The position numbers were made by a program, and so were the translations under genes. From the NCBI GenBank assembly GCA_963823555.1, contig CAWGMA010000003.1, positions 96,001 through 160,000 on the forward strand: a stretch of 64,000 nt of DNA, given 5' to 3'. Positions 1 to 64,000 of this stretch are shown piece by piece. The notes beneath the pieces are model-generated. The model saw only the letters and a list, made by a program, of their open reading frames with translations. It was not told the DNA's origin and did not search any database. Each line of letters starts with the position of its first letter. The stretch's first letter is position 1. This stretch comes from Candidatus Eiseniibacteriota bacterium. Lineage in GTDB: Bacteria; Eisenbacteria; RBG-16-71-46; CAVPCR01.

Positions 1-239
1 AGCTGCGCGGCCGCAGGAGAACCAACGCCATCGTGACCCCGCGGCAGATGTGCATGTATCTGATGCGCAAGCACACCGGCATGAGCTTCGGGGATATCGG
101 CCAGGAGCTCGGCGGCCGGGACCATACGACCGTGATGCACGGCTGCGACAAGATCGAGAGCCTGGCCACCACCGACCCGCAGCTCCGGGGCCTGCTTCTC
201 GAGGTCACCCAGGCGCTGGGGGTCTCAGTGGGAGGATAG
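1..239 (+). CDS. dnaA: Chromosomal replication initiator DnaA, C-terminal domain IV (5' partial)
   Basis: Frame open from base 3: LRGRRRTNAIVTPRQMCMYLMRKHTGMSFGDIGQELGGRDHTTVMHGCDKI, matching the DnaA domain IV signature. Confidence 0.93.
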   Translation, partial: LRGRRRTNAIVTPRQMCMYLMRKHTGMSFGDIGQELGGRDHTTVMHGCDKIESLATTDPQLRGLLLEVTQALGVSVGG

Positions 240-363
240 CCGGAAGAGCATTAGGTTACGGGGAGCACCATGGCCTCGCACCTGGACGGCGCGGTCCCCC
301 AGGATCTCCTGGAGGGCCACGCCGTCCTCTGTTTTGCCGGCCCCTGTTCTTCCGCCAGGTCCG

Positions 364-2082
364 TCAGTCCGAGTTGCCGTCCTGCAACTTGAGCTTCTGC
401 CCGGGGTAGATCTTCCCCTTCGAGCTCAGTCCGTTGAGCCGGCGTAGCTCGCCGACGCTCGTCCCGTAGCGCAGGGCGATGTCGTACAGCGTGTCCCCCC
501 GCTGGACGGTGTGGATGCGCGTGTCCGAGCTCCCCTGGCCGCCGCCCGAACCGGCAGTCGCGCCCGAGGAGTTTCCGGCTCCGGTGCTCGCATCGGCCAC
601 CACCTCGCGGCTCGTCCGCACCCTGTCGCGATCGGGGATCACCACCAGTTTCTGCCCGCGCCGGATCCGGCTCGACTTCAGGTTGTTCCAGCGCTTCAGG
701 TCCGTCGTGCCGACCCCGAACTTGTGCGCGATGCCGCCCAGCGTGTCGCCCTTTCGTACCACGTAGGTCATCTGGCGCCGCGGCGTCTTGTCTTCGTGCT
801 GGGCGATCTGGGTGCGGAAGTGATCAGCCGTGCCCGGAGGGAGCTTGAGCGTATAGGTGGGATAGTCCACCGAGAGCACGGGGGTGATCCAGGTCCTGAG
901 CTCCGGGTTGAGCTCCCGTAGGTCGCGCTCCGTCGCCCCGACGCATTCAGCCACCAGCTCGAGGTCCACCACGTAGTCGATCACCACGGTATCTGCCTGG
1001 ATCGGGTTGTCGACGAGCTTGAACCCGTACTTCTCCGGGTGCTTGGCAATGATCGCGGCGGCGTGGATCTGCGGAACGTGGTTCTGGGTCTCGGTATGCG
1101 TGGCTCCGAGCTCGGCCATCTCCATGAAATCGGCGATGCGCGACTTCTGGATATCGCGGTGGATGCCCCCCTCGCCGCGGTTGTAGGCGGCCAGCGCAAA
1201 GTCCCAGTTGTTGAACCAGAGATAGAGGTCCTTGAGGTAGGCCATGGCGGCCCGGGTCGACTTGACCGGATCCCGGCGCTCGTCGACCCACTCGTTGATG
1301 GTGAGGCCATAGTTGCGGCCCGTGGTCGTCATGAACTGCCAGAGGCCGACCGCCCGCGCCCGGGAGTAGGCGTTCACCTTGTAGCCGCTCTCGACGATGG
1401 GGACCACCCACAGCTCCTCGGGGAGCCCTTGCTTGCGGATCTCCTCGAGGATCATGGCCCGGTAGCTGTTCGATCGCTCGAAGGCGTTCTCCAGGTACTC
1501 CCGGCGCTTGCCCTCCTTGAAGAGCGCCAGATACTTGGCCACCAGCGGGTCGTCCGGATCGATGGGCATCTCGTAGGTGGCGCCGTTGGCCAGATGCACC
1601 TCGCCGGCGCGGGCAAGCTCATCCGGTGAGGCATAGAGGTCGCTTGCCGTTTCCACGCCGGCGGTGGCCATTCCGTTGCGCAGATCGGCGATCAGCCCCT
1701 CGTAAGCCGGCCGCATGTAGGCGAACGAGGCGGCATCCTCGCACATGATCGTCTCGGCGGCGCGCAGGAACTCGAACGCCCCGGCGAGCGATTCGCGATA
1801 GCCATCGATGTCCGCGGCGGCCTGCCGCTCGGCGGCCATCGTGAGCGCGGCTTCGGCCGCTGTCAGGTACTCCTCGGCCTTGACCGCCACCGAGGTCGAG
1901 TCCCCGCCTTCGATCGCCCAGGGTCCCCACTCCATCTGCTCCCACCCGGGTGGACCGGTTGGGGATCCCTGCTCCACGGTGGCCTCGGGCTTGGGCCCAC
2001 AGCCCAGCGCGGCGACCACGAAGACAGCGAGCACGGTGAGCCCCAGTCGCTTCGGCTGCCCGGGGATCCCAGGCGCCATCAT
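364..2082 (-). CDS. Lipoprotein lytic murein transglycosylase, SLT domain plus LysM repeats (MltD-like)
   Basis: SLT motifs IVESGY, AVGLWQFM, LAAYNRGEG; LysM repeats YVVRKGDTLGGIA and HTVQRGDTLYDIA; lipobox AALGC after ATG 2082/2079, so start trimmed from 2424. Confidence 0.9.
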   Translation of the reverse strand: MMAPGIPGQPKRLGLTVLAVFVVAALGCGPKPEATVEQGSPTGPPGWEQMEWGPWAIEGGDSTSVAVKAEEYLTAAEAALTMAAERQAAADIDGYRESLAGAFEFLRAAETIMCEDAASFAYMRPAYEGLIADLRNGMATAGVETASDLYASPDELARAGEVHLANGATYEMPIDPDDPLVAKYLALFKEGKRREYLENAFERSNSYRAMILEEIRKQGLPEELWVVPIVESGYKVNAYSRARAVGLWQFMTTTGRNYGLTINEWVDERRDPVKSTRAAMAYLKDLYLWFNNWDFALAAYNRGEGGIHRDIQKSRIADFMEMAELGATHTETQNHVPQIHAAAIIAKHPEKYGFKLVDNPIQADTVVIDYVVDLELVAECVGATERDLRELNPELRTWITPVLSVDYPTYTLKLPPGTADHFRTQIAQHEDKTPRRQMTYVVRKGDTLGGIAHKFGVGTTDLKRWNNLKSSRIRRGQKLVVIPDRDRVRTSREVVADASTGAGNSSGATAGSGGGQGSSDTRIHTVQRGDTLYDIALRYGTSVGELRRLNGLSSKGKIYPGQKLKLQDGNSD

Positions 2083-2484
2083 CGGAGCCCGTCCCTGAGC
2101 CAGTGGTCGCGGATCGACCTCGGGCGCTCCGGCGCACGCGCCGAGCACCATGGCATGTCCTTGCGTCAAGGCTGAACCTCCAAAACCCCGACTCCGGCCC
2201 CTGGAAGCAGGGTGCAGGTCGGGGCCGTAAGCTCCTCGCGTCATTACCTCGGGGCAGGGTATGAGAGCTCCTGCGAAGCCGGGGCGCAGAGCCGCGCCGG
2301 CCATGGTCCCGCTGGACTTATCGGTCATGGAGCATGCGGCCTTCGGGACATCTGGGCGCGGAGGGCGGTCGTCCCGCCCAATCACCGCCAGGAGGGAGGT
2401 CTCGATCTGGGACACTGGATCCATTCCCCCTGCGGCCCAGCCCGGGCCCCTCGATAGCCACTTCCGGCAGAGCGACCTGGGCGT

Positions 2485-3303
2485 CTACCCGCTCGCCACC
2501 TTCGTTTCTCCCTCATCCCGGCGGGCGACCACGAAGTGGCTCGATCCGAACAGGAGCCGGTGCAACGTTGGATGGTGGAGGCAGGACCAGCGCTCGAGCC
2601 TGACCTCCATGGCATGGTGAGCGCGTCTGCCAGCGCCGACGACCCGCCCGCCCAGTGCACGGTCCGCTCCCGGTGGGGGCACCTGGGTGACAGCGTGATA
2701 CCGGATGGCTTCGGGCGGGTCCACACAATTCTCGGCCACGATCCTGAGCCCACCCTGGCGGATGAGGGATCGAGATTGCCCGAGCGTCCAGAAGTGGAGA
2801 TGACCGGCGATGTGATGTTCCGGGCCCGGCCTCTGCCGGCGCCATCCGAGACGGATCACGCGCTTCTCGAGCGGGATCTTCAGCGCCACGTCGCGTCCAG
2901 CAAGCCCGAGGGCGCGCATCGCTCGCGCCGGGTCCGGCAAGTGCTCGAGGATGTCGACCGCGAGCACGAGATCCACGCGCTCGGACCCGGATTCGAGTCG
3001 CTCGATGCCTCCCACCTGGAGCCGAGCTCGAGGGAGGCGTGCCCCCGCCATCGCGACCATGCGCTCCGAAAGGTCGATGCCGTGGAGCACCGCATCGGGA
3101 AAAGCCTTTCCGGCAAGCTCCAGCATCTCGCCGGAGCCGCAGCCGAACTCGAGGATGCTCCGGGGAGTCCGGCTCTCGGTCCGGATCAAGCGCTCCATCT
3201 CGCGCCATTTCCAGCGCGAGGCCTGGCGCTCGTAGTCGAGGATGGTCTCGCTGCGCTCCCGCTCGGCGGCCCATCCCTCATAGAATGCGCTGAGATCGCT
3301 CAC
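2485..3303 (-). CDS. Class I SAM-dependent methyltransferase
   Basis: ILEFGCGSG motif I, GIDLSERMV, VDILEHLPDP. Confidence 0.85.
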   Translation of the reverse strand: MSDLSAFYEGWAAERERSETILDYERQASRWKWREMERLIRTESRTPRSILEFGCGSGEMLELAGKAFPDAVLHGIDLSERMVAMAGARLPRARLQVGGIERLESGSERVDLVLAVDILEHLPDPARAMRALGLAGRDVALKIPLEKRVIRLGWRRQRPGPEHHIAGHLHFWTLGQSRSLIRQGGLRIVAENCVDPPEAIRYHAVTQVPPPGADRALGGRVVGAGRRAHHAMEVRLERWSCLHHPTLHRLLFGSSHFVVARRDEGETKVASG

Positions 3304-3333
3304 GCCGAAATCAGGTGGGCAGCGACCCGCGGG

Positions 3334-3489
3334 CTACTCGTCATCGATGTCGTAGTCATCGTCCTCCTGGTCATCGTACCCCTGCTCATCGGCAAAGGAC
3401 TGGGCGCACTCATCCGAACAGAAGGTCTCTCCGTTCACCACCACGCCCTTTCCCTTGAACTCCTCTCCGCAGTACGCGCATTCCTTCAT
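3334..3489 (-). CDS. Small Cys4 metal-binding protein (TRASH/YHS-like) with acidic tail, 51 aa
   Basis: MKECAYCGEEFKGKGVVVNGETFCSDECAQSF plus D/E-rich tail; GGAG upstream of ATG 3489. Confidence 0.7.
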   Translation of the reverse strand: MKECAYCGEEFKGKGVVVNGETFCSDECAQSFADEQGYDDQEDDDYDIDDE

Positions 3490-3653
3490 TTCGGCTCCCG
3501 GATAGGCTCTTGGCCCAGGGATCGACACCACGGCTACCGCCCCGAGCTGGGGGGTCTCTCCATGAAGACTGCAAGGATAGAGCGGCCGTTCGCCGCCAGG
3601 CAACCGCACCGCCAGCGGATTTTCCTTGATGGGTCCGGCCGACGTCCACCAAC

Positions 3654-3662
3654 TTATCCACA
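3654..3662 (+). promoter_or_regulatory. Perfect DnaA box
   Basis: TTATCCACA in a lower-GC intergenic region, with degenerate GTGTCCACA and GCATTCACA nearby (~3745-3771). Confidence 0.6.
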
Positions 3663-3798
3663 CCTCGCCAGTCATTCTCAAGTCGTTATTCTGATGGGGA
3701 TTAGATAAGACAAGGGGCGTCAAAACAGGGGTTTTTGGGTCGCAGGTGTCCACATTGCCAACGCATTCACAATGCCTGCAGGGGCCGCCTGCGAGCCC

Positions 3799-4710
3799 CT
3801 AGTGCCCTGCCGTCCCGATGTGGCTCTTGAGGAACCCGTGCAGCTTCACAGCGAACGGCTTCATGTGGACGAACTCCGGCGACTCGTATCCGGAGTGGCC
3901 GGCACTCGGAGCCACCCAGAGTTCCCTCTCCCCCGAGAGGGAGTCGTGAACCGCCTGGGCCATGGCCGGTGGGCTGAACTTGTCGCTATCGCCGACCACG
4001 ATGAACGTGGGGACGCGGACCTGGCCCGCCACTCGGATCGGCTCCTTCGCCGCCGGCCAGCGGCTGCCGCGGCCACACGTTTCCATCGCCCCGGAGCGGG
4101 TCAGATTCGCGCAGAACTCGGCCTCGGTCGAGTACACCCCGCGCAGCGCCAGAGCGCGGATGTCGTTGCGCTCGCTGGCGACCGCCAGGGCGACTGCGGC
4201 CGCGGGCCCCGTGGCAAAGATGGCGATGTTCTCGCCATCGAACTCGGGTCGGTTCTTTGCGTACTCGATGGCCCCGGCAAGATCGGTTCGGAACTCTGGA
4301 ATGACGACCTGAGTGGTGTCGATCCCCCATGCCTCGCTCGTGCCGAACCCTCGCCAGTCGAAGGTCAACACATGCCACGGCGTGCCGCGGAAGAAATTGT
4401 AGTAGTGCCAGAGCACCGAGCCCATGTTATCGCTGCCGTCCGTGGGAAGGATGACGATCGGCCCGGGATCACGAAAAGCCCGCCCCTCCTGATCCTGGAA
4501 GGGCATGAACCACGCGTGCAGGAGAATGCCGTCCCGGGTCGACAGGGTCACGTCGTCATAGGCGATCTTGGCCATCTCAGGGGTGCTCGAGTACTTGACC
4601 GTCGGCCGGAGAGCAGCCCCGGGACGTGCCATGCACAGACCGATGACCAGGCAGACGATCGCTCCCTGCACCTGCCCTCGCCGCATTCGATGCGCTCCAA
4701 TGGAACTCAT
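3799..4710 (-). CDS. Secreted alpha/beta-fold hydrolase-like protein
   Basis: Signal peptide; TRDGILLHAWF, VLTFDWRGFGTS, VVGDSDKFSP and AGH motifs. Start uncertain. Confidence 0.8.
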   Translation of the reverse strand: MSSIGAHRMRRGQVQGAIVCLVIGLCMARPGAALRPTVKYSSTPEMAKIAYDDVTLSTRDGILLHAWFMPFQDQEGRAFRDPGPIVILPTDGSDNMGSVLWHYYNFFRGTPWHVLTFDWRGFGTSEAWGIDTTQVVIPEFRTDLAGAIEYAKNRPEFDGENIAIFATGPAAAVALAVASERNDIRALALRGVYSTEAEFCANLTRSGAMETCGRGSRWPAAKEPIRVAGQVRVPTFIVVGDSDKFSPPAMAQAVHDSLSGERELWVAPSAGHSGYESPEFVHMKPFAVKLHGFLKSHIGTAGH

Positions 4711-4743
4711 GTTGATTCCTCGATACCGTGGGCACGCCGCGCA

Positions 4744-6099
4744 CTAGACCGCAGCCACCGGTGTCTCCGGGTCGATGACGTCCATGAATGCGCTCACGGA
4801 GAAGAGCGCCTTTCCCGCTCCTGGCGGGCCGTAGCCGGGTGGGACGCGGCACTCATGCGCGGCATGGGTGTCGCGCCACACCCGCAGCAGCCCGGCGTGA
4901 TACTCGAGCGGCGCTGCGCCCTGGATGCGCCCGAGTTCCGAAAGAGGTTCGGGACACCAGGTCGTGAAGCGCGGGATGATGCCCTGACGCATGAAGTGGT
5001 CGAGCCCCTCGCCCGTCGAGTCCAGTGCGGCGCTGATACTCGTGAACCCGTGCGGCGCGGCCATCTCCACGCCGGCGACGAAGTTCGGGATGATGTGCTC
5101 GGGGCGGAAGATGGTGGCTGCATCCTCGATCCGGCGAATCCACTCGGCACGGCCGATGTAGCGCGCCTTACCGGGACAGATGAGGTCGAATTTCTGCGCA
5201 TCCCATATCTCATAGTTCGGATGGTAGATGCGGACGCCAGCATCCTTGTACCGCTGCACGTCCGCGCGCGGCAAGGCCTGCGTGACCACCTTCGATATCC
5301 AGCGGTGCGGAAGTCGCTTCTCGATGGCCTCGGCATAACGAGCGTAGAAGGGACCCTCGGCCAGGCCGGCGATTTCTCCGGTGATCGCACCCCCGGTGAT
5401 GGTGTACGCCTGCGCCTCGTGATCCAGCTCGGCGATCACCGACATCGCCTCGACCACCTCCTCGACATCCTTCACGGAAACGTACGGGCGGCCGGCGTGC
5501 CGCTGCTGACGGAAGTTCTCGTTGATGTCGCAGAATCGGCACTCCTCGTCCCGGCCGAAGTACTGGCAGAGGCGGAAGACCGTCAGGTAGATGAGATAAC
5601 CCCACTCGATGCAGGGTGCCACTTCGGTGATCGGGCGCCCCGAAGAGAGCACGTTTCGGTAGTAGGCCGGCGCGCAGGGGAACTCGACCCTGCTCAAGGG
5701 CACCCCCTCGAGCGTGAGGATGGGGCCTGGATGTTCCGCCTCCGGTCCAGCCTCGCCCGCGAGCACGACCCGGTAGGGGGACCCTGGGTTGACACGAACG
5801 GAAACGATGGTTCTCCTGAGCTGCCAGCGCCCGCCAAACAGGGCGATCTCCTCGGGGGCGCGCTTGTCCTCGCCCTGGGCCATCTGGGCCAGAGGAATGC
5901 GATCAAAGGAGAAAATGAAATAGGACTTTGGCTTACCAGAGGAAGCCTGCGCCAGGGCGGCCTCGCTGAACGCAACCCCGAGCCGCAGCAGATCCTCCTT
6001 GAGGACCGCCTCGCGCGGCAGGTCTGGAAAGAGGTCGAAGACCCGTTCCAGCTCCCGGCGACCGGCCGGGCTACGGTCAAGCTGAACTCCATGCACCAT
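4744..6099 (-). CDS. Radical SAM protein with CX8CX2C motif
   Basis: CQYFGRDEECRFC, ITGGA, YHPNYEIWD, NFVAGVE. Start approximate. Confidence 0.8.
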   Translation of the reverse strand: MVHGVQLDRSPAGRRELERVFDLFPDLPREAVLKEDLLRLGVAFSEAALAQASSGKPKSYFIFSFDRIPLAQMAQGEDKRAPEEIALFGGRWQLRRTIVSVRVNPGSPYRVVLAGEAGPEAEHPGPILTLEGVPLSRVEFPCAPAYYRNVLSSGRPITEVAPCIEWGYLIYLTVFRLCQYFGRDEECRFCDINENFRQQRHAGRPYVSVKDVEEVVEAMSVIAELDHEAQAYTITGGAITGEIAGLAEGPFYARYAEAIEKRLPHRWISKVVTQALPRADVQRYKDAGVRIYHPNYEIWDAQKFDLICPGKARYIGRAEWIRRIEDAATIFRPEHIIPNFVAGVEMAAPHGFTSISAALDSTGEGLDHFMRQGIIPRFTTWCPEPLSELGRIQGAAPLEYHAGLLRVWRDTHAAHECRVPPGYGPPGAGKALFSVSAFMDVIDPETPVAAV

Positions 6100-6139
6100 G
6101 ACCGGTGAGCGTAGCGCAAGCTTCGCCGGGACGCACCCT

Positions 6140-6480
6140 CGCTTGGTCCACGCGGGCGGTGGATAACGCCGTGGATCCGGTTTTTTTCTCCCTCTGGGCG
6201 CTCCGGTCCTCCGGTGGCCGCCGGAGACACTCTGGCCGCTTGAGACCCGCCCCGGAGAAAGCTCGGGATTCGCTGGGGAGGATGGGGCATGACTGCCTCC
6301 TTCGATCGAAACCCCACCTACCCCGCTTCATTCCCCACGACGCCCCCACAGGTCATCCCCACCCCGCAACCGCTCTATCTCGTTGGACCTCAACCCAGAT
6401 GGAGAGCCTGTGCCGGTTTGCACCACCCCTACAGCAACCATCTTTGTATTTCTTCAAGAAGGAAGAAGTAGATGCGCTCG
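6140..6480. other. Candidate replication origin (oriC) upstream of dnaN
   Basis: Non-coding gap with DnaA-box-like 9-mers (GGTGGATAA 6158-6166 = TTATCCACC on the minus strand; TTCCCCACG, GCCCCCACA, ATCCCCACC) followed by AT-rich ATCTTTGTATTTCTTCAAGAA. Confidence 0.55.
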
Positions 6481-6518
6481 CCCCCTTGAAGTGAGCTTCC
6501 AGTCGAAGCTTTCTCAAC

Positions 6519-6548
6519 TTGCCACATCAAGATGCCCTGGGATACAAT
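6519..6548 (+). promoter_or_regulatory. Sigma70-type promoter of dnaN
   Basis: TTGCCA-N18-TACAAT. Confidence 0.55.
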
Positions 6549-6643
6549 CGCTGGCGGCATCCTCATCTGAATAACTCTAAAGAGGATAACGTCTTAGATC
6601 GGCTGAAACGCGTGGCGCCGGCCGCCCGCGAGCGGGGAATCGC

Positions 6644-7756
6644 ATGAAATTCACGATGCCCAAGGAGAGTCTGTCGCGCACGCTGCAGTCGGTGGTTGCG
6701 GCGGTGCCGCCGAAGAGCACGTTACCGATTCTCTCCAACTTCCTCCTCGAAGCGAGCGAGGGCAAGCTCAAGCTGACGTGCACCGATCTGGACGTTTCGG
6801 TGTGCACGGAGACGGCCTCGAACGTAGCACTGAGCGGCAAGGTCACGGTGCCGGCCCGGCGCTTCGCAGAAATCGTGCGTGAGTTGCCTCCGGATGAGGT
6901 CAAGGTCGGGAGTGACGAGCTGAAGCTCACGCTCGACTGCTCGATCGGGCAGTTCACTCTCATGGGGATGGACCCTGAGGAGTTCCCCAAGCTCCCGGAA
7001 ATCGAGGAGGGATCGAAGCTCGCCATCCCGGGGCCGGAGTTCGCCCGTGCCATCCGCTCGACGGTCTACGCGGTTTCCAGTGATGAGACGCGACCTGTCC
7101 TCAATGGGATGCTGCTCGAGTTCAGGGATGGGGCGGTGCGCCTGGTCGCGACCGACGGCCACCGCCTGGCCCGCTTCACGCTGCGCGACCCAGCACTCCG
7201 CGGCGCCAAGAAGGCAGACGTCATCATTCCGCCGAAGACGCTGAATCTCGTGCAGAAGATCGCTGGCGACAGCGGCTCGCCCGTGGAACTGATGCTCGCC
7301 CGCAACTACGCCGTGTTCGTGGTCGGAGAGACGACGATCTATTCGCGGTTGCTGGAGGGACCTTTCCCCAATTACGAGCAGGTGATCCCGCGCGACAATC
7401 CGAAGCGAGTGACGGTCAACCGGGGCTCGCTCATCTCCTCCCTGCGGCGGGTCTCGATCCTCGCCGACTCGCTGACCCATCAGGTGCGGCTCTCGGTAAG
7501 CAAGGACAAGGTCGACCTCAAGGTGCAGACGAACGATGTCGGCGAGGCCAGCGAGACGCTGGCAGGCGACTACACCGGTGAGGACCTCGATGTGGGCTTC
7601 AACGCATCGTACCTGTCCGAGGCTCTCCGTAACATGGAGGGCGAGAGTGTGGTCCTGGCTCTGGACAAACCGACCACGGCGGCGGTGTTGACGCCGGCGG
7701 CCGAGGGTCCGGAGGAGAGCCTGGCGCTGGTCATGCCGCTGCGGCTGAATGATTGA
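6644..7756 (+). CDS. dnaN: DNA polymerase III beta sliding clamp
   Basis: 370 aa; STLPILSNFLL, DETRPVLNG, VATDGHRLA, FPNYEQVIP, C-terminal VMPLRL. Confidence 0.98.
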   Translation: MKFTMPKESLSRTLQSVVAAVPPKSTLPILSNFLLEASEGKLKLTCTDLDVSVCTETASNVALSGKVTVPARRFAEIVRELPPDEVKVGSDELKLTLDCSIGQFTLMGMDPEEFPKLPEIEEGSKLAIPGPEFARAIRSTVYAVSSDETRPVLNGMLLEFRDGAVRLVATDGHRLARFTLRDPALRGAKKADVIIPPKTLNLVQKIAGDSGSPVELMLARNYAVFVVGETTIYSRLLEGPFPNYEQVIPRDNPKRVTVNRGSLISSLRRVSILADSLTHQVRLSVSKDKVDLKVQTNDVGEASETLAGDYTGEDLDVGFNASYLSEALRNMEGESVVLALDKPTTAAVLTPAAEGPEESLALVMPLRLND

Positions 7757-7770
7757 GGGAAGGCCGACCG

Positions 7771-8130
7771 ATGATGCCGGCGCGTGGAGATCGGTGGCGC
7801 TGCCAGAAGCTCGAGCCCCTTGGAGGCACCGTTCTCGCTGCTCTCCCGGAAGCGGTGCGGCGGAACCTGGTGGGTTGGCGCGGGGTGGTCGGGTGGGCGG
7901 AGGCCGTCGGCCCGGAGGTCGCCCGGCGGAGTCGGGCGGTCGCCTACCACGACGGCCGACTCACGGTGCAGGTGCCCGGATCGGTGTGGATGCACCACCT
8001 CGTGGCGCTCAAGCCGCAGCTCGTGGAGCAAGTCAACCGCGCCACCGGGGCGCGGATCCCGGTCATTCGCGATATCATCTTCGTGGTCGAGCCGTCCCTG
8101 GCAGGGCCCCCTCGAACCCCGCCCTGCTAG
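7771..8130 (+). CDS. DUF721 / DciA family protein
   Basis: WAEAVGPEVARRSRAVAYHDGRLTVQVPGSVWMHHL; conserved position between dnaN and gyrB. Confidence 0.8.
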   Translation: MMPARGDRWRCQKLEPLGGTVLAALPEAVRRNLVGWRGVVGWAEAVGPEVARRSRAVAYHDGRLTVQVPGSVWMHHLVALKPQLVEQVNRATGARIPVIRDIIFVVEPSLAGPPRTPPC

Positions 8131-8174
8131 CGAAGTCGAACAGTGGCCGAGCAAGCCGACCCCAAGGAGCGTGA

Positions 8175-10139
<1,965 letters not shown>

Positions 10140-10165
10140 CCGGGCGCGCGAGCGGTCGTTCCATA

Positions 10166-13100
10166 CTAGCGGACGAGCACCAGACGATCCTCGAACGCTT
10201 CGCCTTCCACCTCGAGGCGATAGAAGTAGACCCCGGAGGCCACCGCCTGCGCGCCGTCGTTGCGGCCGTCCCAGGCGACCAGATGCCTCCCGGCCGCGAG
10301 CGGTCCATCGCAGAGCGTGCGCACCTGGCGACCCGCCGAATCGTACACGCGGAGCGTCACCGGCTTCGTCGCCCCCGCCGGCCCCACGTCGAAGGTGATC
10401 GTCGTCGACGGGTTGAAGGGGTTGGGCCGGTTGCCGAGGAGTCGCGTGCGGAGGGGCGCCGCGGCGACGGGCCCGGTGCCGGCGGTACTGACCACGGTCG
10501 AGACGAAGGCGTACAGCGAGCCATCGGCGGTGGTGACGAAGAGCATGTTACCGGCGATGGCCGGGGATGAGCGCACCGGGATGCCGAAGTCGAAACGCCA
10601 GAGCTCGGTGCCCGCGGCGACGTCGACGGCGTAGAGGTTCCCGTCATCGGCGCCGAAGTAGGCGGTGTTGTTGGCCACCGCGGGGGTCGAGTTGATCGAG
10701 CCCGTGACTCGCTGGTAAGGGCGCGAGCTGGCGATGGGCGCGCCGACGGCGAAGTTCCAGATGAGGTTCGTGCCGAAGGTCGGCAACCAGCCCTGGAGGT
10801 AAGCGGGGGTAGGGGGGGTCGACTGCGAGTTGCCCCCGTGGACGGCCACCACACGTGACGGCGTCACCACCACGCCCGCCGTGGATTCGGTCTGGCCGTA
10901 GGTTCCGGAGTAGAGGAGCTGGCCCGTGGTGAGATCGTAGGCCTTGAGCCGCTGGCTGGCGAAACCGCCTCCCGCCGTGTAGACGATGTCGCCGACGATC
11001 GCGGCGGAACGGTGCTGATGCGCGCCTCCCACGTAGCTCCAGCGGAGCGCGCCCGTGTTGCGGTCGAAGGCGTAGATGCCGCGGTTGGCCGTGAAGACGA
11101 CGGTGTCGCCGCTCACGGCCGGTGCCGAGTAGATCGAGGGAATGAAATCGGCGACCGGGCTCGCGTCCCCCACGTACTGCCATACCACGCCGCCGGTCGC
11201 CGCATCGAGGGCGGTCATGGCCGGGGTGCCGCCGACGAACACGAGGTTGCCGGAGGCGGTGGGCGAGGTCATCTCCCAGCGGGTCGTCGAGTCGCCGAGC
11301 TGAGCGGTCCAGAGCTGAGCCCCGGTGGCGGCATCGAGCGCGAACACGGTGCCGATCGAGTTGGTGAAGAAGACCCGGCCGCTGGCGACACAGGGTGTCG
11401 ACTTGACGTCGGTGCGGGCCGGGAAGCGCCACAGGAGGTTGCCGCTCACCGCGTCGAAGCAGTTGAGGGCGGCCTCGTTGATGGTGGTGATGTTGGACGT
11501 GCCGACATACACCCGGCCGCCGGCGACGACCGGCGACTCGACGTTGTTGCGCCCGCCCAGGTGCCTCACCCAGGCCACTCGCAGGGGCGGGATCAGGTCC
11601 TCGGGGGTATGCCCGCTGCCCGTGGCGTCGCGCTTGTAGCTGGGCCAGTCGGTGTAAGGATCGGCGGCGGTGACCGAGGCGCGCACCAGCGTGAAGGTGA
11701 TCTGTTCGGTGACGGGGCTCCCCGCCTCGGGCGTCACGGTGGCGGTGAGCGTGTAGTCGCCGTCGGGTGCGGCGGCGGCGTCCCAGGTGCCTTCCCAGGC
11801 CCAGGAGCCATCGGCGGCCAGAGGGTGCGGACCGGAGGACACCGGGCCGTCGAGGGCGAAGCTGGCCGACGTGAAGGGGTCCACCGAGTCGTATGCGTTG
11901 ATCCGCACCGCGACCGGGCCGGCGATCACCGTGTCACCGTCAGCGGGGATCGCGATCCTCGCGTGATCGTCGATCCCGTAGAGGTGGTAGGTGGTCTGGA
12001 TCGCGCCCGGGCTCATGTCGTTGGTGCGGAACCCGCGCGAGGACTTGTCGATGCCGGCATAACGGCTGGGTGGGGTGTTGATGTCGAAGATGCCCTCGAG
12101 GAGGCGCACGCGCGAGCCGTGCCAGTGCCCGGAGAAGGCGCCGACCACACCACCCAGCCCGTTGTAGAGCGCGATCTCCTCGGCCAGCGGCATCGTGTGC
12201 TTGCAGATCACGATGGGCAGGTTCTGCGAGTGTGCCGCCACGATGTCCTGGAACAGCCAGCCGAACTGGATGAACTCGCCGCGCACGTCGACGGCATCGA
12301 TGTCATTGTAGAGGATGAAGTGGATGCCGCCGTGTTCGAAGGAATAGCAGGTCGGGCCGATGTAGTTCTCGAAGTTGGTGACCCGCGGCGTGTCGTCGCA
12401 GGAGTCGTGGTCTCCGTAACCGGGGTGCAGGGGGATGGTGTGGCCGGCGATGCCGGCGAGGAAGGTGTCGAACTGGGGCTCGATGGAGCCGGTCTGAACG
12501 AGATCGCCGGTGATGATGATGAAGTCGGGAAGCTCGGGCAGCTGCTCGAGCTCCGCCAGGTCGGCGGAGAGCTCGTCCCCGGTGTAGGCATCGGTGTCGA
12601 CCTGCATGTCGGAGATCTGCACCCAGCGGAAGACCGGATCGGCGGTCTCCGGGGTGGCGACCAGGCCGAAGTAGACGGTGTCGGGGCTCGCGCCCGTCAG
12701 GCGGTGGAAGAAGGGAGTGGTCGCCGTGTAGCCGCTGGGGACGGTGACGAAGATGAAGCGCGAATCCTGGAGCGGCGTCAAGAAGCTGAACGACCCGTCG
12801 GCGAGGGTGAACTTGACTCCCGGCCCCAGGAAATCGTCGGGGAAGGCCTGGGTCCCGCGCGAAACGAGCACATCCTCGATGCCGGGCTCGCCGGCGTCGT
12901 AGGTCGAGTCAGCGTCCAGATCGAGGAACACCTTGCCCCAGGTGAGGACGGTGTCGGTGTCGGGAACGGCGCGCGCCATGGGCAGCGGATCGCGCAGGAG
13001 CAACGGCGGGCGCGCCTCACCCGTAGCGTCCCCGGGCGAGGGACAGGGTTCCAGCTTCCGGGTGCGGAGGGCGACGTAGGCGTCGATGTAGACCTGCTCG

Positions 13101-13300
13101 ACCTCGGAAGAGAGCGTGGTGCCCGCCGGCAGGGAGGCGGCAACCGCCGCGAAATCGGTCCGGGCGCGGGCGCGGAGCGCCTCGCGATCGATGTCCGGCA
13201 CCTGCGGGCCGGGCGCGGCCGCCCCGGCCGTGGCCGCGACGAGGACTGCCGATAGGGCAAGGAAGCCGATCGCGGCGCGATCGAGCCGACGTGTCTTCAT
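10166..13300 (-). CDS. Secreted metallophosphoesterase + Ig + PQQ-like beta-propeller protein with FlgD-Ig/T9SS-like C-terminal domain
   Basis: Signal peptide MKTRRLDRAAIGFLALSAV; ISDMQ, ITGDLV, GDHD, SGHWHG motifs; repeated LDAATGxxxW propeller blades; NRPNPFNPST C-terminal domain. Confidence 0.85.
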   Translation of the reverse strand: MKTRRLDRAAIGFLALSAVLVAATAGAAAPGPQVPDIDREALRARARTDFAAVAASLPAGTTLSSEVEQVYIDAYVALRTRKLEPCPSPGDATGEARPPLLLRDPLPMARAVPDTDTVLTWGKVFLDLDADSTYDAGEPGIEDVLVSRGTQAFPDDFLGPGVKFTLADGSFSFLTPLQDSRFIFVTVPSGYTATTPFFHRLTGASPDTVYFGLVATPETADPVFRWVQISDMQVDTDAYTGDELSADLAELEQLPELPDFIIITGDLVQTGSIEPQFDTFLAGIAGHTIPLHPGYGDHDSCDDTPRVTNFENYIGPTCYSFEHGGIHFILYNDIDAVDVRGEFIQFGWLFQDIVAAHSQNLPIVICKHTMPLAEEIALYNGLGGVVGAFSGHWHGSRVRLLEGIFDINTPPSRYAGIDKSSRGFRTNDMSPGAIQTTYHLYGIDDHARIAIPADGDTVIAGPVAVRINAYDSVDPFTSASFALDGPVSSGPHPLAADGSWAWEGTWDAAAAPDGDYTLTATVTPEAGSPVTEQITFTLVRASVTAADPYTDWPSYKRDATGSGHTPEDLIPPLRVAWVRHLGGRNNVESPVVAGGRVYVGTSNITTINEAALNCFDAVSGNLLWRFPARTDVKSTPCVASGRVFFTNSIGTVFALDAATGAQLWTAQLGDSTTRWEMTSPTASGNLVFVGGTPAMTALDAATGGVVWQYVGDASPVADFIPSIYSAPAVSGDTVVFTANRGIYAFDRNTGALRWSYVGGAHQHRSAAIVGDIVYTAGGGFASQRLKAYDLTTGQLLYSGTYGQTESTAGVVVTPSRVVAVHGGNSQSTPPTPAYLQGWLPTFGTNLIWNFAVGAPIASSRPYQRVTGSINSTPAVANNTAYFGADDGNLYAVDVAAGTELWRFDFGIPVRSSPAIAGNMLFVTTADGSLYAFVSTVVSTAGTGPVAAAPLRTRLLGNRPNPFNPSTTITFDVGPAGATKPVTLRVYDSAGRQVRTLCDGPLAAGRHLVAWDGRNDGAQAVASGVYFYRLEVEGEAFEDRLVLVR

Positions 13301-13418
13301 GCGTTCGTGGGGATACCACCGGATCACGGATGACCTCAGCTCTGGATGTTCAAGGCCGGTGGGCTGGACCTGAAGGTAAGGTGGCGGAGCCAGGCTCCGC
13401 TGGGGAGCGATCACCATC

Positions 13419-13449
13419 ATTATAGGGCAAGGACTGGACTTGCGTCCAG
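13419..13449 (-). promoter_or_regulatory. Sigma70-type promoter with palindrome over the -35
   Basis: Minus strand TGGACG-N18-TATAAT; CTGGAC-TTGC-GTCCAG inverted repeat at 13434-13449. Confidence 0.45.
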
Positions 13450-13575
13450 GGAACGGGGCGCGGAAACGCATCGGGCCGGTGCTGAGCCCAGGGGCAGTTG
13501 CCCCAGGATGTCCCCGATCGAGAAGGGGGGAGATCGGGGCGTATCGATCGTTCCGTCGCCGGCGGAGCCTCCGGG

Positions 13576-13605
13576 TTGACAGCGAGATGGGGCGATCGTC
13601 ACAAT
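13576..13605 (+). promoter_or_regulatory. Sigma70-type promoter
   Basis: TTGACA-N18-CACAAT upstream of the 13713 ORF. Confidence 0.5.
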
Positions 13606-13712
13606 TGAGTGCAGAGCAACCGCTTCCTGCCTCGCTGGGAATCCCGCCGCCGCGCCGCGGCGGTGCCATATCCACCGCGCAGGCGGCGCCTGACCGCGGA
13701 GAAGGGAACGGC

Positions 13713-13979
13713 ATGAGCGCGAAGCTCGACGCGGCGGATCTCGTGCAGGAGCTCCGCCAGTTCGCTTTCGATCTCACCTTTCTCGCCCAGGAGAAGCTCG
13801 ATCTCCTCGGAACGCTGCGCGCGATCGCCGAGGAGGGGCGAGTCGGCAATCAACCCGTATCGGTCGCCGTGGTCCATGACCTCAACGAGTGCATCGAAAC
13901 CATCATGTCCAGCATCGAGGAGTTCGACGAGCGCGTCGAGGCCTTGGCGCGGTCTCTGGGGCTCGAACGTCTGGAGTGA
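13713..13979 (+). CDS. Hypothetical helical protein, 88 aa
   Basis: MSAKLDAADLVQELRQFAFDL...; GC3-rich codons, GAAGGG upstream, amphipathic helices. Confidence 0.65.
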   Translation: MSAKLDAADLVQELRQFAFDLTFLAQEKLDLLGTLRAIAEEGRVGNQPVSVAVVHDLNECIETIMSSIEEFDERVEALARSLGLERLE

Positions 13980-14005
13980 CGCCCCCTCGCGGAGAAGTCT
14001 CCGCC

Positions 14006-15519
14006 ATGCGTCACCCGTTCGCCTGCCGATCCTGCTCCTTGCCCTGGTCGCCGCTGTCCTGCCGCGCACCGGTGGCGCCACGCTCGTCTGGCCGCCGTCG
14101 CCGGATCGCCCGATCACGGAAGTGCCGGCGGACTACGCGCCGCCCGCGGTTGCCATCGGCGCCGCAGGGGAGATCTACGTTGCGCTCACGCGTTTCGATC
14201 CGCCGGGCACGGTGGGCGTCGAGATCCTGCGCTCGATCGATGACGGCGTGACCTACTCTCCCTACGGCGTCTTTGCCGATCCCAATCCGGAGCACAACTT
14301 CCTCGCGCCGGCGCTCGTGCATCTGACCGGGGCCACGGGGGGCGACGCGCTCGTGGTTGCCCTGCTCGAGCAGACTCCCGATGAGTTCCGCATGCGCGTG
14401 GCGCGCACGCTGGCCGTCGATCCGCCGAGCTGGGAGCTAGAGACCGTGGTGGTGGCCGAGGTCATCCAGGAGCCCGCGCTCGCCGTCGATCCCGAGGATC
14501 CCGATCGCGTGTATCTCGCCTACCGGGCGCCACGCATCAACGGCGGGCTCGAGGTAGTGCTCGACTTCGCGCGCTCCACCGATGGTGGCGCGAGCTGGAG
14601 CGTGCCGGTCGAGGTGGCATCGGCCCTGATCCCGGAGGAGATCACGAGCGCGGCGCTCCACGCCGGTCCGGGCGGGATCGTGCATGTGGGCTGGGTGGTG
14701 CGCGACCTCGTCGCCTCGCGCCTGGCTCATCGCCGGCATCTCACCGGCGGCGACCCGGCGGTCCCCTTCGAGGCGGAGACCGGGGTCGTGGGCGCTGCCC
14801 TCGCGCCGTCGGCGGTGTGCATGAGCGGCAGCACGGGTCCGGATGTGCTTGCGATCTATGCCGCCGGTGACGGCGCGTTGCGGGCCGCGCACTCGACCGA
14901 CGAGGGCGCGACCTTCATCGCCCCCGACGTGCCGCTCGTCGCGGCCGCCGAAGCGGCGGCGGAGTTCGTCGCGGCGCGCGACGATCTCTATGTCTATCTC
15001 CTCTATCGCGCCGGCGGGGACGAGATCCTCTATCGCCCGATCCTGGCCCGGAATCCCGGCGGACCCAGCTCTGCCTCCGCGGTCAGTGACGACGGGGAGC
15101 CGACCTTTGCGCTCGGCATGGCGGTGTGGCCGGGATCCGGGCCGGCAGCGGTGTGGTTGAAGCGGGAGGGCGAGCTCGGACGGCCGTTCCTCGATGCGGT
15201 GTGGTTCGGTCCAGCGGCCATCGATCTGGCGGCCGCGGTACCGGAGCGCGTGAAGGTCGGTGCCAGTCCGAACCCATTCCACGAATCGACCACGGTCGAG
15301 ATCGAGCTCGTTGCGGCAGGATCGATGCGCATCGCGGCCTACAATGCTGCGGGGCGCCTCGTGCGCGTGCTCCACGATGGTCCGCTGCCGGAAGGACGGA
15401 GCCGGATCCCCTGGGACGGGCGTGACGCGAGGGGGGGCCCGGTGGCTGCCGGCAGCTACTACGTCCAGCTCCTGTTCCCCGGTGGCCAGGCCGGCGTGCG
15501 GGCCGTCAGCCTAAGGTGA
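14006..15519 (+). CDS. Secreted BNR/Asp-box (sialidase-like) propeller protein with FlgD-Ig C-terminal domain; apparent frameshift in signal peptide
   Basis: Asp-boxes RSIDDGVTYS, RSTDGGASWS, HSTDEGATF; ASPNPFHEST domain. RBS-associated ATG 14006 is out of frame with the body by one base. Confidence 0.75.
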
Positions 15520-17424
15520 CATCCCGCCTGGCTGCCCGGGCGACATCCCCCCGCCCGCCCGCGCCGAATCCGCCGCCTGGGCCGCCGCCGCCATCTCGTA
15601 CTGGAGCGTGATCGCGCGCCGGGCGGTCGTCGAATCGGTGGGGTCGAGCCGGAAGGCCTTGATCCAGGACGCGAGCGCCAGCTCCGGCTCGCCGCGCAGC
15701 ACATGGAGCCGTCCCAGATCCTTCCAGTAGCGGGCGCGCGTCGAATCGATGGCGATCGCGCGATGGTAGAGAACGAGCGAGGAATCGCGTTCTCCGCCCT
15801 GCTCGAGGGTCATCGCGAGCTGATCGAGAGCGTCGGCGTATTCGGGATCGATGGCGAGGGCCTGGCGGAATGCGGCCCCGGCAGCCTCGAGATTGCCCCG
15901 CCGCCTCTCAGCCACGCCCAGGTTGAAATGGGCGAGGGCGAAGCGGGGCGCGAGCCCGATGGCCTCGCGATAGGACGCGATCGCGCCTTCCACGTCCCCC
16001 GCCTGCTCGCGCAAGTATCCGAGGTTGACCGCAGCAATCGCCGGGTTGTTGCGATCGATGGCGGCGAGGGGGCGGTGGAGGACGAGGACGATCCCGGCGA
16101 CGAGAAGCGCGGCGGGGACGAGCGGCTTCAGGGCGCGGGTGCCGGCGAGCGCGACCAGCGCGACGACGCCATAGCCCGCGAGGGGGAGGAGCGGCACCGC
16201 GAGCGGGAGCCGGTAGCGGGCGGTCACGAAGTAGAGAAGGATTCCGAGGGCGTAGGCGAGGGCGCCGAGGGCAAGGAGCGCCGCCGCGCGGCCAGGGGGC
16301 TCCGCCGAGACGACGGCGGCGGGCAACAGCCCGGGCACCCTCCCGCGGAAGGCCAGGGCGCTCGCCATCCCCAGGATGCCGAGCGCGAGCACGATCGGGT
16401 AGGCGGGGAGCGGCAGGCGCTCGATCGCGATCATCTCCGCGGCGGTCTCGGGGTCCTCGTTGTCGCCCTTCTCGTAGGCATGGAAGAGGAGGGACGCCTT
16501 CTTGCCGGTGAGCCGGAGCCAGTCGCCGGGATTCTCGCCGATCCACTTGAGGGCCTCGTTCCGCCAGTAACGCGAGGACTCGACGAGGCCGACCTCTCGG
16601 CCCAGGCGGCGCGCCGCCTCGCGCCGGTAATCCTCATGCTCGGTGAGGGGGCCCGAGCGCACGAAATCGGGCTGCAGGTTCGAGCCGTCGGCGCCCGGCC
16701 GGTTCCCGACATAGAACGTCTCGCCGCCGTGCGCGGTGATGAGGATCGGGGAACCCGCCACGGCCCAGTTGCGAATCGTCACCGGGGCCACGGCGAGGAC
16801 GAGGCCGAGCGCGGCGATCGTGGCGCCGCGGCGCGAGGCGACGACGAGCCAGAGGATGACGGCGAGCGGCAGGAGAGTCGGCCGCGCCAGGAGCCCGAGC
16901 CCGAGGACGAGTCCCGCGGCGAGATGGCGTGCATCGACGCGCCCGGGCGGACCGGCGCCGCTTCGCGCCTGGTCCGCGGCGAGGGCGAGGTAGAGCGCGA
17001 GAGCGCCGAGGAACACGATCAGCGTCTCGGTGAGGAGGAGATCCTCGTAGAGGAGGAAGGGCCGGTAGAGCGCGGCGAGAAGGCCCGCGGCGAGCGCCGG
17101 GCCGGCGCCGAAGGCGCGGCGCCCGGTCATCGCGATCAGGGCCACCGTGCCGACCCCGAGGGCGTGCTGCACGAGGCGCGCGAGCTCGGCGCTCGGACCG
17201 AAGAGGCGATAGAGAACGCCTAGAAAATAGGCGTAGAGCGGGTTCGCAAAGAAGGCGCCCTGGCCGATCCAGTCGCCCGCGGCGATGCGGCGGGCCCAGG
17301 CATCGTAGAACTCGGCGTCGAGGATGAGTGCGGCCGCGAGCGGGCTCCGCGCGAAGCCCGTCATGTGCGCGATCCGGGCCACGACCGCCACCGCGACCGC
17401 GATGGCGATCGGGTTGGCGAGCAA
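15511..17424 (-). CDS. GT-C fold (GT39/PMT-like) membrane glycosyltransferase with C-terminal TPR repeats
   Basis: LDAEFYDAWA, NPLYAYFLG, multiple TM helices, FVTARYRLP, TPR repeats. True start may be upstream. Confidence 0.8.
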   Translation of the reverse strand: MLANPIAIAVAVAVVARIAHMTGFARSPLAAALILDAEFYDAWARRIAAGDWIGQGAFFANPLYAYFLGVLYRLFGPSAELARLVQHALGVGTVALIAMTGRRAFGAGPALAAGLLAALYRPFLLYEDLLLTETLIVFLGALALYLALAADQARSGAGPPGRVDARHLAAGLVLGLGLLARPTLLPLAVILWLVVASRRGATIAALGLVLAVAPVTIRNWAVAGSPILITAHGGETFYVGNRPGADGSNLQPDFVRSGPLTEHEDYRREAARRLGREVGLVESSRYWRNEALKWIGENPGDWLRLTGKKASLLFHAYEKGDNEDPETAAEMIAIERLPLPAYPIVLALGILGMASALAFRGRVPGLLPAAVVSAEPPGRAAALLALGALAYALGILLYFVTARYRLPLAVPLLPLAGYGVVALVALAGTRALKPLVPAALLVAGIVLVLHRPLAAIDRNNPAIAAVNLGYLREQAGDVEGAIASYREAIGLAPRFALAHFNLGVAERRRGNLEAAGAAFRQALAIDPEYADALDQLAMTLEQGGERDSSLVLYHRAIAIDSTRARYWKDLGRLHVLRGEPELALASWIKAFRLDPTDSTTARRAITLQYEMAAAAQAADSARAGGGMSPGQPGGMSP

Positions 17425-17527
17425 CGCCGCGAGGAACGGCCCGGAAGCGCGCGGGCGCCGGGGCGGTGCAGCTCGCTCGGGGAGCGCGGGCGGGGCCGCG
17501 TGTCCTGGGCCCCGCGTCGCGAACGAC

Positions 17528-18328
17528 TCACCAGAGGAGGGCCTTCACCGCGCCCCAGCTCGTTTCCTCCACGGGAGCCGGCGCGCACGTCGTCAAGTTG
17601 GTCATGATGACGCCCCAGCGATTGCCGATTCCGAGCCCGAGCGTGTTCATGTCGACCCAGTCGCCGTCGGCTCCGGTCTGGTTGATATAGCCGAGATCGG
17701 CGAACCCATCTTCGGCGTTGCGCGCCATGAACCAGTGCGGACCGAAGATCTGGGCGACGACGCGGTAGACGACCCCGACGAAGACCCGCTCGCCATCGGC
17801 GATCGGGACCTGCCGATCGCAGATGTCGTAGACCGAGAAGGACGGGAACTCGGTCTGCAGCACCTGCCGTGCGCCGTAGGCGGCGAGGCCGCAGGCGTCG
17901 TTCGGTAGCCCGCCGACGCTGCGCCAGACGAAGAGATAGAAGGTGTCACCGATGGGCGCCGTCGCGAAGCAGAGCGCGATCTCGCCGATGCCGCCGTCGA
18001 GGCATCCGTTCACGACGAAGGCGAAGCCCGTGAGATCCCCCTCCCGTCCCGATTCCCCCGGCAAGCAGGGGGTCTGGGTGCGCTCGGCGCCGAAGATGCC
18101 GGCTTCGGCATCCAGATCGTTGGTCTGGCCGGTGGTGCAGCCATCACCGGTGAACACCGGAGGCACCGCTCGAACGCCGGCGGGAAGCGCGCGCGCGATG
18201 ACTGCCGCCGGCGCTCCGGAGTCCGGGGCAGCGCTCTCGTCGGCCGGCGCGTTCGTGCTCGTGGTCGCGGCGATCACAGCCAGGGCCAGAAGCACCGGGT
18301 GTAGCGGTCGGGTCGCCATGCCGCGCAT
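17528..18328 (-). CDS. Secreted Cys-containing protein with C-terminal PVEETSWGAVKALLW tail
   Basis: Signal peptide after ATG 18328; GC3-biased coding; tail similar to that of the 49867 protein. Confidence 0.75.
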   Translation of the reverse strand: MRGMATRPLHPVLLALAVIAATTSTNAPADESAAPDSGAPAAVIARALPAGVRAVPPVFTGDGCTTGQTNDLDAEAGIFGAERTQTPCLPGESGREGDLTGFAFVVNGCLDGGIGEIALCFATAPIGDTFYLFVWRSVGGLPNDACGLAAYGARQVLQTEFPSFSVYDICDRQVPIADGERVFVGVVYRVVAQIFGPHWFMARNAEDGFADLGYINQTGADGDWVDMNTLGLGIGNRWGVIMTNLTTCAPAPVEETSWGAVKALLW

Positions 18329-18374
18329 CCCTGCCTTTCCTGTGCGGCGCTGACTCAAGGCTAGCCGCTCCCGG

Positions 18375-20171
18375 CTATCTGAGCAGCACCATCTTGACCT
18401 CGGCGCCCGCGACACCGGAGAGGCGCGCGATGTACACGCCCGATGGCGCATCTCGACCGTCTTGATCGCGCCCGTCCCAGACGAGAGCAGTGGTCTCGAA
18501 GGCCGATCCCGGCGCCGTCAGGCGGCGCACGACGCGCCCGCTCGTGGCCACGATGTCGAGGGCGAGCGCGCCATCCAGGGCCGGAGTCACCGGGACCACG
18601 ACGCGGGGGTTGAAGGGGTTGGGGCGCGGGCTTCCGAGGCGCGCCGCGGCGATCGGCGCCGGCTCGGCCGCCGCCACGCCGGACGTGGGCGGTCGCACAT
18701 CGGCGGTGCGGAGCGCGAAGTGCGTGGCGTCGCCGAGGGGGTCCGCGAGCACGGCTGCGGCGTCGCCGGTCTGGTTGTTGGCCACGAGCGTGACGCGCAG
18801 GCGATCGGCCTCGGGCGTCGTTCCCGGATCGGGGAGCGACGGCGGGGCGCCCGCCGGCAGGGCCGGCAGCGTGAAGCCGAGCTCGGCGGCCGGCACGTAG
18901 ACGACCCAGTGCGTCGTCGTCGGCACACCCGAGCCGCCTTCCACATCGGTGAGGACGAAGCCGGCCTGGGCCCACGTCGGGGTCGGCGACACACCCGGGT
19001 TCGTGGCATCGGTGAAGTCGAAGCGCGAGCCCTGCTGCGCGATCTCGGGCGTCAGCATGAACGTGTCCATGACGAGGGTCGCGGGAACGGCGAAGCCGTC
19101 GCGCTTGATGATCCCGGAGAGGAACTCCGGCGTGGCGGCGCTGTCCCCGTGCGTGGCGACCACGGCATTCACGGCATCCGCGAGATCGCCGGCCGGGTTG
19201 AGCGAGGACAGGGTGAGCGCTGATCCCTGGTCGATGAGCCGGCTCTTGCCGTCGTAGAGCACATAGCGCTCGAGCCCTCCCGGCTCGGTGATGCGCGCCG
19301 CGGAGCCGGCCGAGATCTCATCCCCCGCAGGGACCCCGGCAAACTGCACGTTCAGGGTCGGGCTCAGATTGAGATCGACGTCGATGTCGATGACCGCGCC
19401 GTTCGTGATCGCACGGTGGCGCTCGACGCCGACCTCCCGCATCGAGAACGCGTTCAAGAGCGCGAAGAGGTCGGTGCCACCGAGAGCGGTGAGGTCGGCG
19501 ATCGCGATCCGACCGGAGAGACAGAACAGGGACTGCGTCGTCTGATCGGGGAGGTCGATCTTGTAGACCGGCTTCTGGAACACGAGGAACAAGAGCTCGG
19601 TCTGCGTCGGCATGGTCATGATCCCCGGCACCTCGGTGGGACCGATGGGGGCGGGGAAGTTGGCCGTGTCTGGCGGCGACTCGAAGGGTGCGCCGCCGCT
19701 ACCGAGCAGGGTGGTGCCGATGAGCGAGGTCAGATCGAGCGCCGGCAGCGCAAAGCCGATGTCGAGGTTGCCGTCGTTGGACGTGGTCGCGATGTTGAGA
19801 CCGCGCCCGGTGACGCGCGCCACGGGGTCGGGGAGCGTGTCCGGAGCGGCGCGGAGCGGCAGGTGGAGCGTCACCGTGCCGAGCGGTGCCGCGGTGATGG
19901 TCACATAGGCGTGCTCCGCGGTGCCGGCGGTGACCATCTGCGATCCGATGAGCCCCGGGTCGGAGAAGAGGATCGTGCCATCCGGGCCGGTGAGGCCCGA
20001 GTTCCCGGGGAAGGGATCCTCCGCCGCCGGCCCGACGAGAACGAAGGCGCCGGCGATGGGCCCGCCGGTGGCGGGATCGAGGGTGCGGACGAGAAGGGTC
20101 TCTGCCGAGGCGGCCCGGGCGGTGAGAACGACGACGAGGAGAGCAAGGAGTCGCAGGAGCATGGTACTCAT
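18375..20171 (-). CDS. Secreted beta-rich protein with FlgD-Ig/T9SS-like C-terminal domain
   Basis: Signal peptide ...ARAASA; SPRPNPFNP...WDGRDQDGRDAPSGVYIARL...KMVLLR. Confidence 0.8.
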   Translation of the reverse strand: MSTMLLRLLALLVVVLTARAASAETLLVRTLDPATGGPIAGAFVLVGPAAEDPFPGNSGLTGPDGTILFSDPGLIGSQMVTAGTAEHAYVTITAAPLGTVTLHLPLRAAPDTLPDPVARVTGRGLNIATTSNDGNLDIGFALPALDLTSLIGTTLLGSGGAPFESPPDTANFPAPIGPTEVPGIMTMPTQTELLFLVFQKPVYKIDLPDQTTQSLFCLSGRIAIADLTALGGTDLFALLNAFSMREVGVERHRAITNGAVIDIDVDLNLSPTLNVQFAGVPAGDEISAGSAARITEPGGLERYVLYDGKSRLIDQGSALTLSSLNPAGDLADAVNAVVATHGDSAATPEFLSGIIKRDGFAVPATLVMDTFMLTPEIAQQGSRFDFTDATNPGVSPTPTWAQAGFVLTDVEGGSGVPTTTHWVVYVPAAELGFTLPALPAGAPPSLPDPGTTPEADRLRVTLVANNQTGDAAAVLADPLGDATHFALRTADVRPPTSGVAAAEPAPIAAARLGSPRPNPFNPRVVVPVTPALDGALALDIVATSGRVVRRLTAPGSAFETTALVWDGRDQDGRDAPSGVYIARLSGVAGAEVKMVLLR

Positions 20172-21037
20172 GTCGTCATTTTACCACCTTTCCTGCCGGC
20201 AATCGTCATCGCGCGCCGGCGCTGGCGCATGACACGAGCGGCGCCGCCGCGGAGGACAGCGCGCGGGACGAGGTGCGTGAGCGCCACGAACAGGCGGTTC
20301 AGGACCCCAGCCGGCCTGAGCGCGGATCCGCGCCTGAGGGCCCGGATGCCTTCCGCCGCCACCGCTTCCGCCGTCATCCAGTCCGCACCACGGTTGCGCA
20401 TCGCCGCCGGATCGTATCCCGCAGCGGCAAAGAACTCGGTGTCGGTGCGGCCGGGGCAGAGGCAGACCATGTGCACGCCATGCTCTGCGACCTCGGCGTG
20501 AACGGCCTCGGAGAAGCTGACCACGAAGGCCTTGGTGGCGGCATAGGTTGCCGAGTACGGCAAGGGAACGAACGCCGCGGTGGAGGCGACCTGGAGGATG
20601 GCGCCCGAGCCCCGCGCGATCATGTCGGGCAGGGCCAGCCGCGTCAGGCGCACCAGGGCGTCGATGTTGAGGCGCAGCATCTCCGTGATCCGATCCGGAT
20701 CGGACTCGCCGAAGGCCCCCACGTGGCCGAAGCCCGCGTTGTTGACGAGAATGTCGATCGGCCGCTGGGCGGCGGCGCTCGCGGCGGCGAACACCTGCTC
20801 GGGCCCGCCGCTCGCGGCGAGGTCGCCGGGGACGATCCTCGGCGCCGGATGGCCGCCAGCTGTGATCTCCCGCGCCAGCGCCTCGAGCCGATCGGCGCGG
20901 CGCGCGGTGATGACCAGCGAGACGCCCTCGCGGGCGAGCGCCAGGGCGATCGCGCGGCCGATGCCGCTCGAGGCGCCAGTCACCAGGGCGGTCCGCCCGC
21001 TGAGCTCGAAGATGGACACGGTCGCGCAGTCTACCAT
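20168..21037 (-). CDS. Short-chain dehydrogenase/reductase (DltE-like)
   Basis: TGASSGIG, LVNNAGFG, YAATK catalytic motif. Confidence 0.92.
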   Translation of the reverse strand: MVDCATVSIFELSGRTALVTGASSGIGRAIALALAREGVSLVITARRADRLEALAREITAGGHPAPRIVPGDLAASGGPEQVFAAASAAAQRPIDILVNNAGFGHVGAFGESDPDRITEMLRLNIDALVRLTRLALPDMIARGSGAILQVASTAAFVPLPYSATYAATKAFVVSFSEAVHAEVAEHGVHMVCLCPGRTDTEFFAAAGYDPAAMRNRGADWMTAEAVAAEGIRALRRGSALRPAGVLNRLFVALTHLVPRAVLRGGAARVMRQRRRAMTIAGRKGGKMTT

Positions 21038-21114
21038 CCGCCTGCCTGGACTTGTGCCGGGGGACGTGGAATGATCGACCGGTCCGTTTTGGCACGAGCG
21101 AAGGAGGAGATCAG

Positions 21115-22446
21115 GTGACGACGCGCCCGGCGGATGCGGGAGAGCCCGCTCCGATCTACGACATCCCCCCCGAAGGCCCCACCCCGGCGCTATGGGAGGA
21201 AATGAAGCACTTCCTCCAGTTCGGCGCGGAGGATGCCGAGCGGCTCCGCGCCGCTCAGGGCCGCTATGCCGATCAGATCGATGCCATCGTCGATCGCTTC
21301 TATGACCATCTCCAGGCCCATGGGCCCACCCGCGATCTCCTCTCGCGAGCCGACGTGGGCGGGCGTCTCAAGGAGCTCCAGCGAGGCTACCTGCAGTCGC
21401 TCGGCGCCGGGGACTACGGCGAGGAGTACCTGAAGGACCGCCTCCGTATCGGCACCACCCACGAGCGCATCGGGCTCGCCCCGCGCTGGTACCTGGGTTC
21501 CTACTGGCTGTACCTGCGCGACATGATCCCGAGCCTCATGCCATGCGCCACGAGCGAGGAGCAGCAGGTGATGCTCGCGCTCCACAAGATCATTCTCCTC
21601 GACATGATCCTCGTGACCGAGTCGTACATCAGTCGCACCCTGGCGCTCGTCCGCGACCAGAATGAAAGGCTCGAGCAGATCGTGAGCGAGCGCACCCGTC
21701 AGCTCTCGAAGTGGGAGCGGCTGGCGGCTGTCGGCAGCATGGCGGCCAAGGTGGCGCACGAGATCCGCAATCCGCTGAGCTCGATCTCCCTCAATACCGA
21801 GCTCCTGAACGATGAGCTCGTCTCCTATCATGGCGTCGATACCGCCGAGGGAGTCGATCTGCTGCGCGCCATCGCGGGCGAGATCGACCGTCTGAGCCGC
21901 ATCGTCGAGGAGTACCTGCAGTTCGCCCGCATGCCGCGACTTGATCTGGAGCAGGTGAACCTGCGCGAGCTCGCCGAGCAAGTGCTCAAGTTCCTGGCGC
22001 CCGAGTTCGAGCGCTCCCGTGTCGAGAGTGAGATCGACGCCGTCGACCACGGGCCGATCGTCTACCTCGATCGGAGCCAGTTCCGCCAGGTCCTGCTCAA
22101 TCTCCTGCGCAACTCGCAGGAAGCGATGCCGAAGGGCGGCAAGGTCACGATCGAGCTCCGCGAGGGCGAGGACGGGGCCATCGAGGTCCTGGTGGTCGAC
22201 ACCGGCGTCGGGATCGAGCCGGAGCAAACGCAGAAGGTCTTCGACCCCTTCTACTCGACGAAGGACACGGGCACCGGGCTCGGTCTCGCGTTCGTACAGC
22301 AGGTCGTGCTGGAGCATGGCGGCGAGGTGAAGTGCACCGGGCAGCCGGGCCGGGGCGCCACCTTCCGCATCGTGCTGCCAGAGCGTTTGCGGGTGCGGCT
22401 GAGAGTGTCGAGCGCCGCGCGGGGTGCCGAACCCTCAGCCTCGTGA
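21115..22446 (+). CDS. Globin-coupled sensor histidine kinase
   Basis: N-terminal sensor globin (IVDRFYDHL...RLRIGTTHERIGLAPRWY); H-box VAHEIRNPL, NLLRNS, DTGVGI, PFYSTK, GTGLGL. GTG 21115 follows AAGGAGG. Confidence 0.92.
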   Translation: MTTRPADAGEPAPIYDIPPEGPTPALWEEMKHFLQFGAEDAERLRAAQGRYADQIDAIVDRFYDHLQAHGPTRDLLSRADVGGRLKELQRGYLQSLGAGDYGEEYLKDRLRIGTTHERIGLAPRWYLGSYWLYLRDMIPSLMPCATSEEQQVMLALHKIILLDMILVTESYISRTLALVRDQNERLEQIVSERTRQLSKWERLAAVGSMAAKVAHEIRNPLSSISLNTELLNDELVSYHGVDTAEGVDLLRAIAGEIDRLSRIVEEYLQFARMPRLDLEQVNLRELAEQVLKFLAPEFERSRVESEIDAVDHGPIVYLDRSQFRQVLLNLLRNSQEAMPKGGKVTIELREGEDGAIEVLVVDTGVGIEPEQTQKVFDPFYSTKDTGTGLGLAFVQQVVLEHGGEVKCTGQPGRGATFRIVLPERLRVRLRVSSAARGAEPSAS

Positions 22447-22472
22447 CCCCGGCTGCGGAGAATGCCTCGTCC

Positions 22473-23315
22473 ATGCAGGACTACCTCGCTCGTGAGTTCG
22501 ATTCCGGGGACCCGACCCTGGTCTCCGTGTTCGATGAGGTGTCGCTGTGGGCTGCCCGCTTCGGCCTCCTGCTCCTCGAGGAGATTCCCCTGCTCCCCGG
22601 CCTTCGCGTTCTCGATGTCGGCTGCGGCAACGGGTTCCCACTCTTCGAGCTGGCCCACATGCTCGGCCCGTCATCGAGCTTGTTCGGTGTCGACATCTCC
22701 CCGCCGGCGCTCGCGCGGGCGGCGCTCAAGCGGCGCACCTACGAGCTGGAGAACGTCACTCTGGTCCGGGCCGATGGCGCCGCCCTGCCCTTGCCGTCCG
22801 GGCAGTTCGATCTCGTGGTTTCGAACGTCGGAGTCAACAACTTCCGGGATGCGCCGGCTGTCCTCGGGGAGTGCGCACGGGTGGGCCGGCCCGAGGCGCG
22901 GATCGCGTTGACCACGAACATGCGGGGTCACATGCGGGAGTTCTACGAGGTCTTCCGCAGCGTGCTCGCCGAGCGCGGCCGGGATGGCGCGCTCGATCGG
23001 CTCGCTCAGGAGGAGAACCGCCGCGGGACCCGGGACGCGCTGTGCGCTCTCATCGAGGCCTCGGGGTTTCGCGTGACGCGGGTCATCGAGGAGGAGTTCC
23101 GGTTACGGTATCTGGACGGAGGAGCGTTCCTGCGCCATGCCCTGACCCGCTGCGGGTTCCTCGATGCCTGGCGGAAGGTGCTGGATCCGGGAGACGACGA
23201 GTCGGTCTTCGCCGAGATCGAGGCCCGGCTCGATGCCCTGGCGCGCACCCAGGGCGGGCTCGCCCTCACGGTGCCCATGCTCTACATCGAGGGTCGCCGG
23301 CGCGGAACGAGCTGA
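22473..23315 (+). CDS. Class I SAM-dependent methyltransferase
   Basis: VLDVGCGNG, FGVDIS, FDLVVSNVGVNNF. Confidence 0.85.
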   Translation: MQDYLAREFDSGDPTLVSVFDEVSLWAARFGLLLLEEIPLLPGLRVLDVGCGNGFPLFELAHMLGPSSSLFGVDISPPALARAALKRRTYELENVTLVRADGAALPLPSGQFDLVVSNVGVNNFRDAPAVLGECARVGRPEARIALTTNMRGHMREFYEVFRSVLAERGRDGALDRLAQEENRRGTRDALCALIEASGFRVTRVIEEEFRLRYLDGGAFLRHALTRCGFLDAWRKVLDPGDDESVFAEIEARLDALARTQGGLALTVPMLYIEGRRRGTS

Positions 23316-23327
23316 TCGGAGTGTCGA

Positions 23328-24857
<1,530 letters not shown>

Positions 24858-24924
24858 ATCACACCTCGCAGGCTGGAAATCGCTTCACCGTGGGCTGGCG
24901 GGGCTCAGACCTTGCACTTTAGTC

Positions 24925-24939
24925 GCACGAGCCGTGCCA
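24925..24939 (-). promoter_or_regulatory. Sigma54 -24/-12 promoter of the response regulator
   Basis: Minus strand TGGCACGGCTCGTGC (GG-N10-GC). Confidence 0.7.
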
Positions 24940-25025
24940 GCACGGGAGCCCCGTTCAGTGCATTTAACGCTATGCAAAATAATGACTTAATGGATTTTGG
25001 GGCGGCGCAGCGACCCGCGGGGAGT

Positions 25026-25066
25026 CGACAAAGTGTCGCACGACCCGCCCCGTCGGACAAGATGAC
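25026..25066. promoter_or_regulatory. Paired enhancer-like palindromes
   Basis: CGACA-AAG-TGTCG (25026-25038) and GACA-AGA-TGAC (25056-25066). Confidence 0.6.
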
Positions 25067-25127
25067 AGGGCGGGCCGGGATGCGGCGCCGGGCGAGGGGG
25101 TCTTGAGGATCGAGCTCTGGGAGGGCG

Positions 25128-26330
25128 CTATCTCCCGACGACGTGGAAGTCCTGGACGGAAGCCGACTGCACGTCGCCCTCACCGACCAGACGTGTGGCC
25201 CGCCGGGACTGCTCGGGATTCTTCTTGTCCTCGAAGGGGTAGAGGCGGGTGAAGATCAGGTCCGCGGTGACCTTGGTGCGCTCGTCTCCCTCGAAGGTCG
25301 AAAGCAAGAACTCGAGTGGCGAATCCGGCGGCAGCGGATTGAGGATGATCGCACTCCCATCGAGGAACTTGAGCACACGGTGATCCCGGCTGCGGGTGAC
25401 CTGGCCAGTCACGGAGATGCGCTGGTCGGCCAGTGGCTTCAGCACCTCCTCGTCGTCGTATGGCAGTGCCTTGACCGCGATGAAGCCGGAGGGCGGAGGA
25501 TATTCGGCGCGCGCAGGAGCCGTGGGGACCGGTGGAAACTTGCCGAGCAGGCTGACGTCTCCCGACCACGAGATGACCTCGTGACCGACCGTCATCTTCT
25601 TCACAACGACACCCGATGTATCCGCTCGCACGGTGAGCGTGAGAGGCGCGCGTGCTTCCTCGGCGCGCGCGGCATGGGCACGCATGTCGCCACCGTTCTC
25701 GATCAGCAGGAAGGAACCGTCGGCGAGAATGGCCCGGCGCTCATCCACGAAGCGAATCTCCGGCAACGCGACGTGCAGCTGGCGAGAGTGATCGGGGAAG
25801 AAGAGCCAGGACAGGAATGCCTGCTGCACAGGCGGTGTTCCGGCCTGGAGGAACATCTCCTCCACGGTGGCGGAGCGCTCGTGCGGCGCAAAGTGCTGCC
25901 ACGAGGTCCAGGCGCTCGCGGCCGCGAGCAGGAGAAGGAAGACGATGAGAATGATGGTGGGAGTGCTCGTGCGCTCGACCACGAATTCCTCGTCACGCAG
26001 ATCAGCCTCCGTGAGCTGCGGCAGCAGATCGGCGCCGCGCCCCACGGGGAGATGGAACCGGTGCACCATCTCAGCGACTTTCGGCAATTGGTCACGCTGG
26101 ATGAGAGCATGGAACTCCGGCACCGCGCCGCGAGGATCGCGCATGTAGAACTGGCCGACCTTGAGTGGCCTCTTCTCGCCCTCGAGGGGAGCCGGGATCT
26201 CCTTCAACTGGAGGTGGTCGCCGATCACGTGGCCCTCATGCTCCGTGTCGAAGTGCTGGAGCACGAGATGAATCGCGTTCATCTGCTCCTCGATCGTCAG
26301 TTCCTTCTGGTGGGCATTTTCCACCGTCAT
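25128..26330 (-). CDS. Hypothetical membrane-anchored protein, 400 aa
   Basis: GAGGAGGAG RBS before ATG 26330; one strong TM helix (IILIVFLLLLAAASAW); no recognised domain. Confidence 0.75.
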   Translation of the reverse strand: MTVENAHQKELTIEEQMNAIHLVLQHFDTEHEGHVIGDHLQLKEIPAPLEGEKRPLKVGQFYMRDPRGAVPEFHALIQRDQLPKVAEMVHRFHLPVGRGADLLPQLTEADLRDEEFVVERTSTPTIILIVFLLLLAAASAWTSWQHFAPHERSATVEEMFLQAGTPPVQQAFLSWLFFPDHSRQLHVALPEIRFVDERRAILADGSFLLIENGGDMRAHAARAEEARAPLTLTVRADTSGVVVKKMTVGHEVISWSGDVSLLGKFPPVPTAPARAEYPPPSGFIAVKALPYDDEEVLKPLADQRISVTGQVTRSRDHRVLKFLDGSAIILNPLPPDSPLEFLLSTFEGDERTKVTADLIFTRLYPFEDKKNPEQSRRATRLVGEGDVQSASVQDFHVVGR

Positions 26331-26526
26331 CGCAACTCCTCCTCAAAGACGAGATCTCGTGGCATACAAGCTATGGTGGGGCGAGAACGAGCCCCGCGGC
26401 GCACGTGCACGCTTCGGCGCCGCCAATACTAATGCACGGACGGCCTGCCGGGGGGATCGGGAGCCCGGTGCTTGTGCTGGAAGGCGGATCGCCGGGGCGG
26501 GGGCCGGGACGAGCGCCAGGCCAGCT

Positions 26527-26717
26527 GACAGGGTGGCAGATACTTCTTGAAGGTCCGGGTCGAAATGGCGCAGAGGGCCCGGAGAGGGGGCATCTCGAAG
26601 GTTGCCCCGGAGCCCGACCGGACTCCTCGGCGCGCTTGCAAGTGATATATGGACAAGTGGTTATCCGATTTCTGCGCTGAGGACCGAAAGGGCGATCCGG
26701 CCTGGTACGGCTGCTGC
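26527..26717 (+). promoter_or_regulatory. Sigma54 promoter with upstream palindromes and AT-rich tract
   Basis: GACA-GGG-TGGC 26527-26537, GTCG-AAA-TGGC 26559-26569, AT-rich ~26638-26672, TGGTACGGCTGCTGC 26703-26717. Confidence 0.55.
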
Positions 26718-27107
26718 AAATTGCTTCACGCGGTCAGGGACACCGAACAATCGAAAGAGAGATCGGTGGTGTGGTGGATGGGATGGGTGGAGACCTCCTG
26801 ACGAGGTGCGCGAGGCCGGGGCTACCCGGAAGCGCGCACTCGAGCATCAGGGAGGAACCGGTACCCAAATGGGGATGGGTGCTGGGACCGCGTCGCTCGC
26901 TGACTCCCCGGCCCACCGGCCTCCGGGCGGAAGACCGCTCGTGATGGCGATCCGGACCTTCGGGTCCGGCCAGGCGCCGGGATGGGGACGGAAGCGGAGG
27001 CGCCGACCCGGAGGCTGGTTGCCCGGGGAGTTGGAAGCGACCCGTCGAGAGGGCGCCAGGGCTGGTCCCTGGCGCCCTCATACTTTCGCGAGGCGAGAAA
27101 GTCCGCC

Positions 27108-27584
27108 ATGGGTACCAAGCACGCCGATTCCGCAGCCGCTCCTGCGACTCGCGAGCCGCATCCGAGCTGGCTCGATCAGCCGCTCGGCGAGTTGATGATC
27201 AGGGATCCGGTCACGGTGAATGTGACCGACTCGCTGCGCACCGTGCAGTCGCGCATGAGCCAGACCGGTGCCGGGCATATCCCCGTGGTCGATCGCGGTC
27301 GTCCCGTGGGCCTCGTCACCGCACGCGACCTTGCCCGCAGTGTTCCCGTTCCGTTCACCGTGCTCAAGCGAGACGAAATGGAGCGACTTCTCGCCCTGCC
27401 GGTGGCCGAGGTGATGTCGACTCCCGTGGTTGCCTTGCCCACGACCGAGCGAGCGGGGAAGGCCGTCGCGCGCATGGTGGACGAGGGTGTCGGGGCGGTG
27501 CTCGTGGTCGATCCGACCACTGGTGTCCTGGTCGGTCTCATCACCCGATCCACGATCGTAAGTGTCGTCGCGCGGCAAGCCTAG
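27108..27584 (+). CDS. CBS-pair domain protein
   Basis: LGELMIRDPVTV...HIPVVDRGRPVGLVTARDL...VAEVMSTPVV...LVGLITRSTI. Confidence 0.88.
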   Translation: MGTKHADSAAAPATREPHPSWLDQPLGELMIRDPVTVNVTDSLRTVQSRMSQTGAGHIPVVDRGRPVGLVTARDLARSVPVPFTVLKRDEMERLLALPVAEVMSTPVVALPTTERAGKAVARMVDEGVGAVLVVDPTTGVLVGLITRSTIVSVVARQA

Positions 27585-27868
27585 CGCGGCCGGCCGGCAA
27601 GCACGATGCGGCTCCTGCCAGGGTGTCTCCGGGATTGCCTCGGCCACCTGCCAAGAAGTCCGGAAACGCCACCCCGCTCACCTTCTCGCGGCGGTGATTG
27701 GAAGCTGTAAGTGGAGGCAGCGTCCCCGGCTCCGCCCGCGGACGGACAAGCGGCATCCTTTCTGCAGTCCACTCGTTGTGGGGCGCCGCGCGCGGCCCTG
27801 AAAGCCTCCTTCCTTGGCTTCTGCGGGTTCACGCCGCGAACGTTCCCCGAGGAGGAGGTCTCGTTTCC

Positions 27869-28372
27869 ATGCGGATCGGAGTGCCGAGGGAGCGAGCCCC
27901 AGATGAGTGCCGCGTCGGGCTCACGCCCCATCAAGTCCGCCTCCTGGTCGAACACGACCATCGGGTCTACGTCGAGGCCGGGGCCGGCCACGGCGCGGGC
28001 TATGCGGATGAGAGCTATCGTGAAGCCGGTCGGCACATCGTCTACGACGAGGTGGAGGTGTGCAGCCGGTCCGAGCTCCTCGCAAAGATCGGGCCCCTCG
28101 AAACCGAGGAGATCGCTCTCCTCTCCGCCAACCAGATCGTCTTCGCCTTCCAGTCACTGCACACCCTGCCCGCTGTTGCTCGCGAAGGCATCCCGCCCTC
28201 GACCTTCGTGATCCTGGGATGCGGCGTGGCCGGGACGCAGGCGGTGCGCGCCGCCGCCGGTGACGCGGGACAAGGTGCGCGGGATGCGACCGATATGCGC
28301 AGCGCGATCCTTCGCCGCGAACAGCTTGCCGAATGGGTGAATGAGCTCCGGATGCAGTGGGCACCGCGGTAG
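27869..28372 (+). pseudogene. ald: Internally deleted alanine dehydrogenase-like remnant, 167 aa
   Basis: MRIGVPRE...ECRVGLTP...VEAGAGHGAGYADESYREAG N-terminus, then a jump to VILGCGVAG; roughly half the usual Ald length. Confidence 0.65.
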
Positions 28373-28387
28373 AGCAGGGGCAGGATC

Positions 28388-28936
28388 GTGAATCCCATCG
28401 ACACGGCCGATCGCCAAGCCAAGCGCCACGAGAGCGGGCCGCGGCAAGGGAGAAGACCCCGGCGCCGCAGCCGGGTCCTCGTGCTCGGCATCGGTAACGC
28501 GCTCCTGGGGGACGAGGGCTTCGGCTCGGCGGCCATCTCGCGACTCGAGAGCACCGGCCTGCCGCCAGCCGTCGAGCTCCGGGATGCCGGGACCTCGGCG
28601 ATCGATGTGCTGGCCGATATCGGGCGCTACAATCGCGTCATCGTGATCGATGCGGTGCGCATGTTGGGGCGGAAGAAGGGGACGGTGGTCGAGTTCGAGC
28701 TGGATCGGGCCGCGCTGAGCGCGGGCACCGTCTCGTTCTCGACCCACGAGTTCGAGCTCGGCGGCTTGATCTCGCTGGCAGCGGCACTCGGTCTCGAGTT
28801 GCCGCCGTTGCGGGTGATCGGGTTCGTGCCGGAGTCTGTTGGGCTGGGCCGTGGGCTGTCACCGGCGGCGGAGGCGGCTCTCGACGAGGTGGTCGCCCGT
28901 ATCCGATGCCTCCTGGGCGGCATCAAGAGTGGGTGA
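28388..28936 (+). CDS. Hydrogenase maturation protease
   Basis: VLGIGNALLGDEGFG, VIVIDAV, STHE, LSPAAEAAL. Confidence 0.9.
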   Translation: MNPIDTADRQAKRHESGPRQGRRPRRRSRVLVLGIGNALLGDEGFGSAAISRLESTGLPPAVELRDAGTSAIDVLADIGRYNRVIVIDAVRMLGRKKGTVVEFELDRAALSAGTVSFSTHEFELGGLISLAAALGLELPPLRVIGFVPESVGLGRGLSPAAEAALDEVVARIRCLLGGIKSG

Positions 28937-28944
28937 AAGCAGCG

Positions 28945-29409
28945 ATGACAACCGATACCACGATGATCAGGGATCTGCGCCGGTTCGAGCTCCTGTCCGA
29001 GCTCACCGATGCCGAGATCGAGAAGATCGCGGCGCTGACGCGGCGAGTCGACTACCAGTTCCGCGACCGGATCTTCGAAGAGAACGATTCGGCGCGGGAT
29101 CTCTACTTCCTCGAGAGCGGGCGAGTCGGCATCCAGATCGATCTCGGCAGCGGACGGTACATGGTCGTCGAGAGCATCTCCCCCGGGGAGTGCTTCGGCT
29201 GGGGGGCCCTGGTCGAGCCCTACCGCTACACGGCCTCCGCCGTCTGCATCGAGGACTCGGTGCTGCTCGCCACCGATGGCCGGGCCCTGCGTGAACTCAT
29301 GGTCAGCGATCCGCACCTGGGCTTCGTGATGATGAGCGGAGTCGCCCACATCGCCGCGCTCAGGCTCAAGGACACTCGTTTGCAGCTCATCAGCGTGGCT
29401 TACGGCTAA
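28945..29409 (+). CDS. Stand-alone cyclic-nucleotide-binding (Crp-like) domain protein
   Basis: IFEENDSARDLYFLESGRV...PGECFGWGAL...YTASAVC; no C-terminal HTH. Confidence 0.85.
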   Translation: MTTDTTMIRDLRRFELLSELTDAEIEKIAALTRRVDYQFRDRIFEENDSARDLYFLESGRVGIQIDLGSGRYMVVESISPGECFGWGALVEPYRYTASAVCIEDSVLLATDGRALRELMVSDPHLGFVMMSGVAHIAALRLKDTRLQLISVAYG

Positions 29410-29497
29410 GGGCGGGTCCGCGGGCGCGGCCGGTCCGCCGGGGTGCGCCACCCTGCTTCAGACCGAGACCGAACGCCCATGAAAGGGAGGTGAGCCG

Positions 29498-30520
29498 ATG
29501 GCACTAGCCAAGACCGATTGGATCTGGATGAACGGCGAATTCGTGCGCTGGGACGATGCCCACATACACGTCATGTCGCATGTCGTCCATTACGGATCGA
29601 GCGTCTTCGAGGGGATCCGCTGTTACCGGACGCCCAGGGGGCCGGCCGTATTCCGCCTCGGCGAACACGTCCGGCGCCTGTTCAACTCCTGTCGCATCTA
29701 CCGCATGGAACCGAACATCACTCCCGCCGAGGTGGAAGATGCCATCCGTGCTGTCATCGAGAAGAACGGTCTCGAGGAGTGCTATGTCCGGCCCGTGGTC
29801 TATCGCGGATACAAGGTGCTGGGTCTCGATCCCCGCGAGTGCCCGATCGACATCGCGGTCGGCGCCTGGCCCTGGGGCCGCTATCTGGGCGAAGGTTCGG
29901 AGACGGTCGGTGTCGACATCAAGGTGTCGTCCTGGCGGCGCTTCGCTCCCGACACGCTGCCCGCGATGGCGAAGGCAGGCGCCAACTACATGAGCTCGCA
30001 GCTCATCAAGATGGACGCGCTCGCCGATGGCTATGCCGAGGCCGTGGCGCTCGATGCCGAGGGCTTCGTGAGCGAGGGCAGCGGCGAGAACATCTTCATG
30101 GTCCTCGACGGCGTGCTCTATACGCCGCCCTGGGACTCTGCGCTCCTGATCGGCATCACCCGCGACACGGTGATGACGCTTGCTCGCGAGAAGGGCCTCC
30201 GCGTCGAGGAGCGTCGCATTCCGCGCGAGATGCTCTACGTGGCCGAGGAGATCTTCTTGACCGGCACGGCGGCCGAGATCACCCCGGTGCGCTCGATCGA
30301 TCACGTGCGCATCGGGTACACCGTGCCCGGGCCCATCACGCGCATGCTCGAACGCGGCTACGATGACGCCATTCACGGCCGGCTCGAGGATCACTGGGGC
30401 TGGCTGACCCTGGTGGGGAAGCCGGGTCCGGCCCGCGTCGAGCCGAAGCCCGCAGCCCAGGTCGAGAAGTCAGCGGGGTCGCCTGGGACGGCGAAGCGTT
30501 CCCCCGCCGGCGGCAGGTAG
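29498..30520 (+). CDS. ilvE: Branched-chain amino acid aminotransferase
   Basis: HYGSSVFEGIRCY, AKAGANY (PLP Lys), EGSGENIF, GITRDTV, TGTAAEITP. Confidence 0.96.
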   Translation: MALAKTDWIWMNGEFVRWDDAHIHVMSHVVHYGSSVFEGIRCYRTPRGPAVFRLGEHVRRLFNSCRIYRMEPNITPAEVEDAIRAVIEKNGLEECYVRPVVYRGYKVLGLDPRECPIDIAVGAWPWGRYLGEGSETVGVDIKVSSWRRFAPDTLPAMAKAGANYMSSQLIKMDALADGYAEAVALDAEGFVSEGSGENIFMVLDGVLYTPPWDSALLIGITRDTVMTLAREKGLRVEERRIPREMLYVAEEIFLTGTAAEITPVRSIDHVRIGYTVPGPITRMLERGYDDAIHGRLEDHWGWLTLVGKPGPARVEPKPAAQVEKSAGSPGTAKRSPAGGR

Positions 30521-30535
30521 GCCGCGGGCGAGCCG

Positions 30536-32458
30536 TTACTCGCCGCAGGCGCGGCGGATCTCGGCGACCAGCGAATCGAGACGGGCCGCGGTCGCCGCGT
30601 TCGGCGCCTGCGGCCGGGCCGCGGCGAAATGCGGCCCGGCATCGCATGGCCTTCCGCCGCGCATGAGGAAGAGAGCGAGCCCGAGCCGCTCCCGGTATCC
30701 CTCCGGGTTCGCCGCGAGCGCGCGGCGGTACATGGTCTCGGCCGCCATGACCTGCTCCGAGCGCTCGAGGAGCACCGCAGCATTGAGAGCCGGTCCGATC
30801 AGCGTGGGATCCAGCTCGACCGACCGCGTGTACTCGCTCAATGCCTCGGCGAGACGTCCCTCTTCCTCGGCCAGGAAGCCGAGCTCGGCATGCGCCGCCG
30901 CGAATCCCGGCTCGAGGCGCAGCGCTTCCTCGAGCAACGCCCGGGCCTCCTCACGATGGCCACGCTGCCGCTCCACCTGGGCGAGGTTGCTCAGGTATAG
31001 CGCTCGCTCCGGCACGAGCCCGATCGCGGCCCGATACTCGTCCGCAGCCTCATCGAGGAGACCGGCTTCCTCGAGGACGAGCCCGTAGTTGTTGTGGGTG
31101 GTGGCGGGATCGTCCTTGACCACCGCCCCGGTCGCCACGTGGACCACGATGCCGAGCGCGATGCAAAGCGCGAACCCGGCAGCCGCCGCGACGAATCGGC
31201 GGGCACGCACGGCGGTCGCGAGCCACACCGCACCGCTGGCGGCGAGGAGGAGGACGGGAACCACCACGGCGAGCCGGTAACGAGCCAGCACGAAATAGAG
31301 GATGACCCCGAGTGCGTACGTGGCTGCAAACAGCGGCACGATCCCCATGCGGCGCCAGTCCCGCCGTGTCACCCACAACCCGAGTGCGGCCAGCGGCACC
31401 ACGATACCGAAGGAGATGGGCAGGAAGCGAAGGAGCGGGATCTGTTCCCGCGCGAAGTAGTAGTTCGTGTTGTCCCCCTTCTCGTAGGCATGAAGGAACA
31501 GGTAGATCTTGCGAGCGAGCAGCCGCGCATAGGCCAGAGGCTCGCGCCGCACGAAGTCGAGCGCCTGCGCAGACCAGTAGCGCGAGGATTCGGCGAGCGT
31601 GACCTCGCGCCCGAGGATGGCGCTGGCGCGCCGCCGGTAGGATTCGTGCTCGGTGGCCGGCCCCGAATCGACCCATTCCGGCTGGGTGCCATATCCATCG
31701 GCTCCCGGGTGATTGCCCACATAGAAGGCCTCGCCGCCGTGCGCGGTGATCAGCACGAACTGGCGTGACACGGCGAAATTGCGCGCGGTCACCGGAAGAA
31801 TGGCGAGGAGCACACCGAGAAGGAAGACGGCCGCGTGCGCGCCACGCCGGCCGGCCGGCGCGCCGCCGGGGCCGACCACGGCCCAGGTCGCCCCCGCGAG
31901 CGGAGTGAGGCTGGGCCGGGCGAGGACGAAGATGCCGTTGGCGAGGCCGGCGATGAACCAGGAAGCGACCGTCCGGCGATCGTCGGCCCGGACAATGAGG
32001 AAGAGGGTGAGCGCGCAGAGGAACGGGGCCAGTGATTCGATCATCAGGCTCCCCTCGTGAAAGACGAAGGGGGCGTAGAGTGCCGCGCCGATTCCCGCCG
32101 CGAGGCCGACCCGCCGATCGAAGAGCCGGGCCCCGATCACGACCAGCAGCACGGGGAGGAGACTCCCGAGGATGTGCTGGATCAGATGGACCACGAGCAG
32201 GTGACGGCCGATCGCGGCATAGATGACGCCCAGGTAATACGGATAGAGCGGATTGGCATAGAAGACCTCCCGGCCCAGCCACTCGCCGGCGGCGATGCGC
32301 TGGGCCCACAGGTCGTAGAGGCGAGGATCGAGGAGCGGATGCTCGAGGAAGGGGGTTCGCGCCAGCGCGAGGAGATAGAGGAGCCGGACGGCCAGGGCGA
32401 GCAGGAAGATGCTGAAGAGGGTCCGCGCGCTGGCCGTCGATGGCGGGGGGAGATTCAT
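30536..32458 (-). CDS. GT-C fold (GT39/PMT-like) membrane glycosyltransferase with TPR repeats; paralog of 15511-17424
   Basis: LDPRLYDLWA, NPLYPYYLG, ITAHGGEAFYVGN, HAYEKGDN, FVLARYRL, TPR repeats. Confidence 0.85.
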   Translation of the reverse strand: MNLPPPSTASARTLFSIFLLALAVRLLYLLALARTPFLEHPLLDPRLYDLWAQRIAAGEWLGREVFYANPLYPYYLGVIYAAIGRHLLVVHLIQHILGSLLPVLLVVIGARLFDRRVGLAAGIGAALYAPFVFHEGSLMIESLAPFLCALTLFLIVRADDRRTVASWFIAGLANGIFVLARPSLTPLAGATWAVVGPGGAPAGRRGAHAAVFLLGVLLAILPVTARNFAVSRQFVLITAHGGEAFYVGNHPGADGYGTQPEWVDSGPATEHESYRRRASAILGREVTLAESSRYWSAQALDFVRREPLAYARLLARKIYLFLHAYEKGDNTNYYFAREQIPLLRFLPISFGIVVPLAALGLWVTRRDWRRMGIVPLFAATYALGVILYFVLARYRLAVVVPVLLLAASGAVWLATAVRARRFVAAAAGFALCIALGIVVHVATGAVVKDDPATTHNNYGLVLEEAGLLDEAADEYRAAIGLVPERALYLSNLAQVERQRGHREEARALLEEALRLEPGFAAAHAELGFLAEEEGRLAEALSEYTRSVELDPTLIGPALNAAVLLERSEQVMAAETMYRRALAANPEGYRERLGLALFLMRGGRPCDAGPHFAAARPQAPNAATAARLDSLVAEIRRACGE

Positions 32459-33339
32459 GCCGTGGGTTTGGCGGTCAGGAGCTCGATGAGCTTCTGGGTC
32501 GCGATGTTCGGCCTCGCTCCCTTGCGGTGGATGATGGCCAGGGGGCGCTCCCAGACATGCCCGTGCAACGGCCGTTGCACCAGGGTTCCGCAGTCGATCT
32601 CGTGCCCGACGGTGGCTCGCGGCACGATGGAGACCCCGGCTCCGATCTCGACGGCGCGCTTGATCATCTCGACGTTGTCGAACTCGTGCACCATCTGCAC
32701 CTCGACGTTCGCCTGCTCGAGCAGACGATCGACGGCCCGCCGCGTCGGCGTGTGGCTCTCGAACGCGATGAACGGCATCTTGTCGAGACTCCCGATATCG
32801 ATGCTGCGCTTCGCGGCCAGCGGATGATTGGGCGGCGCGATGAGGATGAGCTGGTCATGGCGGAAGGCGATGGTGTGGATCTGGGGATGGCGGACGGGAT
32901 AGGCGACGATGCCGACATCGAGCGTGAAATCGACGACTCCAGCGTAGATGGCCTGGGCTTTCCGGTACTCGAGCTGCAGGCCCACGGCGGGATAGGTCTT
33001 CAAGAAGGTCTTGAGGTATTCCGGGAGCTCGTGGAGTCCGACCGAGGGAATGGTGCCGATGCGCACCTGTCCAGCCACTGTGGCATCGAGCCCGGCAATC
33101 TCCTCGCGGACCCGGGCATAGCGGTCGAGGATCTCCTTGGCGGCACCGAAGAAGACTTGCCCGGCCTCGGTGGGACGCAGGCGACCGCGGCCGCGCAGGA
33201 TGAGCGGCTGTCCCACGGTCTCTTCCAGCTTCTGGATCTTCTGGGAGACCGCCGATTGCGTCAGGTAGTTCTTGAGGGCGGCGCGGGAGAAGCTCCGGAG
33301 CTCGATGACATCCACGAAGACCTGCATGGCGTCGAGCAT
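32455..33339 (-). CDS. LysR family transcriptional regulator
   Basis: SFSRAALKNYLTQSAVSQKIQKLE HTH; divergent from the hdr operon. Confidence 0.95.
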   Translation of the reverse strand: MLDAMQVFVDVIELRSFSRAALKNYLTQSAVSQKIQKLEETVGQPLILRGRGRLRPTEAGQVFFGAAKEILDRYARVREEIAGLDATVAGQVRIGTIPSVGLHELPEYLKTFLKTYPAVGLQLEYRKAQAIYAGVVDFTLDVGIVAYPVRHPQIHTIAFRHDQLILIAPPNHPLAAKRSIDIGSLDKMPFIAFESHTPTRRAVDRLLEQANVEVQMVHEFDNVEMIKRAVEIGAGVSIVPRATVGHEIDCGTLVQRPLHGHVWERPLAIIHRKGARPNIATQKLIELLTAKPTA

Positions 33340-33396
33340 GGTCAGGAACTCCCGACGGCGTCCGTCATCGGATACCGCTCCAGTTCATCTTTCCTT

Positions 33397-33411
33397 ATGC
33401 AAGAAAGTCAT
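33397..33411. promoter_or_regulatory. LysR-type T-N11-A binding box
   Basis: ATG-CAAGAAAGT-CAT palindrome in an AT-rich patch between lysR and the divergent operon. Confidence 0.55.
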
Positions 33412-33624
33412 TCAATTAATTTTACTTCAGTTGCCCGCGGCCGTAACCCTCATTAGGGGAGGTGCGTGACGCGCCGCCTTCCTGGCGGGCGTCACCTGGG
33501 GGATGTGCTGTGAGGGCAGGCGGTCCGGGGCTCGAGAGCCCGGACCGCCATCCCGAGGCTCCAACGCCGTCTCCGGCGCCCGCGCGATGCCTGGGCTCGA
33601 GCCGGCACCAAGGAGGTCCCCGCC

Positions 33625-34158
33625 ATGGCCGAGCACGAGCCCGCAGGACTCACCGCGCTCGAAGCCCTGGGTGTCGCCATTCGGGCCGAAGTCGATGCCC
33701 ACAAGATCTACGAGGAGCTCGCCACGCGGGCCGAGGATCCCCTCGTTCGCCGTCGCTTCGAGCTCCTGGCGGCCGACGAGCAGCAGCACCTCGCTTACCT
33801 CGAGGAACGCTGGCAGGAGGTCGCCGGCACGGTGCCTCTCGAGATCCCCCCTTCCCATCTGCCCAAGGGCATGCAGACCGGCGAGCAGCGGGCCACCAAG
33901 AGCATCGAGGAAGTGATCGACCTCGCCATCGAGGAGGAGCGCACCTCCCGGGAGTTCTACCTGCGCGCGGCGCGCGACACCGACGATCTCTCGGGACGCG
34001 CCATGTTCCGCTTCCTTGCCGACATGGAGTACCAGCACTGGATGACGCTGGCTCAAGAGAAGGATCTTCTCGTGCGCTATCCGAACTACGGGCGGCCCGG
34101 GAAGCTGCCCTGGCGTCTCGAGCCGGGCCTGGGCCACGCTCCGAGAAGGGAGAAGTGA
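33625..34158 (+). CDS. Rubrerythrin-like ferritin-superfamily di-iron protein
   Basis: Two E...ExxH halves (AIRAE...DEQQH; AIEEE...MEYQH); no rubredoxin domain. Confidence 0.85.
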   Translation: MAEHEPAGLTALEALGVAIRAEVDAHKIYEELATRAEDPLVRRRFELLAADEQQHLAYLEERWQEVAGTVPLEIPPSHLPKGMQTGEQRATKSIEEVIDLAIEEERTSREFYLRAARDTDDLSGRAMFRFLADMEYQHWMTLAQEKDLLVRYPNYGRPGKLPWRLEPGLGHAPRREK

Positions 34159-34159
34159 C

Positions 34160-34867
34160 GTGATCACGGCCGACCCGACCAACGGCGCCCCGCCGCGTCC
34201 GGGCGAGCTCTCGGCGCGCGAGAGCGCGCTGCGCGCCGCCTTCCTGTCCCAGGTGGAACGCATCCCTGGGGGCGACCGCCTGCGCCGCTGCATTCAGTGC
34301 GGAACTTGCTCCGGATCCTGCCCCGTGAGCTACGCCATGGATGTCCAACCGCGCCAGATCGTCGCCTACTTCCGCGCCGGAGACATCGAGTCGATCCTGC
34401 GCAGCCGCACGATCTGGATCTGCGCTTCGTGCTACGCGTGCACCGTGCGCTGTCCGTCCGGGATCAAGGTGACCGACCTGATCTACGGCCTCAAGCGCAT
34501 GGCGCTCGAGGGCAACATCCGCATGTCCGGGCTGCCCATCTACGCCCTGTCCGAGGAGTTCGTCAAGCAGGTCAACCGCACCGGGCGCAACGAGGAACTC
34601 GGGCTCGTCATGCGCTACAGCCTCAGGACCAAGCCGCTGAGCCTCCTCGGCATGTTGCCGCTCGGCTGGAGGCTCCTGCGTGCCGGCCGCCTGCCCTGGC
34701 GCACGAAGCGCGTCAAGGGGCTCGACGGGCTCCGGCGCATCATCGCCAAGGCCGAGGAGATGGAGCAGATCTATCCGCGCGAAGAGCGGGCGGCGCTGGG
34801 CTATGTGGGCTATGGCACCGTCGCCGAACGGGCCACCGCCGGCGCCGGAGGAGGGGTGCGGGCATGA
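34160..34867 (+). CDS. hdrC: Heterodisulfide reductase subunit C-like
   Basis: CIQCGTCSGSCP and IWICASCYACTVRCP. Confidence 0.9.
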   Translation: MITADPTNGAPPRPGELSARESALRAAFLSQVERIPGGDRLRRCIQCGTCSGSCPVSYAMDVQPRQIVAYFRAGDIESILRSRTIWICASCYACTVRCPSGIKVTDLIYGLKRMALEGNIRMSGLPIYALSEEFVKQVNRTGRNEELGLVMRYSLRTKPLSLLGMLPLGWRLLRAGRLPWRTKRVKGLDGLRRIIAKAEEMEQIYPREERAALGYVGYGTVAERATAGAGGGVRA

Positions 34868-35739
34868 AGTACACCTATTATCCGGGCTGCAGTCTCGAGG
34901 GCTCGTGCACTCCCTACGATCGTTCGTTGCGCAAGGTGATGGAGCTCCTCGGCCATGAGCTCGTGGAGCTCGAGGACTGGAACTGCTGCGGGGCCACGAT
35001 GTACATGTCGGTCCGCGAGACCGTGGCCCTCTCGGTCTCGGCGCGGAACCTGGCCCTCGCCGAGCAAGTTGGAGCGCCCCTCGTGGCACCCTGCAGTGCC
35101 TGTTACACGACGCTGCTCAAGACCAACCGCTACCTGCGGGAGGTCCCCGGTCTGCGCGCGGAGGTCGATGCGGCCCTCAAGGAAGCTGGCCTCTCCTACA
35201 AGCAGACGGTGAGCGTCCGCCATCCGCTCGACATCATCGTCAACGACATCGGGGCCGGTGCGGTGGCGCGGCGCGCGGTGCGGAACCTCAATGGGCTCAA
35301 GATCGCTCCCTACTACGGTTGCCAGATCGTGCGTCCGGAGCCGGCCTTCGACGATCGCGACTGGCCGACCACGATGGATGACCTGTTCGCCGCGTTGGGC
35401 GGGGAGTGCATCTACTTCCCGGACCGCGTGCGTTGCTGCGGCGGCATGTTGATGACGACCTACCCGGAGGTGGGAGCCGAGCTCACCCACGACATCCTCG
35501 ACTGCGCCATGAGCCACGGCGCCGAGGTGATCGTGACCACCTGTCCGCTCTGTCACATGAATCTCGAGACCATGCAGCTGGGCAAGCAGAAGCGGAACGG
35601 CCACCGGCCGCTTCCGATCCTCTTCTTCACCCAGCTCCTCGGTCTCGCTCTCGGGGCGAGCCCCGAGGAGATGGATCTTCACAAGAGCCTGTTGCCACTC
35701 GGCGAGCGGCTCACGGCCCTAGCAGGAGCCTCACGATGA
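34864..35739 (+). CDS. hdrB: Heterodisulfide reductase subunit B-like
   Basis: Two CCG domains: YYPGCS...WNCCGA...PCSAC; YYGCQ...CCGG...TCPLC. ATGA overlap with hdrC. Confidence 0.92.
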   Translation: MKYTYYPGCSLEGSCTPYDRSLRKVMELLGHELVELEDWNCCGATMYMSVRETVALSVSARNLALAEQVGAPLVAPCSACYTTLLKTNRYLREVPGLRAEVDAALKEAGLSYKQTVSVRHPLDIIVNDIGAGAVARRAVRNLNGLKIAPYYGCQIVRPEPAFDDRDWPTTMDDLFAALGGECIYFPDRVRCCGGMLMTTYPEVGAELTHDILDCAMSHGAEVIVTTCPLCHMNLETMQLGKQKRNGHRPLPILFFTQLLGLALGASPEEMDLHKSLLPLGERLTALAGASR

Positions 35740-38700
35740 AGAACGGCGACGAACGGCGGATCGGATTCTTCATCTGTCACTGCGGCACCAACATCGCGGG
35801 CACGGTGGATGTCGAGACCATCGCCCGGCAGATCGGCGAGCTGCCCGGTGTCGTCGTGGCCCGCGATTACCAGTTCATGTGCTCGCAGCCCGGGCAGGAT
35901 CTCATCGGCCAGGACATCCGGGAGCGGGGGGTGAACCGCGTCGTGGTCGCGGCCTGTTCCCCGCAGATGCACGAGCTCACGTTCCGCGGCGCCTGTGATC
36001 GAGCCGGGCTGAACGCGTTCCTCTTCCACATGGCCAACGTGCGCGAGCATTGCGCCTGGGTGCACAGCGATCGCGCCGCCGCAACACGCAAGGCGCTGGC
36101 TCTGTCCCACGCCGCGGTGCGGCGGGTCGCCCACCAGGAGCCGCTCTTTGCCTCGACCGCCAAGATCAATCCCAACACCATGGTGATCGGCGCCGGCATC
36201 GCGGGCATCCAGGCCGCTCTCGACCTGGCCGAGGCCGGGCACGAGGTCTATCTCGTCGAGCGCGAGTCGACGATCGGCGGGAACATGGCGCGCTTCGACA
36301 AGACGTTCCCCACGCTCGATTGCTCCTCCTGCATCCTGACGCCGAAGATGGTGTCGGTGAGCCATCGCGAGAACATCCACATTCTTACCCAGAGTCAGGT
36401 CGAGGAGGTGGCCGGCTATGCCGGCAACTTCCAGGTGCAGGTGCGGAAGCGCTCGCGCTACGTCACCGACAAGTGCACATCCTGCCAGGAATGCGAGAAG
36501 GTGTGCCCGGTCCGCGTGCCCAATCCTTTCGACCTGGGGCTCAAGACCCGCACCGCCATCCACAAGGCATTCCCCCAGGCGGTGCCCAACACCTATCTGA
36601 TCGAGAAGCAGGAGCGACCGCCGTGCCGCGAGGCCTGCCCCATCGGGCAGGAAGCGGCGGGGTACATCGCTCTCATCGCCGAGCGGCGCTTTGCCGAGGC
36701 GGCGGAGCTCATTCGCATGCGGAACCCGTTGCCCGCGATCTGCGGGCGCGTCTGCTATCACCCCTGCGAGTCCGAGTGCAACCGCGGGTTCGTCGACGAG
36801 CCGGTCTCGATCCAGCACCTGAAGCGCTTCGCGCTCGACTGGCAGCACGAGCACAACGGTCACGGCGAGCTGGAGCCAAAGGGCGGGATCACGGAACACG
36901 ACAAGGTGGCGATCATCGGCAGCGGCCCGGCGGGGCTCGCCTGCGCGCATGACCTGGCCATCCGCGGCTACCGCCCCGTCGTCTTCGAGCAGCATCACGT
37001 CATCGGCGGCATGCTGGCCGTCGGCATCCCGTCGTATCGCCTGCCGCGCGAGAAGCTGGAGGAGGATATCGACTTCATCCGCCAGCTCGGGGTCGAGTTC
37101 CGTCTCGGAGTCACCGTGGGCCGGGATCTGACCCTCGACGAGGTGTGGAACGAGGGTGTGAAGGCCATCTTCATCGCCAGCGGAGCGCATCACGGGATCG
37201 CGCTCGGGATCCCCGGCGAGGATCTGCCGGGTGTCCTCCAGGGCGTGAACTTCCTCCGGCGCTGCGCGCTCGGAATCAAGCAACCTGTGGGCAAGAACGT
37301 GGCGGTGATCGGTGGTGGCAACACCGCCGTCGACGCGGCGCGAACGGTGCTGCGCGAGGGGGCGGAGCGGGTGACGATTCTCTACCGCCGGACCCGCGCC
37401 GAGATGCCGGCGGTCGAGCACGAGATCGTGGATGCGGAAGCCGAGGGTGTGCGCTTCGCGTATCTCACCGCGCCGGTGGAGGCCATCGGCGAGCACGGTC
37501 GGCTGGTCGGCCTGCGCTGCGTGCGCATGGAGCTCGGTGAGCCCGATGCCTCCGGGCGGCGGCGCCCGGTGCCGGTCACCGGCTCGGAGCACGACCTCGC
37601 CTTCGACATGGTGATCGCTGCCGTCGGCCAGCGACCGGATCTCGATTTCGTCGGCCATGGTGACGGTAACGGCAACGGCAAGAAGGCGCCCGAATCGGGG
37701 CTCCACAGGAGCAAGAGCGACACCCTGATCGTGAACCGGGAGACTTTCGCGACCAACGTGCCGGGTATCTTCGCCGGCGGTGATGTGGTCTTCGGGCCGG
37801 CGACGGTGATCGCGGCCATGGGCGCCGGAAAGCGCGCCGCGGAGGCGATCGACAAGCACCTGCGCGGAGAGCCGCTCGCGGATTTCGAGACCCACATGGT
37901 GCCGTCGGAGATCCGCCGGGGGGAGGAGTTCCGGCCCCATCCCTACTCGCAGCCCTACACGCAGATCCCGAAGGAGCCGCGGCAGGCGATGCCGAAGCTC
38001 GACGGCGCGACGCGGGCGCGGGGCTGGGAGGAAGTCGAGCTCGGCTACACCGAGGAGCAAGCCGTGGCGGAGGCCAAGCGCTGTCTCCACTGCGGGGTGT
38101 GCGTCGATTGCTACCAGTGTGTCAAGGCCTGTCAGCCGGGGGCGGTGGACCATGCGCTCCGCGACGAGGTGCTCGATCTCGAGGTCGGGCAGATCCTCGT
38201 CTCGACCGGGTTCAGCCTCTTCGATCCGCGGCGCATGGCGCAATACGGCTATGGCAAGCTCGACAACGTGGTCACGAGCCTCGAGTTCGAGCGCATGCTG
38301 TCGGCCACCGGTCCCACGGGGGGCAAGGTGCTCCTCAAGAACGGGCAGGCGCCGCGCGCCGTCGCCATCGTCCACTGTGTCGGCTCGCGCGACGAGAACT
38401 ACAACCGCTACTGCTCGCGCGTCTGCTGCATGTATGCGCTCAAGTTCGCGCATCTGGTCCACGATCGTACCGACGCCGAGATCTACCAGTTCTACATCGA
38501 CATGCGGGCCTTCGGGAAGGGCTACGAGGAGTTCTTCGGGCGCGTGCTCGAGGAGGGAACCAACGTCATCCGCGGCAAGGTGGCCGAAGTCATCGCCGCG
38601 CCGCATGTGGCGCCGGGCGAGGGCTTTCTCCTGGTGCGCGCCGAGGACACGCTTCTCGGCAAGTTCCGCGAGATCCCGGTCGACATGGTCATCCTCTGCT

Positions 38701-39176
38701 GCGGCCTCGAGCCGGCCACCGGATCGGCCGAGCTCCGGCACCTCCTGCGGCTGAGCCAGAGCCCGGACGGCTTCCTGCTCGAGCGGCATCCGAAGCTCGA
38801 TCCGACCGGGACCGCGAGCGACGGCATCACCATCGCCGGGTGCGCGCAGGGGCCGAAGGACATTCCGGACACGGTGGCCCAGGCCTCGGCTGCCGCATCG
38901 CGCATGCTCGGTTTGATCGCGCGGGGTGAGCTCATGATCGATCCGGTCAAGGCCGAGGTCGATGCCACGCTCTGCGGCGGCTGCCGTACCTGCAACAACC
39001 TCTGCCCGTACAACGCGGTGCACTGGAACGAGGAGAAGAAGGTCGCCGAGGTGGTGGAAGCCCTGTGCAAGGGCTGCGGCACCTGTGTGGCGGCCTGCCC
39101 GGCCGGCGCGATCTCGGGCAAGGGCTTCACCGATGACCAGATCTATGCCGAGATCGAAGGCATCCTGGCGGTATAG
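35736..39176 (+). CDS. hdrA: HdrA with inserted GltD/NfnB-like NAD(P)H oxidoreductase module (HdrL-like), 1146 aa
   Basis: ICHCGTNIAG, AACSPQMHE, GAGIAG, DKTFPTLDC, CVGSRD, YCSRVCCMY, CAQGPKDIPD; insert PPCREACP...CGRVCYHPCE...GSGPAG...GGGNTAVDAAR...YRRTR. Confidence 0.92.
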   Translation: MKNGDERRIGFFICHCGTNIAGTVDVETIARQIGELPGVVVARDYQFMCSQPGQDLIGQDIRERGVNRVVVAACSPQMHELTFRGACDRAGLNAFLFHMANVREHCAWVHSDRAAATRKALALSHAAVRRVAHQEPLFASTAKINPNTMVIGAGIAGIQAALDLAEAGHEVYLVERESTIGGNMARFDKTFPTLDCSSCILTPKMVSVSHRENIHILTQSQVEEVAGYAGNFQVQVRKRSRYVTDKCTSCQECEKVCPVRVPNPFDLGLKTRTAIHKAFPQAVPNTYLIEKQERPPCREACPIGQEAAGYIALIAERRFAEAAELIRMRNPLPAICGRVCYHPCESECNRGFVDEPVSIQHLKRFALDWQHEHNGHGELEPKGGITEHDKVAIIGSGPAGLACAHDLAIRGYRPVVFEQHHVIGGMLAVGIPSYRLPREKLEEDIDFIRQLGVEFRLGVTVGRDLTLDEVWNEGVKAIFIASGAHHGIALGIPGEDLPGVLQGVNFLRRCALGIKQPVGKNVAVIGGGNTAVDAARTVLREGAERVTILYRRTRAEMPAVEHEIVDAEAEGVRFAYLTAPVEAIGEHGRLVGLRCVRMELGEPDASGRRRPVPVTGSEHDLAFDMVIAAVGQRPDLDFVGHGDGNGNGKKAPESGLHRSKSDTLIVNRETFATNVPGIFAGGDVVFGPATVIAAMGAGKRAAEAIDKHLRGEPLADFETHMVPSEIRRGEEFRPHPYSQPYTQIPKEPRQAMPKLDGATRARGWEEVELGYTEEQAVAEAKRCLHCGVCVDCYQCVKACQPGAVDHALRDEVLDLEVGQILVSTGFSLFDPRRMAQYGYGKLDNVVTSLEFERMLSATGPTGGKVLLKNGQAPRAVAIVHCVGSRDENYNRYCSRVCCMYALKFAHLVHDRTDAEIYQFYIDMRAFGKGYEEFFGRVLEEGTNVIRGKVAEVIAAPHVAPGEGFLLVRAEDTLLGKFREIPVDMVILCCGLEPATGSAELRHLLRLSQSPDGFLLERHPKLDPTGTASDGITIAGCAQGPKDIPDTVAQASAAASRMLGLIARGELMIDPVKAEVDATLCGGCRTCNNLCPYNAVHWNEEKKVAEVVEALCKGCGTCVAACPAGAISGKGFTDDQIYAEIEGILAV

Positions 39177-39190
39177 GAGGGAGATGCCCC

Positions 39191-39607
39191 ATGGATAACG
39201 GTGGGTTCGAGCCCAAGATCGTCGGTTTCCTCTGCAACTGGTGCGCCTACTCGGGGGCGGATCTGGCCGGCGTGTCCCGGCTTTCCTCCTCGCCCTCGCT
39301 CCGGGTGATCCGCGTCATGTGCACGGGTCGAATCGACCCCGGATTCGTCTTCAAGGCGCTGGCCGGGGGGGCGGATGCGGTGTTGCTCGCCGGCTGCCAT
39401 CCGGGCGATTGCCATTACCAGGAAGGCAACTTCAAGTGTCTGCGCCGGTTCATGCTGATCAAGAAGATGGTCACCGATTTCGGCATTGATGAGCGGCGGG
39501 TGCGGCTCGAGTGGATCTCCGCTTCCGAGGGTGAGAAATTCGCGCGCGTGAGCAAGGAAATGGAAACAGAGGTCCGCGAGCTGGGTCCGCTCGAGCTCGT
39601 GACGTAA
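39191..39607 (+). CDS. mvhD: Methyl-viologen-reducing hydrogenase delta subunit
   Basis: FLCNWCAYSGAD, RVMCTGR, GCHPGDCHY, WISASEG. Confidence 0.95.
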   Translation: MDNGGFEPKIVGFLCNWCAYSGADLAGVSRLSSSPSLRVIRVMCTGRIDPGFVFKALAGGADAVLLAGCHPGDCHYQEGNFKCLRRFMLIKKMVTDFGIDERRVRLEWISASEGEKFARVSKEMETEVRELGPLELVT

Positions 39608-39612
39608 CGGGG

Positions 39613-40638
39613 GTGCGACCGATGGATAATCCCGACCGGGTCGAGAGCCAGCCGGCGGCGCCGGCCGAAGCGATGCCGAAGCAGAGGCCGAAGCTCGCCC
39701 TCTACTGGGCGGCGAGCTGCGGCGGCTGCGAGATCGCCATCCTCGATCTCCACGAGAAGGTGCTCGAGATCGAACCCAACTTCGAGCTCGTTTTCTGGCC
39801 GGTGGCGATGGATGTCAAGTACGCCGATGTCGAAGCGATGGCGCCGGGGTCGATCGACATCTGTCTGTTCAACGGCGCGATCCGGAACGCGGAGAACGAG
39901 CACCTGGCGAAGGTGCTGCGCGAGAGGGCCAAGGTTCTCGTCGCTTTCGGGTCCTGCGCCCACGAAGGGTGCATCCCGGCGCTCGCCAACACGACGACGA
40001 AGGAGAAGATCCTGCGTTTCGTCTATCACGATTCGCCGTCGACCGATGCGGCGAACGGTGGGGAGCCGAGGACGCGCTTCGATCTTCCCGAAGGCGAGGT
40101 CGAGCTGCCCGAGCTCTACGAATCGGTGAAGGCGCTCGATCAGGTCGTGGACGTGGACTACATCATTCCCGGTTGCCCGCCCCAGGCCCAGCGCATCTGG
40201 GAGGTGCTCGAGCTCATCATCTCCGGCGCGCCGCTGCCGCCGAAGGGCAGCGTGATCGGGGCGGGGCAGGAGACCTGCTGCGAGGAGTGCACGCGCGAGC
40301 GCGAGGAGAAGCGCCTGACCCAGTTCGTGCGCCCGCACCAGGTGCTCGCCGAGGCGGATCGCTGCCTCCTCGACCAGGGCATCATCTGCCTGGGGCCGGC
40401 CACGCGCTCCGGCTGCGGCGCGCTCTGCCCCACGGCGGGCATGCCCTGCCGCGGCTGCTACGGACCGCCGCCGCTTGTCCATGACCAGGGCGCCAAGATG
40501 ATCTCGGCCCTGGCCTCGGTCGTGGACTCGACGGACGAGCTCGAGCTCGAGCAGATCATGGGGCAGATCGCCGATCCCGTGGGCACCTTCTATCGTTTCA
40601 GCATGGCCCACTCGCTCCTGAGGAGGGTTCAGCCATGA
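39613..40638 (+). CDS. mvhG: [NiFe] hydrogenase small subunit (group 3c)
   Basis: AASCGGCE, FGSCA, PGCPP, CLGPATRSGCGALCP...CRGCYG. Confidence 0.9.
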   Translation: MRPMDNPDRVESQPAAPAEAMPKQRPKLALYWAASCGGCEIAILDLHEKVLEIEPNFELVFWPVAMDVKYADVEAMAPGSIDICLFNGAIRNAENEHLAKVLRERAKVLVAFGSCAHEGCIPALANTTTKEKILRFVYHDSPSTDAANGGEPRTRFDLPEGEVELPELYESVKALDQVVDVDYIIPGCPPQAQRIWEVLELIISGAPLPPKGSVIGAGQETCCEECTREREEKRLTQFVRPHQVLAEADRCLLDQGIICLGPATRSGCGALCPTAGMPCRGCYGPPPLVHDQGAKMISALASVVDSTDELELEQIMGQIADPVGTFYRFSMAHSLLRRVQP

Positions 40639-42173
40639 CCGTGAAGAGCGGGGCTGAGGCCCCCGGAATCCGCCGCGAACCGATCGAGAAGCGCGCCGTG
40701 GCCACCAACCTGAAGCGGATCTCGATCGATCCGATCACCCGCCTCGAGGGGCATGGGCGCATCGATATCTTCCTCGATGAGGAGGGGCGGGTCGCCAACA
40801 CCTACCTGCGCGTGCCGGAGCTCCGTGGCTTCGAGCAGTTCTGCGTCGGGCGGCCAGTGGAGGAGATGCCGCGGATCACGACCCGCATCTGCGGCGTCTG
40901 TCCCGAAGCGCACCACATGGCGAGCGCCAAGGCCTGCGACGCGGTCTATCACGTCGATCCCCCGCCGGCGGCGAAGAAGCTCCGCCGGCTCCTCTACAAC
41001 ACCTTCTACGTCGCCGACCATGCGGTCCACTTCTATGTCCTGTCGGGCCCCGACTTCGTCGTCGGTCCGCAGGCGCCGGTGGCCGAGCGCAACGTCTTCG
41101 GTCTCATCCACAAGGTGGGTCTCGATGCCGGCAAGAAGGTGATCGAGAGCCGGGCCAAAGCGCAGGAGATCATCAAGCTCCTCGGGGGCAAGTCGATCCA
41201 CCAGGTGACCTCGCTTCCCGGCGGCGTCAGCCGCGGGCTCTCGGAAGAGGAGCGCAAGCGCTGCGAGGAGATCTGCGCCGACCTGGTCGAGTTCGGGAAG
41301 TTCACGCTCAAGATCCTCGATGACATCGTGCTTTCGAATCAGGAGTACCTGGATCTCATCTTGAACGATGCCTTCAAGCACGAGACTCACTACATGGGGC
41401 TCGTCGACCAGAACAACCACCCCGACTACTACGACGGGACGGTGCGAGTGGTGGATACGCGCGGGCAGGAGATCGCCCGGTTCGCTGCCGCCGACTATCT
41501 ATCGCACATCGCCGAGCACGTGGAGCCCTGGTCCTACCTCAAGTTCCCCTATCTGAAGGCGCGGGGCTGGAAGGGGTTCACGGACGGCATGGAGAGCGGG
41601 GTCTACCGCGCCGCGCCGCTCGCGCGCCTGAACGTGGCCGAGGGCATGTCGACCCCGATTGCCCACGAGCAGTGGGAGCGGATGATGCAGACCCTGGGCG
41701 GGCGGCCGGTGCACAACACCCTCGCCTACCACTGGGCGCGCGTGATCGAGCTCGTGAACGCCGCCGAGACCGCACTCGCCCTGGCGCGGGATCCGGAGAT
41801 CACCGATCCCAACATCCGTACCGTGCCCACGGCGACGCCGACCGAGGGCGTGGGGGTGGTCGAGGCCCCGCGCGGCATTCTCTACCATCATTACGTCACG
41901 GACGAGAAGGGGATCCTCGAGCAGGTGAACCTGATCGTCGGCACCACCAACAACTATGCGGCGCTCAACCTCTCGGTGAAGAAGGCGAGCAAGGCGTTGA
42001 TCGAGAGCACCGGGAAGCTCTCCGAGGGCATTCTCAACATGATCGAGATGGCCTTCCGCGCCTACGATCCGTGCATCGGGTGCGCCACCCACTCGCTCCC
42101 CGGGCAGATGCCGCTCGAGATACGGCTCCTGGATCACACCGGGGCGGAGGTCGATCGCCTGGTGCGTAAGTGA
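40635..42173 (+). CDS. mvhA: [NiFe] hydrogenase large subunit (group 3c)
   Basis: TRLEGHG, L1 RICGVC, L2 YDPCIGCATH followed by a cleavable extension. Confidence 0.93.
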   Translation: MTVKSGAEAPGIRREPIEKRAVATNLKRISIDPITRLEGHGRIDIFLDEEGRVANTYLRVPELRGFEQFCVGRPVEEMPRITTRICGVCPEAHHMASAKACDAVYHVDPPPAAKKLRRLLYNTFYVADHAVHFYVLSGPDFVVGPQAPVAERNVFGLIHKVGLDAGKKVIESRAKAQEIIKLLGGKSIHQVTSLPGGVSRGLSEEERKRCEEICADLVEFGKFTLKILDDIVLSNQEYLDLILNDAFKHETHYMGLVDQNNHPDYYDGTVRVVDTRGQEIARFAAADYLSHIAEHVEPWSYLKFPYLKARGWKGFTDGMESGVYRAAPLARLNVAEGMSTPIAHEQWERMMQTLGGRPVHNTLAYHWARVIELVNAAETALALARDPEITDPNIRTVPTATPTEGVGVVEAPRGILYHHYVTDEKGILEQVNLIVGTTNNYAALNLSVKKASKALIESTGKLSEGILNMIEMAFRAYDPCIGCATHSLPGQMPLEIRLLDHTGAEVDRLVRK

Positions 42174-42201
42174 CGTCGGTAGCAGAGAAGAGCAGGCCAG
42201 G

Positions 42202-42669
42202 ATGAAGCGGAACGGCGAGCGCACGCTCGTGCTCGGGCTCGGGAACGAGATCCTCGGCGACGACGGCGTCGGGCTCAGGGCGGCGCGCGCGGTGGCGGAC
42301 GTCGCGGGGGACCGTGCGGATCTCGTCGAGGCCTGCGTCGCCACCATCGATCTCCTGCCGATCGTGGCCGGCTACGACCGGGTGATCGTCGTCGATGCCT
42401 ACGTTTCGGACGAGGACCTGCCCGGCACCATGGTGCGCACGACACCGGAAGAGCTGCCGCGGGGCTTCGGCTACCGCTCTCTCCACACGCTGCCTTTCCG
42501 CGAGATGCTCGAGTTCGGTCGCGAGATCGGGCTCGCGATGCCGCGCGAGATGGTGATTCACGGGCTCTGTGTCGCCGATCCGGCGACGTTCGGCGAGACC
42601 TTCAGCGAGCCCGTGGCAGGCTCGTGGCGGGCGTGGGCGGAAGCCATCGCGCGAGCGGAGTTCGCCTAG
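42202..42669 (+). CDS. Hydrogenase maturation protease
   Basis: LGLGNEILGDDGVG, VIVVDA; directly after mvhA. Confidence 0.9.
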   Translation: MKRNGERTLVLGLGNEILGDDGVGLRAARAVADVAGDRADLVEACVATIDLLPIVAGYDRVIVVDAYVSDEDLPGTMVRTTPEELPRGFGYRSLHTLPFREMLEFGREIGLAMPREMVIHGLCVADPATFGETFSEPVAGSWRAWAEAIARAEFA

Positions 42670-42690
42670 GCGAGCGGCCGGATCCCTGAG

Positions 42691-43302
42691 CTACTGCTTG
42701 ACCCAGTACGGTCGAAAATCCTCGGTCACATCATGGATCAGATGGTGGACGAGGCTGCCATAGGCTGCCTCCGGATCACTCGCCTCGAAGTGGACCCCCT
42801 GGGAGTTGATGCCGGCATTCGCCACGGTCTTCTTGGCGCGTGCCGAGCGGGTCCACATGGTCGCCCCGCCGCCGGCCTCGAGCAGCCGTGTGGTGAGCGC
42901 GGCCTCGACGTCCGCCTGAACGCTCGCCGACGTGAGCTGTGACCATCCGACCTTGGGTTTCACATCGGTGACTTCCAGGTTGCCGACGATGACCGCATCG
43001 ACGTTGTAGATCTTCCCGATCTCCTGGACAGCGGCCGCGTCGATATTCTCGCGCCCGATGGCCCGCCGCACCGCGTCCTCGTTCCCCAGCTCGAGCACCG
43101 GCACTCCGGGCTGCGCCGACTGCAGCTTCTGGATGAACTCCTGGCTCGCCAGCGCATTCAGATCGCCTTCGGCGTTGGACGTGAACTCGACGAGTCCGAT
43201 CCTGTGGAACGCCTGCAAGTCCATCCGGGGGGACATGAGAACGCTCGACCCACCGCACCCGGTAGACAGGGTGAGGATCGCCACGAAGACGGCCGGTTTC
43301 AT
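42691..43302 (-). CDS. Lipoprotein (CsgG/LpoB-like alpha/beta fold suspected)
   Basis: Lipobox LSTGC; AVQEIGKIYNVDAVIVGNL pattern. Confidence 0.7.
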   Translation of the reverse strand: MKPAVFVAILTLSTGCGGSSVLMSPRMDLQAFHRIGLVEFTSNAEGDLNALASQEFIQKLQSAQPGVPVLELGNEDAVRRAIGRENIDAAAVQEIGKIYNVDAVIVGNLEVTDVKPKVGWSQLTSASVQADVEAALTTRLLEAGGGATMWTRSARAKKTVANAGINSQGVHFEASDPEAAYGSLVHHLIHDVTEDFRPYWVKQ

Positions 43303-43381
43303 TGCGGAATGCATCGCCCACCTCCAAATCGCATCACGATCTCCTCTTTCTCGCTCGCCTTCTGGCACCGTGCGGAGCGTT

Positions 43382-43396
43382 GCACCCGCCGTGCCA
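43382..43396 (-). promoter_or_regulatory. Sigma54 -24/-12 promoter of the lipoprotein gene
   Basis: Minus strand TGGCACGGCGGGTGC(A). Confidence 0.6.
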
Positions 43397-43440
43397 GCCC
43401 GAAGCTGCTACTATCTTCGAGCACAGAGCCAGGAGGTCCC

Positions 43441-44220
43441 TTGCCCGCCCAACCCCCCGATCATGTCATCGCCAATCGCCAGCACTGGGACGAGCACGCC
43501 CCGGAGTGGGTGGCCGCGGGCGAGCGGAACTGGGTGGCCGGGCCGAGCTGGGGCATCTGGGGCATCCCCGAAGCGGAGCTCCGTCTGCTGCCGGAGGACA
43601 TGACGGGGCTCGATGCCATCGAGCTCGGTTGCGGCACCGCCTATGTGTCGGCCTGGATGGCGCGCCGCGGCGCGCGCGTGGTGGGGATCGACAACTCGAT
43701 CGCGCAGCTCCGGACCGCCCGGCGTCTGTCCGCCGAGCACGGCGTCGAGCTGACCCTCATCCATGGCAATGCCGAGGCCGTACCCTATCCCGACCGGAGC
43801 TTCGACTTTGCGATCAGCGAGTACGGGGCGGCCATCTGGTGCGATCCGCACCTCTGGATCCCGGAGGCCCACCGGCTCCTTCGTCCCGGCGGTGAGCTCG
43901 TGTTCCTCGGGACGTCGGCGCTCGCGTGCCTGTGCTCGCCCGAGAACGGCGCTCTTCCGTACACCGAGCGCCTGGAGCGGGACTATTTCTCGATGCACCG
44001 CTTCGACTGGTCCAATGCGGTCGACGAGCCCGGGGGAATCGAGTTCAATCTCCCGATCTCCGGCTGGTTCCGGCTGTTCCGGGAGACCGGGTTCGAGGTC
44101 ATCGACTTCCTCGAGCTCAGGGCGCCGCGGCCGGGCCCGGAGATGAAGTTCGGCTTCACCGCCGACTGGGCCCACCGCTATCCGGCGGAACAGGCCTGGA
44201 AGCTGCGCCGGCGCTCGTGA
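43441..44220 (+). CDS. Class I SAM-dependent methyltransferase
   Basis: AIELGCGTAYVS, FDFAISEYGAAIWCDP; TTG start after AGGAGG. Confidence 0.88.
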   Translation: MPAQPPDHVIANRQHWDEHAPEWVAAGERNWVAGPSWGIWGIPEAELRLLPEDMTGLDAIELGCGTAYVSAWMARRGARVVGIDNSIAQLRTARRLSAEHGVELTLIHGNAEAVPYPDRSFDFAISEYGAAIWCDPHLWIPEAHRLLRPGGELVFLGTSALACLCSPENGALPYTERLERDYFSMHRFDWSNAVDEPGGIEFNLPISGWFRLFRETGFEVIDFLELRAPRPGPEMKFGFTADWAHRYPAEQAWKLRRRS

Positions 44221-44291
44221 CGAGCGGGGAAGGCTCCGGCCCCCCAAGTAGACGTGAACGAACCCCAGCCCCCGGAGGATGACGTTCCGGG

Positions 44292-44678
44292 GTGGTCACC
44301 TTCGATTGGTTCATGGATCGAGACCACATCATCTACACACCCGCAGATCATCCCACGGAGCTGCGCGCGGCGGATCTCAGGAGCGGAAAGGAGATCACCC
44401 TCGTCGACGAGCCCAACATGGAGCCGGCCGTGGCGCCGGATGGGAGCGCGCTCAGCTACTGCGCGGCGCGGAGCCACTTCAACATGAACCTCCAGCTCCT
44501 GCGCCTCAAGATGGGTGATGACGGGTTGCCCCGCGCGGCAGGTCCCGCCCAGGCGCTCGCCGTCGGGGAGGGGTTGTGGCACGTGCACAACGGCGGCTTC
44601 AGCCCCGACGGCCGGAGCGTCATCTACACCCGGGACACCGATACCGGGGATGTGTACGTGCTCGAAGGAGCGTTCTGA
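44292..44678 (+). pseudogene. C-terminal fragment of a TolB-like/PD40 beta-propeller protein
   Basis: EPAVAPDGS and NGGFSPDGRSVIYTRD repeats; in-frame stop at 44280-44282 just upstream; too short for a full propeller. Confidence 0.55.
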
Positions 44679-44777
44679 AGTCGCGGGCTAACGCGGCACC
44701 TCTGATCGGAATCCGCCGTATGCTGTCCGCTCTCCATCATCCACCCGCCGCCGTCGCGCCAGCGACCCGCCACTCAT

Positions 44778-46670
44778 TCAGTCCGGTCCCGGATGGATCT
44801 TCAGCGCCTTGATGCGGGAGCTCAAGGTCGTGGGTCGGATCCCGAGCAGGCGCGCCGCGCCGTCGGGCCCGGCGATCTTGCCGTTCGTGGCCGCGAGGGC
44901 TCGCTCGATGTTCGCGCGCTCGATCGCGCGCAGCTCCCCCTCCGTCAGCACGCGATCGGGGGGCGATGCATCAGGACCCCTCTCGGTCGCCGCTCCCGAC
45001 AGCATGCGTTCCAGATCGACGCGCCCCTGCCGTGCGGTGATCACGGCGCGCTCGATCACATTGCGTAACTCACGGACGTTGCCGGGCCAGCTGTATCCGC
45101 GAAGCCTGAGCTTCGCTGCTTCGTCCAGGGGCGAGACCTTGCGGCCCATCTCGCGCGCGAACTTCGTGACGAACATGTCCGCGAGGAGCAGGACGTCCTC
45201 GCCGCGCTCACGCAGCGGAGGCACCCGGATCGGGAACACGTTGAGCCGGTAGTAGAGATCCTCCCGAAACGAGCCGTCCTTGATGGCCCCGGCGAGCTCT
45301 CGATTGGTGGCGGCGATCACGCGCACATCGACCTGGCGCGTGCGCGAGCTGCCGACCGGTTCGAATTCGCCCTCCTGCAGCACGCGCAACAGCTTGCCCT
45401 GGAGATCGATCGGCAGCTCCCCGACCTCGTCGAGGAAGATCGTGCCGCGATCCGCCAGGGCGAATCGTCCGTCGCGCCGCTGCGTGGCTCCGGTGAAGGC
45501 GCCGCGCTCGTGCCCGAAGAGCTCGCTCTCCACGAGGTTGGCCGGGATCGCCGCGCAGTTGACCTTGATCATGGGCTGGCCGCGGCGCTTGCTGGCGCCG
45601 TGGATCGCAGCGGCGATGAGCTCCTTCCCGGTTCCGGTCTCGCCCTGGATCAGGACCGTGGCATCGGTGTCCGCCACCTGATCGACATCGCGGAGCACGG
45701 TGAGCAGAGCCTTGCTGTTGCCGAGGATCTGTCCGTACTGGCCGAGATCGCGCAGCTCCTGGCGCAGGGTCTCTGCTTCCAGCTCCAGCGAATGGATGCG
45801 TCGCTCGGCCGCCAGGCGGTCGTCGATGTTGCGCAGGATGAGGGTGTAGAAGCGGTGGTTGCGGACCATGAACTGGGATAGCGATGCCTCGGCAGGGAAC
45901 TCGCTGCCGTCGGCGCGAGCGGCACTCAACCCGCCCGCCACCCACGTGGTACGGCGACCTGGAGGCAGGCCGTCCAGCTCGCGCGTGAGTGCCGCCAGGC
46001 GATCCGGCGCATCGGCGCGCAGGAAGTCGGTGAGGGATCGGCCCATCCATGCCGTCGCCTGGCAAGCGAAGACCGCCTCGGCGGCCGGGTTCACGCGCGT
46101 GACGCGGAAGTCCGCATCGAACTCGATGATCGCGTCCATGGCGCTGTCGACCAGCCGGCTCAGCTTGAGCTCCCGCTCCCGGACCTCGCCTTCGGCGCGC
46201 AGGCGGCGCAGCTCGGCCGCGGCGCGGTTGGCGAAGATGCGGAACAGATCGGTATGGCGGGGATCCTCCGGCATCGGGCGGGAGTCGAGCACAGCCAGGT
46301 GGCCCAGGATGGCGCCGTCCGTATCGTGGAGCGGCACCCCCATGTAGCTCACGGCTTCGGCCGGGGGCAGATCGGGGTCTTCGGGAAACAGCTCGATGAC
46401 GCGGTCGGGGATGAGCACCAGGCGATCGTTGTCGATCACCGGCTCGCACGGAGTGCCGGCCAGAGCGTATTCGTAGTCCTCGACCCAGCGGTCCTCGAGC
46501 CAGAAGGCATAGGCTCGCATCCGCCGCCGTTCGGCGACGAACTCGGTGACCCACGCCCCGCGCACGTCGAGGGCTCGGGCCAGGTGGCGAACCAGCTCGC
46601 GGAAGAAGGGCTCCCCGGTAGCGGTCGCGGTGCCCTCGACGATGGCGCGTAGCGCCTCTTGCTCGTTCAT
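44778..46670 (-). CDS. Sigma54 enhancer-binding protein GAF-PAS-AAA+-HTH (FhlA-like)
   Basis: GAF (LAGTPCE...SYMGVPL), PAS (MDAIIE...NPAAE), GETGTGKE, GAFTGA, GAARLLGIRPTTL. Confidence 0.93.
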   Translation of the reverse strand: MNEQEALRAIVEGTATATGEPFFRELVRHLARALDVRGAWVTEFVAERRRMRAYAFWLEDRWVEDYEYALAGTPCEPVIDNDRLVLIPDRVIELFPEDPDLPPAEAVSYMGVPLHDTDGAILGHLAVLDSRPMPEDPRHTDLFRIFANRAAAELRRLRAEGEVRERELKLSRLVDSAMDAIIEFDADFRVTRVNPAAEAVFACQATAWMGRSLTDFLRADAPDRLAALTRELDGLPPGRRTTWVAGGLSAARADGSEFPAEASLSQFMVRNHRFYTLILRNIDDRLAAERRIHSLELEAETLRQELRDLGQYGQILGNSKALLTVLRDVDQVADTDATVLIQGETGTGKELIAAAIHGASKRRGQPMIKVNCAAIPANLVESELFGHERGAFTGATQRRDGRFALADRGTIFLDEVGELPIDLQGKLLRVLQEGEFEPVGSSRTRQVDVRVIAATNRELAGAIKDGSFREDLYYRLNVFPIRVPPLRERGEDVLLLADMFVTKFAREMGRKVSPLDEAAKLRLRGYSWPGNVRELRNVIERAVITARQGRVDLERMLSGAATERGPDASPPDRVLTEGELRAIERANIERALAATNGKIAGPDGAARLLGIRPTTLSSRIKALKIHPGPD

Positions 46671-47110
46671 GCTCGAGTCGGAAGCGGCATCGTATAGCAG
46701 ACCGCGGTGCCCTCGAGAACGACACGGCCGTCCGCGAGCAGGACCCGCGTCTCGAGCTCGGTGATCGGCTTGTCGGCGCGGACCTTCGTCACCTCGACCT
46801 CGCCCGTGATCGTATCGCCGGGACGGACCGGCGCCTTGAAGCTCCAGTTGACCTGGAGAAAGACCGTGCCGGGCCCCGGCAGGTTCTCGGCGACCACTGC
46901 ATTCAGGATGGCGCTCGTGACGCCGCCCTGGACGACGATGCCGCCGAAGCGGGTGGCGCGCGCGGCAGCTTCGTCATAGTGCAGGGGATTGCGGTCGCCG
47001 CTCATGGCGGTGAAGAGCTCGATATCTCGCCGCGAAACCTGGCGTGACTGCCGCGCTTTCTGGCCCACCTCGGGCATCCCGCTGGGCCATACGTCATTCG
47101 TTGCTGTCAC
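46667..47110 (-). CDS. MaoC-like (hotdog) dehydratase
   Basis: SGDRNPLHYD, LPGPGTVF, FKAPVRPGDTI. Confidence 0.9.
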   Translation of the reverse strand: MTATNDVWPSGMPEVGQKARQSRQVSRRDIELFTAMSGDRNPLHYDEAAARATRFGGIVVQGGVTSAILNAVVAENLPGPGTVFLQVNWSFKAPVRPGDTITGEVEVTKVRADKPITELETRVLLADGRVVLEGTAVCYTMPLPTRA

Positions 47111-47280
47111 TGATCACTCCCGTCTGAACATTTCCAGAAGTGGCCTCTATCGTCGGCTCGCTGGCAGCACCTGCCTGCAGGAGCCAGTCTATCATCGGCC
47201 TTGCCCCGTGGCAGGGTCACGGACGCGAGGTCTTTGCTTTCCCGGCGACGTCCGGTCGCGAAAGCGGTCTAATAGAGGTG

Positions 47281-49629
47281 ATGCCCATCCGTCGGTCCAA
47301 ATTGTCCGTCCTGGTCCTGGTCCTGATCCTCGGACTCCTCGACCCACGCGGGGGCCTCCTGGCCGCCGGGCCAGGAGCGATCCACGGCCGTGTCCTGGAC
47401 GGGGAGACCAAGCAGCCACTGGCCGGGGCCAGCATCGCGGTCGTCGGCACCGACCGCGGAGCGGTGGCCGATCGCGCCGGGGAGTTCACGATCGAGGACC
47501 TGCCTCCAGGCAACTACAACCTCAATATCACCTTCGTCAGCTACGAACCGGTCGTGGTCACCGATGTCGTGGTCAAGCCAGGGGTGCCCACCACGGTCGA
47601 GCGCGAGCTCATGCCGGAGCCGGTCCGGGGCGAGACCATCGAGGTTCGCCCCAGCTTCTTCGCCAGCAGCGCGAACCCGACCAGTTCGGTGAGCCTCTCC
47701 CGCGAGGAGATCCGGCGCTTCCCGGGCGGCTTCGAGGACATCGTGCGCACGATCTCGACCCTGCCCGGCGTCGCCCTCGTCAACCAGGGCGGGCGGAACG
47801 ATCTCCTCGTCCGCGGCGGCGGCCCGAGCGAGAACCTCTACATCGTGAACGGGCTCGAGGTCCCCAACATCAACCACTTCGGGAACCAGGGTGCGGCGGG
47901 CGGCGCGCTCAGCTTCGTCAATCTCGACTTCATCGACGGTGTCGACTTCTCGACCGGCGGCTTCGGCTCCACGTACGGCGACAAGATGTCCTCGGTCCTC
48001 TCGATCGAGATGCGCGAGGCGCGCTCTGACCGGGTGGGCGGCAAGGCGACCATCTCCGCCACCCAGTTCGGCCTCAACCTCGAGGGGCCGCTGCCGGGGG
48101 AGAACGACGGGCACTTCCTCTTCTCTGCGCGAAAGAGCTACCTCGACCTCCTCTTCCGCGCCCTCGACCAGCCGTTCATCCCGGTCTATAGCGACTTCAA
48201 CCTGGCCGGCGACTACCGCATCAACGAACGCTACGAGCTCTCGTTCCTCGGTCTCGGCGCACTCGACAACGTCGATCGCGAGTCCTCGACGAGCGAGGAC
48301 AAGGTGGTGAACGCCGGCATCCTCGGCAACACCCAGGACCGCTGGATCGGCGGCCTCCGCCTCCGCCGGCTCTTCGATCAGGGGTTCCTCGACGTGATCG
48401 GCGGCTACAACCAGGTGGACTTCACGTTCGCACAGGCCGACACGAACCAGGTCGCATACTTCACGAGCGACGCGCTCGAGCGCGAGACCGCGCTCCGCGC
48501 CGAGGGGACGCGCCGTCTCCCCGCCGGCTTCGATCTGAGCGCGGGCGCCGGCGTGAAGCGCGCGGGTGTCGATTACATGACGGCCTTCGCCGACTCCGTG
48601 TACGACCGGAGCGGGCGCTACGTTGCGCGCGAGGATCTCGACTTGCCCGCGGAGATCGTGGGCGACGCGGGCGGCTTCAAGCTCGCCACCTGGGTCGAGG
48701 CCAAGCGTCGCGTCGCCCGCGTCGAATGGACCGCGGGATTCCGGCTCGACTACTTCGAGAACCTGGACGACACGCTCTATCCGGCCGGGCGTTTCTCGCT
48801 TCGCTATGGCCTCACGGACCGGCTCACGCTCAAGGGGAGCTTCGGGACCTACTACCAGATGCCGTCCTACGTGTGGCTCGGGAATCCCGAGAACCGCGAC
48901 CTGAAGGCGCTCCGCAACGACATGCCGATCGCCGGCGTCGACTACCGGGTGCGCCCCGACCTGAACCTCTCCGCCGAGGGGTTCTACAAGCGCTACTCGG
49001 ACCTCCCGGCCGGGGCGACGCCGGAGACCGACTACCTCGTCCTCACCAACACCGGCGTCGGCTTCGGCGGCCGGGACGACGACTTCCAGTCGTTCGGGTA
49101 CATCCCGCTCGACCCGATCGGCGAGGGCGAGGCCTACGGCGTCGACGTCCTCGCGCAGAAGAAGTTCGCGGCGGTGCCCTGCTACGGCACGGTGGGCCTG
49201 ACCCTCAGCCGCACCCGCTACACGGCGCCGAACGGCAAGACTTACCCCGGCCAGTTCGACCAGGCCGCGGTCTTCACCATCTCCGGCGGCTACGTCATCA
49301 GTCCGCGCTGGGAGGTGAGCAGCAAGTGGCGCTACGCCTCGGGGGCGCCGTACACGCCGGTCTACGATCCGGCGACGAACGGCGGCGTCATCTCGAATCT
49401 GCCGGAGGAGTACCTGAGCTCCCGCCTCGGCGCGACGCACTCGCTCGACGTGCGCGTGGATCGCCGCTTCTCGTTCACGAGCTGGTCGATCGTCGCCTTC
49501 CTCGACATCCAGAACATCTACGACTACGCGGCGCCGGTGCCGCCGAGCTGGGACTTCTGGGACGAGGAGGTCGTGGCCGAGCAAGGCATCGGCTTCTTGC
49601 CCACCCTCGGAGTGAGCGCCGAGTTCTAG
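47281..49629 (+). CDS. TonB-dependent receptor
   Basis: Signal peptide, carboxypeptidase-regulatory-like N domain, plug LLVRGGGPSEN, C-terminal GVSAEF. Confidence 0.92.
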   Translation: MPIRRSKLSVLVLVLILGLLDPRGGLLAAGPGAIHGRVLDGETKQPLAGASIAVVGTDRGAVADRAGEFTIEDLPPGNYNLNITFVSYEPVVVTDVVVKPGVPTTVERELMPEPVRGETIEVRPSFFASSANPTSSVSLSREEIRRFPGGFEDIVRTISTLPGVALVNQGGRNDLLVRGGGPSENLYIVNGLEVPNINHFGNQGAAGGALSFVNLDFIDGVDFSTGGFGSTYGDKMSSVLSIEMREARSDRVGGKATISATQFGLNLEGPLPGENDGHFLFSARKSYLDLLFRALDQPFIPVYSDFNLAGDYRINERYELSFLGLGALDNVDRESSTSEDKVVNAGILGNTQDRWIGGLRLRRLFDQGFLDVIGGYNQVDFTFAQADTNQVAYFTSDALERETALRAEGTRRLPAGFDLSAGAGVKRAGVDYMTAFADSVYDRSGRYVAREDLDLPAEIVGDAGGFKLATWVEAKRRVARVEWTAGFRLDYFENLDDTLYPAGRFSLRYGLTDRLTLKGSFGTYYQMPSYVWLGNPENRDLKALRNDMPIAGVDYRVRPDLNLSAEGFYKRYSDLPAGATPETDYLVLTNTGVGFGGRDDDFQSFGYIPLDPIGEGEAYGVDVLAQKKFAAVPCYGTVGLTLSRTRYTAPNGKTYPGQFDQAAVFTISGGYVISPRWEVSSKWRYASGAPYTPVYDPATNGGVISNLPEEYLSSRLGATHSLDVRVDRRFSFTSWSIVAFLDIQNIYDYAAPVPPSWDFWDEEVVAEQGIGFLPTLGVSAEF

Positions 49630-49866
49630 GACCGGGGGTGGGTCCGATTCCTCCCCCCAGGGGTTGTACGGCGCTCGAAACCCATGACAAATAGTCCTTT
49701 ACAGCGCCAGCCGGAGTGTGATATTTTTGTAAAAGTTCGGTTCGCTCCCGGGCATCCCCGTCCGGGGAGGGCGAGCTGTGTGACATCCGGGCTCCTGACA
49801 TCGGCACATGCCCCCTGTCGCGAGACCATCCTGGGAGGGCACATGCCTCCTGGAGGGATTCATCTG

Positions 49867-50880
49867 ATGAAGCGATTCCTAATGGTTCTGTGTACGGGAT
49901 TGCTTTTTGTAACGGCATCCGCAGTGGCTCTGGAGAGCACCTCCAACGTGTTCGAGCCTCCCATCAAGGATGTGCTGCCGCCGGGACCGCCCAGTGGTAC
50001 GCCTGATACCGGCGGTGAGACGATCGCGACTGCGACGGTCATCCCCTCGCTGCCCTACAGCGATGGGGACAACACCTGCGGTCACACGCAGGACTACGTC
50101 GCCAGCTGCGCGGCCAATGCGGCGCCCGATCTCTTCTACGTGTACAATCCGGCCACGACTTCGAACGTCATCATCTCCCTCTGTGGTTCGGGCTACGACA
50201 CCGCTCTCTACGTTCTCGAGAACGGCGTCGAGATCGCCTGCAACGACGACTTCTGCGGACTCCAGTCCGAGCTGGCCGTCACCTTCACCGCCGGCCGGAC
50301 CTACCACATCGGCGTCAGCGGCTTCTCCACGAGCTGCGGGTCCTACGTCATGAACATCACGGAGCTCGTCCCCTGCATCCCGTCCTGCCCGCCAGGCGTC
50401 CAGGTCGAGGGCGAGCCGGTCTGCGGCACGGACTACGTCGACAACTACAACGGTGGCTGCAACTCGACGCCGAACATCTTCCAGCCGGTTGAGTGCGGGA
50501 CGATCTGCGGCGAGACGGGCACCTACCTCTTCCAGGGCGGAAGCTACCGTGACACCGACTGGTACTCGATCACCGTCGGCGCCGGCACCTTCAACTACAG
50601 CGGTATCGGTGACGGCTACACGCTCCGCCTGTTCGTGGGCACGATCGGCGACTGCGTCAACTACCTGAGCACGACCACCGCGCCGTCCTGCGTCCAGTCC
50701 TCGAACCTGACCTTCAATGGCCCCGGGAGCTTCTGGCTCTGGGCCGGTCCGGATGTCTTCTCGGGCGTTCCCTGCGGCTCGAAGTACATCCTGACCCTCA
50801 CCGGCCCCGGCATTCCGGACTGCGGTGCGACTGCGGTCGAGCCGTCGACCTGGGGCAACGTGAAGGCCTTCTACCGCTAG
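49867..50880 (+). CDS. Secreted Cys-rich protein with C-terminal AVEPSTWGNVKAFYR tail
   Basis: Signal peptide MKRFLMVLCTGLLFVTASAVA; PPC-like SLCGSGYDTALYV...IACNDDFCG; GGAGG RBS. Confidence 0.85.
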   Translation: MKRFLMVLCTGLLFVTASAVALESTSNVFEPPIKDVLPPGPPSGTPDTGGETIATATVIPSLPYSDGDNTCGHTQDYVASCAANAAPDLFYVYNPATTSNVIISLCGSGYDTALYVLENGVEIACNDDFCGLQSELAVTFTAGRTYHIGVSGFSTSCGSYVMNITELVPCIPSCPPGVQVEGEPVCGTDYVDNYNGGCNSTPNIFQPVECGTICGETGTYLFQGGSYRDTDWYSITVGAGTFNYSGIGDGYTLRLFVGTIGDCVNYLSTTTAPSCVQSSNLTFNGPGSFWLWAGPDVFSGVPCGSKYILTLTGPGIPDCGATAVEPSTWGNVKAFYR

Positions 50881-50912
50881 ATCGCATCCCGCAAGGGGTG
50901 ATTGGCTGAACC

Positions 50913-50951
50913 GAAGGCGGGCGCCGGCAACGGCGCCCGCCTTCTGCCTTT
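50913..50951 (+). terminator. Intrinsic terminator
   Basis: GAAGGCGGGCGCCG-GCAA-CGGCGCCCGCCTTC perfect 14-bp stem plus TGCCTTT; a second GCAA-loop hairpin at 50881-50902. Confidence 0.7.
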
Positions 50952-51127
50952 GGAGCCTGGGCGCGCGCCCAGGCCGAGCACCGGCCCGAAGACAGGTGAT
51001 GCACGGGACCCCGGGTCGCGCTATGCTTGATGGTGCGAGCCTGGCGGGCGCCTCCCCGGCGCTCCCGCTTATCCCACCAGCACCTACGCCCGCCGTTCCC
51101 GCTGGAGAACGCGCAGAGGACATACCC

Positions 51128-53407
51128 ATGCTTCGCAGGTTGACGACGACGCTCTGTGCCGCCCTGATCCTGGGCTCCGGTCTCTCCATTCTCGCGGCGA
51201 GCCCGGCCGGCGCCGCTTCGCCCCTCTGGTCTGACATGTCCCTGGCCGCCATCGCTCCTACCGGAGAGCGGGACATCGTGCCTGAGCAGTACCGAGTGCT
51301 CGCCCTGGATGTCGAGGCGCTGCGCGCGTTGCTCGCGCGCACCCCGCTCGAGAGCGCCGCGCCGGTGGGGGAGGGCACCGAGATCGAGCTGCCGCTTCCC
51401 GACGGTCGCTCCGGCCGTTTCCAGATCGTCGAGTCGCCGGTCATGCACCCGGATCTGGGGGCGCAGTATCCCGAGATCCGCACCTACTCCGGCCGCGGCC
51501 TCGATGACGCCACGGCCACCGTCCGTCTGGATCTCACGCCGGCCGGCTTCCACGCCCTCATCCTGGCCGCCGGTGGCTCGATCTACATCGATCCCCTGCA
51601 GAGGAGCGATGTGACCCACTACCAGAGCTACTGGAAGCGGGACTTCGTCTCGGACCGGGGTCTGGGCTGCACGTTGCTCGATGAGGACAACATGGCGGCC
51701 GAGATCGCGGCCCTCGTCGCCGCTACCGGCGGCGCCCAGCGTTCGGGCACGCAGCTTCGCACCTACCGCACCGCCGTCGCCGCCACCGGCGAGTACACGA
51801 TCTTCCACGGCGGGACGGTGGCTCTGGGCCTCGCCGCGGTGACGACCGCGATGAACCGGGTCACCGGGGTCTACGAGCGCGAGGTCTCGATCCGCATGGA
51901 GCTCGTTTCCAACAACAACCTCATCATCTACACCAACCCGAGCACCGATCCCTACACCAACAATGACGGATTCACCATGCTCGGCCAGAACCAGACGAAC
52001 CTCGACGCGGTGATCGGGAGCGCCAACTACGACATCGGGCACGTGTTCTCGACGGGTGGGGGCGGGGTGGCCTCGCTGGGTGTCGTGTGCCGCTCCGGGC
52101 TCAAGGCCCGCGGCGTGACCGGGCTGCCACAGCCCACCGGCGATCCGTTCTACATCGACTATGTCGCCCATGAGATAGGCCATCAGTACGGTGGCAACCA
52201 CAGCTTCAACGGCAACGCCGGGGCTTGCGCCGGCGGCAATCGCAATGCCTCGACCGCGTACGAGCCGGGGAGCGGGTCGACGATCATGGCCTACGCCGGG
52301 ATCTGCAGCCCGCAGAATCTGCAGCTCCACAGCGACGACTACTTCCACTGGATCAACATCCAGGAGATCGTCAACTACTCGACCATCGGATCGGGCAACA
52401 GCTGTCCCGTGACCACCGCGACCGGCGTCCTCGAGCCGGTCGTCGAGGCCGGTACCGGCGGGTTCACGATTCCCCTGCGCACGCCCTTCGTGCTGACCGC
52501 CTCGGCGACCACCACCGGAACCCCGACCTACTGCTGGGAGGAATCCGACCTCGGGCCGGCGGGAGCGCCGAGCTCGCCGTCCGGCAACGCGCCCATCTTC
52601 CGCTCGTTCGACCCGGTGGCGAGTCCATCGCGCACTTTCCCCAAGCTGAGCGACATCATCTTCAATACGCAGACGATCGGCGAGATCCTGCCCACGTACG
52701 CCCGCAACCTGTCGTTCAGGGTCACCGTGCGTGACTTCCAGGTGGGCGGCGTCGGTGTGGCGAACGATCAGATCTCCTTTGCCGTGTCCTCCGCGGGGCC
52801 CTTCCTCGTCACCGCGCCGAACACCGCGGTGCAGTGGCCGGGTGGTACTCAGCAGGCGGTCAGCTGGGATGTCGCGGGCACCAATGTGGCGCCGATCAGC
52901 TGCCAGACCGTGAACATCCTCCTCTCGACCGACGCCGGGAACAACTTCAACACCGTGCTCGTTTCCGGAACGCCGAATGACGGCACGGAGAACGTCGTCG
53001 TCCCCAACATCCCCACGACCTTCGCGCGCATCAAGGTGGAGGCGGCGGACAACATCTTCTTCGACATGTCGAACGCGAACTTCCAGATCCTGGCCTCGAC
53101 CGCCGTCACCGAGACCGCGGCCGCACCGGCCGGGCTCGCCCTGCACGCCAACCGCCCGAACCCGTTCAATCCGGTGACGACCCTGAGCTTCGACCTGCCG
53201 GTGGCAGGTCACGCTACGCTCAAGGTGTACGACTCGAGTGGGAGGCTGGTGCGAACGCTCGTCGACGGCACGATCGCTGCGGGACAGCACGCCGCGGTCT
53301 GGGATGGCACCGATCAAGCAGGCCGGGCCGTGGGGTCGGGGATCTACCTCTACGAGCTACGCGCCGCCGGCCGGACCCTCACCGGCCGCATGACGCTCGT
53401 CAAGTAA
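51128..53407 (+). CDS. Secreted reprolysin-like (M12B) zinc metallopeptidase with FlgD-Ig C-terminal domain
   Basis: HEIGHQYGGNH zinc motif, STIMAY Met-turn, NRPNPFNPVT...RMTLVK. Confidence 0.92.
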   Translation: MLRRLTTTLCAALILGSGLSILAASPAGAASPLWSDMSLAAIAPTGERDIVPEQYRVLALDVEALRALLARTPLESAAPVGEGTEIELPLPDGRSGRFQIVESPVMHPDLGAQYPEIRTYSGRGLDDATATVRLDLTPAGFHALILAAGGSIYIDPLQRSDVTHYQSYWKRDFVSDRGLGCTLLDEDNMAAEIAALVAATGGAQRSGTQLRTYRTAVAATGEYTIFHGGTVALGLAAVTTAMNRVTGVYEREVSIRMELVSNNNLIIYTNPSTDPYTNNDGFTMLGQNQTNLDAVIGSANYDIGHVFSTGGGGVASLGVVCRSGLKARGVTGLPQPTGDPFYIDYVAHEIGHQYGGNHSFNGNAGACAGGNRNASTAYEPGSGSTIMAYAGICSPQNLQLHSDDYFHWINIQEIVNYSTIGSGNSCPVTTATGVLEPVVEAGTGGFTIPLRTPFVLTASATTTGTPTYCWEESDLGPAGAPSSPSGNAPIFRSFDPVASPSRTFPKLSDIIFNTQTIGEILPTYARNLSFRVTVRDFQVGGVGVANDQISFAVSSAGPFLVTAPNTAVQWPGGTQQAVSWDVAGTNVAPISCQTVNILLSTDAGNNFNTVLVSGTPNDGTENVVVPNIPTTFARIKVEAADNIFFDMSNANFQILASTAVTETAAAPAGLALHANRPNPFNPVTTLSFDLPVAGHATLKVYDSSGRLVRTLVDGTIAAGQHAAVWDGTDQAGRAVGSGIYLYELRAAGRTLTGRMTLVK

Positions 53408-53413
53408 ACGCCG

Positions 53414-53433
53414 CCGGCCGCTGCGGCGGCCGG
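53414..53433. terminator. GC hairpin between convergent genes
   Basis: CCGGCCGC-TGCG-GCGGCCGG; no U tract. Confidence 0.35.
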
Positions 53434-53490
53434 GCTGGTCCTAAGCGGGGCGTCCGGCTCATGCCGGCGCCCCGCAGGTGTTTGGAGCGG

Positions 53491-55299
53491 TCAGCTCTTC
53501 AAGCTCCACTTCGGCCGCTGCTGGCGAGAGAGGACGCGCTTGCGGAGCCGGATCGCGCTCGGCGTCACCTCGACGAGCTCGTCCTCGGCGATGAAGGCGA
53601 GGGATTCCTCGAGCCCCATCTGGTGCGGCGGGATCAGGCGGATCGTCTCCTCACCGGTCGAGGAGCGGATGTTGGTGAGCTTCTTCTCCTTGGCGGCGTT
53701 GACGTCGAGATCGCCGGGGCGGGAGTGCTCGCCGACGACGAGACCTTCGTAGAGCGGCATCCCCGCCCCGATGAAGAGAACGCCACGGTCCTGCAAGTGC
53801 TCGAGGGCGTACGCGGTCGAGGGACCGGGTCGATCGGCGACCAGGGACCCCGTCGAACGGGCGGGGATCGGTCCCGCCCACGGCTGGTAGCCGGCAAAGA
53901 GCCGGTTCAGGATTCCCGTGCCGCGAGTGTCGGTGAGGAACTCGCTCCGGAAGCCGATGAGTCCCCGGGCGGGGATGATGAACGTCATGCGCACCCGCCC
54001 GGTGCCATGGTTCACCATTCCGGACAGCCGTCCCTTGCGAGAGGAGAGCTTCTGCGTCACGACACCGATGAATTCCTCGGGGCAGTCGACGTACAGCTCC
54101 TCGTAAGGCTCATGCTTCTGCCCGTTGATCTCCTTCAAGATGACCTCGGGCTTCCCGGCGGCGAGCTCGAAACCTTCCCGGCGCATCATCTCGATCAGGA
54201 TGGCGAGCTGGAGCTCGCCCCGCCCCTGGACCTCGAAGGAGTCCGCCGTCGCGGTCGGCAGCACGCGGATCGAGACGTTGATGCGGTCTTCATGCTCGAG
54301 GCGCTCCCGCAGATGGCGGGAGGTGAGAAAGCGCCCCTCGCGGCCGGCGAGGGGGGATGAGTTGACCGAGAACACCATCGAGACGGTCGGCTCCTCGACC
54401 GTGATCGGTGGCACGGCGACCGGCTCGAGCGCATCGGCGATGGTCTCGCCGATGTCGATGCCGTCGATGCCGGCGATGGCGCACAGGTCGCCGGCCGGCA
54501 CCTCGGCGGTTTCCACGCGCTTCAGTCCGTCGAAGGTATAGAGCATGGTGATCTTGGCCGGTACGATCGAGCCGTCGAGCTTGACGAGCGCCACCGGATC
54601 CCCGCGACGCAGCACCCCGGCGTGCACCCGGCCAATGACCAGGCGGCCGACGTAGTCGTTGTAGTCGAGACTTGCGATCTGGAACTGGAGGGGGCGGGAA
54701 ACATCGGCTTGCGGTGGCGGGATGTGATCGATGATGAGATCGAAGAAGGGCCTCAAGTCGGTGCCCGTGCGGTTCGGATCGAGGGTGGCCGTGCCGGTGC
54801 GCGCGTTGGTGTAGACGAGTGGGAAGTCGAGCTGATCCTCGGTGGCATCGAGGTCGATGAAGAGCGAGTAGACCTCGTCGACGACGGCGGCGATCCGGGC
54901 ATCGGGGCGGTCGATCTTGTTGATGACAACCACCAGCGGCAACCGATCGGCGAGCACCTTGCCGAGGACGAAGCGGGTCTGTGGCAGCGGGCCCTCGGAG
55001 GCGTCGACGAGGAGCATCGCTCCGTCCACCATCTTGAGCGTGCGCTCGACCTCGCCACCGAAGTCGGCGTGGCCGGGCGTATCCACGATGTTGATCTTGG
55101 TATCGCGATAATGGACCGCCGTGTTCTTGGCCAGGATGGTGATGCCGCGTTCGCGCTCGAGGTCGATCGAATCCATGACTCGATCCACCACGGCCTGTCC
55201 TTCGCGGAATATCCCACTCTGCCTGAGCATCGCGTCGACAAGGGTGGTCTTGCCATGGTCGACATGGGCGACGATGGCGACGTTACGAATTGCATCCAT
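53491..55299 (-). CDS. typA: Translational GTPase TypA/BipA
   Basis: [41 protein letters not shown]. Confidence 0.97.
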
Positions 55300-55369
55300 G
55301 CGCGGGAGTGTAGCATGCTGCCTCTGCTGGCAAGATCTGCCAGGGGCCGCGTGCCGGGAGAGTTCGCCT

Positions 55370-56164
55370 CTAGCGCGCTAAACTTCCCGGCTGTGGGTTT
55401 CGAGTGGAAGATGTCGTCGTTGCCGCCGCCCGCGGCCTGCCGCCGGCGCCCAGGAAGGGCGACTCGAGCAACCAGGCGGCGTCCGGATAATAGGCGAAGA
55501 CAAGCGAGCCCTGCTTGATGGTGTCGATCAGGTCGCGGGCGACGTCGAGACTGAGCGCCGGACAACCCCAGCTGCGCCCCAGCCGCCCCAGCGCTCCCGC
55601 TGTCTCGGAGCTGACGTAGGGAGCGCCGTGCATGACGATTGCGCGCTCGAGAGCCTGGTCGTTGATGCCGGGTTCGAGGCCCTGCATGCGCAGCGAGTAG
55701 CCGTTTCTGCCGACATAGGTGTCGAGCGTCAAGAACAGGCCCAGACTCGACTGATGGCTCCCCGGCCGGTTCGAGAAGCGCGTTGCGTGGTTCTCTCCGC
55801 TGCCGCGACCATGTGCCACCAGTTCCGCGAACAGGACCTGCCTGCGGTCGAGGTCGAGCACCCAGAGTCGCTGTTCCGTCGACGGGCGGGAATAGTCGAT
55901 GACCGTGAGCAGCGATGGGTTCTCGACAGCGACCGTACCACGGGCCTCGGCCGCCGCTTCGAGCGCGAGTTGCAGCACGTGGAGGTCGGGACCCGGAGCG
56001 GAGGAGAAGTCGGGGGCCTTGACGGCGCGACCCGGGGTCGCCAGACCGGGAAGGGATGAGATCAAGACGGACCCGATGACGGCGAGGGAGAGAAGCGAGG
56101 CTCTGCCGGCCGGAAGCGAGTGCCGGGAGCGCGTGATCCAGCCGTGGGCGGTCCGTCCTCTCAC
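55370..56164 (-). CDS. Murein L,D-transpeptidase catalytic-domain family protein
   Basis: [35 protein letters not shown] 56164 after GGAG. Confidence 0.88.
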
Positions 56165-56538
56165 CGAGTCTGTTCTCCGCTGATCCTCTCGGCCGATGGG
56201 GCAGGAAACCCGGGTGGGGGCAGAAGAAGCTGGGAGTATAGCGATGGCCGGGCCCCAAAGCCAGAGCCGCCCGGGAGGGCACCGCCCTGATGGGTGATTC
56301 GGCAATTCGCTGTCAGAGCTTGAGTTGTCCGGCCGCTACGGGTCGGCACCCTCGAGGCTGCATCGCCCGGCCGGAGGTTGGAATCAGGAGAGGAGCAAGA
56401 GAAGGGCGCCCCGCCGCCGCGTTCGCGAGGGCCGCACTCGCGAAGATTCGGCTGGCAGGGCGCCGTCATTGAGCCGGGATCATAGGTCATCCGCGGCTCC
56501 CTGTCGAGCCCGATTCAGTCCTGTCCGGTCGTCCTCCG

Positions 56539-58133
<1,595 letters not shown>

Positions 58134-58134
<1 letters not shown>

Positions 58135-59282
58135 TACTCACCTCCTGGGTCGGGCCGGAGCCCCATGAGCTCCTCGAGCTTGTCGAGAACCTCGCTCACC
58201 TCGGGCAGCACGCCCCCGACGCGCCCGTAGAAGTGGACCGGGGCGAGGCTGCCGGCCGCGAGCCGTACATCTTCGACCATTTGACCGGTTGAGAGCTCGA
58301 CCGTGAGCAGGAATCGTGATTGCTCGGCGAGCTCGGCCAGGGGTTCGGAGGGGAAGGGCCAGAGCGTGATGGGCCGGAAGAGGCCGACGCGGATGCCCCG
58401 TTCGCGGGCGATGTCGACCACGCTCTGCATGAGACGGGCGACGATCCCGTAGGCGACGATCGCGACCTCGGCGTCCTCGGCGCGGTAGGTCGTCCAGCGC
58501 GTCTCCTTGAGCTCGATCTCGTCGTACTTCCGCTTGAGGTGTCGGATGTGGTCCTCGAGCTCGTGGTGGTCGAGGTGGATCGACGAGATCAGATTGTGCA
58601 TCGACGCGGCGTCACCGCGCACAGCCCACTCGGGATCGCCCGGGGGCAGCTTCGGCTCGGGAAGGGTCACGGGCTCCATCATCTGCCCGATGGTGCCGTC
58701 CGCGATGACACAGACCGGATTGCGGTACTGGTCGGCCAGCTCGAACGCGAGCATCGTGAAGTCGCACATCTCCTGCGCCGACGCCGGAGCCAGCACGATG
58801 ACGCGATAGTTGCCGTGTCCCCCGCCCTTGACCATCTGGAAGTAGTCAGCCTGCTCGGGCCCGATGTTGCCGAGGCCGGGGCCGCCGCGCATGATGTCGA
58901 TGAGCACGAGCGGCAGCTCCGATCCGGCGGCGTAGGAGATGCCCTCCTGCTTCAGGCTGATGCCGGGGCTCGAGGAGGCGGTCATCGTCCGGACCCCCGC
59001 TGCCGAAGCCCCGTACACCATGTTGATCGCCGCGGTCTCGCTCTCGGCCTGGATGAACGTGCCGCCCACCAGCGGCAGCAGCCGAGCCGCCTCATGGGCG
59101 ATCTCGCTCGCCGGGGTGATCGGATAACCGAAATAGCAGCGACAACCGGCGAGCACGGCGCCGCGGACTGCCGCTTCATTGCCCTTGATCAGGATCGTGG
59201 GTTGGGAGGAAGCGCGCCCGGCCGCTGGCTTCGGGTCCGACGAGGGAGCGGCGCCCGTCGGGGGAGTGGTGGTTGCGGTCAT
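58134..59282 (-). CDS. 2-oxoacid:ferredoxin oxidoreductase alpha subunit (VorB-like)
   Basis: [48 protein letters not shown]. Confidence 0.92.
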
Positions 59283-59569
59283 CGCTTCTCCTCCTCGCGT
59301 CGATAGACGGAGATCGTCCCCGGCTCGGGGCAAACATAGAAGCAGATCGCACAGCCCGTGCACCCCGAGCCCGAATAGATGGCCGGGTGATAGCCGTGCG
59401 CATTGAACCCATCGGAAAGCGAGATCACCTTCGGCGGGCAGAAGACCACGCAGAGCGAGCAACCCTTGCACAGCTCCTGGTCGATGGCCACGAGACCGCG
59501 ATCCCCGGCAGGGATCTCTGGCTCGCTATGCTTGCCGACCGGGACTGCGGGTGAAGTCGAATGCACCAT
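59279..59569 (-). CDS. 2x[4Fe-4S] ferredoxin, delta subunit
   Basis: [12 protein letters not shown] and [12 protein letters not shown]. Confidence 0.92.
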
Positions 59570-59585
59570 ATTCTTCTCCTCCGGC

Positions 59586-60086
59586 CTAGGCGGTTCCGGC
59601 CGAGTGCGATTCGGCCTGGCCTTCCTGTCCTACCGGATGTGGCTCCTTCACCACGAAGACCGAGCAATGGGCTAGCCGGACCACCTTCTCCGCGGTCGAA
59701 CCGAGAACCAGGTGAGCAAGGCCCCGCCGGCCATGAGTTCCCAGGATGATGAGATCAGCCCCTTCCTCCCCCGCGGCTGCCAGGATCTCCTCCGCGGCGA
59801 AGCCGACACGCACGCTGACCGTGGCCTCGACGCCGGCCGCGAAGGCCGTGGCCGCGATGCGCTCCAGGCGTCCCGTCGCGCCTTCGCGGGCCCGCGCGTA
59901 GTAGTCATCATAGGTACGCTGGTCCACGAACACCGGGGTTGCATAGGCATTGACCTGGGGCAAGACATGCAGGAGGACGAGTCGCGAGCGCTTCATGCGC
60001 GCCCATTCGATCGCCCAGCCTGCGATCGCCTCGCACGGTTCGCCCACGTCGAGCGGAACGAGAATGGTGGCGATCGTCGCGAACAT
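59586..60086 (-). CDS. Universal stress protein (UspA family)
   Basis: [29 protein letters not shown]. Confidence 0.92.
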
Positions 60087-60182
60087 GTCTTCTCTCCCAG
60101 GACCTCGTGCTCGCCAGCACCGGGGGCGACGTCGGTACCGGCCGCGCACAAGAGAGGGGCGGGCAACCCGTGGTTATTCAGG

Positions 60183-60420
60183 GCAAAAAGGAGTCCAACG
60201 GCCGGATCGACCCGGCATCGAATGCAGCCCATATCATTATGTAAAATATAGAGTTGTAGCTGACCTTGGATGGCGACCTGACCGGCTCGGTTTTGTCGGC
60301 CGCCATGGTCGGACATTATGTCCGGTATGGAAAATCGGCCGTGGACACGGGGTCGACTGCTGATGCGGATGGCGAGCGGGGGCCCGACTCTGGTTTCCTG
60401 CACCGTGGCACGTTGCTTCC
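60183..60420. promoter_or_regulatory. Divergent sigma54 control region
   Basis: Minus-strand TGGACTCCTTTTTGC 60183-60197; AT tract ~60230-60258; CGGACA-TTA-TGTCCG 60310-60324; GACA-CGG-GGTC 60344-60354; plus-strand TGGCACGTTGCTTCC 60406-60420 (imperfect -12). Confidence 0.6.
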
Positions 60421-60475
60421 GTGACATGCGGATACAGCAGTCCGCCCGTGCCTCCACCCTGGGGAGGAAACCGCC

Positions 60476-60787
60476 GTGCGTGACCAGGACCAGATTCTCA
60501 AGGATCGGGAGAGCGAGGTCCTCGATCGGTTCCGCGCGAACCTGGATCGCGGCCACCTCAGCCCGCACTTCAAGACGCGCCCTCTCGATCACGAGTGGGT
60601 GGATCGGGATCATCTTCTCGTCCACCTGAACGATGTCGAACAGATCACGGAGATGGAGATCCGATCTCTTCAGGAGGCGCTCGTGGTCCAGAGCTCCTGG
60701 ACGATCGTGCCGCAGCACCTGAACCGTATGCGGATCAGCTTCCTCTGCCAGCTGGCGACCCGGCCACCTCGGGATCCGACCCGGTAG
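60476..60787 (+). CDS. Hypothetical protein, 103 aa
   Basis: GGAGG RBS, GTG start, coding-like GC3 bias; no family recognised. Confidence 0.65.
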   Translation: MRDQDQILKDRESEVLDRFRANLDRGHLSPHFKTRPLDHEWVDRDHLLVHLNDVEQITEMEIRSLQEALVVQSSWTIVPQHLNRMRISFLCQLATRPPRDPTR

Positions 60788-61053
60788 CAGCTTGCAGCGT
60801 CGGGATTCGGGCTCCGGACGCGCAAGGCAAAGGAGAGGGCCGGGTGGCCAGAGGCAGCCACCCGGCCCATGTTCCGGCCGTGAGACGGTCCCGGTCGTCC
60901 CACGGGCCGGCAGCGCACGCTACTGGCGTAGCGTCGCGCCCTTGGGTGCCAGGCCCCCCGACCCGACACCCTAGTTGGAGCGCGGTCCCGGTCGCGCTCC
61001 TAAGACTCTATCCGTTCCCCCTGTCGGCCCTGTTTCAGCGGACCGGCTTCAGT

Positions 61054-61521
61054 TCACCCCTGCTGCCAGATTTCATTGCTCCGGCGCGAGTTCTGGATCA
61101 GCGCCAGCACCGCCAGCAAGGCCCGAAGGGCATCGCTTTCAGAGAAGATCCCCACGATCTCGTCGCCCGCCAGGACCGGCAGCGCACCCACCTGATGGTC
61201 CACCAGGAGCCTGGTGGCATCGGCCAGACTCGTGTGTGGGCCGACCACCAGCGGCTTCTGCGTCATGATCTGTCGGACAGCGATGCGATTGAGCTGGGCT
61301 TCGGTCTCCTTGTCGCCCGGGGGTGCCATCATGGATGGCCAGATGGTTCGCAGGTCGCGATCGGAGACGATCCCGATCACGCGTCCTTGCTCCACCACGG
61401 GAAGGTGCCGGAAGCCCCCTGCATCCATCAGCCGACGGGCTTCCAGGACCGTACACGCGGGACCTGCCGTCTCGGGCGCCGGGGTCATCCATTCCTGGAC
61501 TTCGAACCGGGATACTGGCAT
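61054..61521 (-). CDS. CBS-pair domain protein (AcuB-like)
   Basis: VQEWMTPAP...FRHLPVV...GIVSDRDL...VRQIMTQKP...VGALPVL...GIFSESD. Confidence 0.9.
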   Translation of the reverse strand: MPVSRFEVQEWMTPAPETAGPACTVLEARRLMDAGGFRHLPVVEQGRVIGIVSDRDLRTIWPSMMAPPGDKETEAQLNRIAVRQIMTQKPLVVGPHTSLADATRLLVDHQVGALPVLAGDEIVGIFSESDALRALLAVLALIQNSRRSNEIWQQG

Positions 61522-61629
61522 TCGAACGCTCCAGGAGAGCCACGCCGGGGCGCTCCAACGAAGTCCCTTGAGGCAGAGCGCAGACCAACCTGCCGCCTCT
61601 GGCGGGTGCAGTCCGTAGTCCTTTCCCTG

Positions 61630-61771
61630 GCAGGCCCCGTGCCGAAAAGGATGCAGTCATGATAAATATGTAACTTATTGTCATTTCAATGGTAATGGGC
61701 TTGACGCAGGCGAAAGGAGGCCATTCTTGCGGACAAACTGTCGACGCGCCAGGTGGTTGCCCGGCCATGTC
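61630..61771 (-). promoter_or_regulatory. Sigma54 promoter with IHF-like tract and enhancer palindrome
   Basis: Minus-strand CGGCACGGGGCCTGC 61630-61644; TAACTTATTGTCA tract; GACA-AAC-TGTC 61732-61742; TGTC half-site 61768-61771. Confidence 0.65.
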
Positions 61772-61800
61772 GTCACCGTCGAGGGCGTACGGCCCCGGGA

Positions 61801-62334
61801 TCAAGGAGACAGGGGGGTGGTGCCCGGAGAGGGATAGGGTGGGATGTGGACCCGGCGGTCCCGGTCGGCCACGACCAGGTGGGCGGAGTCGCCCCAGGAG
61901 TGAGGGATGTTCGCGGTGTCGAAGGGGTACCGCCCCTCGTCTTCCGGGTCGTAGGTCCGACTCGTGATGTAGAAGAGGTGGGCCTGCGGGCTCTTCACCT
62001 TGCAGCCGTGGGCTACCCCGGGGGGAATTCGCAGGATCTGAGGGGCCGCCTCCTTGAGCCGGAACTGCATGAGGGTGCGATGCGTGGGGCTCGACGAACG
62101 AAGATCCCACAGCGCCACGTCCAGCTCACCGATGGCGACGTACCACCAATCCACCTGCCGATGATGGAAGTGCCAAGCCTTGACCACGTTCTCCGCCATG
62201 AGGCTGTGGCTCCACTGGGCAAATCCCTCCTGGAAGAAGGGATCGCTGGCGCGGATGAGCTCACGGAAGAAGCCGCGAGTATCGGGATGGGTGACCAGGG
62301 ACTTGAACTCGACGCCTTGAATCATGCGGGTCAT
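61801..62334 (-). CDS. dTDP-4-dehydrorhamnose 3,5-epimerase family (cupin)
   Basis: HPDTRGFFRE, VKAWHFH, DLRSSSPT, IPPGVAHG. Confidence 0.85.
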   Translation of the reverse strand: MTRMIQGVEFKSLVTHPDTRGFFRELIRASDPFFQEGFAQWSHSLMAENVVKAWHFHHRQVDWWYVAIGELDVALWDLRSSSPTHRTLMQFRLKEAAPQILRIPPGVAHGCKVKSPQAHLFYITSRTYDPEDEGRYPFDTANIPHSWGDSAHLVVADRDRRVHIPPYPSPGTTPLSP

Positions 62335-62532
62335 TCCGTGGGTTCGACTTGCTGGGTTGCCGGAGCGGATTATCGCATGTCGTGGCCGATCTCGCGATGC
62401 GTCCCGGTGGCGCCTTCGATCCGGCGCATCGCAGGAGGATCCCCACCCTGGCCAGTGGTCGGTTGATCGGGCGTGCACGAAGGGGCCTCCTGTGCCATGC
62501 TTCCGCTCTCCGAGAGGTCTGGGAGTCCCGGA

Positions 62533-63150
62533 ATGAAGACCCAGCAGCACCCGATGAAGGGCCATGACATCCGCCAGGCCCGGCTTCTGGCCGAGCTGCA
62601 GGCGCATGTCCCCGCCGACGGTCAGGAAGCCGCTCACCGCGAGCGGATGCTGGCCCTCGCTGGCACGCCCGCAGATGTGTTCTCCCGCCACCATTTCGTG
62701 CCTGGGCATTTCACCGCCAGTGCTTTCGTGCTGGCGCCGGATGAAGGGGCGCTGCTCCTCATCTTCCACCAGCGGCTCGGCCGCTGGCTCCAGCCTGGAG
62801 GGCACATCGATCCCGGGGACCCGGACGTCCTCGCCGCGGCCCAGCGCGAGGTGCGGGAGGAGACCGGTGTTCTGGGACTCGATGTTCTCGCCGCTCACGG
62901 GCGCCGCCACCGACTCCTCGACCTGGACATCCATCCCATTCCGGCACACGGCGCCGAGCCCCGTCATGAGCACTTCGACGTGCGCGCCTTCTTCCGTGCC
63001 CGCGCTACCGAGCTACGCGCCGGTCTCGGTGTGGGGGCCGCCCGCTGGGTGCCGCTCGCCGCAGTGCTGGAGGATGCAGTCGACCGGTCGGTCGAGCGCG
63101 GCGTGGCCAAGCTGCTCGCCCGGCGGGAAGAAGGAGGATGGGGATCATGA
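62533..63150 (+). CDS. NUDIX hydrolase
   Basis: GHFTASAFV, WLQPGGHID...AAQREVREETG Nudix box. Confidence 0.9.
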   Translation: MKTQQHPMKGHDIRQARLLAELQAHVPADGQEAAHRERMLALAGTPADVFSRHHFVPGHFTASAFVLAPDEGALLLIFHQRLGRWLQPGGHIDPGDPDVLAAAQREVREETGVLGLDVLAAHGRRHRLLDLDIHPIPAHGAEPRHEHFDVRAFFRARATELRAGLGVGAARWVPLAAVLEDAVDRSVERGVAKLLARREEGGWGS

Positions 63151-64000
63151 GCAGGACGCAGAGCATGGTCCTGTTCCTGGGGGCTCTGATGATCGGAGGA
63201 ATGATGGCGAAGGGCAATGACGCGAGTGCCGGGACGAGCGAGCTCCAGGACTTCGATGCCCGGTGGGATTACGCGCATCCGGATTCGACCGAGGCGGTGT
63301 TCAGGAGTCTCCTGCCTGCTGCCCGATCGGCCGGCGACGCGGACTACCTGGTGCAGCTCCTGACCCAGATCGCGCGCACCCAGGGTCTGCAGCGGAAGTT
63401 CACCGATGCCCATGCCACGCTCGACGAGGCCGCGGGAATGCTCACCGACAGCCTTGCCGTGGCTCGCGTGCGCTACCTCCTCGAACGCGGTCGAGTATTC
63501 AACTCGGCGCAGGAGCCGGAGCGGGCGCGCCCGCTCTTCCTCTCCGCCTGGGAGGAAGCTCAGGCGGCGGGAGCCGAGTATCACGCGATCGACGCGGCCC
63601 ACATGATGGGAATCATCGAGCCGCCGGCGGAGGCGCTGGTCTGGAACCGGAAGGCCATCGCTGCGGCGGAGGCAGCCGGGAGCGAGCGGGCGCGAGGGTG
63701 GCTCGGATCCCTCTACAACAACGTGGGGTGGACCTATCACGACCTGGGGGACTACGACCAGGCGCTCGACATGTTCGAGAAGGGGCTCGCCTTCCGCGAG
63801 GAGAAGAAGCAGCCGCGAGAGACGAGGATCGCCAAGTGGTGCGTGGCCCGCACCTATCGCTCGCTGGGGCGTACCGAGGAAGCGCTCGCCATGCAGCGGA
63901 CCCTGGAGCAGGAGCTCACCGCGAGCGGAGAGACCGACGGCTTCGTGGACGAAGAGATCGGCGAGTGCCTGCTCGCTCTTGGCCGCCCGGATGAAGCCGC
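63147..64000 (+). CDS. Secreted TPR-repeat protein (3' partial; not in the ORF track)
   Basis: ATG 63147 overlaps the NUDIX stop; open to the window end; signal-like N-terminus, LLTQIARTQGLQRKF, LYNNVGWTYHDLGDYDQAL. Confidence 0.8.
   Translation, partial: MSRTQSMVLFLGALMIGGMMAKGNDASAGTSELQDFDARWDYAHPDSTEAVFRSLLPAARSAGDADYLVQLLTQIARTQGLQRKFTDAHATLDEAAGMLTDSLAVARVRYLLERGRVFNSAQEPERARPLFLSAWEEAQAAGAEYHAIDAAHMMGIIEPPAEALVWNRKAIAAAEAAGSERARGWLGSLYNNVGWTYHDLGDYDQALDMFEKGLAFREEKKQPRETRIAKWCVARTYRSLGRTEEALAMQRTLEQELTASGETDGFVDEEIGECLLALGRPDEA

Follow-up and report, generated by a model that had tools for sequence, protein, structure and literature searches.

Paired GACA-N3-TGTC boxes before sigma-54 promoters and a predicted globin-kinase circuit in Candidatus Eiseniibacteriota

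Enhancer-binding proteins (bEBPs) act on sigma-54 promoters as phosphorylated dimers that form a ring on paired sites and, on DNA looped by IHF or bending, use ATP hydrolysis to open the sigma-54 complex. Four intergenic regions (A to D) of the window, the whole stretch of 64,000 nucleotides analysed here, raise the question of whether they hold such enhancers, which protein would read them and to what signal it would respond. The first-pass annotation had described one layout of palindromes, AT tract and -24/-12 site in all four, and GG-N10-GC sites and box pairs were found in each of them (Table 1). The two boxes of a pair are separated by 29-33 bp, roughly three turns of the helix, with the nearer one 87-160 bp from the -24 element and an AT-rich stretch between. 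The reported 88 bp from the -24 end to the first palindrome in A and D was right, as were second-site spacings of 29 bp in A and 32 bp in B and C, but that of D is 32 rather than 29 bp: the site in the 29-bp register (61761) has four mismatches and a matrix score of -13 and was rejected, whereas the box at 61764 sits inside a 14-nt block conserved in the same-genus genome G001. The best 20-mer of the AT tracts holds 14-18 A/T, a value of 14 being reached by 4.6% of random intergenic 87-mers; the AT block at D is conserved. IHF-like matches (at most two mismatches to an IHF consensus) occur in A, C and D and not in B. The genome of the window (G000) carries rpoN, four genes assigned to the HU/IHF family as a whole and 17 bEBPs.

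Table 1 Features of the locus, with box mismatches counted against GACA-N3-TGTC
Feature	Positions	Strand	Remarks
Protoglobin (globin-coupled) histidine kinase, 443 aa	21115..22446	plus	Pfam Protoglobin, HisKA, HATPase_c
SAM methyltransferase	22473..23315	plus	Pfam; between kinase and regulator
NtrC-type response regulator (bEBP)	23328..24857	minus	REC Asp56, GAFTGA, Fis HTH
Promoter A, sigma-54 -24/-12	24924..24939	minus	GG-N10-GC TGGCACGGCTCGTGCG; predicted start 24913
Box pair A	25027-25037 + 25056-25066		spacing 29 bp; mismatches 0 and 1
Box pair B	26527-26537 + 26559-26569		spacing 32 bp; mismatches 1 and 3
Promoter B, sigma-54 -24/-12	26703..26718	plus	TGGTACGGCTGCTGCA; predicted start 26729
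Candidate non-coding RNA, ~360 nt	26729..27086	plus	predicted immediate product of promoter B
Tandem-CBS protein	27108..27584	plus	likely read-through from B; an N-terminal fragment of alanine dehydrogenase comes next
usp - ferredoxin subunit - vorB-type alpha - fused beta/gamma 2-oxoacid:ferredoxin oxidoreductase operon	56539..60086	minus	predicted target of C; VorB model above cut-off
Promoter C, sigma-54 -24/-12	60182..60197	minus	TGGACTCCTTTTTGCC; predicted start 60171
Box pair C	60312-60322 + 60344-60354		spacing 32 bp; mismatches 0 and 1; conserved in G001
Possible divergent sigma-54-like site (uncertain)	60406..60421	plus	-12 = CC; faces 103-aa gene 60476-60787
Tandem-CBS protein	61054..61521	minus	predicted target of D; orthologue in G001 82%
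Promoter D, sigma-54 -24/-12	61629..61644	minus	CGGCACGGGGCCTGCC; predicted start 61618
Box pair D	61732-61742 + 61764-61774		spacing 32 bp; mismatches 0 and 2

The boxes are conserved selectively, and this conservation is the decisive evidence for the architecture. All eight boxes and the four -24/-12 sites recur in G001, where the box half-sites are identical at 62 of 64 positions and the spacers at 148 of 382. For pair B, all 16 half-site letters, the spacing and the 141 bp to G-24 are shared, with the three-mismatch box kept exactly; its distal box and promoter B are also present in L225. Promoter A is conserved in G001, G003, L225 and L227, with the counterparts of its boxes 29 bp apart in the first three and 23 bp in L227. 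Promoter C is weak (7/12 consensus letters, non-consensus -24), and 18 of 19 letters are identical in G001; at promoter D a 21-nt block is identical there. A plus-strand GG-N10-GC reading of promoter D was rejected for having no gene downstream on that side. The divergent site near C is not kept in place in G001, where a GG-N10-GC lies slightly further on, and the 103-aa protein that it faces had no match in family searches, including Pfam. Genome-wide, 17 of the 41 perfect boxes fall between genes, where 6.0 would be expected (P 1.7e-4), and GACA with other spacers showed no intergenic enrichment. Eight intergenic pairs lie 27-33 bp apart, compared with 0-2 for 12 control patterns; at three mismatches allowed, one control pattern gives five pairs against eight for the box. 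The enrichment of the single box is modest, ranking only 102 of 3328 palindrome types. G003's 103 perfect boxes, some of which belong to a dispersed repeat (3 of the 15 loci inspected held near-identical copies), were not counted, nor was its 'CBS' match, an IMP dehydrogenase. That repeat, and a total of 41 perfect copies that falls within the range of other spacers, would fit palindromes arising by chance or from repeats, an extremely improbable origin in view of the selective half-site conservation and the non-random pair spacing.

The adjacent regulator, which had been put forward as the one bEBP for all four regions, is supported in this role by the footprints and by an association of helix and box across genomes. 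Its REC, AAA+ (Walker A/B, GAFTGA) and HTH domains are intact. Among 80 other bEBP loci, taken from a sampled contig search (1 of 64 parts) and mostly generic bEBPs, the only two with the regulator's recognition helix took the top two places for box pairs in their flanks (scores 29.8 and 29.1, next locus 18.4; a 1 in 3160 outcome under random placement). A box pair also precedes gspC in 24 of 29 Myxococcales loci of the regulator's clade, always with 32-bp spacing, and was present in 24 of 26 loci with the helix LGIAARTIYRK and in none of the three with a changed second helix residue; the scoring window began 60 nt before the stop codon, which some of the boxes overlap, and one of 30 loci was dropped for its short flank. 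Use of the boxes by another DNA-binding protein, be it a different member of the 17 bEBPs, such as C2:115858 with its partly similar helix (GLRTLYRK), or a non-sigma-54 factor, is very improbable: the helix-box association spans phyla, the box geometry is fixed relative to the -24/-12 sites, and L082, a near neighbour of C2:115858 in the phylogeny, has a score of 6.3 (upstream flank only). The remaining 16 bEBP genes of G000 all lack a flanking pair, carry other helices and fall outside the clade; one of them is the window's second bEBP (44778-46670). Judged by these sequence associations, the regulator very probably binds the boxes.

The globin-coupled kinase, missing from the first-pass annotation, is probably the regulator's partner. 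Its proximal His116 and distal Tyr63 are invariant in 24/24 aligned homologues and align with the His/Tyr of AfGcHK (5ohe) and HemAT (1or4), and haem, with oxygen or redox state, appears likely to be its signal. The kinase is convergent with the regulator in all six assessable loci (G000, G001, G003, L224, L225, L227), at kinase identities down to 56%, and the methyltransferase gene between them is inconstant (present in G001, L224 and L226; absent from G003, L225 and L227). The kinase core matches an NmpS-like core at 139 bits versus 89 bits for an NmpU-like core, and its best solved relative is ZraS; NmpS and ZraS are kinases of NtrC-type regulators. With boxes and regulator correctly assigned, the input could still be a metabolite (amino acids, 2-oxoacids or energy state) that arrives by way of a different kinase or a hidden NmpS-like relay; the globin kinase would then be a neighbour or an indirect input. 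Genes of amino-acid fermentation (vor, alanine dehydrogenase, CoA transferase, aminotransferase) make up the conserved core of the targets, one of the 21 proteins with a kinase core in G000 has an N-terminal REC, and in L059 and L064 no globin kinase adjoins the regulator of this clade. In L064, whose genome has no protoglobin above cut-off, vor, alanine dehydrogenase and CoA transferase adjoin a same-helix regulator. The clade is therefore used without a globin kinase, and the box does not imply oxygen sensing. Nevertheless, a metabolite input seems unlikely in the face of the constant convergent pair and the affinities of the kinase core, and a search of G000 (92.5% complete) gave no full-length NmpS-like match (the NmpS-like query from L061 found kinase cores only) and nothing for an NmpT-like query at E 1e-10. 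No such relay lies beside the kinase-regulator pair in G001, G003, L224, L225 or L227.

Apart from the usp gene of the operon at C, the genome has no stand-alone Usp gene. RNA contigs cover the CBS gene at D in 4/4 runs, reaching 61567-61597, and one contig at C spans 59913-60157. At B, C and D the contigs end 14-51 nt within the predicted starts, which is compatible with those starts, and none crosses a promoter; the contigs carry neither strand nor start, and all four runs could stem from a single campaign. A matrix trained on A, C, D and their orthologues was applied to 269 other sigma-54 candidates, eight of which scored at least 12, against a mean of 0.67 (maximum 6) for 60 permuted matrices. 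The top matches were, in order, an NfnAB-like enzyme, a multiheme locus, a hemerythrin, a second multiheme locus and then B. Hemerythrin, two multiheme-cytochrome loci and the NfnAB-like enzyme are thus predicted as further targets outside the window, which, like the RNA behind B, the first-pass annotation had lacked; footprints at two hemerythrin promoters and one multiheme locus are conserved in G001. Against a regulon tied to oxygen, evident oxygen-related genes were without boxes, namely cydA, the broken cox1, the rubrerythrin-hdr-mvh operon, the gene of the kinase itself, a third stand-alone CBS gene and three of the five hemerythrin genes.

Region B had been assigned to the CBS gene at 27108, which is likely reached by read-through but is not the first product of promoter B. 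In L225 its orthologue heads the series CBS-alanine dehydrogenase-CoA transferase-aminotransferase, divergent from the regulator. Promoter B itself quite probably makes a discrete RNA, predicted to comprise a variable 5' third, a hairpin, a long rod with a branched tip, a final GC hairpin (27049-27079) and a short U tail (fold z = -4.95). The region is 93% identical to G001 over 213 nt, versus 88% for the regulator gene, shows no reading frame with synonymous bias in that comparison, and occurs in G001 without the CBS gene at that place. Sediment RNA contigs cover 26750-26976, 26751-27040 and 26765-26982, with no differences in 3/4 runs. A 107-codon frame with a good-looking ribosome site was discarded, as it carries a stop in G001 and nine replacement versus two silent changes. 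No Rfam family matched, and a model search of 31 genomes found the RNA only in G000 and G001, two sequences that yield no covariation support; the promoter-CBS stretch of L225 has a similar length and folds (z -2.8), but was rejected at a model E of 0.16. Among possible antisense targets none stood out, the longest exact match being 14 nt. The RNA holds 18 GGA motifs (top 0.3% of intergenic windows; 13 in G001) and four GGAUG motifs (top 0.7%), and csrA is present in G000, but many of the GGA motifs fall in predicted stems; a role as a CsrA sponge is a tentative suggestion.

Small RNAs driven by sigma-54, IHF and an NtrC-type regulator are exemplified by CbrB-CrcZ, and in the DosRST dormancy regulon a haem gas-sensing kinase controls Usp and CBS proteins under hypoxia, although with GAF-haem sensors, a LuxR-type regulator and no sigma-54, unlike the system here. 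GlrR-GlmY/GlmZ combines the same three factors with small RNAs, and GlrR uses the same 4-bp half-site in reverse orientation with a longer spacer (TGTC-N10-GACA; excerpts of PMC3045617). The nearest functional parallel is NmpRSTU of Myxococcus xanthus, which pairs a protoglobin kinase with an NtrC-type sigma-54 activator and the NmpR box GCGCA-N5-TGCGC (excerpts of PMC11841059). Paired palindromic enhancers and, by prediction, autoregulation and CBS, Usp and hemerythrin targets are shared with it, whereas its cbb3 oxidase and hemN targets are replaced here by predicted fermentative and multiheme genes and an RNA. No good GCGCA-N5-TGCGC pair occurs at 272 sigma-54 candidates, the kinase is only 27% identical to the NmpU-like protein of L061, and the NmpR-like stand-in from L061, picked by its S/T/U neighbours, falls on a separate branch with another helix. 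The system works like NmpRSTU but is not a member: it has another box and another regulator clade, and no NmpS/T relay was found. AfGcHK of Anaeromyxobacter Fw109-5 (PDB 5ohe; excerpts of PMC8697598) has the same globin-HisKA-HATPase architecture, but the globin here is distant (E 5e-11), the kinase core is of the ZraS/AtoS type and the polarity is predicted to be reversed.

In the scheme that we favour on balance, the globin-coupled kinase would phosphorylate the regulator directly, and two phosphorylated dimers on the paired boxes would assemble into a ring; with the DNA looped by IHF or intrinsic bending, ATP hydrolysis would open the sigma-54 complex. The regulator would activate its own gene at A, together with Usp and the branched-chain 2-oxoacid:ferredoxin oxidoreductase (C), the CBS proteins (B, D) and the RNA (B); in relatives its targets would extend to alanine dehydrogenase, CoA transferase and aminotransferase, and so to amino-acid fermentation. 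The anaerobic nature of the target functions and the failure to find an inverting relay lead to the prediction that the kinase works in its oxygen-free state, the reverse of AfGcHK and NmpU, and the regulon is somewhat more likely to be switched on at low than at high oxygen. With the same wiring but the opposite sign, the regulon would answer exposure to oxygen in an organism that is mostly anaerobic; Usp, CBS and hemerythrin would then protect, and oxidoreductases would be re-made after damage. AfGcHK is active as Fe(II)-O2 and Fe(III) and inactive as Fe(II) (excerpts of PMC8697598), the globin keeps the same His/Tyr, and cox1 of G000 lies in frameshifted pieces, which fits an anaerobic habit. 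This polarity is nonetheless rather doubtful: the strongest targets are VOR, NfnAB-like and multiheme proteins, cydAB and rubrerythrin are without boxes, COX1 genes are intact in G001, G003 and G004, and in the NmpR regulon hypoxia induces Usp, CBS and hemerythrin (PMC11841059).

The regulator's clade (support 100/99) includes Myxococcales regulators in the order regulator-gspC-gspD. This order and the locus numbers of nla4 (MXAN_2516; excerpts of PMC11980068) and GspD (MXAN2514; excerpts of PMC3222651) make these likely Nla4 orthologues, an assignment by gene order and numbering. They share the boxes and, bar one residue, the helix, but have no globin kinase beside them and would target type II secretion; the G000 regulator is not beside gsp genes and shares clade and helix only. 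No description of this box or system was found in the literature text covered, including PMC4641369, PMC3333781 and PMC6615313, whose motif logos lie outside the text. One possible, still speculative account is that an oxygen-reversed globin kinase is wired straight to an Nla4-clade activator of an anaerobic fermentation and multiheme regulon with a sponge-type RNA, and that the same clade and box were recruited for myxobacterial type II secretion, which would give the binding site and a direct target of Nla4.

The circuit would give a complete oxygen-response set, from sensor and activator to box and targets, in an uncultured lineage. Because it uses the same kinds of parts as NmpRSTU without the inverting relay, the sign of a globin kinase becomes a sharp question. 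It also adds a conserved RNA of no known family under predicted sigma-54 control, and, for the likely orthologues of M. xanthus Nla4, predicts a binding site in front of gspC that consists of two GACA-N3-TGTC boxes with 32-bp spacing.

The positions of four sigma-54 (-24/-12) promoters in the window (A to D), each with a pair of GACA-N3-TGTC boxes, were confirmed by sequence scan, and we consider the box-carrying promoters a real regulon. Seven of the eight boxes lay where the first-pass annotation had placed them; the second box of D, described there as a half-site 29 bp from the first, was actually located at 61764, 32 bp away. The B box at 26559, doubtful at first with its three mismatches, was exactly conserved in the same-genus relative G001. 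The 88-bp distance claimed for A and D holds. The distance between G-24 and the centre of the nearer box was 95 bp in A, D and G001 A, 87-109 in the other A orthologues, 122 in C and 141 in B of both genomes.

A home-made caller gave 3538 genes and left 16% of the studied genome, G000, intergenic; these stretches hold 17 of its 41 perfect boxes against 6.0 expected, an excess that is modest alone (rank 102 of 3328 palindrome types). Box pairs were more telling: eight intergenic pairs 27-33 bp apart were found, compared with 0-2 for 12 control patterns. Pairs also exceeded the control patterns at 272 sigma-54 candidates (five candidates at up to two mismatches, controls 0-1; eight at three mismatches, controls 0-5); the scans used consensus sequences for sigma-54 and IHF sites. 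The intergenic DNA of G000 contains much stronger palindromes than the box, including TGTT-N8-AACA (42 versus 2 expected), GTTT-N6-AAAC, TTTC-N4-GAAA and ATGT-N10-ACAT, which are likely one longer element.

Conservation in related genomes agreed with this picture: in the G000-G001 alignment, the half-sites of the eight boxes were identical at 62 of 64 letters, whereas box-to-promoter DNA was identical at 148 of 382. Promoter A and its box pair were also kept in the same-order genome G003 and in metagenome contigs L225 and L227. The 400-codon gene lying between the A and B boxes in G000 looks like an insertion; in G001 these boxes share a single intergenic region, back to back. G003 has a perfect box inside a dispersed repeat that is 130 nt or longer (L049, L051, L058), with many similar matches in that genome.

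Coordinates of the features (window positions unless a contig of G000 or another locus is named)
Feature	Position	Remark
Globin kinase	21115-22446 (+)	protoglobin-HisKA-HATPase protein
Regulator	23328-24857 (-)	NtrC-type bEBP; predicted target of A
400-codon gene	25128-26330	no family match; G000 only
Candidate B RNA	26729-27086 (+)	~360 nt; predicted target of B
CBS gene	27108-27584	predicted target of B
Alanine dehydrogenase (AlaDH)	27869-28372	N-terminal fragment only
AlaDH, full length	C1:987827-988963	
Rubrerythrin region RNA contigs	33477-33831	2 of 4 runs
Rubrerythrin, HdrC/B/A-like, MvhD/G/A hydrogenase, maturation protease operon	33625-42669	divergent from LysR gene; boxless
Top-four outside site	C2:198562	precedes NfnAB-like enzyme
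Top-four outside site	C4:293821	precedes multiheme-cytochrome cluster
Top-four outside site	C1:1769487	precedes hemerythrin
Top-four outside site	C1:989994	precedes secreted multiheme protein; divergent from AlaDH + CoA transferase
Box pair or strong box	C1:10668-10763	before ccsA-hemA
Box pair or strong box	C2:503428	before beta-propeller gene; G001 (L036) shares this box and promoter
Box pair or strong box	C3:734793	before citrate synthase
CsrA with long C-terminal extension	C1:192979-193743	254-codon frame
Predicted protein with 35 CxxCH motifs	C2:492969-495575	21 G000 proteins have at least 3
Haem-copper oxidase subunit I gene	C1:552981-554217	eight pieces, several frames, one stop
AlaDH leader	L227:8163-8216	54 nt, 7 GGA motifs; behind sigma-54-like site and single perfect box
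Three boxes in a row	L173 (G004:C430:2924-2983)	28 and 21 bp apart; same-order genome

The adjacent regulator had been proposed to control all four promoters, and the association of its recognition helix with the box in other genomes supports it as the probable user. Among the 17 sigma-54 enhancer-binding proteins (bEBPs) of G000, this protein alone carries its 11-residue helix, which is unchanged in G001, G003, L224 and L225. When a matrix trained on A, C, D and their orthologues was scanned over the 500-nt flanks of 80 further bEBP genes drawn from many phyla, the two loci with the same helix, L064 and L059, ranked first and second (29.8 and 29.1; next 18.4), and the NmpR-like locus L061 scored -0.5. 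The L064 boxes are 19 bp apart without a sigma-54 site before the gene and so may mean repression. In a tree of the AAA+ and HTH regions, whose alignment takes in the HTH, the regulator, L059, L064 and Rokubacteria/NC10 proteins formed a single clade (100/99) that excluded L061 and every other bEBP of G000.

Within this clade, 29 related Myxococcales loci, which include L059 and are not 29 independent tests, had a box pair before gspC in 24 cases, always 32 bp apart, and 26 had a sigma-54 site; no pair was obtained with 98 of 100 permuted matrices. The pair was present in 24 of 26 loci with an A-A-R-T helix and in none of the three with a changed helix. Since nla4 is MXAN_2516 (PMC11980068) and GspD is MXAN2514 (PMC3222651), this regulator-gspC-gspD unit is, by locus numbers and gene order, likely that of Nla4.

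Promoter B lies ~400 nt upstream of its CBS gene. The intervening stretch was 85% identical to G001 over 324 nt, a 213-nt core reached 93%, above the 88% of the regulator gene, and the G000-G001 comparison gave no coding signature. G001 lacks the CBS gene at this locus, yet the RNA stretch is conserved. The candidate RNA (fold z -4.95) closes with a GC hairpin showing a single compensatory change, which from two sequences cannot prove structure; the U tail that follows is too short for the terminator scan, so transcription could plausibly read through into the CBS gene. In three of four sediment metatranscriptomes, difference-free contigs covered 26750, 26751 or 26765 to 26976-27040 (predicted start 26729), and over 19.9 kb full-length contigs occurred only here and in the rubrerythrin region. 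Contigs also reached 61597 at D (predicted start 61618) and 60157 at usp (predicted start 60171); showing neither strand nor start, they are a weak hint of transcription from B, C and D. No Rfam family fits the RNA, and its model matched in 2 of 31 genomes. Its GGA richness and the csrA gene of G000 make a CsrA sponge the first guess, a tentative and rather doubtful one. CsrA control of the L227 AlaDH leader is possible.

Beyond the regulator (A) and the B RNA with its CBS gene (B), the predicted targets in the window are usp-vor (C) and another CBS gene (D). Outside them, eight of 269 further sigma-54 candidates scored at least 12 (permuted mean 0.67, maximum 6), with B counted as one and two rows representing a single locus. 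Two hemerythrins and the C4 multiheme cluster have their boxes and promoters conserved in G001. The ccsA-hemA, beta-propeller and citrate synthase genes are possible further or repressed targets, the sigma-54 site of some being unconvincing or badly placed. Boxes were absent in G000 at cydA, cox1, rubrerythrin-hdr-mvh, the kinase gene, the third stand-alone CBS gene and three of five hemerythrins, which counts against a general oxygen regulon. AlaDH and CoA transferase genes, with an aminotransferase or vor, stand beside the regulator in L225, L227 and L064 and point to amino-acid fermentation as the putative old core.

The kinase carries the sole globin-domain match in G000. Its residues His116 and Tyr63 do not vary among 24 aligned sequences and align with the axial ligand and distal Tyr of AfGcHK, as named in PMC8697598. 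Kinase and regulator face each other in G000, G001, G003, L224, L225 and L227 (the L226 contig ends too early); G004 has a longer globin kinase, which stands before another, boxless bEBP. The facing genes, a kinase core closer to NmpS-like than NmpU-like cores, and a search of G000 that found no NmpS- or NmpT-like protein make direct kinase-regulator pairing the simplest reading. The likeness to NmpRSTU lies in the mode of working, but of the four defining features tested, three fail here, and the literature searched, figure-only motif logos apart, held no description of this box or system.

Standard bEBP activation of promoters A to D would follow from their anatomy. In NmpRSTU, NmpS inverts the signal of NmpU, which is active with oxygen (PMC11841059). 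Here, with anaerobic targets and no inverter found, the kinase is predicted to be active without oxygen; an oxy-active kinase is a less likely alternative. Subunit I of the haem-copper oxidase, intact in G001, G003 and G004, is broken in G000 through either decay or assembly errors. Intact haem-copper oxidases in the relatives and a bd oxidase in G000 would fit organisms that meet both oxygen states.
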